The notes under the pieces: model-generated
Told to the model about the DNA's origin: nothing
What the model saw: the letters and a program-made list of their open reading frames with translations, nothing else
Databases searched by the model: none
In this document: piece by piece, positions 1 through 39,573 of the stretch
How the letters are laid out: each line of letters begins with the position of its first letter
Numbering within the stretch: position 1 is the first letter of the stretch
Source: a virus
IMG/VR virus record: IMGVR_UViG_3300033075_000869
Direction: 5' to 3' (one strand)
DNA length: 39,573 bases
Translations under genes and position numbers: made by a program

Positions 1-47
1 TAAAGATGAACCTCAGCACACTTCTTAGATGCCATCATTATAAGGCC

Positions 48-72
48 CCAGTGCCCACCGTGCACTGGTTTT
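48..72 (+). terminator. Intrinsic terminator-like hairpin: 7-bp stem CCAGTGC/GCACTGG, 7-nt loop, then TTTT
   Basis: Perfect inverted repeat at 48-54 and 62-68, followed by T-run 69-72. Lies upstream of the first credible gene, so it likely ends an off-window upstream transcript. Confidence 0.45.
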
Positions 73-175
73 CCCGACATGGCTATCAATCCAATTTTGG
101 TCATATTTGTATATATCTTACGTCAATTGCTTCGAAGTGTTCAATTCTCCCAAAAGGGTATATGATATTGTTATT

Positions 176-652
176 ATGGGCAAGAAAAATAACAAGGATC
201 GTAAAAAGACGATATCATGTGGATGTCTCGTTTATCGACATCCCACCGCCGAATGGAATGATACACAAGTGCTACTCGTAAAACAATTCGAGCACAAAGA
301 AAATTGGGGCGTTCCTAAGGGACATATTGATCGTGGTGAGACCTACGAGCAATGTGCAATGCGAGAAACTCGTGAAGAAACTGGAATCGAAGTTGAACTA
401 GGACTACGACTACCGGATGCTCGAGCAGTCTACAAAAAGGAAGACAAAACTGTTATAACGTATCTTGCTGTTCAAAGTTGCAATAACACGTTGAACTCTG
501 GTCATCCTGATTCTGAAGTGTTTGCTGCTGAATGGTTTAGTGTTGTTGAGTTGCCACAAATTCATTCATACCAACAGGAACTTGTTCGAAATGGTCTAGA
601 CGTTATTAGACTTCAATTTGAGGCTGCTAAGAAATGTTCGACGACAGAATAG
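176..652 (+). CDS. Nudix hydrolase
   Basis: Nudix box GHIDRGETYEQCAMRETREETGIE (Gx5Ex7REUxEExGU). Start taken at internal ATG 176 (MGKKNN...); the track ORF begins at 107. Confidence 0.75.
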   Translation: MGKKNNKDRKKTISCGCLVYRHPTAEWNDTQVLLVKQFEHKENWGVPKGHIDRGETYEQCAMRETREETGIEVELGLRLPDARAVYKKEDKTVITYLAVQSCNNTLNSGHPDSEVFAAEWFSVVELPQIHSYQQELVRNGLDVIRLQFEAAKKCSTTE

Positions 653-888
653 AAGACGCAATTCAAGCAGTGTTCAAATATGCCGGTCATGTTGATTCTT
701 GGATTGTTATCAAGAAAGAGCTTCTGAAACAACTATCGCATAATGACCGTACGGCATTTTCAACGCGACATCCTATTACGAAAAAACAACAAACAAATGA
801 CTTTGAAAGAACAATTGCTCAACGTTGGGAAGAATTGTCTGGGCGGAAGGTACTATTTAGTTCTGATGAAATCAGTTCAGGATCATAA
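634..888 (+). CDS. hypothetical small protein (84 aa)
   Basis: Protein-like ORF filling the gap between the Nudix gene and the next gene. No recognisable motif. Confidence 0.35.
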   Translation: MFDDRIEDAIQAVFKYAGHVDSWIVIKKELLKQLSHNDRTAFSTRHPITKKQQTNDFERTIAQRWEELSGRKVLFSSDEISSGS

Positions 889-1915
889 AGTACTACGTGA
901 ATACGTTAAGCAAATTTTGCGTGAAGATGATTACGGTGGCATGATGATGGCTGCTGGTGATATGAATCCGTACGGTGTTCATATTGCATCAAACGACGCA
1001 CTATACAAAACTTTCATTAAGCCATTTGTTGATGTTGTTGATGTTGCTGCGGGCAAAACAAAAGAGCTGAGTCAAAAAGCACAAACGCTTGGGAAAATTG
1101 CATTCGAAACAATCGGATCAACAATTTTCCCGTGGTTGTCATCTGACTATGCAGAAATCTTTCAAGAAGAAAAATCTCAGATCGACAAGATTAAATCGCA
1201 ATACGCTGAAGTGTATCAAGCGACTTGGGACGCATTCCAAACAAATGACGTTGCTTGGACAGCATTCTTTTGTTATCCTGGTGCTGTGTTTGCGTCGTCG
1301 CTTGCTCGCAAAACGCCACTTGTAACTCTAAAAATGTTGAGTGTGTTTTCTGGTGGGACTATGGACAGTTTCTTGTCTCGGGCACAACAGAAATTTTCAA
1401 CTGACGGCAAAAAGAGCACTAACAATAGTGACAGCATTGATAAATTGCCGTCACCTACTTGGGAATCTGTGTTGCGCGAAGACGATGAGAAAAAACATCA
1501 ACCCAAGAAAAAGATAACATTGGCTGATGTTCTCACCAATGAAAAAGTTATTAAGAAAGCTCTTAGTTCTCCAACTGCACAACGTATACAAAAAGAAACA
1601 CGAGAAGTTGTTCGTGGAACATTGCAGTCTGTGTTTGAACATGCACAAGCAGTTATGTCATCAAAATCTTTTGAAGAGCTTCAGAAGAAAATTGGCAAAC
1701 CCCTCAAGGGACTAGAAAAGCTAAAGGGTATGCAGCCTGAGGCACGTCAAGCAGCCGAAGCACAAGTTTTGACTACACTCAAGAAGTCAATGACTGCTTT
1801 TTACGTAAAGAACCTAGAAGCACAGGTGAAACAAGCACTTGATGCCGGGATTCCACAAAACAGTGGTTACGTTAAAGATTATGCAGCTGTGATCCAGAAG
1901 ATTAAAAGCCTCTAA
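866..1915 (+). CDS. hypothetical helical protein (350 aa) with N-terminal MKSVQDHKVLREYVKQILRE motif
   Basis: Long ORF. Start chosen at ATG 866 (verified), which puts the shared LREYV..ILRE motif at the N-terminus. The track ORF starts at 743. Confidence 0.55.
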   Translation: MKSVQDHKVLREYVKQILREDDYGGMMMAAGDMNPYGVHIASNDALYKTFIKPFVDVVDVAAGKTKELSQKAQTLGKIAFETIGSTIFPWLSSDYAEIFQEEKSQIDKIKSQYAEVYQATWDAFQTNDVAWTAFFCYPGAVFASSLARKTPLVTLKMLSVFSGGTMDSFLSRAQQKFSTDGKKSTNNSDSIDKLPSPTWESVLREDDEKKHQPKKKITLADVLTNEKVIKKALSSPTAQRIQKETREVVRGTLQSVFEHAQAVMSSKSFEELQKKIGKPLKGLEKLKGMQPEARQAAEAQVLTTLKKSMTAFYVKNLEAQVKQALDAGIPQNSGYVKDYAAVIQKIKSL

Positions 1916-1929
1916 ACAAATTCTACTAA

Positions 1930-2232
1930 TTGTTGTATTATGAATTTATGGGTAAATCTCCTGAAAAACAATATAACATTGCTGATAAACAACCTGACGA
2001 AGTTAATGAACTTCGTGAACTTGTTAAGGAATTTGTAAAGAAAATCGAAACAGTTGATGGTGAAATTGAGCTCCTAAAGGGTGATCGTAAAGAGATCATT
2101 GAAGAGTATAGTGACAAACTTGATATGAAAGTTTTGACTGCTGCACTTCGTGTTGTAAAGATTACGCAAGGTGTCGCGCATCGTGATACGTTCGACCTCT
2201 TTCTAGAATGTTTGGATCCCACGGTTGAATAA
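1930..2232 (+). CDS. hypothetical acidic coiled-coil protein
   Basis: ORF of 100 aa, rich in E/K heptad-like sequence. Confidence 0.45.
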   Translation: MLYYEFMGKSPEKQYNIADKQPDEVNELRELVKEFVKKIETVDGEIELLKGDRKEIIEEYSDKLDMKVLTAALRVVKITQGVAHRDTFDLFLECLDPTVE

Positions 2233-2605
2233 CATGGCAACCAACACAAAGAAGAAAGTTTCATCTGAAAAATCGGGTGAATACGGACTAAGTCTGACTG
2301 TTACGGAACTGACACATCTACGTGATCTGATGTCAATTATGTTGCCACCAGAAGGTAAAGTAACAATGAGTGCAGCATTGGCCCAACTTGAATCTCGTGA
2401 TGACGTTGATGACACTTTGTGGGATAAAGTTTGCTCACGTTGTGAGCTTGCTGGTGTTCATATTGGTGATTCTGCGCCAAATTTGATTGTCGCACCATCT
2501 GATATTGTTCCACTTTCGGTATTTCGTTTCGAACCTCACGAGCAACCTGAAGTGGTTGAGCCTAAGGTTGCACCACGAAGCAATTCTAAAAAGAAAGCAA
2601 GGTAA
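2225..2605 (+). CDS. hypothetical protein
   Basis: ORF of 126 aa packed tightly in the plus-strand block. Confidence 0.45.
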   Translation: MNNMATNTKKKVSSEKSGEYGLSLTVTELTHLRDLMSIMLPPEGKVTMSAALAQLESRDDVDDTLWDKVCSRCELAGVHIGDSAPNLIVAPSDIVPLSVFRFEPHEQPEVVEPKVAPRSNSKKKAR

Positions 2606-2608
2606 CAA

Positions 2609-3037
2609 ATGGCGTATAAAGTTGGACAAGTACTGTACGTTGTTTTGCAGAAGCAAACAACTGTATATCCAATGCAAATCGTTGAAGAAATTACCAAGAA
2701 AACGCTTGAGGGTTCTGTTACAGATTATGTTCTACAGGCAGGTGCACAAGAAGAAAAAATTCGCCTGAAAGATATTCAGGGTGAAGTGTTCGAAACACCT
2801 GAGCAAACAAAAAAGGTTCTCATTGAACGTGTTGTGAAACAGATTGAGAGACTTGTTGATACAGCGGTTAAGAAATCACAAGAATGGTATCCAACACAAA
2901 CAACAGAGAGTCATCGTCCTAGCCCGGCACCGACACCGGGTACGTCAAATATAAATTCTGTCGACATTCCAACGTTGGAACTTCCTGATGGAACAACTGT
3001 TCGTGTTAAATTGCCTGAAATATTGATGAATGACTAG
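2609..3037 (+). CDS. hypothetical protein
   Basis: ORF of 142 aa. It starts 4 nt after the previous stop. Confidence 0.5.
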   Translation: MAYKVGQVLYVVLQKQTTVYPMQIVEEITKKTLEGSVTDYVLQAGAQEEKIRLKDIQGEVFETPEQTKKVLIERVVKQIERLVDTAVKKSQEWYPTQTTESHRPSPAPTPGTSNINSVDIPTLELPDGTTVRVKLPEILMND

Positions 3038-3452
3038 TCAAGTTTTCCCAAAACAAACAGATCAAATTTATCCGACATATTCTAAGATCAAGTACCAAAT
3101 TGATCAATTGGAATGTTTTCCAACGTGGGAAGAATTTCTAGAATATGAATGTGTTAGATGTTCTGGTAAATTTAATATGTTTGAACGAAACAATATTCAA
3201 CGTTATGCATATGACGTTGGCCTATATAGTCTCGTGAACTGGCTTCAACGGTGTAAAGAGCTCGGGCATTCATATACAAAAATGTATGATCCAGCATTGA
3301 AACATTATTCCAGACTTCATGGCCCACGTGAAGGGTGGATAACATCGGATCTAAAGAAAAAGTTGTTTGTTCGTGAACTTGAAGCACAACGCTCTGAACT
3401 TGAGCTAAAGCTACAAGCTATTCAAGACAAACTTGAAGAAGTTAAACCATGA
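3030..3452 (+). CDS. hypothetical protein
   Basis: ORF of 140 aa. Its stop overlaps the next start (ATGA). Confidence 0.5.
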   Translation: MTSQVFPKQTDQIYPTYSKIKYQIDQLECFPTWEEFLEYECVRCSGKFNMFERNNIQRYAYDVGLYSLVNWLQRCKELGHSYTKMYDPALKHYSRLHGPREGWITSDLKKKLFVRELEAQRSELELKLQAIQDKLEEVKP

Positions 3453-3712
3453 AATATGGTTCTTTTACGCCTCGACCTGGCGATCTATTCACATGGCATT
3501 ATAACGATAACGACAAACAGTGTGTGGCAGATTTGTGGATTATTGGCGGTTACGTTCCGTCTGTAGAGGTAAATTTGCTCATTGCCTTGACTGATCGATT
3601 TATTTGGTGGGTTCAAAATGGCAGCTTTTTGTTCAGGGTTATCGATCAGCCAGCGCAAACAAGTGCAGAACCTTATTTGAGAAAAATTCATCCACGAATT
3701 CAGGTTGTGTAA
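3449..3712 (+). CDS. family A small paralog (MKxGxFTPRPGDLFTWHY...IHPR)
   Basis: One of 5 paralogs sharing N-terminal FTP(K/R)PGDLFxWHYDxDD and C-terminal F(I/L)xxRxD...HPR. The paralogs differ at synonymous sites, which indicates purifying selection. Confidence 0.6.
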   Translation: MKYGSFTPRPGDLFTWHYNDNDKQCVADLWIIGGYVPSVEVNLLIALTDRFIWWVQNGSFLFRVIDQPAQTSAEPYLRKIHPRIQVV

Positions 3713-3743
3713 TGATGTTACGTAATGAGGTACCATTGTATCA

Positions 3744-4304
3744 ATGGACTTGGCTGAGGCACAGAATATTGGCGATAGAATCGTTGATTCATTGTTGAAT
3801 TGTACAGCTCGAGCAGTCGTTGCCGGGTCTGTTCGACGGTGTAAACCCACCGTCAAAGACATTGAAATCGTCGTTATTGTTACTGATTACGATAAGTTGT
3901 TTACGCAGCTGCGGCAACACGGTCGATTTATTAAGCCGGGTGTTCCACAAGTCATTGACTGGCCACCCAAGAAAAATTCGAAATATATTCGAATGTACCT
4001 CAATGAGGGAATTAAGCTTGATTTGTTTGTGGGCTCGAGTGATAACTGGGGAGCCCTCCTGTGTATGCGAACAGGTAGTGGCGTTGGTCCTGATGGGAAT
4101 GTTCACCATGGATTCATACCTGCGATGTTTCGCCGCTGGAAGCGAGTTTCTGGCGGTGGGAAGATGTCCGGTTGCATGCCAACCATGCCCGACGGACTTC
4201 AACTAAACGTTCCTGAAGAACGTGATTATTTTGACTTGTTGGGTGTTCAGTGGGTTGAACCAAACAAGCGAATTTCTAGCTCGGACGTGAAAGGAATCTC
4301 ATGA
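3744..4304 (+). CDS. minimal DNA polymerase X-family nucleotidyltransferase (ASFV PolX-like size)
   Basis: GSVRR...DIEIVVIV (Pol beta NT motif GS..R...D.D), LDLFV, and overall layout like 174-aa minimal PolX. Confidence 0.65.
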   Translation: MDLAEAQNIGDRIVDSLLNCTARAVVAGSVRRCKPTVKDIEIVVIVTDYDKLFTQLRQHGRFIKPGVPQVIDWPPKKNSKYIRMYLNEGIKLDLFVGSSDNWGALLCMRTGSGVGPDGNVHHGFIPAMFRRWKRVSGGGKMSGCMPTMPDGLQLNVPEERDYFDLLGVQWVEPNKRISSSDVKGIS

Positions 4305-4621
4305 AAACGATTTATTATCTTTCAGATTACAATTGGCAGCGTGGCGAAATTGTGGGTGGTGGGAAAAAGAATCATAAGATCCGTGATCATTACGGAAATG
4401 AATTTTACGTGTCGAAAGACAAATGTGCAGTTGAAGGCGAATCTGTTTGCGTTGTTTGGGAAATGTGGCGTGGTGTAAATGGTCGTGGCGGATATCGAGT
4501 TGAAAGGGTTCTTTACCCAGAACATCGTGTTCCGGCAGAAAAAGTGTATCGTCAGTCAAGTGGCGATGGTCGAGTTAATGAAAATGCAAATCCATTTAAC
4601 GGGAATGGTACTCCCAAATGA
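4301..4621 (+). CDS. hypothetical protein
   Basis: ORF of 106 aa, with ATGA overlap to the previous gene. Confidence 0.45.
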   Translation: MKTIYYLSDYNWQRGEIVGGGKKNHKIRDHYGNEFYVSKDKCAVEGESVCVVWEMWRGVNGRGGYRVERVLYPEHRVPAEKVYRQSSGDGRVNENANPFNGNGTPK

Positions 4622-4917
4622 ACTCAAAACGTGTTTGGGAGTTTGATGACGCTGTTTCTCTTATTCGTGAGATTGAACCTCATTTCCAAAACATTGGACT
4701 ACATGTTGGTTTTACAGGGTCTGTTCTACGACAAGGATTTTCGTCGAAAGACATGTCTTCTCGCGTACTTGAATTGCTAACGTCATTGGGGTGGAAACGA
4801 ATTCGAAATCGACAGGAAATGCTCCAGTGTTGGAGATCATTGTCCAATGAAGAAGTAAAGTGGGTTGAAGTTTACAGTTTCAAACATCGTCGAATTGACG
4901 TTATGTTTCTACAATAA
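4618..4917 (+). CDS. hypothetical protein
   Basis: ORF of 99 aa. Confidence 0.45.
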   Translation: MNSKRVWEFDDAVSLIREIEPHFQNIGLHVGFTGSVLRQGFSSKDMSSRVLELLTSLGWKRIRNRQEMLQCWRSLSNEEVKWVEVYSFKHRRIDVMFLQ

Positions 4918-5190
4918 ATGAAAACGGGTCCTTTTACACCAAAACCGGGTGATTTGTTCAGTTGGTATTATGACACAGATGATACGCCATGTCATAGTTA
5001 TGATCAACTATTCTCAATGTCTATGCGTCTCTGGGTACCTTGTGCAGGCGTTAATACGCTTATTTCATTGACTAATAGCAATATATTTTGGTTGAATGAT
5101 ACGCATATTTTTAATGCACGTATTGATAATACGTCACCATGGCCGAATACGAAGCAAGGTCGTTCGATTTATCCGCGAAAACTAACATGA
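4918..5190 (+). CDS. family A small paralog
   Basis: MKTGPFTPKPGDLFSWYYDTDD...IFNARID...SIYPRKLT. Confidence 0.6.
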   Translation: MKTGPFTPKPGDLFSWYYDTDDTPCHSYDQLFSMSMRLWVPCAGVNTLISLTNSNIFWLNDTHIFNARIDNTSPWPNTKQGRSIYPRKLT

Positions 5191-5579
5191 AAACAAATCC
5201 GAATAACTGGGGGTCTACAAGCGTCGTAAATTACAACTGGTTTCACACTGATGTTGATCATGCTGACATTGAAAAATATGTTCGTTCACCTGAAGAAGAT
5301 GCTGCGCTACAATTCTTGTCACGTGATATTCATTTCGTTATGAGACCATGTCTAGAGAAGTTTAAGAAGTTCTTTGGACGTCAGACATATACATGGGTTG
5401 GTTCAGATTGTAGGTTTTGGGTTTGGGAATTTGACGAACAGATTCGTGTATTTGTTAATTCCCATAAAGGTATTTGTGTTGAACTACGACATGACCTGCA
5501 ACCAAAAGCTGCATATGCAGCAATGATCAAATTTGTAAAGGAAATCAAGGAAAACCAAGAAAGTGAGCTATATGCTTGA
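5187..5579 (+). CDS. hypothetical protein
   Basis: ATG at 5187 overlaps the previous stop (ATGA). The track ORF starts at 5139. Confidence 0.45.
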   Translation: MKTNPNNWGSTSVVNYNWFHTDVDHADIEKYVRSPEEDAALQFLSRDIHFVMRPCLEKFKKFFGRQTYTWVGSDCRFWVWEFDEQIRVFVNSHKGICVELRHDLQPKAAYAAMIKFVKEIKENQESELYA

Positions 5580-5844
5580 AAAGATTGATGAAATTATTTT
5601 GCGTGCTTTTGTTCTATTTGCGCTTATTACGTGTATCGTCATTGGATACAAAATAACATTTGCAAATGGACAAATTGAGTATTGTTATGTTGTTTCGCAC
5701 GTTGATTCTGGAGGTCAAATACATGTTCTTTATGGTAGTCGAGATTGGAGACCTGATCATACCATCATGCGAGAAACAGTTTATCCGACTCGTTTGACTG
5801 AATATGCAAAGGAAATCGGATGTCCACTGAAGTTAACGATGTGA
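5563..5844 (+). CDS. small membrane protein (1 TM)
   Basis: Hydrophobic segment AFVLFALITCIVIGY. Confidence 0.4.
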   Translation: MSYMLEKIDEIILRAFVLFALITCIVIGYKITFANGQIEYCYVVSHVDSGGQIHVLYGSRDWRPDHTIMRETVYPTRLTEYAKEIGCPLKLTM

Positions 5845-6050
5845 TCGATCTGAACAATCGAGCTCAAATTATTCTTGAAGCAATTGATGAAGAAATCACT
5901 GAGTGGTTTCTAACACCGGGTAATAAGAAAATGTTGCACTTGCATCTGGGAATGTCGCCTCAAGACTATACAACGTTTCTATTTACGCCGAAAAAGTGGG
6001 CAATTGATTACGTGAAGAAGCTTCACGGAGATGAACTTAAGCAGCCTTAA
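5820..6050 (+). CDS. hypothetical protein
   Basis: ORF of 76 aa. Confidence 0.4.
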   Translation: MSTEVNDVIDLNNRAQIILEAIDEEITEWFLTPGNKKMLHLHLGMSPQDYTTFLFTPKKWAIDYVKKLHGDELKQP

Positions 6051-6300
6051 ATTCAATCCCTTTCATCACGTAAAAATCTCTGATGAGTTCGATTGCTTCA
6101 TCCCAATTGTCTTCATCAAGTGCTGCGTCCATTGCGTTGTTCAACATCTTGGGCGGAACTTTCATTTTTTCTGCTGCCCATTTTAGCAGTTTAATAAACG
6201 CTGCACGCTGATCACTTGTTTTTGGTTTTCGTAGTGGAACCGGTGCTTCTGTGAGCATTAGCAGTTCAATGTATTCACGCAACAATTGCAAACGTTTCAT
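6037..6300 (-). CDS. hypothetical small helical protein, lone minus-strand gene inside a plus block; N-term MKRLQLLREYIELL
   Basis: ATG verified at 6298-6300. It fills an otherwise empty 300-bp gap. The N-terminus resembles the shared LREY(I/V) motif. Confidence 0.4.
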   Translation of the reverse strand: MKRLQLLREYIELLMLTEAPVPLRKPKTSDQRAAFIKLLKWAAEKMKVPPKMLNNAMDAALDEDNWDEAIELIRDFYVMKGIEFKAA

Positions 6301-6350
6301 GCTATTACATATGTGTGTAAAGCAAAAATAACCTGTGTTATAGTGTTAAT

Positions 6351-7382
6351 ATGAACAAAGTCATTGAATCTTGGAAGTGGCCTTCCATTGAAAGTTTTTA
6401 CAACGTTCGTAAAACGATTCAAAAATATGGCGTCGCCGCTGGATCGATTGTTACGTATCGTGCAAAGGTGAAATTGCATGGTGCATGCGCTGCTTTTTCA
6501 ATTGATGGCGATAGTGCCCGTGGTGCTACGCTTCAAACGTATTCTCGAACAGCGATTGTTACACCCGAGAGTGATCCCATGGGATTTTCTAGGTGGATCG
6601 AAAATCGTCGTGATCAATTGTTGTCGTTGCATCAACCTGGAACGAGTATCATTGTATACGGCGAGTGGACCGGTCAAGGTATTCAAAAGGGTGTTGCTGC
6701 GAGTCAAGTCGAACGTTTCTTCGCTGTTTTCGCTGCTCGAGTGTCTCGAGTGGAAGACCCAATGAGTGAGGAATTCATTACTGATCCGGATGAACTTAGG
6801 GTCTACGTTCAGGGTGTTCCGGGTTGTTATGTGTTGCCTTGGTTCAATGACGGTGAAGAATTTGTTGTTCCATGGGAGGCAGATTCTGATTCTTTTGAGA
6901 ATGTTATTTCGAGAATGAACTCTCACGTTGCCGCAATTGAGGCATGTGATCCGTTCGTGTCGAAAACTTTTGGTGTTGCAGGTATCGGCGAAGGTCTCGT
7001 ATTTTATCCAGTGTCAGAACAACATTGTTCATTTGGCGATTTTTCTTATCTCTGCTTCAAGGCAAAGGGTGAGAAACACAAAACGATTGTTCATGCTGCA
7101 CCGGTCCAGGCTGAGCCGACAGTCATTGAAGGTCTTGATGAATTTGTTCGCAATGTGTTGCCGTTGTCTAGGCTCGAACAAGGTGTTCGGGCAACAAACG
7201 ACGGGTCTGACATTGCAATGATGGTCAATTTGGGACCGTTCTTGAAATGGATTGGTCTCGATCTAGAAAAGGAAACCGTGGAAGAGCTACGTGTCTCTGG
7301 TCTTGATCGCAAAGTGGTCTTCAAGAAGTGCAATGAATATGCTCGCAATTGGTTCATGAACGAATCGAGGAAACTGTTATGA
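6351..7382 (+). CDS. RNA ligase, Rnl2 family
   Basis: Motif I KLHG (T4 Rnl2 KIHGTN) and motif IV YGEWTGQGIQKGV (Rnl2 FGEFAGPGIQKNV). Confidence 0.75.
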   Translation: MNKVIESWKWPSIESFYNVRKTIQKYGVAAGSIVTYRAKVKLHGACAAFSIDGDSARGATLQTYSRTAIVTPESDPMGFSRWIENRRDQLLSLHQPGTSIIVYGEWTGQGIQKGVAASQVERFFAVFAARVSRVEDPMSEEFITDPDELRVYVQGVPGCYVLPWFNDGEEFVVPWEADSDSFENVISRMNSHVAAIEACDPFVSKTFGVAGIGEGLVFYPVSEQHCSFGDFSYLCFKAKGEKHKTIVHAAPVQAEPTVIEGLDEFVRNVLPLSRLEQGVRATNDGSDIAMMVNLGPFLKWIGLDLEKETVEELRVSGLDRKVVFKKCNEYARNWFMNESRKLL

Positions 7383-7443
7383 AACTTTCTACTTACAACT
7401 GAAATACAGTAGCAGAGGGATATTTCGCTTCATCCACGAAAAT

Positions 7444-7683
7444 ATGTCAATAGAACGTAAATACGAATCAATCATAGCCGACCTAACGCATCAGCTATAT
7501 CGTGCTCGACTTATTTCGCGTGGTTGGAAGAAACTAGCGAAACTTGAGCGAGCAACAATCGTCCAAGCAGCGGTTGAATCTGCTGCTGGTGATTGGGATG
7601 ATGATGGTCAAAGAGATCGCGTTATTCAACATCATCTTGAGAAGTTTTCAAGCATTAGAGAAACATTGCGAAATCCGAAATGA
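7444..7683 (+). CDS. hypothetical protein
   Basis: ORF of 79 aa. Its upstream intergenic region carries a copy of the CTTCATCCACG motif. Confidence 0.45.
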   Translation: MSIERKYESIIADLTHQLYRARLISRGWKKLAKLERATIVQAAVESAAGDWDDDGQRDRVIQHHLEKFSSIRETLRNPK

Positions 7684-7967
7684 AGACCGGTCCTTTCACC
7701 CCGAAACCTGGCGAACTATTCCAATGGCACTATGACATAGACGATAGTATATGTCAACCTGATGATAAACTGTGGGCAAAGTCTCCTTATCGTTGGATCC
7801 CGTGCGTCGACAACAGCAATTTGCTCGTTGCTCTAACCGCTACGGATATTTGGTGGGTGAATAGTCAAGGTTTTATTCATACATACGTTGATTGCTTGCA
7901 ATATCGCGGCGGGCGCGATCAAGCCGCCACAGAAAATGTCTATCATCCACGCATAGTTGAAATATGA
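7680..7967 (+). CDS. family A small paralog
   Basis: MKTGPFTPKPGELFQWHYDIDD...FIHTYVD...YHPRIVEI. Contains a GC-rich insertion-like segment (GGCGG...CCGCC) near the C-terminus. Confidence 0.6.
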   Translation: MKTGPFTPKPGELFQWHYDIDDSICQPDDKLWAKSPYRWIPCVDNSNLLVALTATDIWWVNSQGFIHTYVDCLQYRGGRDQAATENVYHPRIVEI

Positions 7968-8314
7968 AAAAAGGTCTGTATACACCACGTCCTGGAGATC
8001 TGTTCAATTGGCATTATGATCATGATGATTCAAAATGTAAAGATGACGATAAAGTTTGGTCGTCGTCTATGAAATGTTGGGTACTATGCAACGGTATTAA
8101 CATTCTAATCTCACTAACCGAAACTGATATGTGGTGGATTAATAATCAGAGCTTCATCCACGCGCGCGTGGATAAAATTCCGTCGGCCGCCTGGGTAGGC
8201 GTTCCTCGGCGCTGCTTCATCCACGCGCGCGTGGATAAAATGTTTACACCGACTAGTACTCATATCGCCGAGCCTGGCGAGCGAGCTTTGTCTACGCATA
8301 ATGAAATAACATGA
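7964..8314 (+). CDS. family A small paralog with internal 60-bp tandem duplication and aberrant C-terminus (possibly decaying)
   Basis: FIHARVDK is encoded twice by duplicated palindromic DNA. The C-terminus lacks the family's HPR motif. Confidence 0.45.
   Translation: MKKGLYTPRPGDLFNWHYDHDDSKCKDDDKVWSSSMKCWVLCNGINILISLTETDMWWINNQSFIHARVDKIPSAAWVGVPRRCFIHARVDKMFTPTSTHIAEPGERALSTHNEIT
8153..8238. repeat. Tandem direct repeat of TTCATCCACGCGCGCGTGGATAAAAT (2 copies, 34-bp GC-rich spacer), each holding a perfect 18-bp palindrome ATCCACGCGCGCGTGGAT
   Basis: Exact 26-mer at 8153-8178 and 8213-8238. The palindrome is perfect. The segment is locally GC-rich in an AT-rich genome. Confidence 0.7.
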
Positions 8315-9090
8315 CAACCAAAAATCTATTGACTCGCATGAAAGGCTATGAAGAAGCATCAAGGATGATTCTTCCTGGTCGTTCACCTGTTATTCTCCGT
8401 CTCGACGGAAAGTCGTTCTCAACGTATACTCGTTCCCTGGGAACTTTTAATCACTCATTCGCATGGTTGATGAAAGAAACAGCGGTTGCTGTGTGTAAGC
8501 ATATCCAGGGCGCAACGTTCGCTTACACCCAATCTGACGAAATATCAATTTTGATTCACTCTTATAAGAAGCTGAATTCTGAACCGTGGTTTGAAAACTG
8601 TGTTCAGAAGATGGTTTCTGTTTCGTCTTCAATTGCTGCAGTTACATTTACGTTGGGATCACCACAACTTTTTAAGGATGTGTTGGCCGAACCTCGGGCC
8701 GAGGATGCCCGCCCGGCATATTTTGATGCCCGTGTATTTGTCGTTCCAGAAAATGACGTTGTGAATTATTTCGTCTGGCGTCAACAAGATGCAACACGAA
8801 ATGCAATGTCTATGTGGGCTCGTTCACTTTTCTCAGCGAAAGAGATTCATGGGAAAAACTGGCAACAGATGCGTGAGATGTGTGAAACCCGTGGTGTTAA
8901 GTGGGACGCTCTTTCTCCTCAATTTACACGTGGAACCGGAATATCACGCGTCGATGGTCATTGGACAATCGACGATGAAACGCCACTGTTTACTACGAAC
9001 AGGGACTACATCGCTCGGCATCTCGAACTAGAAGAAGGCTTACGTGAAGCTGTATTACGGCCCACGAGATGGCCCACGTATTACCCGTGA
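8311..9090 (+). CDS. Thg1-like protein (tRNA-His guanylyltransferase family, 3'-5' nucleotidyltransferase)
   Basis: RLDGKSFSTYTR and AYTQSDEISIL motifs typical of the Thg1/TLP palm domain; about 260 aa. Confidence 0.7.
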   Translation: MTTKNLLTRMKGYEEASRMILPGRSPVILRLDGKSFSTYTRSLGTFNHSFAWLMKETAVAVCKHIQGATFAYTQSDEISILIHSYKKLNSEPWFENCVQKMVSVSSSIAAVTFTLGSPQLFKDVLAEPRAEDARPAYFDARVFVVPENDVVNYFVWRQQDATRNAMSMWARSLFSAKEIHGKNWQQMREMCETRGVKWDALSPQFTRGTGISRVDGHWTIDDETPLFTTNRDYIARHLELEEGLREAVLRPTRWPTYYP

Positions 9091-9109
9091 TTAATGATGG
9101 TGGTTATAT

Positions 9110-9133
9110 ACCAACTATCATGTTGGTGTTTTT
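9110..9133 (+). terminator. Terminator-like hairpin ACCAAC-tatcat-GTTGGT followed by GTTTTT
   Basis: 6-bp stem, 6-nt loop, T-run. Sits just after the Thg1-like stop. Confidence 0.35.
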
Positions 9134-9135
9134 GT

Positions 9136-9154
9136 GTTTACACTGTGTGTAAAC
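9136..9154. promoter_or_regulatory. Inverted repeat GTTTACAC-tgt-GTGTAAAC upstream of gene 9183
   Basis: Perfect 8-bp arms with a 3-nt spacer in the intergenic region. Candidate operator. Confidence 0.3.
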
Positions 9155-9182
9155 GTAACCCAATGAGGAATAATATAGAACT

Positions 9183-9641
9183 ATGAATGAGAAAAATTTG
9201 ATTAATTTGGTTATTGGTGACTGGAGTGGCGATGGGCATTGCCAAACTGAAACGATTCAGGTCGAATCATCATTGAATAAAAATGAGTTGCAAGTTGCTT
9301 ATGAAGCTGCCGCAAAGAAGACAAAAGTTCGCCTTGTTGAGGCTGTTGTGTCAGACTATGAAGACAATATGATTTCAGAGACAGATTTCAAAAAGTTGCA
9401 AAAGGCCGGCATTGTTATGGATGAAATCTTCTTCAAAGACGAAGAGGGGAATTGGGATTATTCACTTGATGCAACAAGTTTTGCTATGTTGTATCTAGAA
9501 ATGATCAAGATTGTCAATCCGGCATTTAAATATGCATTCCCAGACGTTCCTACGATTCGGATTGGTGGATATGGATTGTTCCCGTTATGTTTAAATATAA
9601 ATTTGTTCGATCAATTTTGTCCGGACGAGCGATGGGTCTGA
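9183..9641 (+). CDS. hypothetical protein
   Basis: ORF of 152 aa. Confidence 0.5.
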   Translation: MNEKNLINLVIGDWSGDGHCQTETIQVESSLNKNELQVAYEAAAKKTKVRLVEAVVSDYEDNMISETDFKKLQKAGIVMDEIFFKDEEGNWDYSLDATSFAMLYLEMIKIVNPAFKYAFPDVPTIRIGGYGLFPLCLNINLFDQFCPDERWV

Positions 9642-9808
9642 TTTTTCTATGGTTCGTGACAATCGTGGTAATTGATATTATTGCGTTTCAAAATGAACCG
9701 TGGTCATTGATTGCAGCTTTTATTTGCGACGTTGTCGTTTTGTTCATGTGGTTTTATCATCCCGAAGAGAAAAAATTACATTATGAATCGTCATGTTCTA
9801 ATCATTGA
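9587..9808 (+). CDS. small 2-TM membrane protein
   Basis: Two hydrophobic helices (LIFLWFVTIVVIDIIAF and LIAAFICDVVVLFMWF). Confidence 0.35.
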   Translation: MFKYKFVRSILSGRAMGLIFLWFVTIVVIDIIAFQNEPWSLIAAFICDVVVLFMWFYHPEEKKLHYESSCSNH

Positions 9809-10661
9809 TGGTATGAATTTCTTGCATCGGGCTCGTAGTGGATTTGCTATGGGCCCTGCACCTGTTGTATACAATTTCATGCGAAACTTCCGTGCAATTG
9901 TTGAACAGTTCGCGCCTGATTACATTTATTTCGTTCTTGAGGGTCATCCTCAGCAACGAATTGATGCCCTTCCACAATACAAAGCGAATCGGCAGGTTGA
10001 AGCAGACAGTGCAGCACATGAAGAACAGAAGAAGTTTTTCAAGCAAGTTGATCATATCATCGAACTTCTTGGTGTATCGTTTCCTGTTAGAGTTGTTCGT
10101 CATCCTGAACTAGAGTGTGATGATGTAATTTATGACCTGGTAAGTGATCCGACCTGGATTATTGACGACAGTTATCCAGATCCATATGAACTAAAGTATA
10201 CTGTCGTATCTAACGATTCAGATTTTACGCAATTGCTTTGCGAGTTTGACAATGTTTCTGTGTATAATCCTATGTTGAAGAAATATGTTGAGAAGCCGGA
10301 TTACGATTACGTAACGTGGAAAGCTCTACGTGGTGACGGGTCTGACAACATCCCTGGAATCCCTGGTATTGGTGACGTGACTGCAACGAAAGCGATGGAT
10401 GATCCTGAATTGTTGCGAGAAATTCTGTCTCGTAATGGTGCTGCAGAGATTTTTCAACGTAATGTAAATCTGATCAAATTTATCACGATCAAAGACACTG
10501 AAAAAGGCAAGGTTGAACACCTGGGTGTAATGTGGAATACCCACAAAAGTTGGGAACCACTACGACAAGCGTTTGAAAAATATGGATTTCAGTCGCTACT
10601 GAAGCCTGAAGCTTGGCAGAAATATATTGGAACGTTTCATCATCAATTGCACGTTGCGTAA
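9783..10661 (+). CDS. 5'-3' exonuclease / flap endonuclease (T5 exo / T4 RNase H type)
   Basis: N-terminal LIIDGMNFLHRA (compare LLVDGNNLAYR) and acidic clusters. ATG 9783 verified; the track ORF starts at 9711. Confidence 0.7.
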   Translation: MNRHVLIIDGMNFLHRARSGFAMGPAPVVYNFMRNFRAIVEQFAPDYIYFVLEGHPQQRIDALPQYKANRQVEADSAAHEEQKKFFKQVDHIIELLGVSFPVRVVRHPELECDDVIYDLVSDPTWIIDDSYPDPYELKYTVVSNDSDFTQLLCEFDNVSVYNPMLKKYVEKPDYDYVTWKALRGDGSDNIPGIPGIGDVTATKAMDDPELLREILSRNGAAEIFQRNVNLIKFITIKDTEKGKVEHLGVMWNTHKSWEPLRQAFEKYGFQSLLKPEAWQKYIGTFHHQLHVA

Positions 10662-10667
10662 TCGATT

Positions 10668-10922
10668 ATGAAAACCGGTCTATTTACTCCGCGACCGGGA
10701 GATTTGTTCACTTGGCATCATGATTCAGACGATGGTTTGTGTCGTCGTGGTGAAAAGATTTGGTCTTCATCTAAGAATGATTGGGTGTCATGTGTTGGCA
10801 TCAATATTCTAATCTCACTAACTGAAACTGATGTGTGGTGGATTGATAAAATTAATCTTATTCACTCGCGATATGGTGAAATTGATATCAATCATCTTCA
10901 TCCACGTACGAATAAAACTTGA
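10668..10922 (+). CDS. family A small paralog
   Basis: MKTGLFTPRPGDLFTWHHDSDD...LIHSRYGEID...HLHPRTNKT. Confidence 0.6.
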   Translation: MKTGLFTPRPGDLFTWHHDSDDGLCRRGEKIWSSSKNDWVSCVGINILISLTETDVWWIDKINLIHSRYGEIDINHLHPRTNKT

Positions 10923-10973
10923 TATCAATTTGAGTTAGACTTACGATATAGTTACTCTTAGCAAGAGGGTAAC

Positions 10974-11477
10974 ATGTCGTCAAAACTTTTCAAATTGTTG
11001 GGTTACATTTGGTCAGCACCAGTCACGGCGTTTGGCCTATTGTACGTTCTGTTCATGTCACTAATGGGTTGGTATCGTTGGTGGGGAGTTGAAAGTGACG
11101 CGCTAGTCTGGATTGTCAATGTTGAAAAGGCGCCTGATTGGGTCTTGAAACGTTGGGAAAAATGGGGCGGACACACTGTTGGTAACGTTGTCGTTCTGAT
11201 TAAAGATCCGGATGAGAAACACGTTATCTTGACGCATGAACTTGTACACGTTCGTCAATGTATGATTCTAGGTGTGTTTCAGCCAATCATGTATGCGTTG
11301 ATTTACTTGTCAATCAAGACGTCATGCAAGCATAGTGATGCATATTTTGATAATTCATTCGAAATTGATGCACGTCGCGGGTGTGGCCAAACAATTGATA
11401 TTGTTGGCGCACAAAAGAAAAAAGAAGAAGCTGCTAAAAAAGCAGTCGAAGAGGCAGCAAATGCATCCGATCGTTAA
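10974..11477 (+). CDS. membrane protein with HExxH zinc-peptidase-like motif
   Basis: N-terminal TM segment, then THELVHVRQ (HExxH). SD-like AAGAGGG lies 4 nt upstream. Confidence 0.45.
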   Translation: MSSKLFKLLGYIWSAPVTAFGLLYVLFMSLMGWYRWWGVESDALVWIVNVEKAPDWVLKRWEKWGGHTVGNVVVLIKDPDEKHVILTHELVHVRQCMILGVFQPIMYALIYLSIKTSCKHSDAYFDNSFEIDARRGCGQTIDIVGAQKKKEEAAKKAVEEAANASDR

Positions 11478-12285
11478 GAGTGTATTTAGCAACTTTACTG
11501 CAAATTTTGAAGGCAGCGTAAGTCACATGTACTTGGACGTTTTGGGCCTTGTAACTGTTGCTCGAGGAAATCTAATTGATCCGATCACAATGGCACTTGG
11601 TTTGCCTTTTGAACGTAATGGCATTAGAGTTTCAAGAGATGAAATTGCTGCTGAGTGGCGAACAGTTAAGGCACGTCAAGATCTTGCAAAGGTTGGCGCC
11701 CGTTCGTTTAAATCAATTACATCGCTACGCCTGTCGACAAAGGGAATTGATGATCTTGTTATTTCTAAGTTGCTAGAAACAGAAGCATATCTCAAGAAGC
11801 GATTTCCAGAATTTGATACGTGGCCGGCAGATGCTCAACTCGGTGTTCTTAGCATGGCATGGGCGATGGGCGCAGGATTCAAATTCAAGACTTTTGAAGC
11901 TGCAGTTCTAAAACGTGATTTCGTTGGTGCAGCGGCTGCATGCAAAATGAATGAAACCGGTAATCCCGGGTTGATTCCTCGAAATGCAGCCAACAAATTG
12001 CTCTTTTTGAATGCTGCTCGTGTTCTAGAGTCTCCGGAAGCATACAAGATCGAAACGTTGTATTGGCCGGATCGCCTTCCAGATGTTCCGGTGCAAAAGG
12101 AACCTGATCATATCGATGTTACGTTTGTTGATGAAGTTCCACAAGTCGATTCGGGTGATGCTGTTACAAATCCTCGTGTAGATATTGTCGTACCAGAAGA
12201 TACGGGTGTTGTAAAATCACCTGGGCTGTTTGATCTAGTTATGGGATTCTTTAAATTTCTACTTTCACTTCTAGGTAAAAAATGA
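11461..12285 (+). CDS. T4-type (GH24) lysozyme with C-terminal extension ending in an amphipathic/hydrophobic helix
   Basis: FEGSVSHMYLDVLGLVTVARG aligns residue-for-residue with T4 lysozyme E11/D20/T26 ([20 protein letters not shown]). C-terminus GLFDLVMGFFKFLLSLLGKK. ATG 11461 verified. Confidence 0.65.
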   Translation: MHPIVKSVFSNFTANFEGSVSHMYLDVLGLVTVARGNLIDPITMALGLPFERNGIRVSRDEIAAEWRTVKARQDLAKVGARSFKSITSLRLSTKGIDDLVISKLLETEAYLKKRFPEFDTWPADAQLGVLSMAWAMGAGFKFKTFEAAVLKRDFVGAAAACKMNETGNPGLIPRNAANKLLFLNAARVLESPEAYKIETLYWPDRLPDVPVQKEPDHIDVTFVDEVPQVDSGDAVTNPRVDIVVPEDTGVVKSPGLFDLVMGFFKFLLSLLGKK

Positions 12286-13106
12286 TAGACATAAAACTTG
12301 GTGGTTGGCGACCAGATTCTACGCTTGCAGAGCATAATCCCAATGACAATTACATGTTTGATGATCATGAGACAAAAATTCTCTCTGCAGGTTCAAACGT
12401 ATATGATCCTGGCATTGAACACAACGGGATTCTTGATCTTCGAAAGTGGTGTTCACCCGTTGAACACCAGAGTGCTGCTGGGTCTTGTGTTGGCAATGGC
12501 GTCGTTGGTGCTCTAGAATTTCTACAGATTCGAAACGGTCAACCATATCAAGACTTGTCACGCTTGTTCGTATACTACAATTCACGATTGATGCACAAAA
12601 GTCAAGAGAAAGATGAAGGAACTTATATTCATCTTGCTTTTGGAACATTGTCTTCATTGGGTACGTGTTCAGAAGAAAAATGGCCTTATGATCTCACGAA
12701 ATTGTTTATTAGACCGTCATGGGGATCATATCGAGAAGCATATCCTAACAAAATCGACAGTTATTACAGCATCGGTGGCACCGGTCAAACACGAATTGAT
12801 TTTATCAAGCGTGCCCTAAGAGCTCAACACGTTGTTGTGTTCGGAATGATTGTTGATCAAGCATATATGAATTATGCCGGCGGACGAGTTGATATGCCAC
12901 AGAAAACCCGAGTGAATTCTGGAGGGCATTGTCAAGTTATTGTTGGTTATGATGACAATACGCAGTGTTGGATTGTACGAAATTCGTGGGGCACAGGTTG
13001 GGGCGACAAGGGATATGCATATGTTCCATATGCATATCTAGATGCATCTGATGCCAATGATTTTTGGGTTCCCTTTTTGCCCGGTTCGTCAATGGAGAAC
13101 GGTTGA
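12282..13106 (+). CDS. papain-like (C1 family) cysteine peptidase
   Basis: QSAAGSCVGNG (Q...GSCW catalytic Cys), GGHCQVIVGYD (catalytic His) and NSWGTGWGDKGY (papain NSWGTGWGENGY). Confidence 0.75.
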   Translation: MIDIKLGGWRPDSTLAEHNPNDNYMFDDHETKILSAGSNVYDPGIEHNGILDLRKWCSPVEHQSAAGSCVGNGVVGALEFLQIRNGQPYQDLSRLFVYYNSRLMHKSQEKDEGTYIHLAFGTLSSLGTCSEEKWPYDLTKLFIRPSWGSYREAYPNKIDSYYSIGGTGQTRIDFIKRALRAQHVVVFGMIVDQAYMNYAGGRVDMPQKTRVNSGGHCQVIVGYDDNTQCWIVRNSWGTGWGDKGYAYVPYAYLDASDANDFWVPFLPGSSMENG

Positions 13107-13109
13107 GAT

Positions 13110-13436
13110 ATGAAAATGAATAGTCTGCTCATTGAATACGTTAAAACGATCATAGGTGAATTGAAACTTGATCGTGCCTACATAAACAGTCTCATTAGCA
13201 AAAATCCACAACTAACAATAAGTGCTGAACGTGTTGCAAAACAGTGGTTGAAGGATGTAGAATCATATTCAGGCAAGAGACTATCTCCAGGTGAGAAGAA
13301 ATCTATCATGAATTTTTGTATGACACAATATCCAAAGATTCTTAAACAAACCGATAATGACACGATTGAAGCCAATGAAGAGCTTCATTATTTGCTTGAC
13401 TTGAAGTTCTCGGCCCTCAAACTAAGGTTAGAATAA
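13110..13436 (+). CDS. hypothetical protein with N-terminal MKMNSLLIEYVKTIIGE motif
   Basis: ORF of 108 aa. Its N-terminus resembles the shared LxEY(V)..I.E motif. Confidence 0.5.
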   Translation: MKMNSLLIEYVKTIIGELKLDRAYINSLISKNPQLTISAERVAKQWLKDVESYSGKRLSPGEKKSIMNFCMTQYPKILKQTDNDTIEANEELHYLLDLKFSALKLRLE

Positions 13437-13804
13437 TGTTTCGAAAATATACTGCAGTAGCAATTGTCCTAATATCGATAATATTCGTGGGATGCCCACA
13501 GAATCCGGGTGTGACACCACAGCCGCCAGTCGTTACCGACCAAATGTTGTGCCCGGCAGCGTGTGAACATATTGGACCACGTGGTCTAAATTGTGAAGAT
13601 GGCAAGCCAATTGATATGAAAATTGTATGCAAATCAACAGATGATTGTAAAAAGGGAACGTGTGTTGGTAATACATGTCTCGTTTCATGTGAACAGTTTT
13701 GTGTTGATACTGAAAATGTTGGTGTTTGGCTTGATCCTGGCTGTGTTTCCAATATTCATTCATGTTCTGAAATTGAATCTTGTCCGCTAGCTCGACAAAA
13801 GTAA
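13436..13804 (+). CDS. secreted Cys-rich small protein, probable lipoprotein
   Basis: Signal peptide with lipobox-like IFVGC, followed by about 14 Cys in CxxxC / CKxxxDC patterns. Confidence 0.55.
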   Translation: MFRKYTAVAIVLISIIFVGCPQNPGVTPQPPVVTDQMLCPAACEHIGPRGLNCEDGKPIDMKIVCKSTDDCKKGTCVGNTCLVSCEQFCVDTENVGVWLDPGCVSNIHSCSEIESCPLARQK

Positions 13805-13811
13805 AATACAA

Positions 13812-14033
13812 ATGAAACCAAAGCCTTTTCCAAAAGTTTCACTAGATTCAACACGTGTTTATGATCACACAGTGTGTATCGATTATGGGTGGTTTATGGA
13901 ACAACACAATGATGCAGCATGTAAACATGGTCGGGGTGAATGTGAAACATGCGGAACGTCTGGGAGGCGAGATGTGCTTCACCATACAATTGGTGGTCGT
14001 GGTAAAATTGCACGCTTGATGAAGCGATTATGA
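13812..14033 (+). CDS. small Cys/His-rich protein (possible zinc ribbon / truncated HNH-like)
   Basis: CKHGRGECETCG...DVLHHTIGG resembles the CxxC + DHhhP..GG core of HNH, but the protein ends before the second half. Confidence 0.35.
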   Translation: MKPKPFPKVSLDSTRVYDHTVCIDYGWFMEQHNDAACKHGRGECETCGTSGRRDVLHHTIGGRGKIARLMKRL

Positions 14034-14269
14034 AAACACGTCTCAAATTTCATGTATTTCCGGGTGATATTCCTAAACGTAACAAAATTGCGATGATGGA
14101 AAATCAGGATGCTGAACTTGCTATTGAAACATACGGTGGATTGAAAACACAGAAGAAGCGTCGTAAATCATATAAACGAATGATTCTGAGTAAAGAACGC
14201 GCAGTGTTGAAACGTCGAGAACAAAATGAAATCAAAAATTCGACATCTTCTGAAGAATTACGTTACTGA
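14030..14269 (+). CDS. small basic protein
   Basis: K/R-rich 79-aa ORF (KKRRKSYKRMILSKERAVLKRREQ). Confidence 0.4.
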   Translation: MKTRLKFHVFPGDIPKRNKIAMMENQDAELAIETYGGLKTQKKRRKSYKRMILSKERAVLKRREQNEIKNSTSSEELRY

Positions 14270-14759
14270 AATTGTCAAAGGAACCGAAGGTCATACAACG
14301 GGTCTGCTTCAAGGTTCAGTATCGACGTCAGTATATGCAGGTAATGTGCTGCGTGATGAAGAAGAAAATGAAAAGAAACTAAAGCGAGCTGTATGTCTGC
14401 TGGTTAAACATCCATCATTGCCAAATATATACCTTGCTGTTTCCCGCAAAGATGATCCCAACGATATGGGCCTTCCTGGTGGGAAAGTAGACGATACTGA
14501 TGTGTCTCTTGAAGACGCTGCTGCAAGAGAACTTCAAGAAGAAACTGGCTTGATAGCAACACATATTTCAAGTCCTATTTTTGTTCGATCGGCTGATGGT
14601 GAATATACTTGCACCACATTTGCAGCAACAGTTGCTGGGAATATTGAAACAGAAGAATCTGGCGTTGTTCGTTGGGTATCACCTGAAGAACTTGTTGCGG
14701 GTTGTTTTGGTGAATATAATAAGTTGATGTTTAAGAAATTGGGAATCAAATATGAATAA
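14226..14759 (+). CDS. Nudix hydrolase with N-terminal MKSKIRHLLKNYVTEIVKGTE motif
   Basis: Nudix box GGKVDDTDVSLEDAAARELQEETGL, nearly identical to MutT GGKIEMGETPEQAVVRELQEEVGI. Confidence 0.75.
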   Translation: MKSKIRHLLKNYVTEIVKGTEGHTTGLLQGSVSTSVYAGNVLRDEEENEKKLKRAVCLLVKHPSLPNIYLAVSRKDDPNDMGLPGGKVDDTDVSLEDAAARELQEETGLIATHISSPIFVRSADGEYTCTTFAATVAGNIETEESGVVRWVSPEELVAGCFGEYNKLMFKKLGIKYE

Positions 14760-15153
14760 CGCCAAAAACATTAATGATCGCAAGAAATCAAAGCCAGACA
14801 GAGAGCCTAGATCTCCTAAACCAAAAATCAATATGGAGACTGCGCCTGACGCAATTGTTGATGGTAAACTTGTTGTTCCTGTTGGTACACGAGTTGTTAT
14901 TCCACGTATTCGATCAAATAAGAAGATTCTATCATTTGGTCTCATTGATAGGGTTGAACGTGGCGCTGTGTATGTCTGGGATGAAACTCTAACACAATGG
15001 TTTGTGTTCAAGTTGTCTGATCCTGTTGTTGTGAAAGTATATTCGTTGCCGCTCAAGTCAACTATTGAAGCGACTACAAAACCGGTCGTTGAAGCAGTGT
15101 CTGAAAAACAACTGTCATATGTAATTTCACAAGATGCTTCTTCAGAAACTTGA
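14752..15153 (+). CDS. hypothetical basic protein
   Basis: ORF of 133 aa. It overlaps the convergent protease gene by 80 nt. Confidence 0.45.
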   Translation: MNNAKNINDRKKSKPDREPRSPKPKINMETAPDAIVDGKLVVPVGTRVVIPRIRSNKKILSFGLIDRVERGAVYVWDETLTQWFVFKLSDPVVVKVYSLPLKSTIEATTKPVVEAVSEKQLSYVISQDASSET

Positions 15154-15889
15154 TAAGCTCATCATGATGTATAAAGAATGAAATGTTTGGACCTTGTGGT
15201 GCAACCCAAGAGGCAATTCCAACGAGATTTCCGTCATCATCAAATGCACCGCCACCACTATTACCACGCCATGTTGCAGATGAAATTTGCATTGCATGTG
15301 TAGTGATCTGATCTGGCCCTTTAATACTGCCCCACGAAGTTGAAACAGTACCTTCGCAATATGACCACCATAGGCCAATTGTATGACCTACGATGTGAAC
15401 TCGCGTACCATCTGGTACAGAATCGATTCCTTTTACATTCGCAACTAGGTGACCTCGAGGCGTATCTTTTGCTAGAATCAATGCAAGATCTTGTGTGTGA
15501 CTCACCGCAATAACTGTTCCTCTTCGAACAGATACTGGAAAATTATTTGGTGTTGATAGATTAACATCGCCTTTGACAACATATTGTAGTTCAACACCGA
15601 CGGAATCAAATTCATCAGATTCAATTTCGAATATGCTACCAACAAGTGCTCGACCATACATTTCAACACAGTGATTCGCAGTTAGGATCTTATCATCAGA
15701 AATCCAGACGCCTGTACAATATGGAGAATGATCACCATCACCATCAGTTTTTGTTAGAGCTACAGTTACAGACTTTAGATTTTCAACCAGTGCGACTCGG
15801 CTGGGTTGAACGGGTGGTTGTGTCAATGAACCTTGCATCGCGCAACCAAACAAAACGATTGCCAACAACCACAAGAAAAATTTTTTCAT
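15074..15889 (-). CDS. trypsin-like (S1 family) serine protease, lipoprotein
   Basis: Signal peptide MKKFFLWLLAIVLFGC (lipobox LFGC). Catalytic His in TANHC, Asp in DLALI, Ser in GNSGGGAF. AAGAGG sits 9 nt upstream of the ATG. Confidence 0.8.
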   Translation of the reverse strand: MKKFFLWLLAIVLFGCAMQGSLTQPPVQPSRVALVENLKSVTVALTKTDGDGDHSPYCTGVWISDDKILTANHCVEMYGRALVGSIFEIESDEFDSVGVELQYVVKGDVNLSTPNNFPVSVRRGTVIAVSHTQDLALILAKDTPRGHLVANVKGIDSVPDGTRVHIVGHTIGLWWSYCEGTVSTSWGSIKGPDQITTHAMQISSATWRGNSGGGAFDDDGNLVGIASWVAPQGPNISFFIHHDELIKFLKKHLVKLHMTVVFQTLLQRPVL

Positions 15890-15991
15890 TGACGTAACCT
15901 CTTATTAATAAGCTATAAGGTGCGATAATGAAAATTGTATATGTCATGCATTATGTTCATAATCACATTTGAATACATGTGTTAACATCTG

Positions 15992-16003
15992 TGCAACGTT
16001 GCA
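15992..16003. promoter_or_regulatory. Perfect 12-bp palindrome TGCAACGTTGCA in the 145-bp divergent intergenic region
   Basis: Located between the divergent protease gene (-) and gene 16035 (+). The region is AT-rich with TTGCAA/TATAGT-like hexamers. Confidence 0.35.
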
Positions 16004-16034
16004 ATAAATGTGTATATAGTTAAGTTACAGTAAC

Positions 16035-16418
16035 ATGAAATATACAGCAAATGGCGTCAAAGAGAGTGTTGACGCAAATCGTGAGCACCTAATGGGTGCA
16101 TGGGCTCTCGGAAGACCTGAAAATTGGAGTTGTAATCAACAGACGAAAGATCTGATTTGCATAGGAAACTGGCTTGACGAAGAAATGCGACGACTTTGGC
16201 TCGATGATCTTGGTCGAGTTATGCAAACGCAGCAGTTTAACAGGCGATCACGTTCAGAACATGATTTGTGGGAATTGGCTGCATTTATTATGAATGAAGT
16301 TATCGATAACAAAATTGATCGACAACGTAAACCATTGCGTCGATGGGGATTAAATGACACCAGAATTTGTGTGGCCGCAGGTGAAATGTTCGCGTTGCGG
16401 ACACAATCATTGTCTTGA
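16035..16418 (+). CDS. hypothetical protein
   Basis: ORF of 127 aa. Confidence 0.5.
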   Translation: MKYTANGVKESVDANREHLMGAWALGRPENWSCNQQTKDLICIGNWLDEEMRRLWLDDLGRVMQTQQFNRRSRSEHDLWELAAFIMNEVIDNKIDRQRKPLRRWGLNDTRICVAAGEMFALRTQSLS

Positions 16419-16674
16419 GGTTGAACAGATTAAGCCTCAACATCCAGAAGCTATTGAAGCCGCAAGAGTGATATTTGAAAAACGTTGGGCAAACGTTGAA
16501 GAAATTCGAGAAACACATCCCGAATGGCTTGAGATTGAGTTGACACGAGCAGATCGTGCTACAGATGCACTTGTTGCTGCAACCCAAGATTACAATCGTT
16601 GGGTATTTCCAAACACAGTGACAACGTCAAAAACTGCCGCCGGTTACGTGATTCACTGTATTGATTGTCCATGA
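16354..16674 (+). CDS. zinc-ribbon protein (CxxC...CxxC)
   Basis: CSRCGHNHC ... HCIDCP. Confidence 0.45.
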   Translation: MTPEFVWPQVKCSRCGHNHCLEVEQIKPQHPEAIEAARVIFEKRWANVEEIRETHPEWLEIELTRADRATDALVAATQDYNRWVFPNTVTTSKTAAGYVIHCIDCP

Positions 16675-16699
16675 TGATGGAAATTAGGTTTATTGAAAC

Positions 16700-16996
16700 A
16701 TGATCCAACACGATCTAGTTCCAGGAACGTTGTGTTGCGTTATAACCGACGGAATGAGTTTGTTTCTGAAACCTGTTCATGGGATGGCCAAAACTGGCAA
16801 GTTGAAAGAAGGTGATATTTTCATGATATTGTCTCAAATATCTCAAATTGACAATGTTATCTTGGGTGAAACAGTTTACCTTGTAATATCCAACACCAAT
16901 TTGATAGGATGGACTTTGTGGCGAGGTAGTCATTACATGAAATCTTCAGACATTCAATGGTTATTGCTCCTGGAACGTTGTGTTATGCTACTCTAA
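16700..16996 (+). CDS. PGT-motif small paralog (LVPGTLCCV...IGWTLWRG)
   Basis: Tandem paralog of the next gene; PGTL motif shared with 23793-24005 and 37874-38155. Confidence 0.5.
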   Translation: MIQHDLVPGTLCCVITDGMSLFLKPVHGMAKTGKLKEGDIFMILSQISQIDNVILGETVYLVISNTNLIGWTLWRGSHYMKSSDIQWLLLLERCVMLL

Positions 16997-17226
16997 TTGA
17001 ATTTACTGGATCTAATCCACGTGTTCCTCTGTACAGATATTCTGAAGGAGATCCATCTGGAGGACCAGAACATGATTTCTATTTGTACATGAATACAACT
17101 TTCATGATTGTTTCGGCAGTAAATACAACCCATCGTGAATCACACGTAGATTACTTTGTAATAACTGAAGGTGGTGGTATGGGTTGGACAATGTGGTATC
17201 CTAAAAATTTCAAGATTATCAAATGA
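16957..17226 (+). CDS. PGT-motif small paralog (IAPGTLCYA...MGWTMWYPK)
   Basis: Paralogous to 16700-16996. Confidence 0.5.
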   Translation: MVIAPGTLCYATLIEFTGSNPRVPLYRYSEGDPSGGPEHDFYLYMNTTFMIVSAVNTTHRESHVDYFVITEGGGMGWTMWYPKNFKIIK

Positions 17227-18179
17227 AACATCCAAATCCAAATATGTTGTTGCACATTGCCATGGGCGATGCATATGCTACTGCAGTCGAATATGTTAAG
17301 CGAGAAAAACACGCTCAACTGTATGATGCTGCACTGCGATTTCAAACATATCTACAACACCCTACGCACCTAAAACTCAAACCGGGTATGTATACCGATG
17401 ACACACAGCAAAGTATTGCTGTCGTAGAAGTTTTGTTGGGAACACAAGCACCACGTGTTCCAGATTTTCTAAATGCATTTTACGACGTATTCAAACGTGA
17501 CCCTCGTGATGGATATGCTCGTGGATTTCAAGGTCTAATTGAATCTGTTGAATCACGTGATGAATTTCGTTCGAGGATCATTCCAAACTCTAATAAAAAT
17601 GGCGCAGCAATGCGCTCTGTCCCAATTGGCGTCATTAAAGACGTAAATCAACTTGTCGATATCGCTGGGGTTCAAGCCACTGCTACCCATGCAACATGGG
17701 GTGGAATCAACAGTGCAGTCGCTGTTGCTCTTATGTCGCATTTTGCGCTATATGATCATCGTAATTTTCTATACATGAGAGAATGGTGTGCACGATATTC
17801 GTCTGCATTTCAGTTTTTTGGGTCACCATGGTCTGGTCCGGTCGTTAGTGACCCAAAAAATCCCAAAGACATGGGTGTTGGTATGAATACTGCATGGGCT
17901 GTTTGCACATTGCTCGAACAAGAAACATCATTGATGGGAATAATGCGGCGCGTAATTGAATGGGGCGGTGATACTGATTCTGTTGCAGCAATCGCGTGGG
18001 GAATAGCGGGAGCTCGTTACGGTCATGAAATTCTACCAAGCTTCCTAGAACACGATCTTGAACCAGGTTCTCGATATGGCGTTCAATTTCTAAAAGACCT
18101 AGGTGAACGCTTGATGACGGTTGAAAAATTGTCTTATGTAAAACACCCATTATTTGTGGTAAAGTTACTTATACTCTAA
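17223..18179 (+). CDS. ADP-ribosylglycohydrolase (ARH/DraG family)
   Basis: N-terminal GDAYATAVE, TDDTQQS and C-terminal GGDTDSVAAIAWGIAGARYG signature motifs. Confidence 0.8.
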   Translation: MKHPNPNMLLHIAMGDAYATAVEYVKREKHAQLYDAALRFQTYLQHPTHLKLKPGMYTDDTQQSIAVVEVLLGTQAPRVPDFLNAFYDVFKRDPRDGYARGFQGLIESVESRDEFRSRIIPNSNKNGAAMRSVPIGVIKDVNQLVDIAGVQATATHATWGGINSAVAVALMSHFALYDHRNFLYMREWCARYSSAFQFFGSPWSGPVVSDPKNPKDMGVGMNTAWAVCTLLEQETSLMGIMRRVIEWGGDTDSVAAIAWGIAGARYGHEILPSFLEHDLEPGSRYGVQFLKDLGERLMTVEKLSYVKHPLFVVKLLIL

Positions 18180-18197
18180 CGTAGTGCCAATAAAACA

Positions 18198-19526
18198 ATG
18201 AAAAAACGACGTTACAAAAGTGCGAAGATTAAGTCGGTACCGGGCGCAATTGAAATTGAAAAGTCCTTCCTGACACAGGTCAAAGAGTTGATGAACCTGG
18301 GCCAAGTTAAGAAAACAATTCATGTCGGAACCGAATTGTTTGGTGCTATTTCACCGTTTCTTGACAAACCTGACTGGTGGAACGGTTGTAAAGCCGCGTT
18401 TGCAGTTGGTAAAGTTTTGATTGACGAAGTTGAAATTTGGTCAGATGATTATTTCTCTGGCGAAGAGTGGAGTATGCCATATTCGCGAGATTTTAATCAA
18501 ACGATTCTTTCAGCTATTTCTGGTTACCCGTTTCAAGTTGTTCGAACGAGTGACGAAAATAGTATGATCAAACTTGTTGACCTTGAAGGCATCAAAGTTG
18601 GTTATACTGTTAATACACGCTCTTCGCATATTGACAATATTTTTGTTGAAACTGCAAAGCTAAAAGAGGCGCGCGATCACATCAAAAAGTTGCTTTGGGA
18701 ATCCTTGAAAGATTCAAATATTGTGATGCGTCAAAATAAGCGTATGCTTCTTCAAGAAGAAGAGTCTCGTGTTATTTTTGAATCAGATGATGCATTTCAT
18801 CCGCTAAAGTCTGCTCGAGCAACAGATTATTCTTCTTACTTGAAACGTTGCATTGACGCAAACGTCTCTAGGTCTGTGATGTTGTATGGTCCTCCCGGAA
18901 CTGGTAAGTCGACGATGGCACGAACGATCGTCGACACTTTGAATATGCGTTCGTTCAGAATTCGTGTTGAGGACGTTGCTGGAATCGAAAGTTCGACGCT
19001 TTTTGAAGCTGTTAGCATCTTTGAGCCAGACGCAATCATCTTGGATGATTTTGACCGGGCACATGCGCAGGCCCAATTGCTCGAAACGCTTGAGTTTTTC
19101 CAGCGTCATGTTAAGATTGTTATTGCAACAGTCAATGATCGAAATAGTTTGGATGAAGCTATTCTACGACCTGGTCGATTTGACGAGCTTGTGTTTGTCA
19201 AGCAAATGGACGAAGACGTTGTCAAGCACGTCCTTGGGCCTGCGCTTGAAGATGCATTTGACATTGTCAAAGATTGGCCAATTGCATTCATTCAGGAATA
19301 CGCAAAGAGGCGACGTTTCATGAGCGCTGAAGAGGCGGCGGTTTCTACAGCCGAACTAGCTGATCGAGTTAAGCGTCTTCAAAAATACGATGACTTGTCC
19401 GATGTTGAGCGAATGCTAGCTGCTAGGAAACGTCTTGGTATTGCTACAGAAGACAACGTTGACGACCTAGATGATTCTGACCCAGACCTTGAAGATGGTG
19501 AAACCCCTTTTGTAGAGCCGGCATAA
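18198..19526 (+). CDS. AAA ATPase (classic clade), with a possible -1 frameshift extension to 19750
   Basis: Walker A GPPGTGKST, Walker B IILDDFD and the second region of homology ILRPGRFDELVFV. Confidence 0.85.
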   Translation: MKKRRYKSAKIKSVPGAIEIEKSFLTQVKELMNLGQVKKTIHVGTELFGAISPFLDKPDWWNGCKAAFAVGKVLIDEVEIWSDDYFSGEEWSMPYSRDFNQTILSAISGYPFQVVRTSDENSMIKLVDLEGIKVGYTVNTRSSHIDNIFVETAKLKEARDHIKKLLWESLKDSNIVMRQNKRMLLQEEESRVIFESDDAFHPLKSARATDYSSYLKRCIDANVSRSVMLYGPPGTGKSTMARTIVDTLNMRSFRIRVEDVAGIESSTLFEAVSIFEPDAIILDDFDRAHAQAQLLETLEFFQRHVKIVIATVNDRNSLDEAILRPGRFDELVFVKQMDEDVVKHVLGPALEDAFDIVKDWPIAFIQEYAKRRRFMSAEEAAVSTAELADRVKRLQKYDDLSDVERMLAARKRLGIATEDNVDDLDDSDPDLEDGETPFVEPA

Positions 19527-19537
19527 ATAATGCCGGC
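19505..19537 (+). other. Candidate -1 programmed frameshift cassette: slippery C_CCT_TTT, 5-nt spacer, 8-bp GC hairpin GCCGGCAT-aaata-ATGCCGGC
   Basis: The heptamer sits in the zero frame of the AAA gene. The -1 frame stays open from 19502 to 19750 (83 codons) and ends in an ATGA overlap with uvdE. Confidence 0.35.
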
Positions 19538-19746
19538 GTTGTCCTAACAGAACAACAGAGACGTGTAAGACGTGAAGCTGCATTGCAGTGGGCTGATAAA
19601 ATAACCAAAAAATCAGGTGATATAAGTGTATTTTCACTGAGTGAAAATGGTAAACTAAAGTCAGGTGCACTTGAACGTAAAATTGCCGCAGCAATTAAGG
19701 CTGCGACAAAAATTAATTATTCAACTGTGCCAAAGAAACGGGCAAA

Positions 19747-20682
19747 ATGATTGGTGTTTGTTGTCAGTGGCTTGAGCGTATTAAACGTCCAAGATCTGGT
19801 GATTATCAATATGTGAACGTTGTCGATGAACGTTCACTTCAACTTGGTAGGTACATAGCAGGAAAATATACACCTGAGCAAATTAGTGCTACGTACTTGC
19901 ATAACATCAATAATTTGATACGTATGTTGCCACGAATTTCACGTTCTGGCATACGTTTGTTTCGAATATCTTCTTCGTTGTTTCCCCTCGCTGACAAAGT
20001 TGATCGTGCGCATTGGGATAATGATGCTGTTCGAACACAATTGAAATGTGTTGGTGATATTATTAAGTCACTTCAACTACGTGTTACAACGCATCCTGGC
20101 CAATTTTGTGTTTTGTCGTCAGATTCTGATCGCGTAGTTGAAAATTCATTCAATGAATTGGCGCTTCATGGTTGGATATTTGACGTTATGGGTCTTGATC
20201 GTTCACCACAATATGCTATCAATATTCACGGTGGTAAGTCAGACAGGTCGTCTAGGCTTATTGAACAGATCAAATCTTTGCCACAGTCTGTTTCGTCACG
20301 ATTGACACTTGAAAATGACGAGTCTGCATATTCACTTATTGATTTGTTGACTGTACACAAAGAAACCGGTGTTCCTGTCGTTTGGGATTCGCATCATCAT
20401 ACATTCAATGATGACGGAATTTCTCTTAGCGATGCCTATACATTGTCAAGGCTAACGTGGCCATCTGGCGTTATGCCACTGCAACATATTAGCAATACCG
20501 AGCCGAGTTCAAGTGATGGTTCATTTACAGAACGTCGTAAACACAGTAATATGATTCATTATATTCCGGATGCTCAACTTCAAGGTCTGCGTGATGGCAA
20601 CGTTGCGTGTGAAATTGAGGCAAAAATGAAAAATATCGCTGTTGACCATATGGTTAATATCTTTGGTCTGACACGATTATAA
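19747..20682 (+). CDS. uvdE: UV damage endonuclease (UvdE)
   Basis: TTHPGQFCVLSS, INIHGG, RLTLENDE and VVWDSHHH match the UvdE TIM-barrel signature. Confidence 0.75.
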   Translation: MIGVCCQWLERIKRPRSGDYQYVNVVDERSLQLGRYIAGKYTPEQISATYLHNINNLIRMLPRISRSGIRLFRISSSLFPLADKVDRAHWDNDAVRTQLKCVGDIIKSLQLRVTTHPGQFCVLSSDSDRVVENSFNELALHGWIFDVMGLDRSPQYAINIHGGKSDRSSRLIEQIKSLPQSVSSRLTLENDESAYSLIDLLTVHKETGVPVVWDSHHHTFNDDGISLSDAYTLSRLTWPSGVMPLQHISNTEPSSSDGSFTERRKHSNMIHYIPDAQLQGLRDGNVACEIEAKMKNIAVDHMVNIFGLTRL

Positions 20683-20703
20683 GTCAATATTAGAAAGGTA
20701 CTT

Positions 20704-20988
20704 ATGCTTAAGCCGATTGTGACAAAACTTATGAAGACCAAGACATCTTCGATACATGAGAGTACTGCATATCAATTGCATAAGTCACAAATGACAATTT
20801 TTTCTGGTATCATGCATAAGGTTATTGATTTTACCGAACATAAACTACGACAATATGCAGAATCTGTTGATGATCAACAACAAAAAACTATTTTGATTGA
20901 CCTGATTAAGAAATATAAAAAAGGGCAAGTTGTAATTGCCTGGCGTGCTGGGCGACCAATTTGGCTGCCCGTTACAAAAGAAATTTGA
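20704..20988 (+). CDS. hypothetical 94-aa protein directly upstream of groEL (possible co-chaperonin analog)
   Basis: Position and size are like GroES or T4 gp31. Weak resemblance MLKPIVTKL / KKGQVVIAW to GroES IRPLHDRV / KVGDIVIF. Confidence 0.45.
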   Translation: MLKPIVTKLMKTKTSSIHESTAYQLHKSQMTIFSGIMHKVIDFTEHKLRQYAESVDDQQQKTILIDLIKKYKKGQVVIAWRAGRPIWLPVTKEI

Positions 20989-21025
20989 CATATACATTAC
21001 GTAGCTTTGTTAGTAATATTGACGT

Positions 21026-22687
21026 ATGTTTAATGACATTGACGTTCCCAATACAACAAAAGTACTATTTCATAATGAAGCTAGAAGAAAATTGTATGTT
21101 GGACTTTGTGTTGCTGCTGAAGCAGTTACATGTACACTTGGACCACGTGGTCGAACAGTGCTAATTCAAAGCAAGGGCGGTCCACCAACTGTGACCAAGG
21201 ACGGTGTTACAGTTATTAAGTCAATTAGGCTCAAAGATCCTATTGAAAAAATGGGTGCTGAACTAATACGAGAAGCAGCGTCACAAACCAATGAAGTGGC
21301 TGGTGATGGGACTACAACGGCTACGGTTCTGACCCACTCGATGGTCAAGGAAGGCCTCAAACTATTGGAAGCTGGGTATTCTGCCAAGGAGTTGTGCGAG
21401 GGTATTCAATGGGCTCGAGAGTTGGTTGATAACGAACTAAAGAAATCTGCACGTGTTTTGAACACTTCAGCTGAAATTGCTCAGGTAGGAACTATCAGTG
21501 CGAACGGTGATACGAAAATTGGTGAATTGATCGCTGAAGCAATGGAAAAAGTTGGCCGTGACGGTATCATTACCGTTGAAGACGCAAAAGGAATGGCAAC
21601 GACCCTTGAAGTTGTAGAAGGTATGCAATTTGAACGTGGGTATATGAGCCCATATTTTGTAACCAATCCAGAACGAATGAATGTTTCATATCAAGAAGCA
21701 CTAGTTCTTGTAACTGACAAGAAACTATCTGGATTGCGAGAGCTAGTTCCAGTTCTAGAAAAGGTTGCAGGTTCGCGTAAACCGTTGCTCATTATTGCAG
21801 ATGACGTTGAAGGTGAAGCACTTCAGGGTTTGGTCATCAACCGTGTTAACGGTAATCTACCGCTAGTTGCCGTGAAAGCACCGGGATATGGTAAACATCG
21901 TGACGAGTTGCTAGCCGATATTTGTACATTGACAGGTGCTAAACTAGTTTCGTCTTCAACTGGCGTTAAGTTTGATACGTTGACACTAGCTGATTTGGGT
22001 GTTGTAAAACGCCTGGTTGTTGATGCGAAGTCAACAACCCTTGTGGGCTCAGGTGCAACCAAATCGAAAATTGATGAACATGTTGCAAATTTGCGCACTC
22101 AACTAGAAGATGTTACTATTTCCACAGAAGAAGTTGTGAAGCTAAAGACGAGAATCGCGAAGCTGGCGTCGGGTGTTGCGGTCATTCGTGTCGGCGGTGC
22201 AACAGAAGTTGAAATGATTGAGCGTAAATACCGTATTGAAGACGCACTAAATGCAACACGAGCAGCCGCAGAAGAAGGCATTGTAAAGGGCGGTGGAATG
22301 GCACTTGTTGATGCGTATCATAGTCTTGCGTCAACCCTTGCTGGTCTTTCATCTAATACAACTGTGCTAGCAGGTGCAAATATTGTTATGGCGGCTTGTC
22401 TTGCACCACTTAGCAAGATTGCGGCAAATGCCGGGAAGACGCCTGAAGTCATTCTAGAACGTGTTGATTCTGGACGCTTCCTATCTGATATTCAATACCG
22501 CGGTTGGGATGCTTCGTCTGGAAAAGACGTGGATATGTTCCAGGCAGGGATTATCGATCCTGTTAAGGTTACACGTACAGCTCTTAAAAATGCTGCATCT
22601 GTTGCAATTACGTTTCTAACACTTGATGCAGTTGTAGTTGAAGAACAATCGTCTAACAAAGAAGATAATCTTGAAAAACACGCCTGA
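21026..22687 (+). CDS. groEL: chaperonin GroEL
   Basis: Full-length collinear match to GroEL: [45 protein letters not shown] and others. Confidence 0.95.
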
Positions 22688-22796
22688 TCAATCTGTTGAT
22701 GATGTAAGTTTTTGTTTGCGCAATATTGACTGGAAGTCTTTGTCGTCCTCTGAAAAAGAGGAGTTCGAAGAGGTCGTTTCTGGTTTTCAGTCAAAT

Positions 22797-23054
22797 ATGA
22801 CTTTGTATGCAAAAACGCTAGGAATGAACAGCGCATATATGTTTTTTGCTACGATTGCTTGTATTGCATTGCTGCTAATGATGTTGTTCAGCTGTACGTA
22901 CAAGTCAATGGTGATTGCAATAATTGCAGCTTTGGTAGGACTTATCTGTCTGACGTCCTTTGCTAAATTTGGTGCAAAACTTCTTTATGAAGAACAACTT
23001 CAAAAAATTCATGAAGTTGTAGCACTTTACAATAGGAAACATCATAAGGAATAG
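22797..23054 (+). CDS. small membrane protein (start uncertain; track ORF from TTG 22638)
   Basis: Two hydrophobic helices. The first ATG is at 22797. The upstream in-frame region also looks coding and may use a non-ATG start. Confidence 0.4.
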   Translation: MTLYAKTLGMNSAYMFFATIACIALLLMMLFSCTYKSMVIAIIAALVGLICLTSFAKFGAKLLYEEQLQKIHEVVALYNRKHHKE

Positions 23055-23067
23055 TTATCGATAATAT

Positions 23068-23310
23068 ATGAACGTCAATCATTTGATTGGTGAGTTTGTA
23101 ATCATAACGGGAGAATCTTGTACAGGATTGATTATAGCTGCTTCTCAATCAAATACAAATCCGCTTAACAATTGTCAAATTGACAACAGTTATCCTCTCG
23201 TATATTATGTTCTAATTTCTGATGGCCTTATAAAGGGTCCGTTGTTCTCATCAGAAATTAGAACATTGTGTTTATTCTATTCGTTCAAGTTGATTAATGT
23301 GAACTCGTAG
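23068..23310 (+). CDS. hypothetical protein
   Basis: ORF of 80 aa. Its end overlaps the convergent minus-strand gene. Confidence 0.3.
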   Translation: MNVNHLIGEFVIITGESCTGLIIAASQSNTNPLNNCQIDNSYPLVYYVLISDGLIKGPLFSSEIRTLCLFYSFKLINVNS

Positions 23311-23529
23311 CATACGTCCAACACGTGAAAATATAACAGACACCGTGTCATCTTTCGACATAGACGAAGAAACATCTGATCCTACGTGAATAACAAGACC
23401 ACGATCACCTGGCCACAACTCGTGCCACGTATTGTTATTTTGATTATTTGACGTTGCAAGTTGAGCAAGGTACGTTGACCAAAATTTGAATACAACAAGA
23501 TCACCCGGTCTTATTGAAGTGTGAGGCAT
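23272..23529 (-). CDS. PGD-motif small paralog
   Basis: N-terminal IRPGDLVVF. Confidence 0.45.
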   Translation of the reverse strand: MPHTSIRPGDLVVFKFWSTYLAQLATSNNQNNNTWHELWPGDRGLVIHVGSDVSSSMSKDDTVSVIFSRVGRMLRVHINQLERIE

Positions 23530-23535
23530 TCACCC

Positions 23536-23814
23536 TTAAATAAGGGAAATGATTGACCAATTACGTCTTAGATTTGAAAGTTTACATGAAAAAATTCGAA
23601 TCGAACCCGAATGTATCGTGATCAATCTGACGTTGTTCCCAACCATCCAGCGTTGAAGAACAATCGCATGCTCATTTTTAAGTATTTGTCCGGGTGATGG
23701 CGCATATACGTTAACAGAGTTCCATGACAACATATCATGAAGCGCAATAATCATATCTCCGGGACATGGCATCAATATTTCTCTTAGTTGTTTTACGTCG
23801 TAAGAATTTGCCAT
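23536..23814 (-). CDS. PGD-motif small paralog
   Basis: MPCPGDMIIAL. Confidence 0.45.
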   Translation of the reverse strand: MANSYDVKQLREILMPCPGDMIIALHDMLSWNSVNVYAPSPGQILKNEHAIVLQRWMVGNNVRLITIHSGSIRIFSCKLSNLRRNWSIISLI

Positions 23815-24005
23815 GTTCTTTCAAATGTATATGATTCCATTGAGAATTCTCCTACGTTATTCCCAACGCTCAATATTTTAAGTTCTATCCAATTTTTGGG
23901 ATACACTACGATTGAACACTGTATTACAAGTCTGATTTGATTATCACTCTTACGAATAATCAATGTTCCGGGTAGAATCGCTGTCATCCAGCTTGGAAAC
24001 GTCAT
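23793..24005 (-). CDS. PGT-motif small paralog
   Basis: ILPGTLIIRK. Confidence 0.4.
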   Translation of the reverse strand: MTFPSWMTAILPGTLIIRKSDNQIRLVIQCSIVVYPKNWIELKILSVGNNVGEFSMESYTFERTWQILTT

Positions 24006-24391
24006 TCACTTATGATGTGCCACTTAATGTTTCTATCTGTTTCCCACAATAGGATAGAAAATACTTCTCGATTTTTTAGCACTACAAATTCAGTTGCTTC
24101 TTCCCTGTTTTTGTAGAACACTTGGTACGATATTATCGTTCCGACCATTTGCTTGGGTCGATCAGGCGAACCGGACAGCAATATGCTACCTGCTCGTATA
24201 TGTGTTTTTCCAGGTTGAATTTTGAACGTGGATTCGCAACTTGTAACCACATTTATTGCACGAAAAATTTGACCAAAAATTGCCATTGATCCGACTGTCA
24301 ATGTATTCAACGTTGTTTGAGCCGCATTTTGTGCAAGGTTCACGGTCCAGCCGGTTGAAAGTTTTTTCAACAATCGAATTGATTCGGTCAT
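24002..24391 (-). CDS. hypothetical protein (start uncertain; overlaps 24186-24473)
   Basis: ORF of 129 aa in a different frame from the Zn-ribbon ORF. The real start is probably internal. Confidence 0.25.
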   Translation of the reverse strand: MTESIRLLKKLSTGWTVNLAQNAAQTTLNTLTVGSMAIFGQIFRAINVVTSCESTFKIQPGKTHIRAGSILLSGSPDRPKQMVGTIISYQVFYKNREEATEFVVLKNREVFSILLWETDRNIKWHIISE

Positions 24392-24473
24392 TATCTATTC
24401 GTTTCCACACTATTGAAGCGATAATACAAAAGACGATGCATATAAGAAACAACGTAATGAATATTGCAATCAT
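24186..24473 (-). CDS. membrane-anchored zinc-ribbon protein
   Basis: N-terminal TM segment IAIFITLFLICIVFCIIASIV, then CTKCG...CNKCG. Confidence 0.45.
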   Translation of the reverse strand: MIAIFITLFLICIVFCIIASIVWKRIDNDRINSIVEKTFNRLDREPCTKCGSNNVEYIDSRINGNFWSNFSCNKCGYKLRIHVQNSTWKNTYTSR

Positions 24474-24584
24474 AAAATGACTACGCTTATCATAGATATG
24501 GTACCCAATGTTGTCCTGTCAGGCTGCCATGGGAGCCCACTCGAGACATTGGAATAAAACACTTGATAATAACCATATGTTTCC

Positions 24585-24863
24585 TTATACAATTTTAATG
24601 CAATTATCTCTGACCCACCAATGCGCAATATCGATCAAATTTGATCGATATAGAATTTTCACCATGATATCATCTGATTTGATAAAATGATGTGTTGGAA
24701 TATCAGGATAACATGGAATATCTTGATAACAACAAACGACTATGAACAGTTCACCTTCGCCAATGATTGTCGACACGCTGTTTATTTTAAAACAGCGATA
24801 TACGCGGTTCGTTTTGTAATACGAACCTGGTGAAATGTATGAATTCATAATGAAATTATACAC
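24585..24863 (-). CDS. small paralog-like protein (ISPGSYY)
   Basis: ORF of 92 aa with a PG motif near the N-terminus. Confidence 0.35.
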   Translation of the reverse strand: MYNFIMNSYISPGSYYKTNRVYRCFKINSVSTIIGEGELFIVVCCYQDIPCYPDIPTHHFIKSDDIMVKILYRSNLIDIAHWWVRDNCIKIV

Positions 24864-24891
24864 CGTACAGCATCAAAAGTACATTTAGAAC

Positions 24892-25242
24892 ATGGGTTTT
24901 GAAATTGATCTTGGTGATGATGCAACTGTTCAAATAATTTGCGATGAATTCGAAATAGAAATACCGCAGCATTTTATTTGCTTGAATTCAACAGAGATTA
25001 ATAATATTCCACACAATGAAAAACCCGGAGCGCGCATTATAGGATGTGGAAGGTGTAGCAATGGAAATATTGACTTGCTAACAAATGATGGGAAACTACT
25101 AACATTCTCTGCAAAGAAATATGATATCCCGCCGGGCATAGTTGAACCAATTTTGTCCGGTCTTAAGTTGAACATCGGTAACACACATACAGTTGCATCT
25201 AGCTGGGTAATTGAACGTGCTGAATGTTTGATACGTACCTAG
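24892..25242 (+). CDS. hypothetical protein
   Basis: ORF of 116 aa. Confidence 0.45.
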   Translation: MGFEIDLGDDATVQIICDEFEIEIPQHFICLNSTEINNIPHNEKPGARIIGCGRCSNGNIDLLTNDGKLLTFSAKKYDIPPGIVEPILSGLKLNIGNTHTVASSWVIERAECLIRT

Positions 25243-25252
25243 TTATCGATGT

Positions 25253-25510
25253 ATGCTAACAATAAGCGTTGGTCAACTACGCAAGCTAATCAAAGAAGAA
25301 GTATTTCGTAATCTTGCATGGTCTGCAGGATTCTTTGGAAGTGGTCTAAATGGTGCAAGTAGTAATACGTCAAGTGGGACAGCAACTGTTCCACCTGGTC
25401 TTGGTGACGAAGAAGAAAACATAGAAAATGAAGAAAAAGAACAAGAAGAACTCGAATACCTCAGTCAACGTGGCGCAGCAGCAAATTCTCGAAAGGGAGG
25501 ACGCTATTGA
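25253..25510 (+). CDS. small acidic protein with N-terminal [15 protein letters not shown] motif (internal-protein-like)
   Basis: 85 aa with a Gly/Ser-rich middle and an acidic E-rich tail. The N-terminus carries the shared LRKLIxE motif. Confidence 0.5.
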
Positions 25511-25772
25511 ACTTCACGGAATCATTGAAGAGGCTCTGCCGGGAACATGGTTTCGTGTAACATGTGACAATGGTCACAGTGTGTTGGCGACACTGTCTGG
25601 TAAGTTGCGGATAAATCATATCCGCTTGCTGCCTGGTGATAAGGTGTCTGTTGAAGTTTCGCCTTATGATCTATCTCGTGGTCGTGTTACATACCGACGT
25701 TTAGATAGGCACATATGCGCCTCCAAAGAATCATTGCATTTGTTGGAGGCGTTTTTGTATTTAATGTTCTAA
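25428..25772 (+). CDS. infA: translation initiation factor IF-1 homolog with N- and C-terminal extensions
   Basis: [64 protein letters not shown] is near-collinear with E. coli IF1 ([64 protein letters not shown]). The exact start is uncertain. Confidence 0.8.
25719..25762 (+). terminator. Intrinsic terminator: 8-bp stem GCCTCCAA/TTGGAGGC followed by GTTTTTGTATTT, lying inside the last codons of the IF-1 ORF
   Basis: Perfect inverted repeat at 25719-25726 and 25743-25750, then a T-rich run. Confidence 0.5.
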
Positions 25773-25786
25773 TATACGACGGATAC

Positions 25787-25854
25787 GCCAATTGTCTATT
25801 GGCAATACTCATGACACAACTAGCCATATGGCTAAGTTCACCAATTCTAGAATT
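25787..25854. repeat. Cluster of three palindromes in a convergent intergenic region: GCCAAT-tgtct-ATTGGC, TAGCCATATGGCTA, AATTCTAGAATT
   Basis: Found at 25787-25803, 25821-25834 and 25843-25854, between convergent IF-1 (+) and the minus-strand gene. Confidence 0.4.
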
Positions 25855-26689
25855 ACGCTGCGCTCTCTTCTTTGTTCATGTAATTAACATGAGCTAGCAC
25901 TTCTTTATGACGTGCTTGAAGCGTTGTGTATATAATTTTTGATTCAGCTTTCCATTCAGCAGAAAGTTGTTTCATGCCATGTCCTTGTAGCTCATCATAA
26001 ATTTCGTCAGAAGTTGAACTCAAAATTGAGCTAATGGTCGACCATGGAACTGATGAAAAAGTTGCACCAGCTTCCTGTAGATCTCCATATTGAAACACTT
26101 TGCCAGAACCACCAAAATCAGGCTTAAGCATTGTCTCAAGTTCACCAGGCTTGTTTCCAAATTTTGAGCCCTTACGACCACCTTGTGCTCTAAATGTAAG
26201 TGAACCACCAGGATCGATGCGGGTTGCAACATCTTTATCAACAATGATATTGCCTGAACCAGTTCCTATTACGTCCCAATTTGCCAAGAAGATATCTACG
26301 TATATACCTGCTGTCAACATTTTTGCTAGTTTCTTAGGATCTGTTCGAACGTCACCTGCCATCTTGCCCGGAATAGCAGACGTTGCCAGTCCAACTTTTG
26401 CACCTTTGGTGTCATAAACTAGTTCGATTTTAGGAATGTTAACGCCTTCATAAAGTGAATATACCTTATAAGCAAGGTATTCAACCAAGATTTGCAATGA
26501 AGGATTAACATCGTCAATCAGACTTTCGTCTGTGAACTTAAGATAATATTTGTCTCCACCAATTGAACACGTTTTCATAATGTGTGTTGAACCGGTTGCA
26601 AAACATACATCACCAACATCTTCAATGTTGATTTCATTCAAAATCGATTCTCTAATTAGTTGACGTAGTGTTTCAATATTTATATACAT
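25853..26689 (-). CDS. hypothetical protein with N-terminal MYINIETLRQLIRE motif; possible atypical kinase-like fold
   Basis: ATG 26687-26689 verified; the track ORF uses TTG at 26719. Motifs GSTHIMK...YYLKF, DIFLANWDVIGTGSGNIIVD and RIDPGG vaguely resemble PI3/4K- or HipA-like catalytic and DFG loops. Confidence 0.5.
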   Translation of the reverse strand: MYINIETLRQLIRESILNEINIEDVGDVCFATGSTHIMKTCSIGGDKYYLKFTDESLIDDVNPSLQILVEYLAYKVYSLYEGVNIPKIELVYDTKGAKVGLATSAIPGKMAGDVRTDPKKLAKMLTAGIYVDIFLANWDVIGTGSGNIIVDKDVATRIDPGGSLTFRAQGGRKGSKFGNKPGELETMLKPDFGGSGKVFQYGDLQEAGATFSSVPWSTISSILSSTSDEIYDELQGHGMKQLSAEWKAESKIIYTTLQARHKEVLAHVNYMNKEESAA

Positions 26690-26715
26690 TTGACGTGTGT
26701 TCCTTTTTGATTTAA

Positions 26716-29115
26716 TCAAAAACTGTGTTCTTGAAACCCAAATTTTGATTTCAACTTAGATTTTGATGTTGACCAATAAATTTGTGTAACTTTTATCTGA
26801 CCAATTCCAATAGCTTCATCTTCTTGAGTATGAGAATCAAATCCCGGGACTTTATAAAGTCCACCTGGGCCAAGAACAAACTTGTTAGGATTATCATCTG
26901 TTGCGGCAACAAGAAATATTGAATAACCGTCATCACTATTTGCAAAGCTCAAAGCTTGTTCACGGCTAATAGACCAACTTGTTACACCACGATTTTCTTT
27001 AGGCGTAAATGTAAAAGATGCTTCTTTGTGACCATTTTCATCAAGATCGTCTTGATTGTCAATTTTTAGTGCAGACATTAGCCATTTTTTATTAACACTC
27101 ATTCCCCTATAAACGAATTCTTGTGTTGGTTTTTTAAAGATTGAATCATATTGATCAGTTGCCAAAATTTGGCTTATTTCATTTGCAAGTTCTTGTTTGA
27201 TCGGGGTGTTATCCTTGAAGTGAGCAACTAGTGCAGTATAAAGTTCTTGTTCTCGCGCAGTATCAACTTCAATTGGCAATTGAAAACGCTTTTCTGCAAA
27301 TGCATATTGATTTAGAATTGCGTCTTCAGGTGCTTCAGGTGGATTCTTTTTTATTATTTTTCTTTTTTCTACTTCAAATTCTTTAATATAAGGCTCTAGA
27401 ATTTTTTCAATTTTTTCAATTACATTTTGTCGTTCTGATTCTGATGTTGAATTCCACGCAGATACTAGATCATTTTTATGATCAACAGGATAGTGTTTAT
27501 CACTACCCGATGACATTGAATACACAATTGTAAACCAGTTAGAGTCAATATCATTGTCAAAAAATTTATTCCGCAGTTCAGTTTTTTTATCGTATTTGAT
27601 ATTTGCTGATACAGCAAGTTTTCGCAATGTTGACATTGTTTCTAGAAACAATGGATCTTTAAGTACTGTATTAGTCGAAATGATTTTATCGACTTTGTCT
27701 TCAAGCATCTTTAGAGAATGCATTCCTTCATCAGTATCATGATCCACATTTCCAATTTTAAATGCACTTTCAAGCGTTTTATAAAAATTTTCTGTGATTT
27801 CACTTGGTTGAGTTCTAAGCAAACTTGCAATCTTTGCTCCAAATTTCCATACAGGTATTTTATTGTATTCATCAGCATCGAGTGTTATAAGTTTTCGAAT
27901 AATGCTAATTATGAGCAAAAATCTATCTTTTTGATTATTACTCAATGAATATGATTCAATTTTTTTCAAATCAGATTTGACTTGATCAATGTTTGTTTTT
28001 AGAGTTTGTATAAACGATTGTGATTTACTACGCTCGGCACAAGCATCAGTATATGTCTTTGTAAATGAACGTGGTGATTCTGAAAATGCACTAGAAATTA
28101 GTTTTCTTGTAAAGCTATCGCCAACACTATTTGTAATCAAAGAAACAAATGTTGGATCAGAAGGTGAATTTTTAATCAATTCAAAAATTTGGGTCAAGTC
28201 GTTCTGAATTGACCAAGTTTTAATGGCAACTATTTCGTTGGCAATGTTGTTTAGAATTTGTTCAGTATCATTTAGTAGAACTTCATATGCTTTTGTAGCA
28301 TTTTTACTGCCCGGCGATTTTGCAACTGCACGAACCAAATTATTCCAAGTATTACGTGATTCATTATGATTCTTAGAATTTAGTGTTAGCTCATGAATGA
28401 ACTCATGAAAAAAATCTACAAGACGCCAACTAAGATTATTTTCATGCTCAACACGTATAACATTTGATAGTTTTAGTTCTTCAGCAACATCTGGGGTTAT
28501 GTTTTTTGTTCTTTTAACAATTTCGTCAAATATTTGTTTTTGAAGTTTTGGATCGTTTTGATCTGATAGATCAACTGAATTGTTGAATTTTTCAAAAAAT
28601 TCATCAAGTTGTGCATCACTTAGTTTGTTCAAAATGTTATGAAAAACATGATCGACTTCATATATCGAAGCACCACTCTCATGCCAAATTTCATATGCAT
28701 CACGAAATTCATCAATAATATCACTTGATATTCCGTCAAGCGAATCTAGAATCTTAAAAACAATGCGTGGCTTTATTGCAGTGATATCCTGCTTAATCCA
28801 ATTCATGAATTTATATGTCGACATTTCAAGCAGCAGCATTGCTGTTTGGACTTTTACGCGCTTCATATGAATAATTAGGCTAAACGCATCTAAAACTTCA
28901 TAATCGTGTATTGAACGTGACGGTGCCTCTGTACAAACTTCAATTCCTGTACAACCAGATTCACATGTATGCGAATAAACCACACAGGACGTTTCAGCGC
29001 GGGAATTACGAACTTCTAGAACAGATGCAATATAAGTCCTAAGACTAGGTATCACCAAACCCGTATACCAAAATACATTCGAACATACACGAAAAAATTT
29101 TGCTTTGATTGGCAT
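26716..29115 (-). CDS. large (799 aa) protein with N-terminal Cys cluster and C-terminal R-S-E ADP-ribosyltransferase-like domain
   Basis: C-terminal about 180 aa: FVYRG (Arg), about 44 aa later TSWSISREQALSFA (STS-like region), about 50 aa later PGFDSHTQEDE (ARTT loop + ExE). The spacing is typical of C3/iota/Alt-type mARTs. Confidence 0.55.
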   Translation of the reverse strand: MPIKAKFFRVCSNVFWYTGLVIPSLRTYIASVLEVRNSRAETSCVVYSHTCESGCTGIEVCTEAPSRSIHDYEVLDAFSLIIHMKRVKVQTAMLLLEMSTYKFMNWIKQDITAIKPRIVFKILDSLDGISSDIIDEFRDAYEIWHESGASIYEVDHVFHNILNKLSDAQLDEFFEKFNNSVDLSDQNDPKLQKQIFDEIVKRTKNITPDVAEELKLSNVIRVEHENNLSWRLVDFFHEFIHELTLNSKNHNESRNTWNNLVRAVAKSPGSKNATKAYEVLLNDTEQILNNIANEIVAIKTWSIQNDLTQIFELIKNSPSDPTFVSLITNSVGDSFTRKLISSAFSESPRSFTKTYTDACAERSKSQSFIQTLKTNIDQVKSDLKKIESYSLSNNQKDRFLLIISIIRKLITLDADEYNKIPVWKFGAKIASLLRTQPSEITENFYKTLESAFKIGNVDHDTDEGMHSLKMLEDKVDKIISTNTVLKDPLFLETMSTLRKLAVSANIKYDKKTELRNKFFDNDIDSNWFTIVYSMSSGSDKHYPVDHKNDLVSAWNSTSESERQNVIEKIEKILEPYIKEFEVEKRKIIKKNPPEAPEDAILNQYAFAEKRFQLPIEVDTAREQELYTALVAHFKDNTPIKQELANEISQILATDQYDSIFKKPTQEFVYRGMSVNKKWLMSALKIDNQDDLDENGHKEASFTFTPKENRGVTSWSISREQALSFANSDDGYSIFLVAATDDNPNKFVLGPGGLYKVPGFDSHTQEDEAIGIGQIKVTQIYWSTSKSKLKSKFGFQEHSF

Positions 29116-29163
29116 AAATGAATAATACTATACGTTCTGCTAGAAGTACTAGCTACATATAAT

Positions 29164-29463
29164 ATGAAAATCAGATTGGGTACGCTAAGAAAAATAATAC
29201 GTGAAGCTGGAGGTTGGGCCTCGCCACCACAACCAGCAGGCAGGAATTCTTTTTCTTCCGATATCACCAATCGTGAACAAATTGATCGTCTAGATATAGT
29301 CGATAATGACCGCCAACAAATAACATCACATCTGGAAGACCCTACAGAAGATCCTGAGGACTGCTTTGGTCCCGTTCCGCCGATTTCAGATCAAATTGAT
29401 ATACATCAAGACCCATTTTCCAGGGACTATGGGCCAATCCCACATCCAAATGTGGGTAGATGA
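29164..29463 (+). CDS. small acidic protein with N-terminal MKIRLGTLRKIIRE motif (internal-protein-like)
   Basis: 99 aa with acidic Asp/Glu-rich stretches (e.g. EDPTEDPED, pI estimated low). The N-terminus carries the shared motif. Confidence 0.5.
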   Translation: MKIRLGTLRKIIREAGGWASPPQPAGRNSFSSDITNREQIDRLDIVDNDRQQITSHLEDPTEDPEDCFGPVPPISDQIDIHQDPFSRDYGPIPHPNVGR

Positions 29464-29766
29464 TTAACACGAACGTTTACGAACAATTTCAGTAATCAAT
29501 TGATCAATTTGTAGACGAGTTGTTGCAAGGTCAACAATGTCAACATGTCGTACTTGATGCCATAGAGCCCAACGTTTATTTCCGATCGGACCCGTTCCAT
29601 TTACTTCGTTAGGTTTCACAAAAAAGAAAACTGGTTCTAGGAACACACTATCTTCACGAGTTTCTATAATTCGCCATATTGCGCTCTCTGTTGATTTTGG
29701 CGTAAAATAATCAGTAATGAAATTTACGTAATCTCCTAGCGCAAATTGTTCACTAATCTTGTTCAT
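29464..29766 (-). CDS. hypothetical protein
   Basis: ORF of 100 aa. Confidence 0.4.
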   Translation of the reverse strand: MNKISEQFALGDYVNFITDYFTPKSTESAIWRIIETREDSVFLEPVFFFVKPNEVNGTGPIGNKRWALWHQVRHVDIVDLATTRLQIDQLITEIVRKRSC

Positions 29767-30076
29767 AACATGTTGACGTCCACGTTATATCAAGTTTGCG
29801 TGGCACGCTATATTCAATATCAAATCTTTGAATATTCATTTGTGTATACATTAGAATAATTTCCGGAACAGTTTTCCACAACACATATGATTCATGCAAA
29901 TCATTGTTAACAGATATTATCATGCCATGATGGTTTTTAACCTTGTTACTTATTGATGTATGTTCTGCTTGAAAGATTTGTTTGCCCGGAACATACTTTC
30001 CTTTTTCTAGCCATTCGTGTTTGCACAAAATAAGTTTAGGCATTGTTTGACACCGCAAAATCATCAATTGGATCAC
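29753..30076 (-). CDS. hypothetical protein
   Basis: ORF of 107 aa. Confidence 0.4.
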   Translation of the reverse strand: MIQLMILRCQTMPKLILCKHEWLEKGKYVPGKQIFQAEHTSISNKVKNHHGMIISVNNDLHESYVLWKTVPEIILMYTQMNIQRFDIEYSVPRKLDITWTSTCYEQD

Positions 30077-30320
30077 AGTAGTTGGCTAGTTGATCCCAAC
30101 GCATTTGTGCAATATTAGCAATATTCGCTGAAGAATACACAAATGTCGCTATCCAGTTTTTCATATTAACGATCGACCTCTCATTGGGAACCCACGTTTT
30201 TACATAAACGTTTGACCAGCCGATTATCATACACACACAAAAACTACCGGGCAAACCAGTAAAACGGGGGATAAACAACGTCCCAGGACAATATGTTCGC
30301 TGTGTTTCTCTTCTATTCAC
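30036..30320 (-). CDS. hypothetical protein
   Basis: ORF of 94 aa. Confidence 0.35.
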   Translation of the reverse strand: MNRRETQRTYCPGTLFIPRFTGLPGSFCVCMIIGWSNVYVKTWVPNERSIVNMKNWIATFVYSSANIANIAQMRWDQLANYCDPIDDFAVSNNA

Positions 30321-30801
30321 CAGATAGACTCTTTAGTTCGTTATTAATGAATTCTTGATATTTTGTAAATGTTATTCCAAGTTCAACCAACCCAACTTTA
30401 GTAAGTCTTTTCTTAATTTGATTATATGGAACAGATTTTGTTGATGATTTTCCTTTATACGGCATAAAAGAAAATACGGGTTTAAGTGTTATGCACCCAT
30501 AAAGATATAGTTGTCGAACGTGTTTATTTTTCTTGTCGACCCAACCCATTCTTGAAGATACATTTATGTTTTTACGACGTCCAGGACCAGCAGAATAACG
30601 ATACATTCTTTCAGTGTATGAACCCCATGTTGAATCAACAGCAACGGGATAATCCTTTACAATTTTGTAAATGATCCCGCCAGAATTTAGACCATGAGCA
30701 CTTAGTGAAACCAAATCACCAATTGCATAGCCATAATCACTTAGTGTGGGTATTTTACCAACATATACATCGCTAAATTTTGTACCAAATTCATAGCCCA
30801 T
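30313..30801 (-). CDS. hypothetical protein
   Basis: ORF of 162 aa. Confidence 0.45.
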   Translation of the reverse strand: MGYEFGTKFSDVYVGKIPTLSDYGYAIGDLVSLSAHGLNSGGIIYKIVKDYPVAVDSTWGSYTERMYRYSAGPGRRKNINVSSRMGWVDKKNKHVRQLYLYGCITLKPVFSFMPYKGKSSTKSVPYNQIKKRLTKVGLVELGITFTKYQEFINNELKSLSGE

Positions 30802-30841
30802 ATTGCTATATTAATACACAATATTGTGATGTATTATGTCA

Positions 30842-31093
30842 TCATTTATTGTCTTTCAAGACAATCATAATTCCATGGCGTGTATAGATGTAATACGTAT
30901 ATACGTTACCCGTCAGCATAACACCAATAATAAAAAAGGCTGCATGAGCTAGTTGACGTTGTTGTGTAACGTCACCATCAGTCACATGCCAGGCAGTAAC
31001 ACCGGGTGAAATGGCTGCGTCGCCAGGAAATATATCTCCCGATGGCCAGTAATTTCTGTTAAGAACATGAAATTTTGGTGGGCGTTCCACCAA
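30842..31093 (-). CDS. PGD-motif small paralog
   Basis: GDIFPGDAAISPGVTAWHV. Confidence 0.4.
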   Translation of the reverse strand: MVERPPKFHVLNRNYWPSGDIFPGDAAISPGVTAWHVTDGDVTQQRQLAHAAFFIIGVMLTGNVYTYYIYTRHGIMIVLKDNK

Positions 31094-31105
31094 AATACAT
31101 ATTCG

Positions 31106-31378
31106 TTAGTGAACTGCTGCTTTTCGAAAAGTAATTAGACGGGGATTGTTTTTCTCTGATGTCAACAACGTAATAAACAATCCCCAACCATATTGTGTTT
31201 CACGATTCTGAACGGCAATTATGACTGTTTGAATACCGGTTCCGTCAGGTGGAGCAATCGTAACTGTTTTATTTGTGACCAAATCTGAAAATTGTCGCCA
31301 TGTATGAATGTACAAAATGTCTCCGGGATTTAGACGCGCCCAAGAGAATGATGTGTTATATAGATGGTATGTTTCCAT
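31106..31378 (-). CDS. PGD-motif small paralog
   Basis: LNPGDILYIHTW (compare family A PGDLFTWHY). Confidence 0.45.
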   Translation of the reverse strand: METYHLYNTSFSWARLNPGDILYIHTWRQFSDLVTNKTVTIAPPDGTGIQTVIIAVQNRETQYGWGLFITLLTSEKNNPRLITFRKAAVH

Positions 31379-31410
31379 TGTTATTTTTCAGAAATATATT
31401 CGTGGGCTTT

Positions 31411-32121
31411 TTAAGAGCCGTCTGAGGTCATGTGCAAGTTACCATCATGCCACTTGATGACATGAGATTCATATGACAACAAATAAATCCGATTGTCGTT
31501 ACGAATCATAACCATGTCATTACAAAAAGCCTTTTTATCATAATTGTTCTGAAACCAAGACAAAACTCGTAGATTAATTGCTTCTTGAAATGCACTACGA
31601 AAAACTCGTGCACGTGACAACATTGTTTTACGACGAGAATAAAGTTTTCTATGCATGTCAAGTTCGTCGCCTTGAACATGATAACCTCGTTTCGTGGTTG
31701 ATGTTTTGACGTTTTCAAAAATTTCTTGAAATGTGGTCGACGTCAAAATATTTGGTTCATTATGCCGAATCAACAAATAGTAACTCGGTCCACAATCGAT
31801 CATGTCGCCAGTCGGAATCCACGTTTCAACTGCACCTGCAGCAATTCCTTTTGCAACCAAATGTCGGATAAAATCCCAATACTTGGTTGATGCTCGATCA
31901 TAATCTTTATTTAGAGTCGAATATCGACGTTCAAGACGTCGCCAATCAAACAATGCTTTTGTTGAATAACCAACTGCTGGAAAGTCTGAACTATATCGAC
32001 GATAATGATATGTTGAAAAATATTTCTTATTTGACAAACCTTCATAGTCGTTATAATTCATAACGTTTAGAAGCGCAACAGGCTGCAAAGCGTCAATATC
32101 AAAATCAATGATTGATGACAT
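31411..32121 (-). CDS. family D paralog (IDFDIDAL...WRRLERR)
   Basis: Tandem paralog of 32105-32824. Confidence 0.5.
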   Translation of the reverse strand: MSSIIDFDIDALQPVALLNVMNYNDYEGLSNKKYFSTYHYRRYSSDFPAVGYSTKALFDWRRLERRYSTLNKDYDRASTKYWDFIRHLVAKGIAAGAVETWIPTGDMIDCGPSYYLLIRHNEPNILTSTTFQEIFENVKTSTTKRGYHVQGDELDMHRKLYSRRKTMLSRARVFRSAFQEAINLRVLSWFQNNYDKKAFCNDMVMIRNDNRIYLLSYESHVIKWHDGNLHMTSDGS

Positions 32122-32824
32122 GGATGATTAAAGCGTTAGGAGTGATAAGAATATTTGATTCAGACCACAAAAATTCACCAGATTTGTATGTGATCACGTA
32201 AATTCGATCATCATTGCGTAGAATGATTGTGTCGTTAAATGATTGACCAATAGCAAGTCCAAGCTCCATATTTCGTTTCTGAAGCCCGAGCTTAATACGA
32301 GTTTCAATCGCGAGAAAAAATGCAGTTTTAAACACATAATATCGATTACGTGAAATTGCATAACGTTGAAGTAGCTTGTAATACGTATTTGTCTCATCTT
32401 CATTCAATTGATAACCAAATTTGGAAGATGAGTTCACATATTGTGCAATAATGTCTTTAAGAGATCTTGATGATGTTCCCCCACTAATACTAATTGTATC
32501 AACAAGACCATTTTCGCCACGAAGAACCCAGGCTTCAGAAGCACCACGTTTCTGAAGTTCTTGACCTATCATTTTGCAAAAATTCCAAAATGCCGTATAT
32601 TTTTGCGAATATTGCAAATTAATTTGATGTGTTCTACGTTCAAGAGAACGCCAGTTACGCAATTTTTTTACATCATATCCAACATTGTGTTTTTCATGAA
32701 AACAAAAGTCATTATTTACTTTGAAATGACGTTTTATGCCATGGCTCTTAAGTTGATAATATTCGTGCTCATCAAATATACGAGTAGGAAGTGCATCGAT
32801 ATCAAAATCAATCAAATTAGCCAT
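32105..32824 (-). CDS. family D paralog
   Basis: MANLIDFDIDAL...WRSLERR. ATG 32822-32824 verified; the track ORF uses an upstream TTG. Confidence 0.5.
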   Translation of the reverse strand: MANLIDFDIDALPTRIFDEHEYYQLKSHGIKRHFKVNNDFCFHEKHNVGYDVKKLRNWRSLERRTHQINLQYSQKYTAFWNFCKMIGQELQKRGASEAWVLRGENGLVDTISISGGTSSRSLKDIIAQYVNSSSKFGYQLNEDETNTYYKLLQRYAISRNRYYVFKTAFFLAIETRIKLGLQKRNMELGLAIGQSFNDTIILRNDDRIYVITYKSGEFLWSESNILITPNALIIHVINH

Positions 32825-32873
32825 TGCAGATAATATTACTGTAATACATTCATAAATTAAGTTGCACAAACGT

Positions 32874-32911
32874 CAACAAGGAAGATTCTCCGAAGAAAAT
32901 CTTCCTTGTTG
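32874..32911 (-). terminator. Strong hairpin immediately 3' of the MVP-like gene: 13-bp perfect stem CAACAAGGAAGAT/ATCTTCCTTGTTG, 12-nt loop
   Basis: Perfect inverted repeat at 32874-32886 and 32899-32911. It starts 2 nt after the MVP stop codon on the minus strand. The T-run after it is weak. Confidence 0.45.
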
Positions 32912-32913
32912 AT

Positions 32914-39573: not shown

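Follow-up and report, generated by a model that had tools for sequence, protein, structure and literature searches.

A shared N-terminal leader on seven otherwise unrelated phage proteins, a candidate capsid-targeting sequence of the T4 kind

The closest described counterpart of the peptide reported here is the capsid-targeting sequence (CTS) of phage T4, MKTYQEFIAE (PMC8442874). The T4 internal proteins are diverse and the CTS alone is conserved among them; the N-terminus of T4 gp23 directs fusion proteins to GroEL (PMC3012670). T4 propeptides are 10–20 residues long, and gp21 of T4, gp175 of phiKZ and gp245 of SPN3US are proteases that all cleave after Glu; phiKZ-like propeptides carry the motif S/A/G-x-E and are believed to guide proteins to the prohead interior, and the paralogues gp53 and gp54 have an identical 15-residue N-terminus (PMC5694885). 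Microcompartment encapsulation peptides are terminal helices of 15–20 aa (about 18), joined to the enzyme by a linker that varies in length and is little conserved; they occur on encapsulated homologues and not on free ones, and several unrelated enzymes carry them in each system (PMC4594438).

We examined a 39,573-nucleotide stretch of DNA from an uncultured huge phage (IMG/VR record IMGVR_UViG_3300033075_000869; hereafter the window), in which about 8% of the genes begin with a common leader (Table 1). The leader resembles the T4 CTS and propeptides (IPI–III, Alt and gp24, cleaved by gp21) in lying within some 10–20 residues at the extreme N-terminus, in being the sole element conserved across otherwise unrelated proteins of one genome, in its hydrophobic-x-Glu end, and in the makeup of its candidate cargo, enzymes and small charged proteins. 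The N-terminus of T4 gp24, MAKINELLRE↓S, contains the LLRE core. The first-pass annotation had drawn the parallel with the T4 CTS, which in sequence holds for the terminal (I/L/V)-x-E and goes no further: the window leader reads LLREYVxxxLxE or LRxLIRE, is somewhat longer, and is not similar in sequence to MKTYQEFIAE. It also differs from T4 in its far larger set of candidate cargo (27 genes in the related genome LR756500), and the linker behind it is often long, Gly-rich or acidic, and carries a second conserved island. The phiKZ gp175 and SPN3US gp245 systems are alike in that giant phages package many proteins and a related protease cuts after Glu; unlike the window leader, their propeptides are mostly longer than 100 residues, are without a shared consensus leader, and have A/S/G rather than I/L/V two residues before the Glu. 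The microcompartment examples PduD, PduP, EutC and CcmN share with the leader a helix, a linker and several unrelated enzymes; their peptides, however, are not proteolytically removed and have physico-chemical properties in common but no sequence motif, whereas in the phage leader the sequence itself is conserved, including the terminal Glu.

Table 1. Leaders, linker islands and neighbouring genes in the window; bit scores are from the orthologue-derived matrices.
Feature	Position	Strand	Remarks
Leader MKSVQDHKVLREYVKQILRE	866..925	+	Flavour LLREYVxxxLxE; ends L-R-E, then DD and a Gly-rich variable linker
350-aa all-helical two-domain protein, candidate cargo	866..1915	+	Conserved gene of 270–360 kb phage contigs
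Internal island ESVLREDD	1463..1486	+	Residues 200–207, in hypervariable disordered inter-domain linker
Leader MKRLQLLREYIELLMLTE	6247..6300	-	87-aa protein, gene 6037-6300; 18.0 bits at residue 6
Leader MKMNSLLIEYVKTIIGE	13110..13160	+	108-aa protein, gene 13110-13436; 17.6 bits at residue 6
Leader MKSKIRHLLKNYVTEIVKGTE	14226..14288	+	Nudix hydrolase, gene 14226-14759; 14.4 bits
Second island NVLRDEE	14343..14363	+	Closes variable linker of Nudix protein
Leader of 85-aa protein	25253..25297	+	Gene 25253-25510; 17.6 bits at residue 7
Leader MYINIETLRQLIRE(SILNE)	26633..26689	-	278-aa kinase-like protein, gene 25853-26689
799-aa protein	26716..29115	-	Between two leader genes
Leader MKIRLGTLRKIIRE	29164..29205	+	99-aa acidic, disordered protein, gene 29164-29463; 18.1 bits
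Major-vault-protein (MVP)-like gene	32914..35520	-	MVP_shoulder, 1.5e-30

The seven N-terminal peptides quoted in the first-pass annotation translate exactly as given, from starts at 866, 13110, 14226, 25253 and 29164 on the plus strand and 6300 and 26689 on the minus strand; the starts at 26689, 29164 and 25253 agree with independent gene calls on the source contig, Logan SRR32380201_26854. Two scoring matrices were built, each from metagenomic orthologues of one motif protein only (the 278-aa or the 350-aa protein). Over about 11,000 positions, the top non-self matches to the 278-aa matrix included 29164 (18.1 bits), 25253 (17.6), 14226 (10.2), 866 (9.2) and 6037 (9.0), and the 350-aa matrix found 6037 (18.0 bits), 13110 (17.6) and 14226 (14.4) against a background of 11 or less. 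When the better of the two scores was taken for each N-terminus, just these seven reached the cut-off of 14 bits, whereas shuffled N-termini gave 0.013 such matches on average and never more than 1 (2000 shuffles); of 356 internal segments of 25 aa, none reached 12 bits. The shared signal is real, and stronger than was first claimed. The downstream parts are indeed unrelated, all leader-trimmed BLASTP comparisons among the seven proteins giving E > 0.5, and an (I/L/V)-x-E terminus is present on all seven leaders. The peptide had also been called amphipathic, which is true only moderately (hydrophobic moments of 0.26–0.80 versus 0.52 for the 95th percentile of background), and what had been taken for a single motif proved to be two interchangeable flavours, LLREYVxxxLxE and LRxLIRE, of one longer leader. 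Its general form is M, 3–9 residues, then L-(L)-R/K-x-(Y/L/I)-(I/V)-R/K-x(0-5)-(I/L/V)-x-E, a helix-prone peptide of 14–21 residues at the extreme N-terminus. Both flavours occur inside single orthologous families (P0034, P0079, P0081, P0098, P0141, P0142 and P0212), and they therefore constitute one signal class. In each of three families (kinase-like, 350-aa and Nudix) the leader is conserved across over 100 orthologues, and the codons for its conserved Leu, Arg and Ile vary among the seven genes; judged from these sequences, purifying selection acts on the leader peptide, which is kept among orthologues while codons vary. The linkers that usually follow it differ in length and composition and are disordered in AlphaFold2 (AF2) predictions.

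The 350-aa protein has no match in Pfam, PHROG, PDB or BFVD, and more than 100 orthologues place its start at 866 and not at the upstream ATG 743. Its leader consensus in 104 orthologues is L-L-R-E-Y-V-R-x-V-L-x-E-D (L99/R92/E97/Y78/V75...L93/E96 of 104); AF2 predicted a helix at residues 3–20 (pLDDT ~50) followed by a disordered linker at 21–40, and an unstructured region at residues 179–218 (pLDDT ~50). Within the latter an island, E-[S/G]-V-[L/I/V]-R-E-D, is retained in at least 86 of 121 homologues, with E205 invariant and E200 conserved in at least 90%; the V-L-R-E↓D of this island looks like a candidate second protease site. An island, of family consensus N-V/I-L-x-D-E, also closes the Nudix linker. 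Of 62 Nudix homologues whose N-terminus is extended by 45 aa or more, 44 have this island and 50 have the leader, which was found in 0 of 34 with a short N-terminus; since leaderless Nudix relatives exist, the leader is a detachable module. A second Nudix gene in the window is leaderless. The "kinase-like" call for the 278-aa protein was borne out by a fold that matches Helicobacter pylori CtkA and protein kinases. Its leader has two candidate hydrophobic-x-E ends, E14 and E19 (E19 at least 90% conserved), and the predicted helix at residues 5–17 is of low pLDDT and detached from the domain. This family retains the leader down to 45% identity, and is conserved beyond the first Glu, so that the leader could in part be integral to the fold, which would count against capsid targeting.

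Loci from related phages contained 53 leader ORFs that fall into 28 families, so that at least 28 unrelated families are headed by the leader; for 19 of 20 genes at or above 14 bits the match lay within residues 1–15, versus 8.5% expected. Candidate cargo in these relatives also includes a zeta-toxin-like kinase and a DEDD exonuclease, and one cargo domain (DACYHKV..WPSAYASG) recurs as a module in a protein whose annotation is that of a structural protein of a T4-like cyanophage. Other huge-phage lineages have genome-wide leaders of their own (MKLTxxxLKQIIKEE, MKLY.ILFEE), which is what co-evolution of each leader with a single receptor in its genome would produce. In LR756500, a complete 462-kb related huge-phage genome, 27 genes start MKYIKEYEEFxxE; the leader, MK(Y/F)I(K/L)xY(E/K)(E/D)F(I/L)xE, lies at residue 2 of the 27 proteins, and no internal match above 14 bits was found in 139,049 positions. 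This leader, MKYIKEYEEFILE, is close to T4 MKTYQEFIAE, and the genome has adjoining genes for a T4-type portal (Portal_T4, 2e-70), a Peptidase_S77/S80 protease-scaffold fusion (6e-11 / 2e-6) and a gp23-like capsid protein. For the window's own clade, an S77/S80 protease, a T4-like portal and a capsid protein were found neither in the window, nor in the relatives' loci, nor among the best 80 IMG/VR portal hits.

We give about an even chance to the reading that the leader is a lineage-specific, T4-like capsid-targeting sequence or short propeptide, as the first-pass annotation had suggested. It is the best reading because of the (I/L/V)-x-E ends, the VxRE↓D island, the modularity, and the near-T4 leader together with head genes in LR756500. 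The modular N-terminal position, the variable disordered linkers and the second V(I/L)RE↓D island all agree with it. The leader would dock cargo onto the prohead scaffold or core during head assembly; a prohead protease of the T4 gp21 family (S77/S80) would then cut after the Glu of the terminal (I/L/V)-x-E, freeing the leader, and might also cleave inside the proteins, at the hydrophobic-hydrophobic-x-acidic islands. Once mature, the small acidic proteins and the enzymes (among them the kinase-like and Nudix proteins and, in relatives, perhaps the zeta-toxin-like kinase and DEDD exonuclease) would remain in the capsid and accompany the DNA into the host. If this is true, the leader could predict which proteins such huge phages inject into their hosts. 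Against capsid targeting stand the sequence difference from the T4 CTS, the head genes and protease looked for and not found in the window's clade, a cargo set far bigger than that of T4, the tendency of leader genes to neighbour the MVP-like gene within a few kb (window, L030, L032, L035 and LR756500), and a few fusion proteins that hold the leader internally; at loci L016 and L018, from one related phage lineage, the leader precedes a canonical twin-arginine (Tat) export signal, which points to export, not packaging.

The internal leaders and the leader before a Tat signal would fit a cytoplasmic interaction motif, and the leader might be a helix that docks to, or regulates, another partner common to these proteins in the infected cell, with no packaging, although we think this unlikely. 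The partner could be a phage GroEL-type chaperonin, an AAA+ ATPase, a protease adaptor or a condensate/oligomerisation hub: genes for Cpn60 and an AAA ATPase lie in the window, GroES-like genes adjoin the kinase gene in relatives, the T4 gp23 N-terminus sends fusions to GroEL (PMC3012670), and a conserved helix-prone peptide with a flexible linker is typical of any hub-binding short motif. Such docking leaves unexplained, however, the strictly N-terminal position, the terminal Glu, which is invariant and has a hydrophobic residue two positions ahead of it, the short conserved islands in disordered linkers, and the fact that LR756500, whose head module is of the T4 type, has a leader nearly identical to the T4 CTS. 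The alternative named in the first-pass annotation, in which the leader would load cargo into a non-capsid shell as an encapsulation peptide, most plausibly a shell of the MVP-like protein, is distinctly improbable in our judgement. Its design fits the microcompartment peptides (PMC4594438), the window and its close relatives have an MVP-like gene, with leader genes 3–8 kb away in the window, L030, L032 and L035, and LR756500 also has one, about 4 kb from 7 of its 27 leader genes. Most leader genes are nevertheless distant from it (18–32 kb in the window, 124–455 kb in LR756500), T4 has a leader of the same kind without MVP, distant MVP-carrying phages show no leader enrichment near the MVP-like gene, the window has no BMC or encapsulin shell genes, and the hydrophobic-x-acidic islands resemble cleavage sites and not docking helices; a weak further point is that four large kinase-carrying contigs (184–269 kb) are absent from the best 80 of 242 MVP contigs.

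Selection could instead act on the 5' coding region, through mRNA structure or the start of translation in a host that makes no use of Shine-Dalgarno sites, and not on the peptide; window genes are without an upstream Shine-Dalgarno, and MK with A/T-rich codons opens five of the seven motif genes. This is very improbable given the varied Leu, Arg and Ile codons, the amino-acid conservation across more than 100 orthologues at 40–60% identity, and the absence of the leader from most window genes. An accidental motif, or a diverged paralogous family, might be suspected of a short motif of common residues defined after viewing the sequences; this origin is effectively refuted, as matrices from the orthologues of one protein find the other motif proteins, shuffling expects far fewer matches than the seven observed, leader-trimmed BLASTP finds no similarity past the leader, where the folds differ (kinase-like, Nudix, all-helical), and Nudix relatives without the leader exist.

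The leader genes seen are all among early or metabolic-type genes and none among head genes, which also counts against capsid targeting. The 99-aa protein has orthologues in L030, L032, L035, L005 and L007 that begin MKIRxxxLRRxxRE↓AAG; in related phages their genes are separated from the MVP-like gene by a few kb. The 799-aa protein might, with much uncertainty, be an eighth leader protein if the GTG at 29055 is its start (M-IPSLRTYIASVLE); this putative leader scores only 9.6 bits, and the C-terminal domain of the protein is homologous to leader-bearing proteins elsewhere. The 85-aa protein is Gly/Ser-rich and then acidic, the 87-aa protein has an identical orthologue in the sister-strain contig L161, and a papain-like peptidase gene lies directly upstream of the gene for the 108-aa protein.

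The seven window proteins with a common N-terminal peptide (the leader), designated here by their gene starts (866, 6300, 13110, 14226, 25253, 26689 and 29164), translated exactly as quoted in the first-pass annotation, and three of the seven starts were the same in independent gene calls. The start of the 350-aa helical protein was set at 866 by its orthologues; the upstream ATG at 743 was discounted. Because a motif defined after the fact would otherwise have been tested, two position matrices were prepared, each from the metagenomic orthologues of a single protein, i.e., the 278-aa kinase-like family (26689) and the 350-aa family (866). With the 278-aa-family matrix, about 11,000 positions were scored, and 29164, 25253, 14226, 866 and 6037 (gene 6037-6300, starting at 6300) were among the best non-self matches, all of them at residues 5-12; with the 350-aa-family matrix the top ranks were occupied by 6037, 13110 and 14226, at residues 6-8. 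When the higher of the two matrix scores was used, 14 bits or more was reached by exactly the seven N-termini originally named, compared with a mean of 0.013 matches for shuffled N-termini, and none of 356 internal segments reached 12 bits. The proteins behind the motif had been described as unrelated, in full agreement with the all-against-all BLASTP of leader-trimmed sequences (E > 0.5) and with their differing folds. The codons used for the leader differ among the seven genes, and therefore selection acts on the peptide. Chance, paralogy or nucleotide-level effects are effectively excluded as the source of the leader. The only strong internal leader match found in the window's own lineage was within a 100-aa ORF, which has an orthologue in the sister-strain contig L161; a leader-like helix, NALRELVKEFVKKIE, lies at residue 26 (14.5 bits).

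The leaders are 14-21 aa in length with the core beginning at residues 5-10 in all seven, and the (I/L/V)-x-E ending ascribed to them was present in each (LRE, LTE, IGE, VTE/GTE, IKE, IRE and IRE). Within the kinase-like family (>200 homologues) the N-terminus M(K/R)I(T)xxxLRx(L/I)IRExxLxE(I/V)DIEDV was retained down to 45% identity; the consensus of the 350-aa family was M, 4-9 residues, then L-L-R-E-Y-V-R-x-V-L-x-E-D-D, followed by a Gly-rich linker of very variable length and then a conserved domain. Some kinase-like members carry LLKEYI and some 350-aa members LRxLIxE, so that the two groups of the first-pass annotation represent variants of one signal. AlphaFold models of the 278-aa and 350-aa proteins placed the leader in a separate low-confidence helix (residues 5-17 and 3-20, respectively) followed by a disordered stretch; the amphipathic character attributed to it was present to some extent, but was only moderate. 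The seven leaders are charged and without a hydrophobic h-region, i.e., they showed no Sec/Tat signal features. In the Nudix family, a long N-terminal extension is present in 62 homologues, 50 of which have the leader, versus 0 of 34 with a short N-terminus, and the second Nudix protein of the window is without it; leader plus linker is thus a detachable module.

The kinase-like assignment of the 278-aa protein held, as the protein has a protein-kinase fold with the secreted kinase CtkA of H. pylori as best match. A parallel with T4 Alt was dropped for this protein because in FelixO1-like and Gordonia phages the kinase domain matched only internal portions of large proteins, some of which carry an ADP-ribosyltransferase label. 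The 350-aa protein had no sequence match in PDB and no fold match in BFVD, and, in a search for cultured relatives, the 350-aa and DUF3293 leader proteins had no match among 50,697 phage records. The hypervariable inter-domain linker of the 350-aa family, predicted to be disordered (AlphaFold), holds a single conserved island, E-(S/G)-V-(I/L/V)-R-E-D, that echoes the V/I-L-x-E-D-D with which the leader ends; in the Nudix family a comparable island, N-(V/I)-L-x-D-E, closes the variable linker. In some homologues of the window kinase a further domain is fused in front (Nudix in P0036; a 150-aa domain in P0096 and P0112), and the leader is kept between the two domains, resembling a polyprotein junction.

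Coordinates of the features in the window and in related phage sequences
Feature	Sequence	Coordinates	Strand	Properties
MVP-like protein	window	32914-35520	-	868 aa; Vault repeats, shoulder and SPFH domains; MVP_shoulder 1.5e-30
Prohead protease protein	LR756500	226725-228623 (L075:36726-38624)	-	632 aa; N-terminal domain Peptidase_S77/S80
Kinase-like protein	window	25853-26689	-	278 aa
ORF with internal leader-like helix	window	1930-2232	+	100 aa; orthologue L161:11074-11376
799-aa ORF	window	26716-29115	-	GTG at 29055
GTAC(T/C) element regions	window	850-865, 25235-25252, 29146-29163, others
PGD-motif ORFs	window	3449-3712, 7680-8314, 10668-10922, 23272-24005, 29464-30064, 35596-39512		also in L027, L028
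Genes starting MKLY.ILFE(E)	L021	274-18599		eleven genes
Leader before twin-arginine signal	L016, L018	L016:14311-15120, L018:18427-19317
Basic leader-bearing family	L018, L013, L016	L018:15261-15830, L013:14868-15737, L016:11689-12642		also in L163, L164
Genes starting M(N/S/G/D)R(Y/F)DI.L.KK	L055	6427-17451		five genes
Malate synthase and isocitrate lyase	L024	11920-14853		adjoining

The leader also occurs in related phages. Around kinase homologues on related phage contigs, a strong match fell within the first 15 residues in 19 of 20 genes, compared with 8.5% expected, and the lone exception is a mis-called start. The 53 non-redundant leader ORFs comprise 28 unrelated families; domains recognisable in the cargo include those of a zeta-toxin-like kinase and an RNase T-type exonuclease as well as LRV/HEAT repeats and DUF3293, and further leader genes lie just beyond the range of the window in the sister strain and in a 359-kb relative (L024). 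Other lineages have leaders of their own on many genes, e.g., MKLTxxxLKQIIKEE (L013, L016, L018) and MKYIKEYEEFILE in the complete 462-kb genome LR756500. We conclude that huge phages bear lineage-specific N-terminal address peptides on about 4-8% of their genes, a result which is confirmed and generalisable. The leader motif strings were not found in a literature search.

Several loci showed variations. The 260-kb contig L021 (IMG/VR 3300042453_005404) has genes that start MKLY.ILFE(E), and four other proteins with the window-type leader LKxIIxxxLLxE (zeta-toxin-like kinase, RNase T-like exonuclease, LRV/HEAT protein and kinase homologue), so that one genome holds two leader classes; its kinase gene region lacks an ATG start and, when read in the standard code, contains stops. 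On the 470-kb MVP-carrying contig L055, a common N-terminus on five genes may represent a further lineage-specific leader or a paralogous family. For the 799-aa ORF of the window, initiation at an internal GTG would yield an N-terminus resembling the leader, M-IPSLRTYIASVLE. Leader-bearing proteins of four loci (L009, L005, L006, L007) are homologous to the last 260 residues of this ORF; among them are three tandem paralogues in L009 that start MTHLLRSLIRE. A basic leader-bearing family contains the module 'KKDACYHKV(K/R)SRY.VWPSAYASGALVKCRK'; the module is present as well in a protein annotated 'T4-like structural protein T4-GC0119'. In about 365 cyanomyovirus genomes the gene for this protein is flanked by gp15 and gp16. 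The cyanophage matches were rejected as leader relatives, as matches to the L018 leader protein span the cargo domain and not the leader.

The window is an entire metagenomic contig (Logan SRR32380201_26854, 39.6 kb; G+C about 40%) whose genes are without Shine-Dalgarno sequences. In addition to the MVP-like protein it encodes a GroEL-type chaperonin, an AAA ATPase, ADP-ribosylglycohydrolase, UvdE, RNA ligase, Thg1, a FEN nuclease, two Nudix proteins and an IF1 homologue; its peptidases are papain-like and, in a lipoprotein, trypsin-like. Among deposited phage records the MVP-like protein matched only uncultured huge phages (LR756500, 462 kb; LR756501/3, 735 kb; about 40% identity), and the phage contigs that bear orthologues of window proteins reach 361 kb; on both grounds we regard the window as a fragment of a huge uncultured phage. 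At least 242 IMG/VR contigs from large uncultured phages, the longest of 501 kb, carry a relative of the MVP-like gene (loci L026-L070 and L165-L244), and no description of such a gene in phages was found in the literature.

LR756500, assembled from ten pieces, served for comparison. Its leader, MK(Y/F)I(K/L)xY(E/K)(E/D)F(I/L)xE, stands at residue 2 of 27 proteins, and no internal match above 14 bits was seen in 139,049 residues. Its head genes lie side by side, with the gene for a Peptidase_S77/S80 protein placed between those for a T4-type portal (Portal_T4 2e-70) and a gp23-like capsid protein; beyond the protease domain this protein consists of a long, repetitive helical region, and so it probably represents a fusion of protease and scaffold. 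A prohead protease, which the first-pass annotation proposed to look for, was detected in the related genome but not for the window's own clade, whose portal, protease and capsid genes were not found in the 39-kb window, in the relatives' loci or among the best 80 matches of a portal scan. Phmmer queries with T4 gp20, gp21, gp22, gp23 and gp24 and with the LR756500 portal and protease yielded from the loci only a distant T4-like portal (L051/L052) and spurious gp23 matches in small 'PGD' ORFs; none of the best 80 matches of the IMG/VR portal scan was on contigs of the window clade, and extension of the window through identical proteins gave the same contig on the right side and only 9 kb of the sister strain on the left. 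The 799-aa protein was ruled out as a capsid protein, since neither Pfam nor PHROG gave a match for it and the gp23-like match is to a different protein.

The best-supported mechanism for the leader is that of a T4-like capsid-targeting propeptide, removed after its terminal Glu by an S77/S80 prohead protease, and we would give it about an even chance of being correct. The first steps of this mechanism are shown; in the later ones the leader would direct cargo into the virus capsid and the protease would then remove it after the Glu. The T4 capsid-targeting sequence is MKTYQEFIAE (PMC8442874); it is the sole conserved part of the otherwise diverse T4 internal proteins (PMC3012670), and proteases of the T4 gp21 family all cut after Glu (PMC5694885). 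The LR756500 leader is close to this sequence and ends in (L/I)-x-E, the gp21 cut site. The window leaders had been said to mirror it as well, but the sequences are not similar: they agree only at the M-K start, at the terminal hydrophobic-x-E and, in the LLREYV flavour, at E-(Y/F)-(I/V). The likeness to a T4-type propeptide is instead in the 10-20-aa scale, the extreme N-terminal place, and being the sole element common to unrelated proteins; the N-terminus of T4 gp24 (MAKINELLRE↓S) shares LLRE with the window leader. It is unlikely that the leader docks to another hub. Its retention between domains in a few fusion proteins could reflect an interaction motif, and fits a polyprotein cleavage site equally; against docking, the short conserved islands in the linkers predicted to be disordered fit protease sites better than docking helices.

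The loading of cargo into a shell formed by the MVP-like protein is improbable, although leader genes tend to sit near the MVP-like gene, itself present in a large number of contigs, and both gene and leader are present in the window's clade and in LR756500. A microcompartment encapsulation peptide is a terminal amphipathic helix of 15-20 aa with a poorly conserved linker (PMC4594438), and the leader fits this formal definition in having a helix and a variable linker, with amphipathicity only moderate. A Pfam census of all window ORFs contained no microcompartment shell families (BMC, EutN/CcmL). In the co-occurrence scans, which were pattern-dependent and listed at most 80 contigs, large kinase-carrying contigs were absent among the MVP matches listed (best 80 of 242). 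An improbable variant holds that the leader is not a capsid signal and serves instead to load cargo into a vault-like intracellular compartment that the phage would build from the MVP-like protein; kinases, Nudix hydrolases, toxin-like enzymes and small acidic proteins would be brought together in this shell during infection. In one related phage lineage (loci L016 and L018) the leader directly precedes a canonical twin-arginine signal (MKLNSxxLKxLIxEVxEExxRRDFLKGxAGxAGxAA; weak Pfam TAT_signal match); an address peptide before an export signal is awkward for capsid loading and matches none of the explanations considered here.

Should the leader be a capsid-targeting propeptide, the packaged, and probably injected, proteins of uncultured huge phages could be listed from metagenomes with a simple sequence model, and the proteins with which phages not yet culturable begin to take over their hosts would come into view for the first time. 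The packaged set of the window would then comprise the CtkA-like kinase, a Nudix hydrolase, the conserved 350-aa helical protein and four small proteins, to which relatives would add a zeta-toxin-like kinase, a DEDD exonuclease, HEAT/LRV proteins and many without assigned function. The T4 targeting principle would reach genomes of 200-460 kb with dozens of cargo proteins each, and the leaders would be ready-made tags for loading foreign proteins into huge-phage capsids. The capsid-targeting reading predicts protease recognition sites at (I/L/V)-x-E and V(I/L)RE↓D. Even if the receptor is not the prohead, an address label on so many phage genes provides a strong handle on a sorting system.

Other features were seen in these genomes. 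In three of the seven leader genes (866, 25253 and 29164) the start codon is preceded, 16-18 nt away, by a GTAC(T/C) element, a possible promoter or start-site signal that also stands at similar distance before a few non-leader genes (3744, 24892). The window is rich in small paralogous ORFs, dozens of which (65-115 aa) have the N-terminal motif 'F/Y-T-P-R-PGD-L-F-x-W' or 'PGDL(V/I)'; they form tandem arrays at both window ends and in relatives, with up to about 18 per 20-kb locus. In the close relative L024 (359-kb contig ERZ27245402 k141_2233850 / JGI Ga0265319_1000002), malate synthase adjoins isocitrate lyase, so that both glyoxylate-shunt enzymes are encoded together.

Follow-up and report, generated by a model that had tools for sequence, protein, structure and literature searches.

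Translated repeat-spacer cassettes with CRISPR-like unit turnover at the ends of a phage gene family

Diversity-generating retroelements and repeat-flanked antigenic-variation cassettes target hypervariability to the C-terminal part of proteins. Rickettsia palindromic elements, copies of one 100-150-bp sequence, lie in-frame in many unrelated genes. The 61-nt period of type I-E CRISPR arrays is the sum of a 28-nt duplicated repeat and a 33-nt insert.

Several cas-less repeat systems have also been described. Virus-borne CRISPR mini-arrays have one or two spacers and no cas genes; they are non-coding, carry the repeats of the host CRISPR and mostly target related viruses (PMC11656645). Racr solitary repeat units, which are RNA anti-CRISPRs (PMC10651486), and viral Cracr arrays (bioRxiv 10.1101/2024.10.29.618823) are phage CRISPR-repeat mimics that are sometimes stacked in two to three units. 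Racrs are intergenic, and SRUFinder covers intergenic regions only, with intragenic matches regarded as probable false positives (PMC10651486). Six cas-less ‘hypervariable, regularly interspersed repeat arrays’, linked to other proteins (AddB-like nuclease, GGDEF and others), were presented as expressed and non-coding, and none was reported to lie inside a phage gene and be translated along with it (Altae-Tran et al. 2023, PMC10910872).

The cassettes described here share with mini-arrays their short phage arrays of two to four repeats with no cas nearby, palindromic ~28-nt repeats, ~33-nt spacers, a degenerate last repeat and spacers that vary among close relatives. They differ in being translated from a beginning inside a conserved coding gene and in occurring many times per genome, once per paralogue; neither a host repeat nor a target was found. 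Unlike Racrs they are intragenic. Their spacers (32-36 nt) are longer than the 21-24-nt spacer-like segments of I-E Cracrs, and their repeat has no demonstrated similarity to a known repeat, although the match of Cracr spacers to host sequences would suit the GC-rich spacers found here (bioRxiv 10.1101/2024.10.29.618823). As in retroelements and antigenic cassettes, a variable C-terminal part lies beside a DNA hairpin or between short direct repeats, but unlike retroelements there is no reverse transcriptase, no template repeat and no second copy of the spacers, and variation comes from the replacement of whole segments, not from adenine-specific substitutions. Like Rickettsia palindromic elements, the cassettes are translated palindromic DNA tolerated in open reading frames, but their inserts are unique and limited to one gene family.

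The E. coli K-12 CRISPR-I array (type I-E; L173), with its 61-62-nt period and its degenerate distal repeats, also resembles our arrays in its GC-rich stem with 4-nt loop, its GGAT(A/G)A tail and a mostly G repeat-spacer junction. The repeats match at 19-20 of 28 positions; because the reverse complement scores almost equally, this match is mostly that of two GC-rich palindromes. The phage arrays differ in lacking cas genes, a leader and any Rfam CRISPR-DR match (even at E ≤ 10), and those of the window clade also have periods of 63 and 64 nt.

A palindromic repeat at the ends of family-A genes

We analysed a 39,573-nt stretch of the IMG/VR virus record IMGVR_UViG_3300033075_000869 (the window). 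The original prediction, that paralogous genes carry a DNA 10-mer read in different frames, captured a real but understated observation; its interpretation is partly supported. Five family-A paralogues begin at 3449, 4918, 7680, 7964 and 10668, as predicted, share MKTGxFTPxPGDLFxWHYDxDD and are 37-45% identical. The 10-mer, TTCATCCACG, is the commonest in the window, with five occurrences (3687, 7429, 8153, 8216 and 10897; + strand only) against 0.16 +/- 0.39 (maximum 2) in dinucleotide-preserving shuffles of the window. Extended, it ranks first among 11-mers and gives the sole 12-mer with three copies. These five matches count as four independent ones because both gene 7964 copies sit in one exact 28-nt direct repeat. 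The 10-mer is read as I/L-H-P-R (A-TT-CAT-CCA-CG) in genes 3449 and 10668 and as F-I-H (TTC-ATC-CAC-G) twice in gene 7964. The predicted non-coding copy, CGCTTCATCCACGAAAAT, lies 5 nt 5' of the ATG of gene 7444 and is also found in relatives L001, L002 and L004. Four genes had been said to encode H-P-R with the motif; this is exact for genes 3449 and 10668, while gene 7680 carries ATCATCCACG (9/10 match, read Y-H-P-R) and gene 4918 carries TTTATCCGCG (8/10 match), which encodes Y-P-R instead of H-P-R.

Rather than standing alone, the 10-mer forms the 5' arm of a 28-nt palindromic repeat, GCTTCATCCACG-NNNN-CGTGGAT(G/A)A, which occurs in arrays with a period of 61-64 nt. Similarly, H-P-R and F-I-H are two readings of this one repeat and not separate protein motifs whose DNA is alike by chance. 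Each family-A gene terminates in a repeat-spacer-repeat cassette. Repeat 1 is translated F-I-H-A-R-V-D (in wider form, (G)(L)F(I)HARVDD), and the ~33-nt spacer encodes a 12-residue hypervariable loop. Because a period of 61 nt is 3n+1, translation enters the next repeat in a frame shifted by one and yields (V/L)(V/H)PRxRG; this L-H-P-R-x-R-G reading ends at a stop codon within the repeat itself. Repeat sites are confined to family-A genes, in a single orientation throughout.

Of the cassettes in the window, all on the + strand, one is an intact array (8151-8312) and four are decayed; a deletion has left one further relic (7379-7443). The intact array ends gene 7964 (7964-8314, 116 aa). Its repeat 1, GCTTCATCCACGCGCGCGTGGATAAAAT (8151-8178), reads S-F-I-H-A-R-V-D-K and includes an 18-bp perfect palindrome, ATCCACGCGCGCGTGGAT. 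Spacer 1 (8179-8213, 35 nt) is 74% GC in a window of 40% GC and has no second copy in any sequences searched. Repeat 2 (8214-8241) is identical to repeat 1 at 28/28 positions and lies 63 nt away, so it stays in frame and again reads F-I-H-A-R-V-D-K; one frame over, it would read L-H-P-R-A-R-G-stop. Spacer 2 (8242-8284, 43 nt, 56% GC) is nearer the window's own composition and is followed by a degenerate terminal repeat, GCTTTGTCTACGCATAATGAAATAACAT (8285-8312), which matches 10 of the repeat's first 13 bases.

Elsewhere, the terminal repeat retains only its 5' half, a half-site TTCATCCACG(AAAAT) present in four window genes and the relic. Gene 3449 (3449-3712, 87 aa) has a repeat-1 equivalent reading SFLFRVID (3623-3650) and, at 61 nt from it, a terminal half-repeat (3685-3712) with the exact 10-mer as I-H-P-R (3687-3696). 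Gene 4918 (4918-5190, 90 aa) has the same 61-nt spacing between its repeat-1 equivalent (5104-5131, HIFNARID) and its terminal half-repeat (5165-5190; variant at 5168-5177, I-Y-P-R). The first repeat of gene 7680 (7680-7967, 95 aa) has decayed by synonymous changes that keep the F-I-H reading (7869-7896; TTT ATT CAT), and its terminal half-repeat is at 7940-7967. Gene 10668 (10668-10922, 84 aa) combines a decayed repeat 1 (10854-10881, NLIHSRYG) with a terminal half-repeat (10894-10922) whose exact 10-mer (10897-10906) reads L-H-P-R and whose tail, ACGAATAAAACTT, is conserved in both L001 and L002. The relic of a deleted family-A gene has ATGAAA, an internal deletion and GCTTCATCCACGAAAAT (7427-7443). 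Its counterpart in L001 is an intact gene (9556-9771), and its 15-mer is conserved at 15/15 positions versus only ~50% in the flanks.

As originally proposed, conservation acts on the DNA: one sequence is translated in two frames here and in all three across the wider family, and is kept past stop codons and in the dead relic. Codon usage of a conserved HPR predicts far less uniformity than is found, since the H-P-R codons are CAT in 14/14 and CCA in 13/14 cases (backgrounds 0.67 and 0.37). The F-I-H codons TTC/ATC/CAC are likewise used against background. Invariant N-terminal residues of family A use three to four codons each, and N-terminal synonymous sites are saturated.

The products of family-A genes, which belong to large uncultured phages, appear to be small proteins with an SH3/Tudor-like beta-barrel. 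This is supported by a confident AlphaFold prediction (pLDDT 89), in which both repeat-encoded strands fall within the barrel, and agrees with the SH3-like fold raised in the original prediction. The NlpC/P60-LRAT likeness also raised there did not hold up: family A had no Pfam or PDB sequence match, and the prediction gives an all-beta barrel in place of a papain-like alpha+beta fold.

Arrays and their turnover in relatives

We identified >200 homologues, on contigs of up to 361 kb, with the same design (GLFHARVDD-12 aa-VVPRARG-stop). The superfamily sample comprised 199 representatives and 145 proteins with KGLFHARVDD-12 aa-VVPRARG-stop. In 48 of 60 proteins His and Pro lie 20 residues apart, and three proteins of the wider family use the third reading frame (STRAWM). 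A-R-G-stop residues track the palindrome's right arm in dozens of distant homologues. Paralogues are numerous per genome and often tandem.

In these arrays, two to four identical repeats are separated by unique, GC-rich spacers of 32-36 nt, and the final repeat is degenerate. In L005, three exact 28-nt repeats precede a degenerate fourth, with periods of 61/63/61; FIHARVDD is encoded by repeat 1 and LHPRTRG-stop by repeat 2, and repeat 3 is past the stop. Additional arrays were found in L140, L158, L161, L164, L167 and L001. L175 and four IMG/VR contigs have ~20 arrays of 28-nt repeats and 33-nt spacers, with a period of 61 nt in 21/24 intervals and 60 nt in 3/24; periods in the window clade are looser (61, 63 and 64 nt). 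The most decayed repeats of L161 are the 5'-most, opposite to an array in which leader-proximal units are newest.

Units are gained, lost and replaced between contigs that are ~99-100% identical and differ solely by one spacer or one 61-nt unit. L158 and L170, for example, are 100% identical apart from one unit. Orthologous arrays in L158, L140 and L167 have a diverged distal spacer in common and three unrelated proximal spacers. L177, L178 and L179, from three metagenomes, are ~99% identical over 440 nt; each has its own, wholly unlike spacer between two perfect repeats, followed by a spacer that all three share and by a degenerate last repeat. In L002_12517 the cassette has collapsed between its first and terminal repeats, and at that locus L001 and L002 carry family-A alleles with only ~65% identity, set between flanks of 98% and 90% identity. 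One spacer is common to two neighbouring L175 paralogues, and recombination between paralogues therefore occurs too. These observations support the repeats as places of DNA rearrangement. Of the roles first suggested for the motif (recombination, termination or regulation), rearrangement thus stands, while no sigma-70 promoter-like or intrinsic terminator-like site coincides with it.

Spacers are mutually unrelated. Where a spacer lies between two full repeats, its GC content is 52-85%, in phages of 40-50% GC; window-clade array spacers are 60-76% GC, and in decayed paralogues the resident spacers match the phage in composition. Spacer GC has a 3-base periodicity of mixed phases in two independent sets (p=0.003, p=0.009), and the first base is G in 12/17. 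Spacers look like fragments of foreign high-GC coding DNA, for which a high-GC host or its mobile elements would be a plausible source. Stops are depleted in the upstream-repeat frame (1/29 spacers, versus 7/29 and 10/29 in the other two). We found no protospacer in phage collections, plasmid collections or IMG/VR, and, the adjacent L175 paralogues excepted, no match of an array spacer to another paralogue's spacer or other sequence in the loci compared.

Possible routes of unit gain

We judge it an even call that the cassettes gain units as CRISPR arrays do, as by a Cas1-Cas2-type integrase. A unique 32-36-nt piece of foreign DNA would be inserted and the 28-nt repeat duplicated alongside. 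The new downstream repeat would restore the C-terminal strand and stop, so that the protein would survive with a new loop; older units would end up behind the stop, untranslated, and decay, and the last repeat would be reduced to its 5' half. The 28-nt duplication, 33-nt insert and 61-nt period, which is that of E. coli type I-E arrays, point to a CRISPR Cas1-Cas2-type integrase, most likely the host's. We infer this link rather than observe it, as the searches yielded neither a cas gene nor a host array nor a protospacer: we found no cas, reverse-transcriptase or integrase gene in the window or in the sampled flanks of relatives, and among the matches listed from a scan of 185,579 species genomes none was a multi-copy array of this repeat. 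A profile search for spurious open reading frames overlapping such an array gave no match. Against a CRISPR reading, there is no non-coding leader, and the array begins within a gene under protein-level selection.

Integrase-free shuffling is unlikely, though a serious contender. The repeats would be homology patches flanking a hypervariable loop segment, as in antigenic-variation cassettes with short direct repeats at their flanks; homologous recombination or gene conversion among paralogues and co-infecting relatives would swap spacers, and unequal crossing-over between repeat 1 and the terminal repeat would build arrays and delete units. Numerous, often tandem paralogues, the spacer shared in L175, the L002_12517 collapse and the divergent L001/L002 alleles fit this explanation; unit deletion explains L158 and L170 equally well, an open upstream-repeat frame is expected of once-translated resident loops, and the 61-nt period could be inherited from a resident cassette without a molecular ruler. 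However, array spacers match no other paralogue or locus compared beyond the one adjacent pair, those of the window clade are GC-rich beside phage-like resident spacers, and spacer GC periodicity is not locked to the frame expected of former resident loops. Three unrelated proximal spacers in ~99% identical contigs would need three donors that left no other trace of exchange, and the ultimate origin of new spacer sequences is left unexplained.

It is improbable that the arrays are by-products of a protein- or RNA-level signal, in which the palindrome or half-site binds a dimeric or monomeric DNA-binding protein or forms an mRNA hairpin governing stability or the next gene's translation. Candidates are an operator, a DnaA-box-like site (the half-site TT(C/T)ATCCACG resembles TTATCCACA, which we take to be the DnaA box) and coding-region iterons, such as the lambda origin iterons within gene O. 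The linear half-site is conserved even where a hairpin is impossible, often 5-20 nt before the next start codon; palindrome pairs are retained at 89% over 16 repeat variants, in which the centre changes from CGCG to TGCA and stays symmetric; and RNA of the window array folds well (z=-4.3). A binding site, however, would explain neither the unique 33-nt inserts nor the exact 28-nt duplications and turnover. The lack of any coinciding promoter-like or terminator-like site, a distance to the next gene of 5 to 158 nt, weak covariation, the lack of strand preference in G-U versus C-A changes, and the restriction to one gene family and orientation also argue against such a signal.

Purely protein-level conservation of FIHARVD and HPR as two barrel strands, with the shared DNA a fossil of an old frameshifted duplication and present identity due to recent common ancestry, is scarcely credible and in our judgement already refuted: both segments lie in predicted beta strands, F-I-H survives synonymous change in gene 7680, FIHARVDD is retained in L158_13266 though synonymous changes break the palindrome, and GC-rich codons make H-A-R-V (CAC GCG CGC GTG) palindromic automatically, but repeats persist past stops, in all three frames and in the dead relic, motif synonymous sites are nearly invariant in otherwise saturated genes, A-R-G-stop follows the right arm in distant homologues, and repeats are 28/28 identical within an array beside unrelated spacers.

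If the cassettes do gain units in the manner of CRISPR arrays, these phages may benefit from a CRISPR-related RNA that acts as decoy or guide, from a more diverse protein loop, or from both.

The repeat in the window and its reading frames

We identified five copies of the 10-mer TTCATCCACG in the window, at 3687, 7429, 8153, 8216 and 10897, all on the plus strand. Dinucleotide-preserving shuffles of the window gave 0.16 ± 0.39 copies (maximum 2), which bears out the original observation of a recurrent 10-mer. TTCATCCACG is the most frequent 10-mer of the window and CTTCATCCACG the most frequent 11-mer; no 12-mer other than GCTTCATCCACG occurs three times. The five family A paralogues, named by their starts (3449, 4918, 7680, 7964 and 10668), are real ORFs at these coordinates and are 37–45% identical to one another. 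Read codon by codon, the 10-mer encodes (I/L)-H-P-R in genes 3449 and 10668 and, twice, F-I-H in gene 7964, as first proposed. H-P-R had been placed in four genes. This holds for 3449, 10668 and, with a copy that matches at 9 of 10 bases, 7680 (ATCATCCACG, encoding Y-H-P-R). Gene 4918 has TTTATCCGCG, which encodes I-Y-P-R, and thus contains no H-P-R copy.

The 10-mer is the 5' half of a 28-nt palindromic repeat. Gene 7964 contains an exact 28-nt direct repeat (GCTTCATCCACGCGCGCGTGGATAAAAT) at 8151–8178 and 8214–8241, with both 10-mer copies of this gene inside it, and a degenerate third copy at 8285–8312. The repeat includes a perfect palindrome of 18 bp (ATCCACGCGCGCGTGGAT) and also occurs in the forms GCTTCATCCACGCGCGCGTGGATGAAAT and GGTTGTTCCACGCGCGCGTGGATGACGC. 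The 35 nt between the exact repeats have a GC content of 74%, compared to 40% for the window. In the next frame, the 28-mer encodes L-H-P-R-A-R-G-stop, which is how family members typically end; F-I-H and H-P-R thus represent one DNA repeat read in two ways. Homologues have LHPRARG, LHPRSRG or LHPRTRG at the C-terminus, and FIHARVD(D/E) occurs once, twice or three times in many of them. Genes 3449 and 4918 contain decayed repeat–spacer–repeat cassettes, with both repeat positions still 61 nt apart.

A 90-aa minus-strand ORF at 8114–8386 contains FIHARVDE twice because the palindrome reads I-H-A-R-V-D on either strand; it is probably no gene. As RNA, the palindromic repeats at 8130–8320 (plus strand) can pair with each other to form an 18-bp stem around the spacer (minimum free energy −75.1 kcal/mol, z = −4.3). 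A weak ZMP/ZTP riboswitch match to the same interval (E = 0.11) is far under the gathering score and was rejected as noise.

AlphaFold confidently predicts a small all-beta barrel (pLDDT 89.2) that includes both the FIH and the HPR strands. This agrees with the five- to seven-stranded architecture of SH3/Tudor-like small barrels, and so with the suggested SH3-like fold. The faint likeness to NlpC/P60-LRAT proteins was not upheld, as the predicted fold is not the papain-like alpha+beta one that carries a catalytic Cys-His pair in those proteins. We detected no significant structural relatives among viral proteins.

The copy at 7429, originally described as intergenic, exists but is not a free intergenic site. 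It is a remnant of a family A gene that is intact in the related contig L001 (9556–9771). The relic keeps ATGAAA and the final ~50 nt of the gene, with a deletion in between. Its 15-mer TTCATCCACGAAAAT is conserved at 15/15 positions, and the adjoining relic is only ~50% identical. The sole intergenic copy (7427–7443) is a half-repeat within a gene relic, and it has no promoter-like site. Nearby, L001 (7556–8242) and two other relatives (L002 and L004) have, 5' of the RNA ligase gene, a GIY-YIG homing-endonuclease gene that is missing from the window (~6040–6350). The L001 RNA ligase ORF extends into the family A gene lost from the window.

The window has a phage-like gene content that includes RNA ligase (6351–7382, plus strand), a Thg1-like tRNA-His guanylyltransferase (8311–9090, plus strand), a 5'-3' exonuclease and GroEL (21026–22687, plus strand), the last of which shares 48% identity with its bacterial counterpart. 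Close to the GroEL, Thg1 and RNA ligase genes are UvdE, an ADP-ribosylglycohydrolase, two NUDIX genes and peptidases of the papain-like and trypsin-like types. We detected no tRNA genes. An 868-aa ORF (32914–35520, minus strand) contains Major Vault Protein domains (MVP_shoulder, 1.5e-30; Vault repeats; SPFH/Band 7) and has a homologue in the distant relative L174 (13397–16039). A vault-like protein is unusual in large phages. Searches with GroEL, Thg1 and a structural protein identified no close relative of the window among isolated phages.

Arrays and unit turnover in relatives

The related contig L005 contains three exact copies of GCTTCATCCACGCACGCGTGGATGATAC and a degenerate fourth, with periods of 61, 63 and 61 nt. 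Its first repeat is read as FIHARVDD, its second as LHPRTRG-stop, and its third lies past the stop. Arrays of two to four repeats are also present in the syntenic contigs L140, L158, L161, L164, L167 and L001, and spacers between full repeats in these relatives are 33, 35 or 36 nt long. Repeats are identical or near-identical within one array and different between arrays. The repeat centre is variable (CGCG, TGCA, CACG or CTCG), with the arms still complementary.

This design extends to a superfamily of 199 representatives (profile search) and 145 further proteins (second search), many of the latter on contigs of 77–361 kb with several paralogues each. A typical member reads MKPGDLIEWVYK...KGLFHARVDD-(12 variable residues)-VVPRARG-stop. 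The same bases encode both ends of the loop: GG TTG TTC CAC GCG CGC GTG GAT GA gives GLFHARVDD, and G GTT GTT CCA CGC GCG CGT GGA TGA gives VVPRARG-stop. The third frame, STRAWM, is found in 3 proteins. In 48 of 60 proteins the His and the Pro lie 20 residues apart, a distance that corresponds to the 61-nt period. In the relative L175 and four IMG/VR contigs, we identified ~20 arrays of 28-nt repeats (e.g. GGTGCTTCCACGCGCGCGTGGATGACGC) separated by 33-nt spacers; 21/24 intervals have a period of 61 nt and 3/24 one of 60 nt. L175 (5800–18800) and L158 (4171–9104) also contain a DnaE-type polymerase gene in several pieces, broken by inteins, GIY-YIG/HNH genes, TnpB (Cas12f1-like_TNB) and an IS200/IS605 Y1 transposase. 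Array-bearing family members are located between the DnaE pieces.

Units that consist of a 28-nt palindromic repeat and a unique ~33-nt spacer are gained, lost or replaced. A family A locus of L158 (L158_13266) and its counterpart in L170 are 100% identical over ~375 nt, except for one precise 61-nt indel of one repeat and one spacer. The orthologous arrays of L158, L140 and L167 have a common diverged distal spacer, a degenerate last repeat and three unrelated proximal spacers. The strongest case is provided by L177, L178 and L179, loci from three metagenomes that are ~99% identical over ~440 nt. Between their two perfect repeats lies a 32-nt segment that differs completely from locus to locus. 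The spacer after it is the same in all of them, their last repeat has degenerated, and every period is 61 nt. Spacer polymorphism at one end with conservation at the other, as seen in both of these sets, is characteristic of CRISPR arrays; given a single ancestral repeat, it is no proof of polarity. The frame logic allows the protein to survive a 61-nt insertion, and older units decay.

Origin of the spacers

Spacers between two full repeats are 32–36 nt long, and they resemble each other no more than shuffled sequences do. Their GC content has a 3-base periodicity in two independent sets (p = 0.003 and p = 0.009), with a phase that is not tied to the gene frame (e.g. GGC AGC GAC GAG AAC ACG AAG GGC CGC TTC TTC). 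With this free-phase periodicity, the spacers resemble pieces of coding sequence taken from a high-GC genome, unlike non-templated filler or diverged duplicates. The first spacer base is G in 12/17 cases from the wider clade. Stop codons occur in the upstream-repeat frame of only one of 29 spacers, compared to 7/29 and 10/29 for the other frames; spacers are now or were formerly translated. This depletion also holds for units now past a stop.

We found no significant protospacer match in the limited phage and plasmid collections, IMG/VR and related loci searched. The plasmid collection gave two chance-level matches (E = 0.04 and E = 0.5). Viral mini-arrays are recognized by spacers that match related viruses or mobile elements, and no such matches were found in these collections.

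Two origins of the spacers were rejected. Tandem duplication followed by divergence is inconsistent with identical repeats next to unrelated spacers. Non-templated, terminal-transferase-like filling by a PolX-like gene product is inconsistent with the narrow spacer length and codon-like periodicity. The gene considered (3744–4304, plus strand) encodes a 186-aa minimal PolX-like nucleotidyltransferase with a GSVRRC...DIEIVV motif and a weak DNA_pol_B_thumb match. It lies directly 3' of the first family A gene, and has the same position in L001 and L164.

Candidate mechanisms and significance

CRISPR Cas1-Cas2 integrases yield a 28-nt duplication flanking a 33-nt insert. An enzyme of this type could account for the cassettes. 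CRISPR-adaptation-type capture would place segments of foreign DNA straight into the coding sequence of a protein. A captured spacer of 33 nt would then supply the hypervariable loop, 12 residues long, of a small SH3-like phage protein, and the duplicated repeat, read one frame over, would restore the stop codon and the final beta strand. We tentatively suggest that such capture might generate protein diversity in hundreds of genes of large uncultured phages.

Several observations count against an integrase. First, we detected no cas genes either in the window or in sampled flanks of relatives. Second, there is no non-coding leader of the kind found in formal CRISPR arrays; the first repeat instead lies inside a gene under purifying selection, as indicated by saturated synonymous sites and conserved amino acids. 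Finally, the most decayed repeats of L161 are the 5' ones. A genome scan revealed, among the matches listed, only single chance palindromes in GC-rich genomes and no multi-copy host array with this repeat, and a metagenome scan added one further relative. A search with a synthetic profile built from all three frames, aimed at spurious ORFs across an array of this kind, found none. Rfam searches yielded no match at gathering score and nothing beyond noise at E ≤ 10, with no CRISPR-DR match. The absence of protospacer matches in the collections searched and the unspecific likeness to the E. coli repeat also weigh against an integrase. Weighing the arguments for and against the enzyme, we therefore give an integrase roughly even chances and place three alternatives below it, in the order that follows.

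Recombination between paralogues with no integrase involved is possible but rather doubtful. Repeat–repeat recombination does occur, as one spacer is common to two adjacent paralogues in L175, and L002_12517 is a fusion of repeat 1 to the terminal repeat. The family A alleles of L001 (12516–12797) and L002 (12517–12744) are ~65% identical between flanks of 98% (upstream) and 90% identity; this looks like a swap of the entire gene cassette, with the start codon and terminal half-repeat as limits. Apart from the L175 case, no second copy of a spacer was found in the window or the related loci compared.

A binding-site or RNA signal, akin to the regulatory site originally envisaged, is unlikely. 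With respect to RNA-specific pairing, G-U versus C-A changes showed no preference for either strand. A promoter or terminator was rejected, as sigma-70 and intrinsic-terminator scans did not coincide with the motif. Chi-like and RNase III sites were set aside, as the variants do not retain the sequence or stem length that these require. A MITE-like or Rickettsia-palindromic-element-like insertion was rejected because the inserts are unique.

Conservation at the protein level only is highly improbable: as predicted, the repeat is conserved as DNA, with the His of H-P-R encoded by CAT in 14/14 cases (background 0.67), its Pro by CCA in 13/14 (background 0.37), and F-I-H by TTC ATC CAC in most genes, contrary to the phage codon preference. 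Across 26 family A genes, each of the invariant residues of the N-terminus is encoded by three or four codons; synonymous sites are thus saturated and the protein is under selection.

The cassettes resemble formal CRISPR arrays in having direct repeats within ~23–47 nt (here 28/28 identical in the window, L005, L158, L175 and L177–L179) and unique spacers of similar length. Their 61-nt period equals that of the type I-E array of E. coli that we read for comparison. The E. coli repeat has 19–20/28 bases in common (p ~0.003), a likeness that is not specific, as the reverse complement scores nearly the same. Unlike diversity-generating retroelements, the system has no reverse transcriptase among the scanned window ORFs and no template-like second spacer copy. 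Unlike solitary repeat units (Racr), which are single, intergenic, promoter-downstream and known-repeat-like, the units are intragenic and arrayed. Regular repeats, hypervariable spacers and a lack of cas genes are shared with cas-less hypervariable interspersed repeat arrays (Altae-Tran et al., PMC10910872). These arrays, viral CRISPR mini-arrays and solitary repeat units (PMC11656645, PMC10651486) and viral Cracr arrays (bioRxiv 10.1101/2024.10.29.618823) are the nearest kinds, and none is described as lying inside a protein-coding gene and being co-translated. The family peptide strings had no match in the literature searched. The mechanism stands a substantial chance of being new.

SRUFinder, which draws on 17,823 CRISPR repeats, considers intergenic regions only and treats intragenic matches as probable false positives. 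Intergenic-only pipelines for viral CRISPR repeats drop this class by design, and coding-masked searches would have overlooked spacer capture into genes if it occurs. Whatever the mechanism, the family, with >200 members on contigs of up to 361 kb and natural near-identical one-spacer variants, offers a system open to direct testing. If no Cas protein is involved, a so far unknown mechanism makes ~33-nt insertions with 28-nt duplications. If a Cas1-Cas2-type integrase makes the cassettes, CRISPR adaptation would also act on phage genomes, its product would be translated, and diversity-generating retroelements and gene conversion would be joined by another, new way of making proteins hypervariable.

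Follow-up and report, generated by a model that had tools for sequence, protein, structure and literature searches.

Phage T4 repairs the anticodon loop of nuclease-damaged tRNA with polynucleotide kinase/phosphatase (Pnkp) and RNA ligase 1 (Rnl1), while its RNA ligase 2 (Rnl2) has no known biological role. Rnl2-type ligases favour nicks in duplex RNA over single-stranded loops. In African swine fever virus (ASFV), the partners of Pol X, the known minimal family-X polymerase (PolX), are a ligase and an AP endonuclease. Bacterial Thg1-like proteins (TLPs) were reported (PMC3701042, PMC4820378) to repair 5′-truncated tRNAs in vitro by templated 3′-5′ addition. For jumbo phages, Iyer et al. 2021 (Iyer, Anantharaman, Krishnan, Burroughs and Aravind; Viruses 13:63; PMC7824862) describe Rnl1, Rnl2 and RtcB ligases, 2H and HAD phosphoesterases, PNK, RlaP and CCA nucleotidyltransferases, together with sporadic Thg1 in group 2/3 phages and Nudix as an ADPr processor.

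The window and its enzyme genes

The window, i.e. the whole stretch of 39,573 nt that was analysed, comes from the genome of a huge, uncultured phage, of which it probably covers only a small portion. Its Major-Vault-Protein-like gene matched solely uncultured-phage records of 462-735 kb, and homologs sit on contigs of 184-324 kb.

A sequence-only reading had previously placed a minimal PolX, an Rnl2-type ligase, a TLP, a 2H phosphoesterase and two Nudix enzymes among small paralogs, and all of these ORFs were found exactly where it had put them, under correct family-level names (Table 1). As the enzymes have hundreds of homologs each, they are not chance ORF noise. The dispersal was also recovered, with five paralogs of 84-116 aa (36-62% identity) flanking PolX, TLP and the flap endonuclease (FEN). 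The first paralog had no match in Pfam or PHROG. Start and stop codons overlap between the third and fourth paralogs and with TLP, so that these two paralogs are probably co-transcribed with TLP.

Table 1. Features identified in the window
Feature	Position	Strand	Length (aa)	Basis
Nudix hydrolase 1	107..652	+		Pfam NUDIX 3.9e-22
Small paralog 1 of 5, directly upstream of PolX	3449..3712	+	87	all-vs-all blastp, alignment
Minimal PolX, palm + thumb only	3744..4304	+	186	profile, AlphaFold, motifs
Small paralog 2 of 5	4918..5190	+	90	blastp, alignment
Rnl2-type ATP-dependent RNA ligase	6351..7382	+	343	PF09414; phrog_548; profile
Small paralogs 3 and 4 of 5	7680..7967, 7964..8314	+		blastp, alignment
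TLP, bacterial type, 3′-5′ nucleotidyl transferase (predicted)	8311..9090	+	259	Pfam, PHROG, solved relative
Terminator-like hairpin + T-run, 18 nt past TLP stop	9108..9139	+		consensus scan only
5′-3′ exonuclease/FEN, Pol I N-terminal-domain type	9711..10661 (start likely near 9783, by gene call in L001)	+		Pfam 5_3_exonuc_N 4e-16; NCBIfam; synteny
Small paralog 5 of 5, directly downstream of FEN	10668..10922	+	84	blastp, alignment
Nudix hydrolase 2	14226..14759	+		Pfam NUDIX 1.3e-14
UvdE UV-damage endonuclease	19747..20682	+		Pfam UvdE 5.8e-54
Small 2H phosphoesterase (homologs ~130 aa)	37190..37684	-	164	two invariant HxT motifs, 2H fold

DNA and RNA enzymes in the clade backbone

The only Pfam match of PolX was DNA_pol_B_thumb (E 4e-4, under the gathering cut-off). 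A 26-sequence profile aligned the entire protein with the palm and thumb of Thermus PolX (residues 164-321, E 3e-7) and also with Pol lambda, which the AlphaFold model (pLDDT 97) matched at a Foldseek TM of ~0.7. The catalytic motif reads GS-x-RR ... D39-x-E41 ... D93. With this unusual D-x-E motif, and with neither 8-kDa nor fingers domains, the real substrate could differ from that of canonical PolX. The family was absent from 50,697 GenBank phage records.

Among the 26 non-redundant close PolX loci, on which all clade counts are based, FEN was the constant partner of PolX (18/26, 0.5-7.3 kb downstream), and UvdE directly abutted PolX in two of 26 related contigs. Distant PolX homologs had DNA methylases, integrases, replication genes, Toprim, DnaA_C and IstB as neighbours, and no RNA enzymes were found among these. 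Because of the FEN partnership, the UvdE adjacency and the DNA genes around distant relatives, it is most likely that PolX is a DNA gap-filling enzyme and not an RNA enzyme.

The ligase scored 34.6 bits against Pfam RNA_ligase PF09414 (cut-off 27) and matched phrog_548 'RNA ligase' at 1e-35. Motifs I (K41, KLHG), III (E105), IIIa (F127), IV (E214-G215) and V (K237, K239) were all present, and its profile aligned to T4 Rnl2 (residues 29-327 of 335, E 1e-12) and to no other ligase. Membership of a DNA-ligase-like clade, which the sequence-only reading had named as the outcome against it, found no support, as there were zero DNA-ligase matches and the full-length protein carries the Rnl2-type C-terminal domain. 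Outside the clade, Rnl2 homologs adjoin the RNA-repair partners HAD_PNKP, AAA_33 kinase, TROVE/Ro60-vWA, HD_4 and Metallophos, and some lie within 6 kb of TLP or of the small 2H, which supports the view that this ligase family works in RNA repair. TLP matched Pfam Thg1 (7e-26) and phrog_4717 (2e-69), and lies 0.9 kb from Rnl2 on the same strand.

The clade backbone runs Nudix, ~360-aa ORF, PolX, (Rnl2), FEN, lysozyme, papain, Nudix, (Pyr_excise, HhH-GPD), trypsin, (TLP), ARH, AAA, UvdE, Cpn60; such synteny is partly shared ancestry and not independent functional evidence. The window-type Rnl2 occurred in 4/26 loci (5 with a different PF09414 protein in L079), where its gene always either separated PolX from FEN or lay immediately upstream of PolX, and thus the ligase could belong to the DNA group instead. 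For completing a DNA pathway, no DNA ligase was detected in the window. TLP was found in 3/26 loci at shifting positions, and the two genes were gained or lost independently within the clade.

The 2H enzyme and the two Nudix enzymes can be assigned neither to the DNA genes nor to the RNA-end genes. The 2H gene is on the opposite strand, 28 kb from the other enzyme genes, and lies near the Major-Vault-Protein-like gene in the window and in L163; its closest relatives showed no linkage to RNA ligases, and its fold matches RNA cyclic phosphodiesterases and the phage anti-CBASS protein Acb1 equally well. Nudix 1 pairs across the clade (seen in L075-L105) with the next ORF of ~350-390 aa (743-1915), which has no assigned function, and all NCBIfam subfamily models (MutT-like, RppH-like, ADP-ribose-type) scored far below their cut-offs for both Nudix proteins.

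We consider, with a probability of roughly 0.6, that the block is no single dedicated tRNA-repair system, and that it comprises a DNA core with optional RNA-end genes in a huge-phage maintenance block. In the core, minimal PolX would fill short DNA gaps and the Pol-I-type 5′-3′ flap nuclease would take off displaced strands or primers, the two together resembling a DNA polymerase I divided over two proteins; incisions would be made by UvdE and, in relatives, also by Pyr_excise and HhH-GPD glycosylases. Rnl2 and TLP would be insertions into this block that only some members carry and that serve RNA-end repair; the former may seal 3′-OH/5′-phosphate nicks in duplex RNA, the latter may restore, by templated 3′-5′ addition, 5′ nucleotides lost from tRNA acceptor stems, and together they would most plausibly keep nucleases from damaging the translation apparatus, be it host tRNAs, phage tRNAs or both. 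Synteny counts, folds, motifs and gene identities are what the analysis shows; all of these substrates, taken from homologs, and the counter-defence role are inferred. Such nuclease protection was already proposed for jumbo phages (Iyer et al. 2021; PMC7824862).

Alternative readings of the gene set

Perhaps the RNA genes do not serve counter-defence, in that TLP matures or proof-repairs phage tRNA 5′ ends (e.g. tRNA-His G-1 or mismatched acceptor stems) and 2H, instead of healing RNA ends, degrades cyclic-oligonucleotide immune signals as Acb1 does. Phage TLP genes often lie in or beside tRNA arrays (≤10 kb from tRNA genes in 22/54 loci, against 1/26 for PolX-clade loci), at several loci with tRNA-His. 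We nevertheless find this unlikely, as tRNA genes are absent from the 39.6-kb window and, in 25/26 clade relatives, from the corresponding block. Furthermore, the best Pfam match of 2H, under the cut-off, is the RNA-repair 'Swiss-army-knife' family (2H-SAK), and one Rnl2 locus (L177) has 2H as its immediate neighbour.

The enzymes had also been read as one integrated tRNA-repair toolkit (PolX, Rnl2, TLP, 2H and two Nudix) against anticodon nucleases, replacing T4 Pnkp/Rnl1. That part of the claim which stands is that Rnl2, TLP and 2H each belong to a genuine family of RNA-end enzymes; the proximity of Rnl2 to TLP speaks for it too, as do Rnl2 loci across phages with TLP within 6 kb (4/80, two in independent lineages) or small 2H within 6 kb (2/80), and for jumbo phages the idea is already in print (Iyer et al. 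2021). On the other hand, PolX keeps company with FEN and UvdE and not with RNA genes, the Nudix proteins are not assignable to a subfamily, 2H is remote and unlinked to ligases, and TLP and Rnl2 come and go independently and are seldom linked elsewhere (2/73 TLP loci and the 4/80 Rnl2 loci above). No 5′-kinase, 3′-phosphatase, RlaP, CCA-adding enzyme, tRNA gene or Rfam RNA was found within the window, therefore a complete healing-and-sealing pathway is not demonstrated. Nor is a choice of Rnl2/TLP/2H over the T4 pair claimable while most of the genome probably lies outside the window, and we hold the integrated toolkit to be improbable.

A 'ribonucleotide patch' in DNA repair or lagging-strand maturation, at which PolX adds rNMPs, FEN trims and Rnl2 seals the 3′-ribo/5′-phosphate nick, would have its counterparts in the LigD POL + ligase of bacteria or in Pol mu + Lig4. 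The order PolX ... Rnl2 ... FEN in the window and three relatives (~2 kb for all three genes in L094), the order Rnl2, 109-aa ORF, PolX, homing endonuclease, FEN in L081, and the lack of a detected DNA ligase in the window fit it, as does PolX MRTGS in place of the Pol beta/lambda sugar steric-gate motif YFTGS (R109 invariant in 26 sequences); T4 Rnl2, moreover, reportedly requires ribose solely at the 3′-OH side of the nick (Nandakumar and Shuman 2004). It is quite doubtful all the same, since ~80% of clade members with PolX and FEN have no Rnl2, which is odd for an essential ligase, non-clade ligases accompany RNA-repair partners and not PolX (2/80), a DNA ligase may lie elsewhere in the genome, and PolX sugar selectivity is not readable from sequence.

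Comparison with known systems

With T4 anticodon-loop repair, the window would share the concept of a phage sealing nuclease-damaged tRNA, and it encodes an ATP-dependent RNA ligase; however, this ligase is Rnl2-type, no cognate nuclease is known, and polynucleotide kinase/phosphatase was not found in the window. The ligase has motifs I, III, IIIa, IV and V and the Rnl2-specific C-terminal domain in common with T4 Rnl2 (gp24.1; PDB 1s68, 2hvq), at a similar length (343 against 334 aa), but is highly divergent from it (single-sequence E 2e-3; motif I KLHGAC against KIHGTN), and its score with NCBIfam TIGR02307, 20 bits, stays below the cut-off of 197 bits.

PolX resembles ASFV Pol X ('Repair DNA polymerase X' PDB chains of 174-178 residues, against 186 aa) and the palm and thumb of Pol lambda and Thermus PolX in consisting of palm and thumb only, with GS-x-RR, three carboxylates and the TGS motif, and it too lies near repair genes (FEN, UvdE). 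In sequence it has next to nothing in common with ASFV Pol X (E ~0.45), the second catalytic carboxylate of the family is invariantly Glu and not Asp, MR replaces the steric-gate dipeptide YF, and 8-kDa lyase, fingers and PHP domains are all missing.

The best solved relative of TLP, that of Bacillus thuringiensis (BtTLP; PDB 4kgk), aligns over the full length (E 5e-46) with both LDG and SDE carboxylate motifs conserved, from which the window protein is predicted to be a 3′-5′ nucleotidyl transferase; it differs in being phage-encoded and in a short C-terminal extension. As it is much farther from eukaryotic Thg1 (E ~5e-7), the comparison does not point to a role dedicated to tRNA-His G-1. The 2H protein shares two HxT motifs and the 2H fold with LigT/RNA 2′,3′-cyclic phosphodiesterase and Acb1, and is close to Acb1 in size, but has a ~130-aa core only.

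The present phage clade is outside the set of Iyer et al. 2021 (PMC7824862), and the passages of that survey which were searched make no mention of a PolX/FEN pairing beside a ligase ('Pol X', 0 matches). Rnl2, 2H and Thg1 were previously catalogued there as jumbo-phage RNA-repair gear, to which the present case adds one member.

A minimal PolX in a probable DNA-repair neighbourhood

We read the region, with a probability of roughly 0.6, as a conserved nucleic-acid-maintenance block, in which a DNA patch-repair core is joined by optional RNA-end repair genes. The sequence-only reading had united a PolX, an Rnl2-type ligase, a Thg1-like protein (TLP), a 2H phosphoesterase and two Nudix enzymes in a single tRNA-repair and RNA-end-healing toolkit. 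All of its ORFs were found in place and the enzyme families stand as named, whereas the functional grouping was partly wrong, as PolX goes with DNA repair and the genes have no conserved linkage.

Features of the window discussed in the text
Feature	Coordinates	Strand	Remarks
Nudix	107-652	+	
~350-390-aa ORF	743-1915	+	
Small paralog	3449-3712	+	
PolX	3744-4304	+	186 aa
Small paralog	4918-5190	+	
Rnl2-type ligase	6351-7382	+	
Small paralog	7680-7967	+	
Small paralog	7964-8314	+	
Direct repeat	8150-8245	+	inside ORF 7964-8314
TLP	8311-9090	+	
5′-3′ flap nuclease (FEN)	9711-10661	+	
Small paralog	10668-10922	+	
Nudix	14226-14759	+	
ORFs with PGD/PGT motif	~16700-17226, 23272-24863, 29464-31378, 35596-39527		
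ADP-ribosylglycohydrolase (ARH), then AAA ATPase	17223-19526	+	
UV-damage endonuclease (UvdE)	19747-20682	+	
Cpn60/TCP1 chaperonin	21026-22687	+	phrog 'chaperonin groEL' 5e-152
IF-1 homolog	25428-25772	+	Pfam eIF-1a 8.5e-23; Lys-rich N-terminal extension
Paralogous pair	31411-32121, 32105-32869	-	
MVP-like gene	32914-35520	-	868 aa; MVP_shoulder 1.5e-30, Vault repeats, Band_7
2H phosphoesterase	37190-37684	-	
181-aa ORF	37570-38115	-	

The family profile, the predicted fold and an invariant catalytic motif agree with the earlier call of a minimal PolX. Pfam alone gave a weak match (DNA_pol_B_thumb only, E 4e-4). We collected 117 conserved homologs or protein clusters of 185–200 aa, whose profile aligned end to end on the palm and thumb of Thermus PolX (E 3e-7) and of Pol lambda; the thumb is present, as the profile reaches residues 321 and 333 of the two, respectively. 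The AlphaFold model (pLDDT 97) was placed by Foldseek on Pol lambda with a TM of ~0.7. Residues G28, S29, R31, R32, D39, E41 and D93 (GS-x-RR ... D39-x-E41 ... D93) were invariant across 26 PolX sequences, the second carboxylate being a Glu where Asp is canonical. In the alignment, 'MRTGS' takes the place of the 'YFTGS' of Pol beta/lambda, the motif which holds their sugar steric gate. An identity as RlaP or another RNA-specific Pol-beta nucleotidyltransferase was rejected, since profile and fold fit a PolX palm and thumb and no RlaP Pfam hit was obtained. Metagenomic phages carry this minimal D-x-E PolX family in abundance (213 stretches in IMG/VR), and it is absent from the searched GenBank phage records, as neither this PolX nor a distant homolog had a tblastn match in 50,697 of them.

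The window was compared by tblastn with 5 long metagenomic contigs and 80 IMG/VR loci. The close PolX clade, of 26 non-redundant loci whose PolX is ≥49% identical, has a backbone of Nudix, ~360-aa ORF, PolX, (Rnl2), FEN, lysozyme, papain and Nudix, followed by (Pyr_excise, HhH-GPD), trypsin, (TLP), ARH, AAA, UvdE and Cpn60, within which Rnl2 and TLP are optional and mobile. A Pol-I-type FEN lies 0.5–7.3 kb downstream of PolX in 18 of these 26 loci, and UvdE adjoins PolX in two (L080 and L084). Distant PolX homologs (28–39% identity, on phage contigs of 20–60 kb) neighbour DNA methylases, integrases, Toprim, DnaA_C, IstB replication proteins and terminases, and Pfam detected no RNA enzyme among their four nearest genes. 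Because of the FEN and UvdE linkage in the clade and the DNA-gene neighbours of the distant homologs, PolX tracks DNA metabolism, and its placement in an RNA-repair set was not upheld.

The incision enzyme UvdE (5.8e-54), FEN (4e-16) and a gap-filling-type PolX are all present in the window. Most simply, PolX and FEN can be read as a Pol I analogue split over two proteins, which would fill gaps and remove flaps or primers; bacteria without Pol I nearly always retain a stand-alone FEN (PMC12926913). At least one related contig, of 319 kb, encodes a DnaE-type replicase. In the proposed core, UvdE or glycosylases would incise, PolX would fill and FEN would trim.

RNA-end genes within and outside the clade

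The TLP passed the Pfam Thg1 cut-off (91 bits vs 29.2) and matched the Bacillus thuringiensis TLP structure 4kgk over its full length (E 5e-46), compared with E 5e-7 for human and E 1e-5 for Candida Thg1; its LDG and QSDEIS motifs line up with the conserved metal-binding carboxylates of BtTLP. It is Thg1-like, as proposed, and belongs to the bacterial TLP clade, not to the eukaryotic tRNA-His-specific Thg1 clade. Around the TLP genes of 73 viral loci (±10 kb; tRNA scan on 54), an Rnl2-family gene was seen twice, in L002, the closest relative, and weakly in L050, while this PolX and this 2H were near none. tRNA genes, sometimes in arrays of 7–23 and sometimes near tRNA-His, lay within 10 kb of the TLP in 22 of the 54 scanned loci (L004–L074), against 1 of the 26 PolX-clade loci, a hint that TLPs in phages serve the tRNAs of the phages themselves. 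A tRNA scan of the window found no tRNA gene there. Isolated phages with a TLP are mostly those of Bacillus, Prevotella, Caulobacter and Mycobacterium.

The 2H assignment gained support from two H-x-T/S-x motifs, H60 (HITV) and H130 (HTTI), invariant in 14 homologs, and from a fold search, in which the 2H fold was present. A sequence profile of the family had no match in the PDB, and the fold fits LigT/CPDase and the phage anti-CBASS protein Acb1 equally well, favouring neither an RNA-end-healing subfamily (LigT/CPDase/2H-SAK) nor a signal-degrading one (Acb1, 2′-5′A PDE). The closest 2H relatives lie near an MVP-like gene, with the same 2H ... MVP arrangement as in the window (L163), or beside DnaE (L162), and no ligases were seen near them. 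A 181-aa ORF, which shares 115 nt with the 5′ end of the 2H gene, is odd, hydrophobic and low-complexity-like, with no homologs detected, and is probably spurious. Non-repair roles, with the TLP maturing the phage's own tRNAs and the 2H protein degrading immune signals as Acb1 does, would fit both the frequent position of TLPs beside tRNA arrays and the ambivalent 2H fold; we consider them unlikely.

Both Nudix genes were confirmed by Pfam; no NCBIfam subfamily model came near its cut-off, and NCBIfam and PHROGs gave generic MutT/Nudix only. The first of them and the ORF that follows it stay paired across the clade (L075–L105), and for this ORF, of 390 aa in the window, searches of Pfam, PHROGs, NCBIfam and the PDB sequences gave no match. 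When ~78 candidate window ORFs of ~40 aa and longer were searched against Pfam, no PNK, HAD, RlaP, CCA-adding enzyme, RtcB, Tpt1/KptA, Macro or PTH2 was found, nor any kinase, Metallophos or HD hit, and the sole extra hit of note was IF-1. Genes for a 5′-kinase and a 3′-phosphatase may sit outside the window. An integrated tRNA toolkit of six enzymes is distinctly unlikely, since it fails on PolX and on the Nudix proteins, the kinase/phosphatase is absent from the window, the 2H gene is unlinked and conserved linkage is absent.

The ligase exceeded the PF09414 cut-off (34.6 bits vs 27) and has motifs I (the KxxG lysine), III, IIIa, IV and V, with K41 (KLHG), E105, F127, E214-G215, K237 and K239 invariant in a 28-sequence alignment. 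On T4 Rnl2, its family profile, A6, covers residues 29–327 of 335 and takes in the C-terminal domain (E 1.2e-12), and it matched no DNA ligase, Rnl1, Rnl3 or Rnl5 chain at E ≤ 1. A DNA-ligase-like enzyme, the outcome that would have spoken against an Rnl2 type, was thus rejected, and the Rnl2-type claim holds.

In 80 viral loci (±6 kb), we found near Rnl2 a TLP in 4, two of them (L188 and L237) outside the clade of the window, a small 2H in 2 (as the next gene in L177), PolX in 2 and FEN in 7. Outside the clade, its four nearest neighbours include HD_4 (4), AAA_33 kinase (2), HAD_PNKP (1), TROVE/Ro60-vWA (2) and Metallophos (2). Such genes are classical partners in RNA repair, so elsewhere the ligase family is linked to this process; none of these healing enzymes was detected by Pfam in the window. 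Isolated phages with this Rnl2 type are mostly those of Klebsiella, Vibrio and Salmonella, with little overlap with the TLP phages. Within the clade, the ligase of the window type occurs in only 4 of 26 loci, besides a different PF09414 protein in L079, and the TLP in 3, at differing positions. In that one relative, L079, an MnmA-like tRNA 2-thiouridylase and an RtcB RNA ligase (15990-18466) lie 6–7 kb downstream of PolX and of the different ligase; thus the clade holds further RNA-repair and RNA-modification genes beyond the window.

Could Rnl2 do the sealing for the PolX/FEN module, acting through ribonucleotide patches? The order PolX ... Rnl2 ... FEN recurs in five lineages, the steric-gate position of PolX is altered (M-R for Y-F), and the Pfam scan of window ORFs gave no DNA-ligase hit, the Rnl2-type enzyme being the sole ligase. 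We nevertheless hold this to be quite improbable, with Rnl2 lost from ~80% of those clade members that retain PolX and FEN, and with RNA-repair genes as the neighbours of the ligase elsewhere. Highly doubtful is a compact 'ribonucleotide-patch' module of D-x-E PolX, FEN and Rnl2 for DNA gap repair or Okazaki maturation in huge phages, which, if true, would have an RNA ligase seal DNA strands and would also point to what Rnl2-type ligases do physiologically.

The phage and its small proteins

In the window (39.6 kb, GC ~40%), most genes of the first ~23.3 kb are on the + strand and most of those from 25.9 kb onwards on the - strand, with a stretch of mixed orientation from 23.3 to 25.8 kb in between. 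No Rfam RNA was found in it at the gathering threshold, and megablast detected no near-identical DNA to 3744-9090 among the 50,697 GenBank phage records. Huge-phage-like genes include the chaperonin and the ARH and AAA genes, all kept beside UvdE in the clade backbone, as well as UvdE itself, papain- and trypsin-like peptidases and an IF-1 homolog (54% identical to E. coli IF-1). In the phage collection, the MVP-like gene matched only 3 uncultured-phage records of 462–735 kb (LR756500/1/3), at ~40% identity. From this gene content, the MVP-like matches and homologs of window genes on viral contigs of 184–324 kb, we conclude that the window is a piece of the genome of an uncultured huge phage, and that it probably covers little of that genome. 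An exact protein look-up, meant to lengthen the source contig, gave only a Logan contig of 30 kb. Phage MVPs were described in a 2023 preprint (bioRxiv 10.1101/2023.11.10.566534). Local GC of the MVP-like gene is ~47% vs ~40% for the window; directly downstream of it, two adjacent paralogs share 28% identity over 247 aa.

The small paralogs noticed from the sequence are indeed there, as five proteins of 84–116 aa with a conserved N-terminus (MKTGxFTPRPGDLFxWHYD), located directly before PolX, twice before the TLP with overlapping stop and start codons, and after FEN. They had no Pfam or PHROG match, and the small window ORFs gave one unnamed family in PHROGs. Beyond the window they recur, among the compared loci, only in the closest relative L077, and their profile retrieved 165 representatives, without annotation, among 1.84 billion proteins; most of its distant hits likewise begin at a 'PGD/PGT + hydrophobic' motif. 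About 20 further window ORFs of 70–110 aa have this N-terminal motif in common with the five paralogs, and all of them may belong to a large superfamily of small, fast-diverging proteins that takes up much of the window. One paralog ORF contains a ~29-nt direct repeat, CTTCATCCACGCGCGCGTGGATAAAAT, in two copies ~65 nt apart, each holding the palindrome CCACGCGCGCGTGG, and the peptide FIHARVDK is encoded in duplicate. A consensus scan placed a terminator-like hairpin just past the TLP, which, with the overlapping start and stop codons, suggests that the TLP closes a small transcription unit with two paralogs.

Meaning and comparison with known systems

The analysis shows which genes these are, their motifs and folds, and how often they are linked; all substrates, and the role in counter-defence, are inferred. 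Within the maintenance block, Rnl2 would seal 3′-OH/5′-P nicks in duplex RNA and require ribose on their 3′-OH side, and the TLP would rebuild 5′-truncated tRNA acceptor stems by 5′-adenylylation and then templated 3′-5′ addition, a reaction described in PMC4820378 and PMC3701042. It is plausible that the RNA genes protect translation from host nucleases, as Iyer et al. propose for jumbo phages in a survey (PMC7824862) that already includes Rnl2, 2H, Nudix and sporadic Thg1. If active, the RNA-end enzymes would give the clade spare parts keeping tRNAs usable under host nuclease attack, which fits the picture of large phages investing in translation protection; with the idea already in print for jumbo phages, the gain is incremental. 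A more useful outcome is that the mini-PolX moves to a conserved PolX–FEN DNA-repair pair, and, as a minimal polymerase, it could prove tractable for biochemical work. Both the concept and the single families were known before, and what is newest is the minimal D-x-E PolX family with its conserved FEN partner.

In contrast to T4 Pnkp/Rnl1-like healing and sealing, no accompanying 5′-polynucleotide kinase or 3′-phosphatase was found by Pfam in the window, and the components are not conserved as neighbours (TLP with Rnl2 in 2/73 TLP and 4/80 Rnl2 loci). Its ligase diverges from T4 Rnl2, with KLHGAC as motif I and 20.1 bits against the 197 cut-off of the equivalog model TIGR02307 (NCBIfam), and we therefore claim no orthology; it shares with T4 Rnl2 the Rnl2-specific C-terminal helical domain, in contrast to the OB fold of DNA ligases and the Rnl1 C-domain. 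The PolX, which starts at the palm and is without the 8-kDa (dRP lyase), fingers/HhH and PHP domains, resembles in its domain layout only the minimal ASFV-type PolX.

Follow-up and report, generated by a model that had tools for sequence, protein, structure and literature searches.

A recurrent insertion site in a phage gene family resembles a translated, one-spacer CRISPR array

Why would a small gene in a phage genome of 40% GC contain the same GC-rich palindrome twice, with a GC-rich segment between the copies? We addressed this question in a window of 39,573 nucleotides (39.6 kb) from an uncultivated phage, whose gene content includes an RNA ligase, a Thg1-like enzyme, a flap endonuclease, Cpn60 and UvdE. 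As a preliminary description of this DNA had reported, the 18-nt perfect palindrome ATCCACGCGCGCGTGGAT is present twice (Table 1). We found no third copy in the window with up to three mismatches allowed; the expectation from shuffled sequences is 0.02 copies, and none of 100 shuffles reached two. Each palindrome is the center of a longer exact direct repeat, GCTTCATCCACGCGCGCGTGGATAAAAT, which had been given as 26 bp and in fact measures 28 nt: 5 bp, the 18-bp palindrome, and another 5 bp, symmetric about the dyad. The two copies recur with a period of 63 nt (21 codons) and enclose the spacer TCCGTCGGCCGCCTGGGTAGGCGTTCCTCGGCGCT. The GC-richness of this spacer had been correctly recognized, but its length is 35 nt rather than 34 bp, as the string given earlier misses the first spacer base and extends 2 nt into the second repeat. 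Both strands encode the peptide FIHARVD, again as described: twice in the plus-strand ORF 7964..8314 and twice in a minus-strand ORF, 8114..8386.

The plus-strand ORF, A2, is one of five paralogs in the window that we call family A (Table 1). Their common plan is an N-terminal domain of ~65 residues, the motif FIHxRxD, a variable segment, and a C-terminal xHPRxxx-stop. A2 begins with the conserved N-terminal small all-beta domain, continues through repeat-spacer-repeat, the tail and a degenerate terminal repeat, and has a stop codon that overlaps the ATG of the Thg1-like gene. In every window paralog the C-terminal motif is encoded by TTCATCCACG, which corresponds to the first half of the 28-nt repeat, shifted by one base in reading frame. 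The repeat therefore has two coding values: frame 0 gives FIHARVDK, and frame -1 gives LHPRARG followed by TAA. Read in frame -1, copy 2 would supply the C-terminus typical of the family. Because the insert is 35 nt long and the unit 63 nt, copy 2 instead falls in frame, and the ORF reads past LHPRxRG-stop, through copy 2, the 43-nt tail and the degenerate terminal repeat, to end at 8314. The earlier view that the palindrome replaces this paralog's normal C-terminus thus holds in part: the C-terminus is altered, but not by substitution of foreign sequence, since copy 1 is the native FIHxRxD strand. In the AF2 model of A2 (pLDDT 78.6), FIHAR lies in a beta-strand of the small all-beta domain, its predicted state in the family A protein. 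No Pfam family matched the A2 protein, comparison of the model with PDB folds gave only insignificant SH3-like and Tudor-like matches, and deposited phages contained neither a DNA relative of the region nor a relative of the protein.

Table 1. Positions of the array, the paralogous loci and related features in the window
Feature	Position	Strand	Description
A2, array-bearing gene	7964..8314	+	116 aa; from ORF list, paralog alignments and AF2
Repeat copy 1	8151..8178	+	28 nt, palindrome 8156-8173; frame 0 gives the conserved strand S-FIHARVDK
Spacer	8179..8213	+	35 nt, 74% GC (window, 40%); no copy in window or compared loci
Repeat copy 2	8214..8241	+	identical to copy 1, palindrome 8219-8236; in-frame FIHARVDK
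Tail	8242..8284	+	43 nt, ~57% GC; at position of older spacer
Degenerate terminal repeat GCTTTGTCTACGCATAATGAAATAACATGA	8285..8314	+	homologous to ends of A1 and of the L051 gene
A1 (gene 7680..7967)	7870..7967	+	degenerate repeat 7870-7897, spacer-like segment 7898-7939, degenerate terminal repeat 7940-7967
A3 (gene 10668..10922)	10855..10922	+	degenerate repeat, shortened 12-nt spacer, degenerate terminal repeat
A4 (gene 4918..5190)	5105..5193	+	degenerate repeat, 33-nt spacer 5133-5165, degenerate terminal repeat; period 61 nt
A5 (gene 3449..3712)	3624..3712	+	degenerate repeat, 33-nt spacer 3652-3684, degenerate terminal repeat; period 61 nt
Orphan half repeat GCTTCATCCACGAAAATATG	7427..7446	+	between RNA ligase gene and gene 7444

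The other paralogs carry degenerate versions of the same architecture (Table 1). The spacer-like segment of A1 is 42 nt long and 60% GC, and it holds the quasi-palindrome at 7905-7930, one of the GC-rich sequences that the preliminary description had likened to the array; this one does occupy the equivalent spacer position. The likeness fails for a second, at 8690-8715: this patch of the Thg1-like gene has counterpart residues in the solved homolog 4kgk, and it is therefore not an insertion.

We gathered relatives by pattern scans and protein searches of related phage contigs, one of which is an IMG/VR viral genome. The element is not unique to this genome, as the preliminary description had allowed it might be: related contigs contain between one and three copies of the 28-nt repeat, and their GC-rich spacers, 32-36 nt long, are unrelated. 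In contig L003, GCTTCATCCACGCACGCGTGGATGATAC occurs three times without change, at periods of 61 and 63 nt, and the two spacers so enclosed are mutually unrelated. L024 carries two copies at a period of 61 nt. In L042 two copies are exact and a third has diverged, and L043 bears an array in each of two family A genes. L042 and L043 represent one and the same locus, which lies downstream of the flap endonuclease gene, but they have no spacer in common and differ in spacer number. A 31-nt exact repeat occurs twice in L058, a distant family member from a phage of 59% GC. Two or three exact copies were present in each of L003, L024, L038, L042 and L054. Where the window has the orphan half repeat, L040 and L043 contain a complete, array-bearing family A gene, and the tails orthologous to that of A2 are 33 nt long in L003 and L040. 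Across all paralogs, arrays and genomes compared (~360 kb), we found no second copy of any spacer.

The origin of the arrays can be read from alleles that differ by a single unit. In one 90% identity cluster (P0002) we identified four alleles of one gene with 100% identical DNA flanks. One of them (L039) is empty, with one intact repeat followed directly by the tail; the others (L002, L038 and L040/L041) have the form repeat-insert-repeat, with three unrelated inserts of 36, 33 and 33 nt. At a second locus, again with 100% identical flanks, an empty allele (L057) pairs with alleles that have a 33-nt insert and a duplicated 28-mer (L054-L056). Near-identical genomes thus differ by gain or loss of whole units, as CRISPR arrays do (L039 versus L002, L038 and L040; L057 versus L054-L056). 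These comparisons define at least four independent events with known empty sites, with inserts of 33-36 bp, and the identical 28 nt is duplicated in each. An insert of prespacer size together with a precise duplication of repeat length is the expected product of Cas1-Cas2. Insertions have also occurred at repeats already preceded by a spacer, and an imperfect palindrome has likewise served as a target. The empty and occupied alleles bear out the earlier suggestion of insertion with duplication of a hairpin-forming palindrome, and show that the 28-bp repeat is a recurrent insertion site, hit independently in many lineages and within one phage population.

We compared the 12 distinct spacers that lie between intact repeats. 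They are unique and of constrained length, as in CRISPR arrays: six are 33 nt, five are 35 nt and one is 36 nt. The modal insert of 33 nt gives a modal unit of 28 + 33 = 61 nt. The spacers are mutually dissimilar and 60-76% GC, in genomes of 39-44% GC. They show a 3-nt periodicity in GC content (mean phase range 0.319, versus 0.236 +/- 0.033 in shuffles, p ~0.01), as pieces of high-GC coding sequence would, and the phase of this periodicity is independent of the phage reading frame. Segments between degenerate repeats are AT-richer (25-60% GC), which fits either greater age or a different origin. Exact-match scans of small databases found no protospacers in phages, plasmids or the related loci compared. 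A search of IMG/VR with five spacer cores also found no protospacer, with one 18-mer match (L049) that stopped short of the flanks.

The array lies inside a reading frame, and family-wide spacing suggests that it is translated. A family profile search yielded 198 clusters at 50% identity, and a motif census covered 184 proteins, and in 79 of these a HARVDD-like motif lies beyond residue 50. Eighteen proteins have at least two such motifs; in them, 18 inter-motif intervals are 20 or 21 residues (60 or 63 nt), and a single longer interval, of 40 residues, covers two units. The -1-frame xPR motif forms the end of 38 proteins, and its spacing implies a repeat period of 61 or 64 nt in 37 of them and 67 nt in one. 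The period of units inferred from proteins is thus 0 or 1 mod 3 in 56 of 57 cases, and inspection of the DNA showed that the sole unit in the third frame results from a 1-nt deletion in a degenerate copy. The near absence of periods of 2 mod 3 indicates translation of the array, with selection on its reading frame. With an insert of 33 or 36 nt the protein gains 11-12 new residues followed by LHPRxRG-stop, and inserts of 32 or 35 nt keep the frame and add a module of 20 or 21 residues. This location, within ORF 7964..8314, differs from the non-coding, leader-adjacent setting expected of a CRISPR array, and we found no recognizable leader.

The repeat is also constrained as a nucleic acid. The rarer synonymous codon is used at five of the six stem residues (TTC ATC CAC CGC GTG), with GAT the common Asp codon; the joint probability of this choice under window codon usage is ~2e-4. 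The stem codons are unchanged in the unmutated copies of at least eight arrays, and the only variable codon position is the third base of the Ala codon (G, A or T), which lies in the hairpin loop. We identified compensatory changes that preserve the dyad in the third copy of L042 (AACCATGCGCGCATGGAT), in L051 at position 6563 (ATCCACGTGCACGTGGAT) and in paralog 1 of L003 (ATCACGCATTTTTGCGTGAT). Single repeats fold as RNA with energies of -9.3 to -16.2 kcal/mol, and two repeat copies can pair together at -51.6 kcal/mol. Codon choice and compensatory changes together show that the hairpin is constrained at the nucleic-acid level.

We considered several simpler roles for the hairpin and rejected them. 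A programmed -1 frameshift or translational hop between the copies has no slippery site to act on, meets a stop in the -1 frame of copy 1, and is not needed because the 63-nt unit is in frame. An intrinsic terminator does not fit the sequence that follows the hairpin (AAAAT on the plus strand, GAAGC on the minus strand), and scans detected neither a terminator-like nor a promoter-like site within the array. Rfam searches matched no CRISPR-DR family with either the single repeat or a 41-nt query, and the other matches were weak and at chance level (a ZTP riboswitch at E = 0.23, and microRNAs), with none for the single repeat; we therefore set aside a known RNA family. Scattered GC-rich mini-insertions, of the type of Rickettsia palindromic elements or mitochondrial GC clusters, were rejected as well: only six 24-nt windows reach 75% GC, which a rough binomial estimate suggests is near the chance level.

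The window repeat resembles type I CRISPR repeats. Aligned with the enterobacterial type I-E repeat of E. coli and Salmonella, whose string we confirmed against published literature, it is identical at 18 of 20 aligned bases (TCCACGCGC--GCGTGGATAAA versus TCCCCGCGCCAGCGGGGATAAA); both mismatches belong to one compensatory pair, and the alignment score was equaled by at most 1 of 3000 shuffles. The Xanthomonas citri type I-C repeat is matched as well: over its 3' two-thirds, 18 of 20 nt agree with the phage repeat (PMC9504256). No alignment was obtained with a type I-F repeat. The phage repeat shares the type I-E layout of a 5' TTC, a GC-rich stem of 6-7 bp, a short loop and a 3' GGATAAA, but its loop is 2 nt shorter and its 5' part is different.

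The geometry of insertion is similarly close to that of type I-E systems. Cas1-Cas2 cleaves in a staggered manner with duplication of the repeat, and the E. coli protospacer is 33 bp (PMC10011333); as in type I-E, a duplicated 28-bp repeat and a 33-bp insert add up to 61 bp in the phages (PMC10011333). Two features depart from this system: inserts of 35-36 nt are common, compared to a range of 31-34 nt in E. coli type I-E, and phage units have no conserved PAM-derived 29th base, nor did we detect a conserved PAM-derived base at the spacer edges.

We searched for a CRISPR system to which the array might belong. None of the 71 window ORFs is a cas gene by PADLOC or Pfam, nor do the Pfam assignments for ~100 kb of related loci include one. 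A host array with the same repeat core was not found among one genome per GTDB species and JGI metagenome contigs, with a pattern that demanded the phage-specific 5' arm and so detects identical repeats only. The GTDB scan gave 14 hits, all of them isolated chance matches in GC-rich genomes, and two hits in Oligoflexales were inspected and proved unrelated; in the JGI metagenome scan for the repeat core, 16 of 18 hits were due to chance.

On balance, we favor the reading that the 3' part of this small phage gene holds a one-spacer CRISPR-like array whose spacers are written by a type I Cas1-Cas2. The integrase would cleave one strand at one end of the repeat and the other strand at the far end, giving a 28-nt stagger; a foreign fragment of measured size would be ligated at the cut 28-bp repeat; and gap repair would duplicate the repeat. 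The enzyme would be a type I Cas1-Cas2 of the host, or one of the phage that was not seen, and the repeat would be a mimic of its target. We propose Cas1-Cas2 because of the stagger, the ruled insert length, the duplication of the repeat, the modal unit of 61 bp and the likeness to type I-E and I-C repeats; its identity is inferred by analogy with these systems.

A Cas-independent route acting at the palindrome, either phage-encoded or part of general repair, is possible but doubtful. A cruciform or hairpin would be nicked at its base on both strands, filler DNA would be captured, for example fragments of a degraded GC-rich host chromosome, and fill-in would duplicate the palindrome; the phage may thereby diversify the C-terminal peptide of family A. 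This route accords with the outcome of the searches made, which found no cas genes, host array or protospacers, and with the symmetry of the duplicated segment about the dyad (5+18+5). The center of one duplicated copy is flipped, as template switching at a hairpin predicts, and an imperfect palindrome was also targeted. Strong frame selection and a wide, conserved family further suggest that the peptide product matters. However, filler capture leaves the tight insert ruler (32-36 nt, mode 33) unexplained, and the boundaries of the duplication are identical across independent events. The repeat is like type I-E and I-C repeats well beyond shuffles, and we identified no candidate enzyme for such a route.

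An exchange of cassettes, in which the 28-nt repeats serve as homology arms for recombination among paralogs, co-infecting relatives or a host CRISPR array whose repeat is similar, seems distinctly improbable. Each genome does contain several paralogs with the same flanking motifs, recombination between repeats with loss of one unit would yield 'empty' alleles, and spacer gain by recombination with host arrays has been discussed for leaderless phage arrays (Medvedeva et al., PMC6858448). Exchange would nonetheless leave the origin of the new sequences unexplained: no spacer is common to any two of the paralogs, arrays or genomes in the ~360 kb, new spacers are far more GC-rich than the older segment of any paralog, and no host array with an identical repeat was found in GTDB species or JGI metagenomes.

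The two mechanisms offered in the preliminary description, a slipped-strand or tandem duplication and a small element of MITE/REP type, are very improbable. They would account for a short insert flanked by a direct repeat and for a hairpin-forming sequence. The spacer itself is not duplicated and is without any other copy; it is no copy of adjacent sequence, and Tandem Repeats Finder calls no array at the site, which speaks against slippage. Inserts are unrelated between loci and differ with each genome and allele, and therefore no element sequence exists: only the 28-nt target is conserved and duplicated. To our knowledge, a 'target-site duplication' of 28 nt is also far beyond the products of transposases, which counts against the MITE/REP reading. 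An assembly artifact, given that short repeats can mislead assemblers, is scarcely credible when the window allele was recovered from both JGI and Logan with an identical protein in SRR32380201 (L001), the same allele is present in L040 (ENA) and L041 (JGI), the P0020 allele lies on nine contigs of which the six examined come from different runs, and the structure is consistent over more than 10 lineages.

Viral mini-arrays are a close precedent. In close relatives these arrays occupy the same position with different spacers, indicating turnover (Medvedeva et al. 2019, PMC6858448), and the known examples are intergenic, have repeats identical to those of the host, and mostly target related viruses (review PMC11656645). 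Mini-arrays consist of one or two spacers flanked by CRISPR-type repeats, in viruses that lack cas genes (PMC6858448; PMC11656645), and the phage arrays share this form in the loci analyzed. Unlike the mini-arrays, which are intergenic and often leader-bearing, the array described here is in an ORF and apparently translated, and its first repeat is a conserved strand of the protein. In addition, our searches found no identical host repeat and no target, and the spacers are GC-rich compared to the related phages.

Phage-borne mimics of CRISPR repeats without cas genes are known, too, as solitary repeat units or RNA anti-CRISPRs (Racrs; Camara-Wilpert et al. 2023, PMC10651486). The empty alleles L039 and L057 may be compared with them in holding a single intact repeat, but this repeat is within coding sequence. 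Racrs are small non-coding RNAs, often located just downstream of a promoter, whereas the phage repeat is coding and gains spacers. Off-target integration of spacers outside arrays is known as well (Nivala 2018, as cited in PMC11788318 and PMC7054753), and so far as those citing papers describe the resulting neo-CRISPR loci (Nivala, Shipman and Church 2018), spacer-sized DNA was inserted outside a bona fide array, as in the phages. Unlike the neo-CRISPR loci, the phage events occurred naturally and repeatedly, and their site is conserved over a family of ~200 clusters. The neo-CRISPR insertions reportedly arose on overexpression in E. coli and at scattered sites.

Two further kinds of sequence offer partial parallels. 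Rickettsia palindromic elements, yeast mitochondrial GC clusters and mitochondrial byp elements are short GC-rich or hairpin-forming DNAs found in intact ORFs. They have a conserved sequence of their own, unlike the phage insert, which differs each time, while the hairpin is the duplicated target. Diversity-generating retroelements produce a hypervariable C-terminal segment in phage proteins. Here, in contrast, there is no template repeat, reverse transcriptase or adenine-specific substitution, and whole segments of 32-36 nt are inserted. Our data are best fit by a CRISPR-type repeat-spacer unit within a coding gene, akin to viral mini-arrays and neo-CRISPR loci, and there is a real possibility that its mechanism is new.

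What the array does for the phage can be framed only speculatively. It might be a mini-array that feeds crRNAs to a type I system of the host; a repeat mimic that serves to titrate Cas6, Cas5 or the integrase, by analogy with Racrs (PMC10651486); a decoy for adaptation; or a device that diversifies the C-terminus of the family A protein. The production of crRNAs and the titration of Cas proteins or the integrase might also operate together. Under the decoy and mini-array views, the translated product would have to stay in an acceptable frame. The usual role of mini-arrays in targeting close relatives (PMC11656645) is disfavored because the spacers are GC-rich and unmatched. It is also conceivable, though we think it unlikely, that the gene family has domesticated CRISPR-type capture, or uses a hitherto undescribed integrase of matching geometry, to insert foreign DNA into its own ORF. 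If so, the dual-frame repeat would turn each capture into either a new C-terminal peptide of 11-12 residues or an in-frame module, and the family would represent a new, insertion-based generator of diversity, or a decoy that diverts the integrase from the host array.

The literature we searched contains no description of a repeat-spacer array that is also translated under frame selection. If Cas1-Cas2 is the enzyme, this would be, given that literature, the first such translated array found, and these phages would be natural, polymorphic recorders of CRISPR adaptation on viral DNA. If no Cas enzyme is involved, the inserts would point to a ruler-type insertion mechanism not previously known. 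The GC-rich spacers probably sample the host or its mobile elements, and could tie this uncultivated phage group to its hosts. Through these phages, it should be possible to test the purpose of viral repeat mimics, be it to produce crRNAs, to titrate Cas proteins or to act as a decoy for the integrase, how much of a repeat and leader an integrase requires, and whether spacer capture can be a source of protein novelty.

In the window, the genes of family A, a family of small phage proteins, are flanked by an RNA ligase gene and a gene for a Thg1-like tRNA(His) guanylyltransferase. The RNA ligase adjoining family A is found again even in L058, a distant phage contig of 59% GC. The interval from the RNA ligase gene to the gene starting at 7444 holds an orphan half repeat, GCTTCATCCACGAAAATATG. 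At the matching position, the related phages L040 and L043 carry a complete family A gene with a CRISPR-like array, in which 28-nt repeats alternate with spacers, and the half repeat therefore looks, from this sequence comparison, like a deletion scar. In L040 (10312-10339; the same in L041, and on the reverse strand of L025), the second repeat differs from the first in that its 2-nt centre is flipped, from CGCTCGCG to CGCGAGCG. This flip may have arisen by a hairpin template switch while the gap was filled.

The Thg1-like gene contains two small GC-rich palindromes (8685-8720), CCTCGGGCCGAGG and ATGCCCGCCCGGCAT, and the preliminary description had likened those at 8690-8715 to the palindrome of the array. 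Their encoded residues align with residues present in a solved homologue, which rules out an insertion at 8685-8720; these palindromes appear to have no relation to the array. Two more short GC-rich hairpin-like patches are listed in the table.

The orthologue of the family A gene A1 (7680..7967) contains an in-frame TAG in L025 (about 560-680, reverse strand) and in L039, and may thus be a pseudogene. Separately, on a related 130-kb phage contig (L052/L053, 3236-9654), gene calling reports three ORFs for the DNA polymerase III alpha subunit, with two further ORFs among them, each with weak intein-splicing hits.

Features of the window and their coordinates
Feature	Position	Detail
Hairpin-like patch	44-68	CCAGTGC..GCACTGG
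Hairpin-like patch	2915-2946	CCCGG..CCGGG
RNA ligase	6351-7382	
Orphan half repeat	7427-7446	
Thg1-like protein	8311-9090	E = 5e-46 to PDB 4kgk
Papain-like protease	12282-13106	
ADP-ribosylglycohydrolase	17223-18179	
UvdE endonuclease	19747-20682	
Cpn60/TCP-1 chaperonin	21026-22687	
Vault-like ORF	32914-35520 (- strand)	MVP_shoulder (1.5e-30), Vault_3, Vault, Band_7

One ORF, of 868 aa, has matches to domains of the major vault protein, to our knowledge an unusual find in a phage. The GC island in which it lies (33001-35500) has 50% GC, against 33-41% in the surrounding DNA, and the ORF looks like a recent horizontal acquisition. The window also encodes an IF-1-like protein (Pfam eIF-1a, 8.5e-23) and four auxiliary proteins whose genes are uncommon in phages: the chaperonin, ADP-ribosylglycohydrolase, UvdE and papain-like protease. 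Only one of the ten window ORFs tested had a PHROG match, so reference sets cover this group of phages poorly.

Follow-up and report, generated by a model that had tools for sequence, protein, structure and literature searches.

ORF A, which encodes a predicted cysteine-rich lipoprotein in a sequenced stretch of phage DNA, has a conserved genomic partner, the gene for a papain-family (C1) cysteine peptidase. The peptidase gene lies within one gene of the lipoprotein gene in 14 of 15 independent loci seeded by the ORF A family, in three different arrangements. From this context we put the probability at roughly one half that ORF A is a periplasmic, membrane-anchored binding partner of a C1 lysis peptidase, with the nearby serine protease ORF B acting as a separate envelope protease. 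The window, meaning the whole 39,573-nucleotide stretch analysed here (IMG/VR record IMGVR_UViG_3300033075_000869), is part of an uncultured and probably jumbo phage whose host would have a periplasm. Its phage origin, already proposed in the first-pass annotation, is supported by PHROG matches of genes nearby and by synteny with IMG/VR contigs as long as 309 kb. The phage also encodes a chaperonin, GroEL. Both ORFs described by that annotation are present and their coordinates are exact (Table 1).

Table 1. Coordinates of ORF A, ORF B and the genes of the surrounding module in the window.
Feature	Position	Strand	Basis or remark
HExxH membrane protein, 167 aa, two predicted TM helices, first module gene	10974-11477	+	TM prediction, conservation
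Muramidase-like protein, 274 aa, divergent GH24-type E-x8-D-x5-T motif	11461-12285	+	phrog_7 endolysin 7.6e-07
Papain-family (C1) cysteine peptidase, 274 aa, no signal peptide	12282-13106	+	PF00112 2.6e-17
p108, small protein without TM segment or signal peptide	13110-13436	+	Between C1 peptidase and ORF A
ORF A, cysteine-rich lipoprotein, 122 aa	13436-13804	+	ORF list, Cys count, lipobox rule
ORF A signal peptide with lipobox IFVG/C	Residues 1-20; Cys20 codon 13493-13495		
ORF A conserved proline-rich segment VTPQPPVVTDQ	Residues 26-36		
ORF A disulfide-rich domain, 12 Cys (disulfides inferred)	Residues ~37-118		
ORF B, lipoprotein S1 (PA-clan) serine protease, 271 aa	15074-15889	-	PF13365, PF00089
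ORF B catalytic triad	H73 15671-15673, D134 15488-15490, S211 15257-15259	-	

The earlier assignment of both proteins as lipoproteins stands. It was assessed with a hand-coded lipobox rule of the PROSITE PS51257 type, which specifies K/R within the first 7 residues, an uncharged h-region and [AGS]-C with the Cys at 15-35. Across all six frames of the whole window just 5 of 1005 candidate starts satisfy this rule, and these include ORF A, ORF B and one antisense artefact of ORF A. The N-terminus of ORF A is MFRKYTAVAIVLISIIFVGC, matching through IVLISIIFVGC with Cys20, and that of ORF B is MKKFFLWLLAIVLFGC, matching through LWLLAIVLFGC with the lipobox LFG/C at Cys16. A chance match is ruled out by conservation of the lipobox in the homologues of both proteins. 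Among 13 aligned ORF A homologues G19 and C20 are invariant, as are P30, P31, D35, Q36 and 12 further Cys, and of 150 distant family representatives 106 satisfy the strict rule and 134 a relaxed one. Most of 30 ORF B homologues carry an L-x-G-C(C) lipobox; across the ORF B family 44 of 88 members satisfy the strict rule, and the remainder mostly have a signal peptide and a Cys. ORF A and ORF B are accordingly each classified as exported lipoproteins by sequence rule and family-wide conservation.

The mature ORF A protein is 103 residues long. It had been described as containing 14 Cys, but the count is 13, consisting of the lipobox Cys20 and 12 in the mature part. In the AF2 model pLDDT exceeds 90 across most of residues ~41-118, is ~75 for residues 31-40 and falls below 50 for residues 1-30. 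The proline-rich segment is therefore conserved yet, by this model, predicted to be disordered. An EGF- or toxin-like character had also been suggested. Neither an EGF nor a toxin profile matches ORF A and no such fold is seen; searches of Pfam, PHROG and NCBIfam gave no match, nor did tblastn against 50,697 phage records, and a PDB fold search found nothing comparable to the predicted fold among solved structures. The Cys-rich hairpin on which the suggestion drew (residues 65-89, CKSTDDCKKGTCVGNTCLVSCEQFC) is an optional insert that many family members lack. The ORF A family comprises at least 307 cluster representatives, which are uncharacterised and for the most part lipoproteins.

The C1 peptidase scores 64 bits against PF00112 (cut-off 20.7), and Q63, C69, H216 and N234 are invariant in the alignment, indicating that it is catalytically intact. 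In all eight lineages of the window's clade the gene order is exo, HExxH membrane protein, muramidase slot, C1 peptidase, p108, lipoprotein and NUDIX, while in distant members of the ORF A family the sole shared link is that of the C1 peptidase with the lipoprotein. The two genes overlap in L016 and L101, their order is inverted in L014, L100 and L042, and the muramidase is absent from the locus in L018 and L015. One family member, in L103, has no C1 peptidase inside 5 kb. The pair is placed among replication genes in L016 and is also found beside ordinary bacterial genes. Among phage relatives of the C1 peptidase the lipoprotein is present at just 12 of 80 loci, and therefore the peptidase does not need the lipoprotein. 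A signal-less hydrolase beside a small exported protein, with the linkage conserved, fits an enzyme-immunity type of layout.

The C1 peptidase is tied to lysis by a gene overlap with the muramidase, by replacement within the muramidase slot and by a related fusion endolysin. The C1 gene begins 4 nt before the end of the muramidase gene. The muramidase-like protein of the window contains a linker rich in Pro and carries at its C-terminus a hydrophobic, cationic helix (GLFDLVMGFFKFLLSLLGKK), features common to all occupants of the slot despite their non-orthologous replacement (divergent GH24-like, PF00959, GH25 and an unknown type). Elsewhere the slot holds GH25 in L003 and PF00959 lysozymes in L006, L009, L010 and L011. 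The window's own protein has no Pfam or PDB match, and both its phrog_7 match and its hhalign match to the PF00959 lysozymes of the slot (E 7e-05, probability 63%) are weak. In Alicyclobacillus phage MMB025 (PV686781.1, CDS0095) a related C1 domain (27% identity, E 4e-14) is part of a Peptidase_C1, GH-like and PG_binding_1 fusion in the canonical post-tail position, labelled an endolysin by automated annotation. A homologous Peptidase_C1 domain works alongside a glycoside-hydrolase-like domain there. Unlike the window's genes, the MMB025 endolysin joins its domains, a PG-binding one included, in one polypeptide, and its phage infects a Gram-positive host; the MMB025 annotation shows no lipoprotein partner.

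The remaining genes of the module are less readily assigned. The HExxH membrane protein contains an invariant HExxH (THELVHVRQ) and N(S/P)FEIDARR, with 94% identity to its counterpart in L001 and 38-60% to those in other lineages. It weakly matches phrog_15610 'protease' (3e-4) and XopG (0.0036), and its candidate roles are holin and membrane metallopeptidase; no holin was identified. The p108 gene is kept in the window's clade, where its stop codon shares 1 nt with the start codon of ORF A. A duplication brings it to 214 aa in L006, and it is missing from L015, L016 and L101. Its product may be a regulator in the cytoplasm and could parallel the small cytoplasmic regulator of the phiKZ lysis cassette (PMC12894885). 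The label 'lysis cassette' is weakened by the surroundings of the module, as these genes belong to nucleic-acid metabolism (exonuclease, NUDIX, ARH) and are not late or structural, and in L016 they are replication genes.

ORF B was previously identified as a complete S1 protease, and this is confirmed by matches above gathering scores to PF13365 (8.2e-17, 62.7 bits, cut-off 27.6) and PF00089 (3.8e-13, 50.2 bits, cut-off 20.6). The His/Asp/Ser triad is intact and invariant across 30 homologues, and a GNSGG motif is present. The AF2 model (pLDDT 87.5) is HtrA-like in fold, with Deg1, MarP, DegQ, HtrA1 and DegP as the best Foldseek matches at 15-21% identity; MarP, V8 and MamO score as well as the HtrAs. 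A Pfam search found no PDZ domain, and the chain ends about 20 residues past the protease domain. Membership of the HtrA/DegP (S1C) group was rejected given the missing PDZ domain and scores of 32 bits against TIGR02037 (cut-off 416) and 21 against DegP (cut-off 720). All NCBIfam HtrA scores are far under their cut-offs and ORF B is assigned to no curated family. Its PADLOC matches are generic trypsin-domain matches.

ORF B is the sole minus-strand gene amid plus-strand neighbours, and its non-conserved 3' end overlaps a convergent gene (14752-15153) by 80 nt. Wherever strand information is reliable (7 of 7 lineages), it likewise stands alone on the opposite strand. It occurs in 36 IMG/VR contigs, the largest of 369 kb, and carries the lipobox in nearly all of them. 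By sequence and gene arrangement ORF B is classed as a separately transcribed envelope protease that recurs in large phages. It is missing near the module in L003 and L013 and present without the module in L005 and L007. L013 has another lipoprotein protease, M10-like (metzincin) and unrelated to ORF B, inserted in the module.

In the mechanism we propose, which reads localisation, disulfides, binding and every function from the observed ORFs, motifs, folds, conservation and gene linkage, ORF A would cross the membrane through Sec, receive its lipid at Cys20 and be cut by signal peptidase II, as its lipobox suggests. It would be anchored facing the periplasm, at the outer membrane if the host follows the enterobacterial +2 sorting rule, and its 12 conserved Cys could pair into as many as six disulfides within a compact domain. 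Its function would be tied to the adjoining signal-less C1 peptidase, itself a putative lysis enzyme that appears translationally coupled to the phage muramidase in this clade. As the two proteins are made in different compartments, contact between them requires membrane permeabilisation or delivery from outside. ORF A would thus wait in the periplasm and bind C1 peptidase arriving via holin lesions at lysis or from outside the cell. The favoured mode is that of a cognate inhibitor or immunity protein which restrains or times the peptidase, with the VTPQPPVVTDQ segment docking into the C1 active-site cleft. Alternatively, ORF A may serve as a tether or activator, gathering the peptidase at the outer membrane, where membrane-wall links would be cut. 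ORF B, a PDZ-less and HtrA-like serine protease, would be active and anchored alongside ORF A in that compartment, be transcribed independently of its neighbours and cleave envelope proteins.

An inhibitory ORF A would resemble the T6SS pair Tse1/Tsi1 (PMC3391265), in which a signal-less cysteine peptidase is encoded beside, and often overlapping, a small exported protein resident in the periplasm of the producer. As in effector-immunity pairs, the C1-lipoprotein linkage survives changes in gene order. Unlike Tse1/Tsi1, the present pair has a phage setting with no T6SS or other delivery system, and its peptidase is of the C1 (papain) family and not NlpC/P60. ORF A also lacks sequence or fold similarity to known immunity proteins, and its inhibitory role is putative. 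In T4, the periplasmic protein Spackle (Sp) inhibits gp5, the tail lysozyme of T4 itself. ORF A is similarly small, phage-encoded, predicted to be periplasmic and putatively directed against an enzyme of its own phage that degrades the wall; under this likeness, the inhibitor reading and an exclusion phenotype would be compatible. Unlike ORF A, Spackle is not a lipoprotein, targets a lysozyme instead of a peptidase and is encoded away from its target. The two share no sequence relationship, and the C1 peptidase is not known to be a virion protein.

Superinfection exclusion or receptor masking was the role first suggested for the two lipoproteins. ORF A would then be an Llp/Cor-type exclusion lipoprotein that masks an outer-membrane receptor from the periplasm, and ORF B would clip the receptor or surface proteins, blocking superinfection and stopping progeny from adsorbing to debris. 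We consider this unlikely and found no positive evidence for it, even though both proteins are predicted lipoproteins, T5 Llp is itself a small phage lipoprotein, disulfide-stabilised and facing the periplasm from the outer membrane (PMC9586334), and the independent orientation of ORF B is compatible with early moron-like expression. Mature Llp has 61 residues and one disulfide, and its gene adjoins that of the RBP (pb5 in T5) (PMC9586334), whereas ORF A is longer, has 12 Cys and no similarity to Llp, and neighbours a C1 peptidase. Neither ORF A nor ORF B resembles any PHROG, Pfam or PADLOC exclusion family or lies beside a recognisable tail or RBP gene, and no such gene was matched within 10 kb of ORF A. 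Retention of the C1 neighbour in very divergent phages is not expected for receptor-specific masking, and the occurrence of the pair in bacterial surroundings also argues against it. The anchored protease may clip a receptor, which would be compatible with the data. A different proposal places ORF B in host maintenance, as a DegP/HtrA mimic that sustains the periplasm during long jumbo-phage infection alongside the phage GroEL, with no envelope attack. The nearest sequence and fold relatives of ORF B are indeed HtrA/Deg proteases, with which, as with MarP, it shares the PA-clan fold, catalytic triad, GNSGG motif and predicted envelope location, and the same phage encodes a chaperonin. HtrA proteases, however, use PDZ domains for substrate sensing and oligomerisation, and ORF B has none and lies well below the curated thresholds. 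It is also phage-borne and predicted to be lipid-anchored, not soluble or TM-anchored; MarP is likewise membrane-tethered without a PDZ domain. The equal scores of MarP, V8 and MamO mean that the fold alone does not imply a chaperone-protease. An unrelated metzincin lipoprotein occupies the same neighbourhood in L013, and overall a quality-control role appears improbable.

ORF A could also act at the last step of lysis as an o-spanin analogue or outer-membrane disruptor, independently of the C1 peptidase; its partner in the inner membrane might then be the membrane-anchored muramidase or the 2-TM protein. It is a predicted outer-membrane lipoprotein at the downstream end of the muramidase module, the usual spanin position, and its proline-rich N-terminal region resembles that of the o-spanins Rz1 and PseT.2, which also lie downstream of an endolysin (PMC6139136). 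No canonical spanin pair was seen within the window, but this covers 39.6 kb of the genome and spanins may lie elsewhere. There is no adjacent or overlapping i-spanin, as p108, p73, p79 and the overlapping frames have no TM segment. Across 526 systems, o-spanins have a short, largely unstructured periplasmic domain with 0-4 Cys (PMC6139136), compared to 12 periplasmic Cys in ORF A and a domain that is compact and folded in the AF2 model, not extended. Its linkage follows the C1 peptidase and not an endolysin, even where the muramidase is absent, and overall a spanin-like role is quite improbable. A C1-binding ORF A with a separate envelope protease remains the preferred reading.

In the accepted picture, lysis of a Gram-negative host takes a holin, an endolysin and either a spanin or a disruptin, and in a sizeable minority of phages no outer-membrane step is known to be recognisable. 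The module described here, in which a membrane HExxH protein and an exchangeable muramidase are joined by a papain-type peptidase and a dedicated periplasmic lipoprotein, with an anchored serine protease nearby, suggests that proteolysis is added to envelope breakdown in some large phages. More tentatively, the C1 peptidase and the disulfide-rich lipoprotein, whose predicted fold is unmatched among solved structures, may form an unrecognised two-component envelope system that is widespread in large environmental phages and occasional in bacteria. This could be a protease-based, spanin-independent means of outer-membrane disruption in which the lipoprotein is the receptor or activator, or a lysin with an anti-lysin immunity that guards infected cells against peptidase from lysed neighbours; a third component, also recurrent, would be an anchored protease, of type S1 or, in one lineage, M10. 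If ORF A is an inhibitor it would represent a new class of disulfide-rich cysteine-protease inhibitor and a phage 'immunity' to its own lysin, and if it is a tether, a new mechanism of outer-membrane disruption. Either way, the linkage provides a testable partner for an uncharacterised family of >300 sequence clusters and flags the C1 peptidases as candidate enzybiotic components.

Two lipoprotein genes of the window, ORF A and ORF B, lie precisely where the first-pass annotation had placed them, and both satisfy a hand-coded PROSITE PS51257-type lipobox rule, which is satisfied by only 5 of the 1005 candidate starts in its six frames. Comparison with related loci points to a more interesting result than the superinfection exclusion that had been proposed for them: ORF A, a Cys-rich lipoprotein that matches no solved structure, and a neighbouring papain-family C1 peptidase form a conserved gene pair. 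No description of this pair was found in the literature searched.

Features of the window and of related loci (handles beginning with L)
Locus	Feature	Coordinates	Strand	Description
Window	RNA ligase	6351-7382	+	
Window	Thg1-type tRNA-His guanylyltransferase	8311-9090	+	phrog_4717 2.4e-69
Window	HExxH-TM gene	10974-11477	+	167 aa; two predicted TM helices; invariant HExxH and N(S/P)FEIDARR
Window, L001	Variable slot	11461-12285 (window)	+	Divergent GH24-like; phrog_7 7.6e-07; hhalign E 7e-05 against the slot's lysozymes
Window	C1 peptidase	12282-13106	+	
Window	p108	13110-13436	+	
Window	ORF A	13436-13804	+	122 aa; N-terminus MFRKYTAVAIVLISIIFVGC
Window	ORF B	15074-15889	-	271 aa; N-terminus MKKFFLWLLAIVLFGC
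Window	Overlap at ORF B 3' end	15074-15153		80 nt
L001	Overlap at ORF B 3' end	11368-11435		68 nt
Window	Holin-like ORF	22797-23054	+	85 aa
Window	Major Vault Protein-type gene	32914-35520	-	868 aa; shoulder domain (PF11978 1.5e-30), Vault repeats, SPFH/Band-7
L003	Variable slot	7924-8829		GH25 enzyme
L006	p108	12435-13079	-	Internal duplication, 214 aa
L006	Variable slot	13918-14574	-	PF00959 lysozyme
L009	Variable slot	5471-6160		PF00959 lysozyme
L010	Variable slot	676-1311		PF00959 lysozyme
L011	Variable slot	8070-8660		PF00959 lysozyme
L013	Additional lipoprotein	5374-5805	+	143 aa; lipobox LVTCC; matrixin-type HEVGHALGRHH (PF00413 9e-07)
L013	Variable slot	7272-8456		394 aa, type unassigned
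L016/L017	C1 and lipoprotein genes			Overlapping; PolA/DnaB phage contig without muramidase
L018/L019, L015	Variable slot			Without muramidase
L014, L100, L042	C1 and lipoprotein genes			Order inverted, lipoprotein before C1 peptidase
L101	C1/Cys-lipoprotein pair	100-1232		Overlapping, at contig edge; abuts bacterial xanthine-dehydrogenase-type genes
L141	gp163 of phage FLC9	3896-4687		Related C1 peptidase, 32% identity

ORF A is Cys-rich as annotated, with a total of 13 cysteines rather than 14, namely the lipobox Cys20 and 12 in the mature protein; the string quoted in the annotation corresponds to residues 65–89. G19-C20 and the twelve further cysteines are invariant across 13 homologues. 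Such conservation, like that of the ORF B triad and lipobox, leaves no room for a chance origin. ORF A has no Pfam match even at E ≤ 1, none in PHROG, NCBIfam or PADLOC, and none by tblastn against 50,697 phage records. Among 1.84 billion cluster representatives, a profile search identified 307 relatives, all of them stand-alone proteins of 55–180 aa. Among the best 150 of these 307, 106 carry a lipobox by the strict rule and 134 by a relaxed one. Relatives contain 4 to 15 mature cysteines, with modes at 12 and 8, and the central Cys hairpin, the part quoted in the annotation, is missing from short members. The conserved core of the family reads C..AC..L..LGC.EG.P … FC..T…G.WL.P.C……C..I..C.

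Using the family alignment, the best AF2 model of ORF A has a pLDDT >90 across most of residues ~41–118, the remaining four models being weaker. The segment VTPQPPVVTDQ, in which P30, P31, D35 and Q36 are invariant, separates the lipid-bearing cysteine from the fold and is modelled with low confidence. Conservation combined with low confidence typically marks a linear motif that becomes ordered upon partner binding, and the segment may be one.

All eight lineages of the clade that includes the window share one gene order: an exonuclease, a 2-TM HExxH protein, a variable slot, the C1 peptidase, a protein of ~108 aa (p108), the Cys-rich lipoprotein and a NUDIX gene. In distant relatives of ORF A, the C1 peptidase is the sole neighbour retained. 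It lies near the lipoprotein in 14 of 15 independent lipoprotein-seeded loci, the only exception being L103, where it was not found within 5 kb. The converse fails: with the C1 peptidase as the seed, 12 of 80 viral loci contain the lipoprotein, a result with which a homology-free scan for lipobox and cysteines agrees. Of the nine closest C1-seeded loci, eight carry the lipoprotein and the ninth stops at a contig edge. In L101, the pair has xanthine-dehydrogenase-family, ABC-binding-protein and glyoxalase genes of bacterial type as neighbours, and is therefore not strictly limited to recognisable phage DNA. p108 is duplicated internally in L006 and missing altogether from L015, L016 and L101.

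Within the window's clade, the pair probably sits in a lysis module. The slot preceding it encodes differing muramidases, and all slot proteins end alike in a Pro-rich linker followed by a hydrophobic, cationic C-terminal helix (…FFGKGK-like). This combination is the signature of an endolysin slot with catalytic-domain swapping. The helix could anchor the protein in a membrane or serve to permeabilise the outer membrane. The HExxH-TM protein is the best-conserved of the module, with 94% identity to L001. It has only weak matches (phrog_15610, a XopG-type zincin and Thermus phage MN1) and reads either as an unusual holin or as a small metallopeptidase of the membrane.

The C1 peptidase retains the papain catalytic residues Q63, C69, H216 and N234, and a signal peptide is absent from every homologue. 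Its gene shares its first 4 nt with the end of the muramidase gene. A homologous C1 domain occurs in Alicyclobacillus phage MMB025 at the N-terminus of a 753 aa protein, which carries an endolysin annotation, also contains Big_1, Rv2525c-type glycoside-hydrolase-like and PG_binding_1 domains, and has its gene behind those of the tail fibres. Both the domain fusion and the translational coupling point to a part for the C1 peptidase in envelope breakdown. ORF A was considered as an adjunct of the endolysin itself, a reading that was revised because distant loci retain the C1 peptidase link without any muramidase.

The exclusion function suggested for both lipoproteins in the first-pass annotation is unsupported. 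The comparator lipoprotein Llp has 61 residues and a single disulfide, and its gene adjoins the RBP gene pb5 (PMC9586334); ORF A shows no similarity to it and has a different conserved neighbour. Another comparison is with o-spanins, which share with ORF A the lipobox and a proline-rich N-terminus. However, o-spanins need an i-spanin, and none adjoins ORF A; across 526 systems they contain ≤4 periplasmic cysteines (PMC6139136). The window pair has a topology in common with Tse1/Tsi1 periplasmic effector-immunity pairs, an enzyme without export signal beside a small exported protein (PMC3391265). On this basis ORF A is proposed as a periplasmic binder of the C1 peptidase.

Under this proposal, ORF A would be lipidated and anchored facing the periplasm, would be oxidised into a compact disulfide-rich domain, and would bind the C1 peptidase after the latter arrives in the periplasm. 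In the favoured mode it would inhibit its cognate peptidase or confer immunity to it, and the conserved PPVV-TDQ segment would dock into the cleft of the enzyme. Papain-type S2 pockets suit a hydrophobic P2 residue. The inhibitor mode gains from most C1 relatives working without the lipoprotein. Alternatively, ORF A may serve as an outer-membrane tether or activator, a reading that gains from its spanin-like place within the module. Every functional statement on either ORF is drawn from sequence, fold and gene context.

The identification of ORF B as an S1 protease is borne out by matches to PF13365 (8.2e-17) and PF00089 (3.8e-13), both of which exceed gathering scores. H73, D134 and S211 are invariant in 30 homologues, most of which carry L-x-G-C(C); tblastn gave one weak, partial match. 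Among proteins of solved structure, ORF B is closest in sequence to HtrA/DegP protease domains (profile E 1e-16), and its AF2 model (pLDDT 87.5) matches Deg1, MarP, DegQ, HtrA1, DegP, MamO and V8 at 15–21% identity. No PDZ domain was found in ORF B, and curated HtrA models score it far under every cut-off. The protein is therefore HtrA-like in predicted fold yet falls outside the HtrA family. Matches to the PADLOC systems RT-Protease and LmuA were rejected as generic trypsin-domain similarity.

A first search found 88 relatives of ORF B, and the family is represented on 36 IMG/VR contigs, the longest of 369 kb, with lipoboxes in nearly all. Over the seven lineages with reliable strand information (window, L001/L002, L005, L006, L007, L010 and L011), ORF B is in every case alone on its strand among its neighbours, which implies its own transcription unit. 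In a crude, noisy ORF-based strand analysis, the downstream neighbour was convergent at ~21 of 28 IMG/VR loci; most weight was given to loci with proper gene calls. A sigma-70 promoter and terminator scan of 10.6–16.5 kb gave counts equal to shuffled expectation and nothing upstream of ORF B, and a k-mer search for a motif common to its upstream and other intergenic regions returned AT-rich words only. The non-conserved 3' end of ORF B overlaps that of a convergent 133 aa gene, and the overlap is conserved in L001; antisense interplay is possible.

In five of eight clade lineages, no more than a few kb separate ORF B from the C1/lipoprotein module. L003 and L013 carry the module with no copy of ORF B nearby, and L005 and L007 carry ORF B but no module. 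In the 17.6 kb L013 locus, which has no S1 protease match, a matrixin-type lipoprotein unrelated to ORF B is placed between the HExxH-TM gene and the muramidase slot. Its presence is a hint that anchored proteases recur as accessories. ORF B may cleave outer membrane-wall links, cleave a receptor, as first proposed, or act in quality control.

The window itself is a metagenomic contig of 39,573 bp encoding RNA ligase, Thg1, 5'-3' exonuclease, NUDIX, ADP-ribosylglycohydrolase, AAA ATPase, UvdE and GroEL. This gene content, with synteny to IMG/VR contigs of up to 309 kb, makes it a piece of an uncultured large phage. A 130 kb contig holds a close relative. The Thg1-type enzyme and RNA ligase may form a tRNA repair set. 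The holin-like ORF directly after GroEL combines two or three hydrophobic segments with a strongly charged C-terminus, and satisfies the lipobox rule twice. The Major Vault Protein-type gene is unusual in a phage and has a local GC of up to ~0.50 vs. ~0.40; other metagenomic contigs hold identical or near-identical copies of 868–955 aa.

An oxidising periplasm in the host is suggested by the lipoboxes, the twelve cysteines presumably in disulfides and a muramidase in which no wall-binding domain was recognised. Scanning genome contigs with a narrow ORF A alignment gave one match, L015 (JBBAUR010000009.1), an 89 kb phage-like contig binned in a Bdellovibrionota MAG that carries the exonuclease, HExxH-TM, C1 peptidase, Cys-lipoprotein and NUDIX genes. 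L015 is either a mis-binned phage contig or at most a weak host hint. Megablast of 11–17 kb against GenBank phages gave no matches, and tblastn with GroEL, aimed at lineage and host, gave only matches of <50% identity, cellular GroELs among them; neither search revealed a cultured close relative of the window. The cultured Burkholderia jumbo phage FLC9 (322 kb) encodes a related C1 peptidase, gp163, as a lone plus-strand gene surrounded by minus-strand hypothetical genes. gp163 could provide an experimental entry point.

Follow-up and report, generated by a model that had tools for sequence, protein, structure and literature searches.

The window analysed is a 39,573-nt stretch of viral DNA, and the locus described here is the 3′ end of its AAA ATPase gene. 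The zero-frame ORF of 442 aa has a classic-clade AAA domain of the Cdc48/p97/VAT/FtsH-like type at residues ~220-340, and its best PDB matches are Cdc48/p97/VAT/PAN/FtsH. The C-terminal tail of the zero-frame product is acidic and ends in DLEDGETPFVEPA before the stop, with 12 D+E and no K+R in the last 30 aa; the 3′ codons are GAA ACC CCT TTT GTA GAG CCG GCA TAA. An ADP-ribosylglycohydrolase gene is on one side of the site and uvdE and groEL are on the other, and no tail genes adjoin it. The phage unfoldase gene always adjoins a phage chaperonin gene. The features of the locus are:

18198 to 19526, + strand: AAA ATPase zero-frame ORF, 442 aa (from the ORF list; Pfam PF00004, E 1.4e-16)
19492 to 19500, + strand: weak Shine-Dalgarno-like stretch AAGATGGTG, 4 nt 5′ of the heptamer
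19499 to 19501, + strand: TGA, the last upstream stop of the -1 frame, two codons 5′ of the heptamer
19505 to 19511, + strand: slippery heptamer C_CCU_UUU, in the X_XXY_YYZ phase of ORF 18198-19526 and kept in relatives
19505 to 19750, + strand: -1 frame coding region, reading from the slip PF, then CRAGINNAGVVLTEQQRRVRREAALQWADKITKKSGDISVFSLSENGKLKSGALERKIAAAIKAATKINYSTVPKKRAK and a stop; homologous -1 ORFs are in the relatives L101, L103, L091 and L093
19512 to 19516, + strand: spacer GUAGA, 5 nt, from the sequence
19517 to 19537, + strand: 8-bp hairpin GCCGGCAU-AAAUA-AUGCCGGC, -15.7 kcal/mol, z -4.1
19524 to 19526, + strand: zero-frame stop TAA, inside the hairpin
19583 to 19585, + strand: TTG, candidate start of the -1 frame and of a 55-aa gene called by JGI (P0122); judged not to be a conserved start
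19747 to 20682, + strand: uvdE, UV damage endonuclease (Pfam UvdE, E 6e-54), whose ATG overlaps the TGA of the -1 ORF (ATGA)

The ATGA overlap, which was pointed out in a preliminary description of this DNA, is real, with the uvdE ATG at 19747, and is also found in L091, L093 and L101. No Shine-Dalgarno sequence is evident for uvdE. Searches of a GenBank phage collection by megablast and tblastn did not reveal a close relative of the window. The AAA protein has matches of 29-33% in that collection, confined to the P-loop domain, and the -1 frame tail peptide has no match there.

Slip site and downstream hairpin

The preliminary description proposed a -1 programmed frameshift at this locus. The in-phase C_CCT_TTT on which it was based is present at 19505-19511, and both the P- and the A-site tRNAs can re-pair after a -1 slip. 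Heptamers of the C_CC.U_UU.Y and H_HH.U_UU.Y types are among the most efficient -1 motifs in E. coli (Sharma et al. 2014, PMC4066793).

An arrangement of this type may also be a product of chance or a leftover, whereby the heptamer just encodes a conserved Pro-Phe/Leu, the -1 ORF does not code for protein or is decaying, and the hairpin serves mRNA stability or termination. In-phase X_XXY_YYZ heptamers are indeed common, with 47 present in window ORFs of at least 100 aa. Only one of the 47, the slip site, is combined with a -1 ORF of at least 50 codons and is also followed by a hairpin at or below -10 kcal/mol. The slip site is also the only in-phase CCCTTTN in ~9,900 window ORF codons, and in the codon-choice analysis about one other was found among 44,445 ORF codons.

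The 5-nt spacer and the 8-bp hairpin enclosing the TAA are both as first described, the two arms of the stem being at 19517-19524 and 19530-19537 (GCCGGCAT/ATGCCGGC in DNA form, loop AAATA, G-C pairs in six of eight positions). None of 200 shuffled sequences reached its fold energy, and its stability exceeds that of 99.8% of the 45-nt windows across the 39.5 kb. The hairpin is a probable 3′ stimulator in the window genome. It is retained in L101 with one compensatory change from G-C to A-U, one G-U pair and one A.C mismatch. It should be noted that only the window and its nearest relative share this hairpin and that it is not family-wide; other members have other structures or none. A well-placed 3′ structure is found in about half of the relatives (among them L096, L013, L023, L099 and L093), and several have no structure (L091, L014 and L097). 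This absence of conservation of the hairpin speaks for a chance origin. The hairpin as an intrinsic terminator is rejected, because the stem is followed by GUUGUCCUAAC with no U-tract; it was also not called on the + strand in a terminator scan. The region 19350-19800 has no match to Rfam families.

The stretch AAGATGGTG upstream of the heptamer is possibly a 5′ stimulator of slippage, although this assignment is uncertain. It pairs to the anti-Shine-Dalgarno at -4.5 kcal/mol, and 8% of gene positions are equally good. Stronger GGAGG or GAGG stretches are present 4-11 nt upstream of the heptamer in many relatives, and the enrichment has a median rank of 0.05. Such an enrichment may be a by-product of composition; it is not taken as strong evidence because the Asp/Glu/Gly-rich codons of the acidic tail are inherently GA- and purine-rich.

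Conservation of the slip site in relatives

Both the heptamer and an open -1 frame, which the preliminary description had suggested should be sought in related genomes, are found there. In 19 distinct relatives with AAA identities of ~50-95% and GC contents of 40-66% (L004/5, L007/9, L010, L011, L013, L014, L015, L023, L091, L094-L101 and L103), the pattern xxC CCT TTN precedes the AAA stop by 2-15 codons and has an identical phase. These relatives belong to two deep clades of the AAA family. In a sample retrieved by similarity of the AAA core only, 8 of 19 distinct relatives at 45% identity or above have the site. A metagenome scan contained 8 true relatives among the matches listed, most of the others representing a generic P-loop pattern.

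Important is the codon choice at the site. The wobble base before CCT is always C, even where GAT and GGT dominate, and the Pro codon is always CCT, which accounts for 13-36% of usage in the family. The codon that follows is TTT, TTC or TTA (Phe or Leu), with TTA present even in genomes of 56-61% GC. Given the amino acids, the joint probability of these choices is ~1e-20 (17 sequences). Conservation of the slip site in these alignments is thus at the level of bases and not of residues. A heptamer that only encodes conserved residues does not account for three consecutive codons that are invariant in codon choice across GC contents of 40-66%.

The -1 ORFs of nearly all relatives are 50-115 codons long and strongly basic (pI 9.9-11.8), and their recurrence in ~18 independent assemblies is also contrary to a non-coding ORF. 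In the window, L014, L095, L096 and L103, the opening of the -1 frame coincides with the heptamer or is at most two codons away. L097 keeps the heptamer with a -1 ORF of only 12 codons, a truncation that would fit a decaying ORF.

Several relatives display variants of the site. L091 and L094 have no hairpin and show a doubled site, C_CCT_TTT_TTR. In L007 and L023 the layout is C CCT TTT TGA, with the zero-frame stop directly after the shift site. L093 has lost UUU (C_CCT_ATG) and retains the tetramer C_CC.U, a motif that shifts when given a strong stimulator (Sharma et al., PMC4066793); it has a 12-bp hairpin exactly 5 nt after the CCU (-18.1 kcal/mol, z -7.3). In many homologues that are devoid of the heptamer, the zero-frame product itself has a basic tail.

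The slip site is a pair of homopolymer runs, C4T4, and L091 and L094 have T6, so that a change of frame at the nucleic acid level, through transcriptional slippage or a sequencing or homopolymer error, should also be considered. The T4 run of the window is far too short for transcriptional slippage, productive slippage in bacteria requiring A/T runs of ~9 (Atkins et al., PMC5009743). Assembly error is excluded since the same frame relation is found in many independent assemblies made with different technologies. A change of frame at this level is considered extremely improbable.

The -1 frame and its start codons

In agreement with the first reading of the sequence, no stop interrupts the -1 frame between 19502 and the TGA at 19748-19750, a length of 82 codons. 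That reading gave an extension of 80 codons; the long open tail stands, with a corrected count, as a slip after Phe438 adds 79 residues and gives a product of 517 aa. The tail has 18 K+R and 6 D+E and a pI of 10.6. An AlphaFold model shows a helix, a beta-hairpin and a helix, at low confidence (pLDDT 64).

The closest pair, the window and L101, is the only one informative for analysis of codon changes in the tail. Over the tail of this pair, dN/dS is 0.26 in the -1 frame and 0.58 and 1.21 in the other two frames, and the constraint in the -1 frame that the preliminary description regarded as the key test is present as purifying selection. The lowest dN/dS of the three frames is in the -1 frame, which also argues against a non-coding ORF. 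The tail is fast-evolving, with 45% identity where the ATPase has 90%; in relatives at 84-90% the changes by codon position over the whole tail are 32/27/33, which represents saturation. Poor conservation and low complexity of the tail would fit a chance ORF. With the evidence from codon choice, frame length and dN/dS, chance or a decaying leftover is considered very unlikely to explain the locus.

The -1 tails show weak sequence homology to the in-frame basic tails of other homologues, supported by only two weak pairwise phmmer matches and one BLASTP pair. In the latter, the -1 tail of L011 and the in-frame tail of P0030 share 33% identity over 60 aa (E 3e-5 pairwise, 0.003 against a set of 129 proteins); +1-frame and reversed -1-frame controls gave no matches. 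An HMM profile comparison of in-frame basic tails with -1 tails did not rise above shuffled or reversed controls, and the clade-A tail alignment had no match among the 5.8 billion proteins searched with it. The matches in profile searches with the window-clade tail were P0121-P0125, which are short called ORFs, and unrelated repeat proteins with a beta-hairpin-like motif; neither a fused AAA protein nor any fused form of the tail present in the window was among them.

These short ORFs are pertinent to the possibility that the -1 ORF represents a small gene in its own right, encoding a basic protein of 55-80 aa translated from its own start at TTG 19583 or by termination-reinitiation at the stop of the AAA gene, with the CCCTTT kept for other reasons. 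In the reinitiation form, the near-cognate AUA at 19523-25, which overlaps the TAA, is an example of a start. Gene callers do place small ORFs (P0121-P0125, 38-61 aa) in the tail region. L016/L003 has no heptamer and shows a GTG start that overlaps the AAA stop (GTGA), so that the tail could be a separate protein in one lineage or more. In L007 and L023 a TTG overlaps the TGA (TTGA), in L007 with a GGAGG 11 nt before this TTG, and L093 is without a full heptamer.

The start codons themselves do not favor an independent gene. The preliminary description stated that the region has no ATG-initiated ORF; this is correct for ORFs of at least 30 aa, but TTG 19583 exists as another type of start. No other canonical start is found in the -1 frame ahead of codon 74, and TTG 19583 is located 19 codons after the zero-frame stop. 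There is no start codon near the TAA in the window, and the -1 frame opens two codons before the slip site, therefore there is no room for an upstream start. No Shine-Dalgarno-like sequence is found upstream of TTG 19583, and at the homologous position L091 has ATT and L093 has CTT/TTT. Called starts vary by relative (TTG, GTG, ATG, ATG, GTG), are in non-homologous columns, and are inside or after conserved sequence. The non-homology of TTG, GTG and ATG candidates among close relatives bears on the suggestion, made at the outset, that a start of its own would speak for a separate gene, and the result favors the frameshift. A conserved initiation signal of the downstream frame was not found, with the exception of the GTGA of L016.

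Sequences upstream of the candidate starts also drift in a synonymous manner. Just past the zero-frame stop and before any start, the window and L101 differ by 5 synonymous and 1 non-synonymous codon changes. L010 has no canonical start before codon 29 of its 50 codons, and L014 has none before codon 37 of its 58. Both of these starts are downstream of the conserved W..KKQLKKRKR block, thus a start-dependent product would lose this block. An independent gene also leaves unexplained why xxC CCT TTN is conserved at the level of bases in the phase of the AAA gene, and why the position of the hairpin in L093 tracks the slip codon. An independent small gene is considered an unlikely reading of the -1 ORF.

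Proposed frameshift and known recoding systems

The likely explanation of the locus is thus that ribosomes undergo a canonical -1 programmed frameshift close to the 3′ end of this phage gene, which encodes an AAA ATPase of the Cdc48/VAT-like type. From the sequence evidence the case is judged to be real and previously undescribed, and otherwise ordinary -1 programmed frameshifting, analogous to dnaX. Slippage itself and its efficiency are what we infer from sequence. Most ribosomes would terminate at the UAA after ACC CCU UUU GUA GAG CCG GCA and produce the 442-aa acidic-tailed protein. A minority, aided by the hairpin 5 nt downstream, would pause when CCU occupies the P site and UUU the A site; tRNA-Pro would re-pair from CCU to CCC, and tRNA-Phe from UUU to UUU. 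These ribosomes would read the 79 further codons of the -1 frame and give the 517-aa isoform with the basic tail, whose trans-frame junction peptide would be LGIATEDNVDDLDDSDPDLEDGETPFCR. Both isoforms share the whole ATPase and presumably would co-assemble, as do dnaX tau and gamma. In the window clade, frameshifted ribosomes may also feed uvdE translation by way of the ATGA overlap. A guess is that the tail binds nucleic acid or an acidic partner.

The dnaX system is similar in that an AAA+ gene yields two products with a common ATPase body and different C-terminal ends by an X_XXY_YYZ -1 shift, with a 3′ stem loop ~5-6 nt from the site and often a 5′ Shine-Dalgarno-like sequence. In some bacterial dnaX genes the zero-frame stop directly follows the shift site and the longer product comes from frameshifting (PMC5009743), a reversed layout that L007 and L023 share. 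However, dnaX is of the clamp-loader (DnaX/RFC) clade, whereas the phage protein is a classic-clade Cdc48/VAT/FtsH-like AAA, which makes this an analogy and not membership. The dnaX heptamer is A_AAA_AAG, with a Shine-Dalgarno sequence 10 nt upstream and a stem loop 6 nt downstream; the window has C_CCU_UUU, a weak Shine-Dalgarno-like stretch and a stem loop. The dnaX-type shift removes domains, whereas the shift in the window is at the extreme 3′ end and would add a short basic tail.

The lambda G/GT tail assembly chaperone and T7 gene 10A/10B are also similar, with a minority -1 shift close to the ORF's 3′ end that produces a C-terminal extension (PMC5009743), and with conservation of the shift across diverged phages despite sequence drift. 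These are in tail or capsid modules, whereas ADP-ribosylglycohydrolase, UvdE and GroEL are the neighbors here, and the site does not have the G/GT layout of two overlapping ORFs between the tail tube and tape-measure genes, immediately upstream of the latter. The heptamers also differ (G_GGA_AAG in lambda, the G_GU U_UUC type in T7 and C_CCU_UUU in the window). Flavivirus NS1′ (JEV/WNV) has an identical CCCUUUU heptamer and a 4-5 nt spacer to the stimulator (PMC3835772), but in an RNA virus with eukaryotic ribosomes, a pseudoknot stimulator and an unrelated protein. The heptamer C_CC.U_UU.Y and tetramer C_CC.U of the IS3/IS911-type motifs (Sharma et al. 2014, PMC4066793) correspond to the window and L093 variants, respectively; those motifs were in reporter constructs with IS stimulators, and no member of the AAA family is among them.

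To our knowledge, few conserved -1 frameshift sites are documented in bacteria and phages beyond those of tail chaperones, capsid genes, transposases and dnaX. A literature search found no paper that describes a -1 frameshift in the AAA family of the window.

More tentatively, and with considerable doubt, a deeply conserved recoding signal may set the ratio of acidic- to basic-tailed subunits in a Cdc48-like unfoldase hexamer that is part of a protease/AAA/chaperonin proteostasis module of jumbo phages. Lineages might balance how strong the slip site is (heptamer, doubled heptamer or tetramer) against the strength of the stimulator, or might fuse the tail in frame and so abolish the choice, and the window clade might in addition gate uvdE through the ATGA. 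If the frameshift is true, it would be a second case, independent of dnaX, in which the subunit composition of an AAA+ machine is set by recoding. The relatives would then represent a natural variant series for the trade-off between slip site and stimulator, comprising the heptamer with a hairpin, the doubled heptamer without a hairpin, the tetramer with a very strong hairpin, and the in-frame fusion. Annotation would also be corrected in hundreds of large genomes from uncultured phages, which now show the tail as orphan ORFs of 38-61 aa or miss it, and the basic tail would stand out as a part of the phage unfoldase that has a function.

Probable slip cassette at the 3′ end of the AAA gene

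The phage Cdc48-like AAA ATPase gene (AAA) of the window encodes 442 aa, in which Pfam recognises a classic AAA domain (PF00004, E 1.4e-16), and among PDB matches the closest solved relatives of its protein are Cdc48/p97, VAT, PAN and FtsH. The gene ends in the codons GAA ACC CCT TTT GTA GAG CCG GCA TAA. Here a preliminary description had placed a −1 frameshift cassette: an in-phase X_XXY_YYZ heptamer, a 5-nt spacer, a hairpin enclosing the zero-frame stop, an open −1 frame, and an ATGA overlap with uvdE, the UV damage endonuclease gene next downstream. All of these elements are present.

18198-19526: AAA ORF
19505-19511: heptamer C_CCT_TTT, in phase with the AAA ORF
19517-19537: hairpin after a 5-nt spacer, stem GCCGGCAT/ATGCCGGC, loop AAATA, zero-frame TAA within
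19502 to TGA at 19748-19750: open −1 frame; nearest upstream −1-frame stop is TGA at 19499-19501
19747-19750: overlap of the −1 ORF TGA and the uvdE ATG (Pfam UvdE, E 6e-54)

The hairpin has a predicted stability of −15.7 kcal/mol (z = −4.1), which none of 200 shuffles equals and which exceeds that of 99.8% of equal-sized windows across the 39.5-kb window. In window ORFs of at least 100 aa there are 47 in-phase heptamers, and the AAA site alone has both a −1 ORF of at least 50 codons and, 3′ of the heptamer, a hairpin at least as stable as −10 kcal/mol. Ribosomes slipping after Phe438 would append a 79-residue tail that has 18 K+R, 6 D+E and a pI of 10.6. The zero-frame end is strongly acidic, with 12 D+E and no K or R in the last 30 aa. 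Within the tail coding region, at 19683-19709, is also a 10-bp inverted repeat, TTGCCGCAGC...GCTGCGACAA, that encodes the residues IAAAIKAAT and was called terminator-like on the minus strand by a scan; it is probably a by-product of Ala codons.

Conservation of the slip site in relatives

The window has no close relative among GenBank phages. Uncultured phages have many members of the AAA family, 422 proteins at E < 1e-30 on contigs of up to 369 kb, and DNA from 34 members was obtained from IMG/VR, JGI metagenomes and exact-protein look-ups. The gene order ADP-ribosylglycohydrolase, AAA, (uvdE), a conserved ORF of ~94 aa and a GroEL-like chaperonin is widely shared. The AAA N-terminal region varies in the family, as L001 (=L004) and L002 have the AAA frame open ~180 codons further upstream with a Cys-rich CxxC...CxxC segment (L004 2458-3000), and there are protein matches of 619-714 aa, one of which, P0006, carries Fpg/Nei-type Pfam domains.

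The heptamer is kept in phase in relatives as xxC CCT TT[T/C/A], 2-15 codons 5′ of the AAA stop. The DNA loci that bear it are:

L004/5, L007/9, L010, L011, L013, L014, L015, L023, L091, L094, L095, L096, L097, L098, L099, L100, L101/2, L103

They range from 40% to 66% GC and fall into two deep clades that share only ~50% AAA identity. In a set retrieved by ATPase-core similarity alone, 8 of the 19 distinct relatives with at least 45% identity have the heptamer. The AAA tail around the slip site is unalignable except for three consecutive codons, in which the bases are fixed and the residues are not. The first is ACC, GCC, GGC, GAC or GTC, its final C invariant even beside GAT-coded Asp; the Pro codon is invariably CCT, although the same loci use CCT for just 13-36% of their prolines; and the third is invariably TTN (Phe or Leu), with TTA found even at 56-61% GC. 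A conserved Pro-Phe protein motif does not account for this base-level fixation; a need for CCC-UUU after a −1 shift does. With the residues taken as given, such codon choices in all 17 sequences have a joint probability of ~1e-20. In-phase CCCTTTN occurs only 15 times in 44,445 ORF codons of those loci, essentially at the slip sites.

The −1 frame and the basic tails

The −1 ORFs have 50-115 codons and all are basic (pI 9.9-11.8). An upstream start has no room in the window, L014, L095, L096 and L103, where the −1 frame is open only from the heptamer itself or from a point at most 2 codons away. The first ATG, GTG or TTG is at codon 29 of 50 in L010 and codon 37 of 58 in L014, both 3′ of a W...KKQLKKRKR block common to L010, L014 and L011. 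The tails of the window clade (window, L101, L103, L091, L093) are clearly homologous (...W-A-x-K...ISV[FY]xL...DGKLKxG...RxxEAAxKA...), and the starts assigned to them by gene callers (TTG, GTG, ATG, ATG and GTG) fall in five different alignment columns.

The key test named in the preliminary description, constraint in the −1 frame, was made against the nearest relative, L101, and gave a dN/dS of 0.26 vs 0.58 and 1.21 in the other frames, with 6/4/11 differences by codon position. By inspection, the 3 changes in the overlap are all synonymous in the AAA frame, and just 3′ of the TAA, 5′ of all candidate starts, 5 codon changes are synonymous and 1 is non-synonymous in the −1 frame. The tail is fast-evolving and less constrained than the ATPase (omega 0.05-0.08). 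From these comparisons, the −1 frame is judged to be coding and to be entered from upstream.

Family members without the heptamer mostly have a basic zero-frame tail (L021, L024, L025, L012, L006, and ~40 of the 120 best protein matches), as do outgroups. The −1 tail of L011 matches the in-frame tail of protein P0030 (33% over 60 aa; E 3e-5 pairwise, 0.003 against a 129-protein set), with no matches from the +1 frame or the reversed −1 frame as controls, and that of L094 weakly matches protein P0018. Profile searches between −1 and in-frame tails did no better than shuffled controls, and searches of 1.8-5.8 billion proteins found no AAA protein with the window's own tail fused in frame. Homology of the two kinds of tail is only partly demonstrable at the sequence level.

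In some lineages the tail is dispensable or separable, as seen from several exceptions. L016/L003 has no heptamer and a GTG overlaps the AAA stop; in L007 and L023 a TTG overlaps the TGA directly after the heptamer; and L017 and L022 have no tail whatsoever. L097 keeps C_CCT_TTA (2826-2852) with a −1 ORF of just 12 codons, against 57 codons and a perfect 10-bp hairpin in its sister L096; L097 may have lost the tail recently or contain an assembly indel.

Candidate stimulators, gene context and known systems

The hairpin is a probable stimulator in the window, but family-wide only about half of the sites are structured and the others have none. Stable structures at a 4-6-nt spacer are found in the window, L096, L013, L023, L099 and L098. 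L101 keeps the window hairpin at −8.9 kcal/mol; in its stem one G-C pair has become A-U by compensatory change, another pair is G-U, and there is a single A.C mismatch. Other arrangements are:

L103: 7-bp hairpin, 10 nt downstream
L091: no downstream structure; slip site lengthened to C_CCT_TTT_TTG, as in L094
L093: 12-bp hairpin at 3784-3819 (−18.1 kcal/mol, z −7.3), enclosing the AAA stop, starting exactly 5 nt after CCU

In L093 the heptamer is broken to C_CCT_ATG with the C_CC.U tetramer retained, and the hairpin lies where one would expect it if CCU were the slipping A-site codon. The stronger stimulator appears to compensate for the weakened slip site. In the E. coli measurements of Sharma et al., which covered all motifs, H_HH.U_UU.Y ranked with the most efficient heptamers, C_CC.U_UU.A/G/U shifted at more than 0.1% without a stimulator, and C_CC.U was one of six tetramers responsive to a strong pseudoknot (PMC4066793). 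SD-like (Shine-Dalgarno) GGAGG/GAGG is frequent 4-11 nt 5′ of the slip site (median rank 0.05 vs same-gene positions), but this counts for little, as codons for an acidic, glycine-rich tail are in any case rich in G and A. SD sequences are poor in most window genes.

Several features of the surrounding genes were also noted. The ~94-aa ORF (window 20704-20988; L001 6557-6880, L003 5675-6109, L017 4204-4485, L022 3805-4095) lies directly 5′ of the chaperonin gene in all relatives examined, displays the motifs EFQLHKSQ...DFTEHKL...AWRxGxPxxLPVTK and has no Pfam match; its product could act with the chaperonin, as a phage-specific co-chaperonin or another partner. A trypsin-like protease (15074-15889, minus strand), the AAA ATPase and the GroEL-like chaperonin (21026-22687) lie within 8 kb, a trio also found in L091, L096 and L097, and look like a phage proteostasis module. 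At 6351-7382 and 8311-9090 an RNA ligase (phrog_548) is near a Thg1-like tRNA-His guanylyltransferase (phrog_4717, E 2e-69), which suggests a tRNA repair function. At 33000-35000, inside an 868-aa minus-strand ORF (32914-35520) with no PHROG match, GC rises to 49-51% vs ~40% elsewhere.

The best-supported reading, which we hold to be quite probable, is an ordinary −1 programmed ribosomal frameshift: the tRNAs would slip in tandem at C_CCU_UUU, stimulated in the window genome by the 8-bp hairpin, and yield, beside the major acidic-ended protein, a minor isoform of 517 aa that ends in the basic tail. Like dnaX, this AAA+ gene would give two products with different C-termini, and some bacteria have a 'reversed' dnaX layout, where the zero-frame stop comes after the slip site and only shifted ribosomes make the long form (PMC5009743). 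The phage AAA is not a dnaX family member, since its ATPase is in the Cdc48/FtsH clade. In phages, lambda G/GT and T7 10A/10B likewise have their shift close to the gene's 3′ end, and flavivirus NS1′ has the same heptamer. A literature search found no description of frameshifting for this phage AAA family.

An AlphaFold model of the tail shows a helix, a beta-hairpin and a helix at low confidence (pLDDT 64). The tail may bind nucleic acid or an acidic partner, and may control hexamer composition. The ATGA overlap is also found in L091, L093 and L101, and uvdE has no evident SD sequence, which suggests that in the window clade frameshifted ribosomes may also drive uvdE translation.

Follow-up and report, generated by a model that had tools for sequence, protein, structure and literature searches.

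The internal head proteins of phage T4, together with Alt, all enter the core by a capsid targeting sequence (CTS) of 10–20 residues, which the protease gp21 removes by cutting after a Glu (PMC5694885). These internal proteins are a diverse set that has only the CTS in common (PMC3012670). The ejection proteins of phiKZ and SPN3US offer a second precedent in large phages with many head-loaded proteins, where a T4-related protease likewise cuts after Glu; their propeptides, unlike the CTS, exceed 100 residues, share no short consensus and are cut at A/S/G-x-E (PMC5694885). A stripped-down protein-kinase domain and ADP-ribosyltransferases (ARTs) were described by Iyer et al. in 2017 as typical modules of polyvalent proteins predicted to be injected, and the loci encoding them as cassette-like (PMC5512222). 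Outside phages, the encapsulation peptides of PduP, PduD and EutC, an N-terminal helix followed by a flexible linker, load diverse cargo into the protein shell of bacterial microcompartments. PduD, for example, begins MEINEKLLRQIIEDVL. Such peptides are short N-terminal amphipathic helices (PMC4594438, PMC11157265).

We analyzed a locus within a 39.6-kb window, the whole stretch of phage DNA at our disposal. A sequence-only reading of this window had pointed to five adjacent ORFs on alternating strands as a candidate module of injected effectors parallel to the T4 internal-protein and Alt loci, and we found all five at the positions it named (Table 1). From 24892 to 29463, the genes lie on strands +, +, +, -, -, +. 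The + strand unit is opened by an untagged acidic ORF of 116 aa and continued by the tagged 85-aa gene (p85) and then by the gene for IF-1. This 116-aa ORF is conserved in the same position in the related loci L028 (90% identity), L029 (63%) and L005, and had no match in Pfam or PHROG. The region is an accessory gene cluster of a large uncultured phage.

Table 1 Features of the accessory gene cluster.
Feature	Coordinates	Strand	Basis
Untagged acidic ORF, 116 aa, pI 4.76	24892..25242	+	ORF list
p85, tagged small acidic protein, 85 aa, pI 4.78	25253..25510	+	ORF list, strict motif
p85 tag (15 residues)	25253-25297	+	Strict motif
IF-1, bacterial-type translation initiation factor	25428..25772	+	Pfam, PHROG and PDB profiles
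Tagged protein-kinase-like enzyme (predicted), 278 aa	25853..26689	-	AF2 model, Foldseek, homologues
Tag of kinase-like enzyme, MYINIETLRQLIRE	26689-26648	-	Strict motif
Large ART protein (predicted), probably 716 aa (ORF of 799 aa reaching 29115)	26716..28866	-	Homologue starts
ART-fold domain (predicted), aa 585-799 of the 799-aa ORF	26719..27363	-	Predicted structure, R-S-E motif
Divergent intergenic region between the ART and 99-aa genes, ~300 nt	28867..29163	.	Alignment A5
p99, tagged small acidic Pro-rich protein, 99 aa, pI 4.83	29164..29463	+	ORF list, strict motif
p99 tag, MKIRLGTLRKIIRE	29164-29205	+	Strict motif

Three genes of the window, encoding the kinase-like enzyme, p85 and p99, are headed by a shared 14-residue peptide with the consensus M-K-[IL]-x3-4-L-[RK]-x-[LI]-I-[RK]-E, hereafter the tag. 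In the six-frame translation of the whole window, the strict form L[RK]x[LIVM]I[RK]E has exactly three matches, each 7–8 residues past the ATG of an ORF and thus only at gene starts; the three copies are not a product of chance. They end in I-K-E, I-R-E and I-R-E, and their Arg, Lys and Ile codons vary from copy to copy. Since the codons differ, it is the peptide that is conserved and not the DNA.

Beyond the window, hundreds of unrelated phage proteins carry the tag, and in related loci the number of mutually unrelated families headed by it is at least 20. We scanned 14 non-redundant sources with a weight matrix trained on the kinase family only. This yielded 33 distinct hits, 31 of them not kinase-like; for 27 of the 33, an ATG that opens an ORF of 60 aa or more is no further than three codons away (background 2.8%, binomial p about 1e-36), and the remaining six are at GTG or other starts. 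Similarly, a DNA pattern search of IMG/VR with the tag alone as query (MK[ILM]T...LR.IIRE) matched at least 120 stretches, where by our own estimate fewer than one was expected by chance. Among the matches listed, we counted at least 144 retrieved ORFs of 46–334 aa, at least 135 of them distinct, and residues are unevenly distributed where the pattern leaves a free choice (Q7 in 65%, E/A/S at position 15 in 88%, L/I/V/M at position 16 in 81%). Again among the matches listed, 62% of the tagged cargo is acidic, and in about half of the tagged ORFs a further [LIVM]-x-E follows no more than 10 residues later. Among the tagged products of L011 are ART and ‘YHGT’ proteins with leucine-rich repeats; tandem arrays of tagged small ORFs occur in L074, L020, L011 and L023, and T4-like MKLYxILFEE tags in L023 only. 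In tag-selected loci, about 9% of the ORFs of at least 50 aa are tag-like. Overall, the tag is strictly N-terminal and portable across many unrelated families, behaving like a portable targeting tag.

One of the tagged families is the kinase-like one. The ATG that starts the 278-aa ORF is also called as the start on three Logan contigs. Searches of Pfam, PHROG and PDB sequence profiles gave no match for this protein, and its AF2 model (pLDDT 88.5, pTM 0.87) was most similar in Foldseek to Helicobacter pylori CtkA (E 5e-5, TM 0.47). All 41 Foldseek matches at E≤1e-3 are kinases, many with a probability of about 1, albeit at modest TM scores, and the C-terminal half of the protein is atypical. 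K51, E70, D132, D139, N147 and D159 are invariant in the family and N137 is nearly so, with D132, N137 and D139 lying in DIFLANWD and D159 in RIDPGG. These would be the putative catalytic residues: the beta3 Lys, the alphaC Glu, the catalytic Asp and Asn and the metal-binding Asp. Model and motifs thus support a protein-kinase-like fold, as the sequence-only reading had proposed for this motif-tagged protein. Its homologues number over 200; of about 120 that were listed, nearly all begin with the tag, and the Glu is present in 76 of 85 tags in the family. The tag peptide is conserved across lineages even where the cargo proteins are only 37–50% identical. Members of the family also occur beside T4-like replication genes (L022, L012-L021, L154), and residues 667–862 of Pseudomonas phage Dolphis gp117 (1222 aa) constitute a further copy of the domain, fused there with an ART domain (ADPrib_exo_Tox). 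This pairing of a kinase-like domain with ADPrib_exo_Tox resembles the polyvalent proteins, whereas in the window each protein has one recognizable enzymatic domain and the two activities are on separate proteins with N-terminal tags of their own, the fusion being seen only in the cultured-phage homologue Dolphis gp117.

The second predicted enzyme is encoded by an ORF of 799 aa (26716-29115, - strand), for which a C-terminal ART-like domain and a resemblance to T4 Alt had been claimed. Its last 215 residues are indeed predicted to adopt an ART fold, with the triad YR670G, S713-W714 and E765-D-E767. In an alignment of 38 sequences (A4), R86, W130, E181 and E183 do not vary and at least 90% of the sequences have S129; a conserved segment ‘EAPxDAxLxxYAFAxxR’ precedes the triad. 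None of the 38 members had a Pfam ART match at E≤0.1, and the domain had no PDB profile match; the ART assignment is supported by predicted structure and motifs, the nearest structural neighbors being the Rhs toxin TreX, KptA/Tpt1 and heat-labile enterotoxin A. A profile search recovered 672 representatives, almost all matched through the C-terminal domain, which is a family of its own with at least that many representatives and a distinctive ‘EAPxDAPLGxYAFAxxR’ lead-in. The large protein, in which a helical N-terminal region of ~500 aa precedes the ART domain, had just four close homologues in 5.8 billion clusters. Three homologues (P0004, P0125, P0126) begin at the equivalent of M84 (ATG 28866), so that the first 83 codons are probably not coding and the protein would be 716 aa long; the C-terminal ART domain claimed earlier stands, and the length of 799 aa probably does not. 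Full-length homologues conserve the N-terminus of this shorter form, MKRVKVQTAMLLLE, which at best amounts to a degenerate tag. The ART domain does carry the tag in related phages. Like T4 Alt, ModA and ModB (Alt/VIP2, R-S-E clade), this is a phage-encoded protein of ~700 aa with an R-S-E ART near the C-terminus, and host proteins would be its expected targets. However, hhalign gave A4 a probability of 0.3 against Alt, over 17 columns, which amounts to no profile similarity, and tblastn searches of the window and related loci with Alt, ModA and ModB as queries returned nothing; homology to Alt was not borne out. The two predicted enzymes look like effectors.

The two small acidic proteins were correctly described as motif-tagged, both being headed by the strict motif, but they are not homologous to the T4 proteins IPI-III to which they had been compared, and neither had a Pfam or PHROG match. 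In p85, the tag gives way to a Gly/Ser-rich ‘WSAGFFGSG’ stretch, then to an acidic one and finally to a basic tail; L005, L007, L116 and L136 have homologues that share this tag and a SAG(F/M)FGG motif. After its tag, p99 has the conserved motifs ‘GG..PPQPAGR’, ‘DREQ’, ‘C(F/W)GPVPP’ and ‘DPF.RDYGP’, and tagged homologues occur in L005, L007, L009/L051, L116 and L136. Gene order around the tagged genes varies among lineages; p85, IF-1 and p99 are syntenic across distant ones. The IF-1 gene adjoins p85 in every related locus and sits between p85 and p99 in relatives, and a Cpn60 gene adjoins the p85/IF-1/p99 genes in every related lineage.

The IF-1 call held up well. The protein matches Pfam PF01176 over profile positions 1-64 of 64 (E 8.5e-23), PHROG 30201 (E 1.8e-26) and bacterial IF-1 structures in the PDB (E 5e-25 to 1e-19), compared with only E 1e-4 for aIF1A. 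By these profiles, it is a true bacterial-type IF-1, closer to that group than to archaeal or eukaryotic IF-1A. The last 83 nt of p85 overlap its ORF, for which gene callers choose an alternative start, GTG 25470. The N-terminal extension is Lys/Asn-rich (MKKKNKKN...), with MK(K/N)KNK kept in L005, and IF-1 is without the tag. It is most plausibly a co-expressed translation-takeover factor and not cargo.

Loci retrieved by the tag pattern link it to phages with T4-like heads. At least 28 of these loci contain T4-like gp17/18/19/20/21/23 genes, and at least 15 tag-bearing IMG/VR loci encode a T4-type gp21 prohead protease (28–36% identity, E down to 7e-25). In two loci (L082, L092) a tagged gene lies between gp20 and gp21, which is the T4 gp67/68 position, and in seven (L056, L133, L083, L129, L131, L119, L130) a tagged ORF directly follows gp21, at the T4 gp22 position; in L131, three tagged genes separate the protease gene from the scaffold and major capsid genes. 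Scaffold-like proteins of ~390 aa with gp22-like N-termini are encoded separately in the same head clusters. In the capsid proteins encoded by tag-bearing loci, LLRE|A, LIDE|S and LLDE|A line up with the maturation site of T4 gp23, FLTE|A, and the end of the tag, IIRE|[EAS], has the same shape as these predicted sites. The tag thus appears to end at a prohead-protease-type site, I-x-E. The tag helix runs past Glu14 and a hydrophobic residue is conserved at position 16, and the cut site is therefore not obvious. Closeness to gp21 (3 kb or less) does not raise the share of tag-like ORFs in tag-selected loci (11/168 versus 223/2544, Fisher p 0.39); tagged genes are spread over the genomes and not concentrated at head genes. 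The window, which is part of a genome, and L001-L029 have no structural gene, and tblastn searches with T4 gp13-24 found nothing in the window or its closest relatives (L005-L007, L028, L029). For this lineage a T4-type protease, and likewise a T4-type head, can therefore only be inferred.

We see roughly even chances that the tag is a T4-CTS-like signal and that its cargo is loaded into the head, trimmed and injected as effectors. The tag would then be a short N-terminal amphipathic helix that works like the CTS and docks a protein on the scaffolding core during prohead assembly. A T4-type prohead protease would remove it by cutting after the Glu of I-x-E, the mature cargo would be retained in the head and enter the host along with the DNA, and the ART and the kinase-like enzyme would modify host proteins early in infection. 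Docking, enzymatic activity and targets are inferred here, and cleavage, packaging in the virion and injection are projected by analogy with T4. In both systems, a short N-terminal peptide is common to otherwise unrelated proteins, an [LI]-x-E end has the shape of a gp21 cleavage site, and small charged proteins and an R-S-E ART are among the cargo; where head genes of tag-bearing phages are in view, they include T4-type gp20, gp21 and gp23, and tagged genes occupy the positions of gp67/68/22. The tag is, however, longer and has another consensus (MKITxxQLRxIIRE versus MKTYQEFIAE), and many more families are tagged than in T4 (at least 20); the share of about 9% tag-like ORFs in tag-selected loci is likewise well above the handful of CTS proteins in T4. 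The cargo in the window lacks sequence homology to T4 internal proteins or Alt, new kinds of cargo appear (kinase-like, leucine-rich-repeat and many unknowns), the lineage of the window has no head genes in view, and the system is known from sequence alone. The absence of a clean tag on the large ART protein and of any tag on IF-1 also speaks against this reading, as do the lack of enrichment of tag-like ORFs near gp21 and the continuation of the helix past Glu14. The analogy drawn by the sequence-only reading is thus partly supported as mechanism, through the shared N-terminal tag, I-x-E and the gp21 loci, and not as homology to Alt or IPI-III; profile similarity to Alt is nil and IF-1 is untagged.

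The same head clusters could be read differently, with the tag still leading proteins into the prohead core but the tagged proteins, above all p85 and p99, being scaffold or core parts that are degraded and expelled in the course of maturation like gp22, gp67 and gp68 and are not injected. The tagged ORFs at the positions of precisely these genes favor this, as do the acidity of the cargo listed, shared with T4 core proteins, the low-complexity, acidic and probably disordered character of p85 and p99, and the additional [LIVM]-x-E in about half of the listed ORFs, which is expected if they are cut to pieces. Yet a scaffold role is implausible for folded enzymes such as the kinase-like, ART and leucine-rich-repeat proteins, and the clusters already contain distinct gp22-like scaffold proteins; we consider this reading unlikely. 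The dispersal of tagged genes away from head genes would suit a peptide for encapsulation or assembly into a non-capsid structure, such as a vault-like shell made of the phage's own major vault protein, the phage chaperonin, a condensate or a viral factory, an explanation to which we give a rather small chance. Encoded in the window is a homologue of the major vault protein that is 72% conserved and syntenic in L005/L006, eukaryotic vaults contain an ART, PARP4, and the Cpn60 gene is a constant neighbor of p85/IF-1/p99. Microcompartment peptides have a similar hydrophobic/charged pattern (PMC4594438, PMC11157265), albeit outside a phage setting and with no counterpart to the protease-site Glu of the tag. 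Against such a structure, most tag-bearing loci, including small T4-like ones, have neither a major vault protein nor Cpn60, shell genes of microcompartments were not seen, and the Glu of I-x-E, which fits a protease site, is left unexplained.

Alternatively, the tagged genes might be unrelated neighbors in a hypervariable accessory region, with the N-terminus serving no localization but being a common leader that is retained because it aids expression, stability or cassette exchange, such as a constant 5' module with recombined variable cargo as in polymorphic toxin cassettes. The very many diverse small ORFs that carry the tag, often in tandem, the shifting gene order between lineages and the cassette-like loci of polyvalent proteins (PMC5512222) are in keeping with this. 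We nevertheless find it improbable: tag codons differ between the copies in the window, so DNA-level homology for recombination is weak, the peptide is kept across lineages with divergent cargo, the pattern-free positions are biased at the amino-acid level among the matches listed, and p85, IF-1 and p99 stay syntenic over distant lineages. A further possibility is that the tagged proteins are ordinary cytoplasmic early proteins whose helix binds one host target, e.g., the ribosome or initiation machinery, which would make sense of the position of IF-1 between two tagged genes. In L116 and L136, p99, p85 and IF-1 form a single same-strand run, in several lineages the end of p85 overlaps the start of IF-1 by 56–83 nt, and translation factors are modified by T4 ModB and the T7 kinase (T4 annotation; PMC5512222). 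However, IF-1 is not near most tagged genes and tagged genes in head-morphogenesis clusters are hard to account for in this way, which makes the idea very improbable in our view.

The stretch that separates the divergent ART and p99 genes shows a feature of its own. Its DNA conservation exceeds that of the flanking proteins in alignment A5, and the gene caller for L029 places the ART start past it. Rfam had no match there at the gathering threshold or at E≤1, and sigma-70-like sites were not in excess. We consider it a probable regulatory region that had been read, spuriously, as extending the ART ORF at its N-terminus.

The open reading frames (ORFs) that the sequence-only reading had named between 24892 and 29463 are all present as listed, and its two small motif-tagged proteins, hereafter p85 and p99, are both acidic (see the table). 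Together with the kinase-like 278-aa protein, they begin with a shared peptide, M-K-[IL]-x3-4-L-[RK]-x-[LI]-I-[RK]-E (the tag). Across the six frames of the window there are three occurrences of the strict pattern L[RK]x[LIVM]I[RK]E, each 7-8 residues past the ATG of one of these genes. The Arg, Lys, and Ile codons differ among the three copies, indicating selection on the peptide; the same codon variation ruled out a conserved DNA or RNA element. The window's translation initiation factor IF-1 carries no tag.

Features of the window, by position (ART, ADP-ribosyltransferase)
Feature	Position	Strand	Basis
NUDIX hydrolase	107-652	+	
RNA ligase	6351-7382	+	T4 rnlB-like E 9e-7; Pfam RNA_ligase
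Thg1-like tRNA-His guanylyltransferase	8311-9090	+	PHROG 4717, E 2e-69
Protease-like ORF	10974-11477	+	PHROG 15610
Papain-family cysteine protease	12282-13106	+	Peptidase_C1, E 2.6e-17
NUDIX hydrolase	14226-14759	+	
Protease-like ORF	15074-15889	-	PHROG 9683
ADP-ribosylglycohydrolase	17223-18179	+	E 2e-32
Cpn60/GroEL-type chaperonin	21026-22687	+	E 1.4e-65
Run of small ORFs (70-160 aa)	23272-24005	-	
116-aa acidic ORF	24892 (left edge of region)	+	ORF listing
p85, 85 aa	25253-25510	+	pI 4.78
IF-1	25428 or 25470 to 25772	+	Pfam PF01176
p85/IF-1 overlap	25428-25510		
278-aa ORF (kinase-like)	ATG at 26689	-	ORF listing
799-aa ORF (ART protein)	26716-29115	-	ORF listing; probable start ATG 28866
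Divergent intergenic stretch	28867-29163		
p99, 99 aa	29164-29463	+	pI 4.83
Run of small ORFs (70-160 aa)	29464-31378	-	
Major vault protein homologue, 868 aa	32914-35520	-	MVP_shoulder E 1.5e-30; Vault repeats; SPFH/Band 7 match

The window is a metagenomic contig: the 799-aa protein is present on one 39,573-bp contig in JGI and Logan, and also on 15-39 kb Logan contigs from three samples. Megablast with a 20-kb part of the window gave no match among 50,697 phage records, nor did tblastn with the 799-aa protein among cultured phages, and no Pfam or PHROGs family matched the tagged proteins or the ART protein.

Beyond the window, the tag seems widespread, and in the searchable literature neither a description of it nor its motif strings were found. 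More than 200 stand-alone proteins of ~270 aa, on contigs of up to 291 kb, are homologous to the 278-aa protein, and nearly all of them start with M[RK][IL]T..QLR.[LI]IRE. A weight matrix trained on the N-termini of this kinase family alone gave 33 distinct matches in 14 non-redundant sources. Twenty-seven of them lie at most three codons from an ATG opening an ORF of at least 60 aa, against a background rate of 2.8% for such placement (binomial p ~1e-36), and the remaining six are at GTG or other starts. The matched proteins are mostly not kinase-like (31 of 33), and clustering of the tagged proteins without their first 20 residues gave at least 20 unrelated groups. Similarly, a degenerate DNA pattern for MK[ILM]T...LR.IIRE matched at least 120 stretches in IMG/VR, where we estimate that fewer than one match would be expected by chance. 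Among the matches listed, each opens an ORF of 46-334 aa with highly diverse downstream sequence, and positions left free by the pattern are strongly biased (Q at 7 in 65%, E/A/S at 15 in 88%, L/I/V/M at 16 in 81%). In Pfam, ten more cargo proteins bearing the tag matched only DUFs; two additional tagged families had no tblastn match among cultured phages; and the tag-like N-termini of Flavobacterium phage immuto, a cultured relative, are only weak.

The IF-1 call proved genuine and bacterial-type, with a match to the entire Pfam PF01176 profile (E 8.5e-23) and, in PDB, E 5e-25 to bacterial IF-1 structures versus 1e-4 to archaeal aIF1A. The genes for p85, IF-1, and p99 keep their synteny across distant lineages. 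They form one same-strand run in L116 and L136 (L numbers denote loci fetched from viral contigs), and in the window's lineage the ART and kinase-like genes are interposed between IF-1 and p99 on the opposite strand. The end of p85 overlaps the start of IF-1 in a different frame, by 83 nt in the window, 74 nt in L005, and 56 nt in L029. Since each of the two frames shows conservation at the protein level, the overlap is dual-coding. A frameshift fusion of p85 to IF-1 was ruled out, since the C-terminal tail of p85 is conserved as protein in L005 and L007. IF-1 also has a conserved N-terminal extension rich in Lys and Asn (MKKKNKKN), and the chaperonin gene lies within a few kb of this trio in all related lineages examined (L005-L007, L010, L028, L029, L116, and L136). 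In several lineages IF-1 is flanked by two tagged genes, an arrangement that opens phage control over translation initiation to direct test.

The 278-aa protein matched no curated family, and PDB sequence searches with single sequences and a profile found neither an ART nor a kinase. Its kinase-like label was upheld by predicted structure: the AlphaFold2 (AF2) model, built on a 35-sequence alignment (pLDDT 88.5, pTM 0.87), has the Helicobacter pylori kinase CtkA as its best Foldseek match (E 5e-5, TM 0.47), with many eukaryote-like protein kinases next in rank (probability ~1). Across the family, K51, E70, D132, D139, N147, and D159 (RIDPGG) never vary, and N137 hardly does. The tag is modelled as a separate helix, residues 5-16, at low confidence. 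In Pseudomonas phage Dolphis, the same kinase-like domain occupies aa 667-862 of the 1222-aa gp117 (E 3e-17), where it forms a fusion with an ADPrib_exo_Tox domain at the C-terminus.

The 799-aa ORF exists as described, but its first 83 codons are probably non-coding and the protein is probably 716 aa long, judging from the homologues P0004, P0125, and P0126, which start at the equivalent Met. These upstream "codons" are more conserved than the protein itself and can be aligned as DNA even to L029, where the called gene excludes them. They fall in a ~300-nt stretch between divergent genes with DNA identity of ~90% to L028 and ~75% to L029; the flanking ART proteins are just 57% and 46% identical, respectively. 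Rfam gave no match in this stretch, and promoter and terminator scans performed no better than on shuffled sequence, with no clear promoter signal. The ART protein begins MKRVKVQTAMLLLE, a start that is kept among full-length relatives and that resembles the tag only loosely.

A profile built on four close homologues of this protein retrieved 672 representatives, nearly all through the last ~200 residues; many are stand-alone proteins of 200-240 aa. All 38 aligned members share R86, W130, E181, and E183, and nearly all have S129; in the ORF these residues are R670, S713-W714, and E765/E767, which make up the classical R-S-E triad. The AF2 model of the domain (pLDDT 93.5) has ARTs as its best, though weak, Foldseek matches. 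Pfam and PDB sequence profiles gave no match, and homology to T4 Alt was ruled out by a negative profile comparison. The ADP-ribosyltransferase-like C-terminus proposed from sequence was thus borne out by predicted fold and motif, but it is no Alt homologue, and on these grounds we assign the domain, residues 585-799 of the ORF, to a separate ART family. It neighbours the kinase-like gene in L005/L006, L008, L009 (three copies), L011, L028, and L029. The strict tag stands immediately ahead of the ART domain in 17 of the 148 best profile matches outside the query alignment, for example in P0224 (MKIRLSELRRLIREEIEGEAPEDSPLGRFAF), and in L011 the domain directly follows a tag (35% identity to the window's ART, E 6e-29).

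The L011 locus (704-4091, on a 257-kb IMG/VR contig) comprises three tandem genes that all begin MTHLLRSLI(R/H)(E/Q). Two encode a "YHGT...GKGLYT" domain, possibly an H-Y-type ART, and the third the window-type ART domain, each with leucine-rich repeats; downstream lie a tagged 80-aa gene, a kinase-like gene, and a tagged 214-aa gene. The window also encodes an ADP-ribosylglycohydrolase, syntenic in L005/L006, and two NUDIX hydrolases; with the ART as writer, these would supply the eraser and the clean-up of ADP-ribose.

What might such a tag do? In T4, all internal head proteins and Alt enter the scaffolding core through an N-terminal capsid targeting sequence (CTS) of 10-20 residues, which the prohead protease gp21 strips by cleavage after Glu (PMC5694885), and the CTS is the sole common feature of an otherwise diverse set of internal proteins (PMC3012670). 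The tag has a like layout and terminates in I-x-E. Searching all fetched loci with T4 gp13-24 (tblastn) revealed gp17/18/19/20/21/23-like genes in 28 of the loci picked up through the DNA pattern. In L082 and L092, tagged ORFs fill the place of T4 gp67/68, with gp20 on one side and gp21 on the other; in L056, L133, L083, L129, L131, L119, and L130 they come immediately after gp21, where T4 has gp22. In L131, three tagged genes stand between the protease and the scaffold and capsid genes; this protease is a T4-type prohead protease matched by 2,589 phage records, best by that of Flavobacterium phage immuto (42.6% identity). Looser variants of the tag (e.g., MxKLKDLLKE) open further small genes in T4-like head clusters. 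In capsid proteins from tag-bearing loci, the sequences that align with the T4 gp23 maturation site (FLTE|A) are LLRE|A, LIDE|S, and LLDE|A, a shape that the end of the tag shares. Moreover, at least eight neighbouring paralogues on a 260-kb IMG/VR contig (L023:10828-18599) begin MKLYxILFEE, very close to the T4 CTS MKTYQEFIAE (PMC8442874) and the Alt N-terminus MELITELFDE. Other genes of that locus open with MNQRQILKAIIKQILLTE-type tags.

The kinase-like family itself adjoins T4-like replication genes: gp43/44/45 in L022, gp41 in L012-L021, and gp41 and gp61 on a 427-kb contig. The latter (L154, JAOZSQ010000001.1; 426,929 bp, 30% GC) is binned as a Thermoplasmatota archaeon MAG and is probably a mis-binned very large phage contig; its kinase-like homologue (40% identity) adjoins a T4-like gp41 helicase (E 7e-59) and gp61 primase. 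In the structural module of the cultured T4-like cyanophage Synechococcus phage S-RIM8, the 591-aa gp114 (L026:2759-4534; matched by 369 cyanophage and flavophage records) chains small modules (DACYKKVKSRYKVWPSAYASG, SSLRDWF...GW) that occur in L015, L018, and L020 as separate, N-terminally tagged proteins.

By analogy with T4, we consider it an even call that the tag acts in capsid targeting; the full chain, in which tagged proteins would be packaged, cleaved, injected, and act on the host, is less likely than targeting alone. Cleavage after I-x-E would give the kinase-like protein a new N-terminus beginning SILNEINIEDVGDVCFATGSTHIMK. The parallel with the T4 internal-protein and Alt loci is therefore partly supported as a likeness of function, in that the region may work like that system, but not as membership by homology.

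Several observations limit capsid targeting and bear on its rivals. The T4 gp13-24 search found no structural gene in the window or its nearest relatives, so a T4-type protease is assumed for this lineage. When T4 gp13-24 and replication proteins were compared with the window and L005-L029, the window matched rnlB only, the gp41/43/44/45-like matches falling in more distant kinase loci; PHROGs added NUDIX hydrolases, the Thg1-like enzyme, and proteases. Within 3 kb of gp21, tag-like ORFs are no more frequent than elsewhere (11/168 versus 223/2544, p 0.39; strict-pattern ORFs used to fetch the loci were left out), and ~9% of ORFs in tag-selected loci are tag-like, many more than in T4. The tag helix also runs on beyond the Glu, and within the window the untagged IF-1 and the ART protein's merely loose likeness to the tag weigh against capsid targeting too. 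Tagged proteins might instead belong to the core and be broken down, not injected, a reading that shares with capsid targeting the gp22- and gp67/68-like positions, or the tag might be a common leader with no role in localisation or a host-binding module common to its bearers. It might also target another shell or complex: among the window's genes are those for a major vault protein and a chaperonin, and the encapsulation peptides of microcompartments are similar in look (PMC4594438, PMC11157265). The vault gene, whose product is homologous to the eukaryotic major vault protein and whose GC content is 0.49-0.51 against 0.35-0.40 in its surroundings, is syntenic and 72% conserved in L005/L006; a vault-shell protein is unusual in a phage-like genome.

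Phage proteins injected with the DNA are the earliest weapons of infection, and they are hard to find because they are mutually non-homologous. We tentatively propose, as a reading somewhat more likely to fail than to hold, that MKITxxQLRxIIRE is a portable capsid-loading tag of a very large uncultured T4-superfamily phage group, with genomes of 200-430 kb among its members. In that case a simple sequence pattern would pick out head-loaded, injected proteins from hundreds of mostly unknown families, among them the new ART family, the kinase-like family, and leucine-rich-repeat proteins, and so give access from sequence alone to what a large, abundant, uncultured aquatic phage group injects. 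The R-S-E ADP-ribosyltransferase and stripped-down kinase families, both new, would then be likely host-takeover effectors. The T4 CTS has already been reused for loading foreign proteins into phage heads, and the tag would offer a second natural one for this use. Being apparently widespread and undescribed in the searchable literature, it deserves experimental test.

Other genes of the window are also of note. The RNA ligase near the Thg1-like enzyme suggests a tRNA repair set, and the papain-family protease and two protease-like ORFs are unusual as phage accessory genes. The runs of small ORFs on both flanks of the region look, from their sequences, like an expanded paralogous family: many carry a "(P)GD(L/I/M)(V/I)" motif near the N-terminus (e.g., MPHTSIRPGDLVVF, PCPGDMIIAL, LNPGDILYIH, and AIGDLVSL), and L005 has similar small ORFs (MKPGDLVETQ, FQVGDLVTIA).
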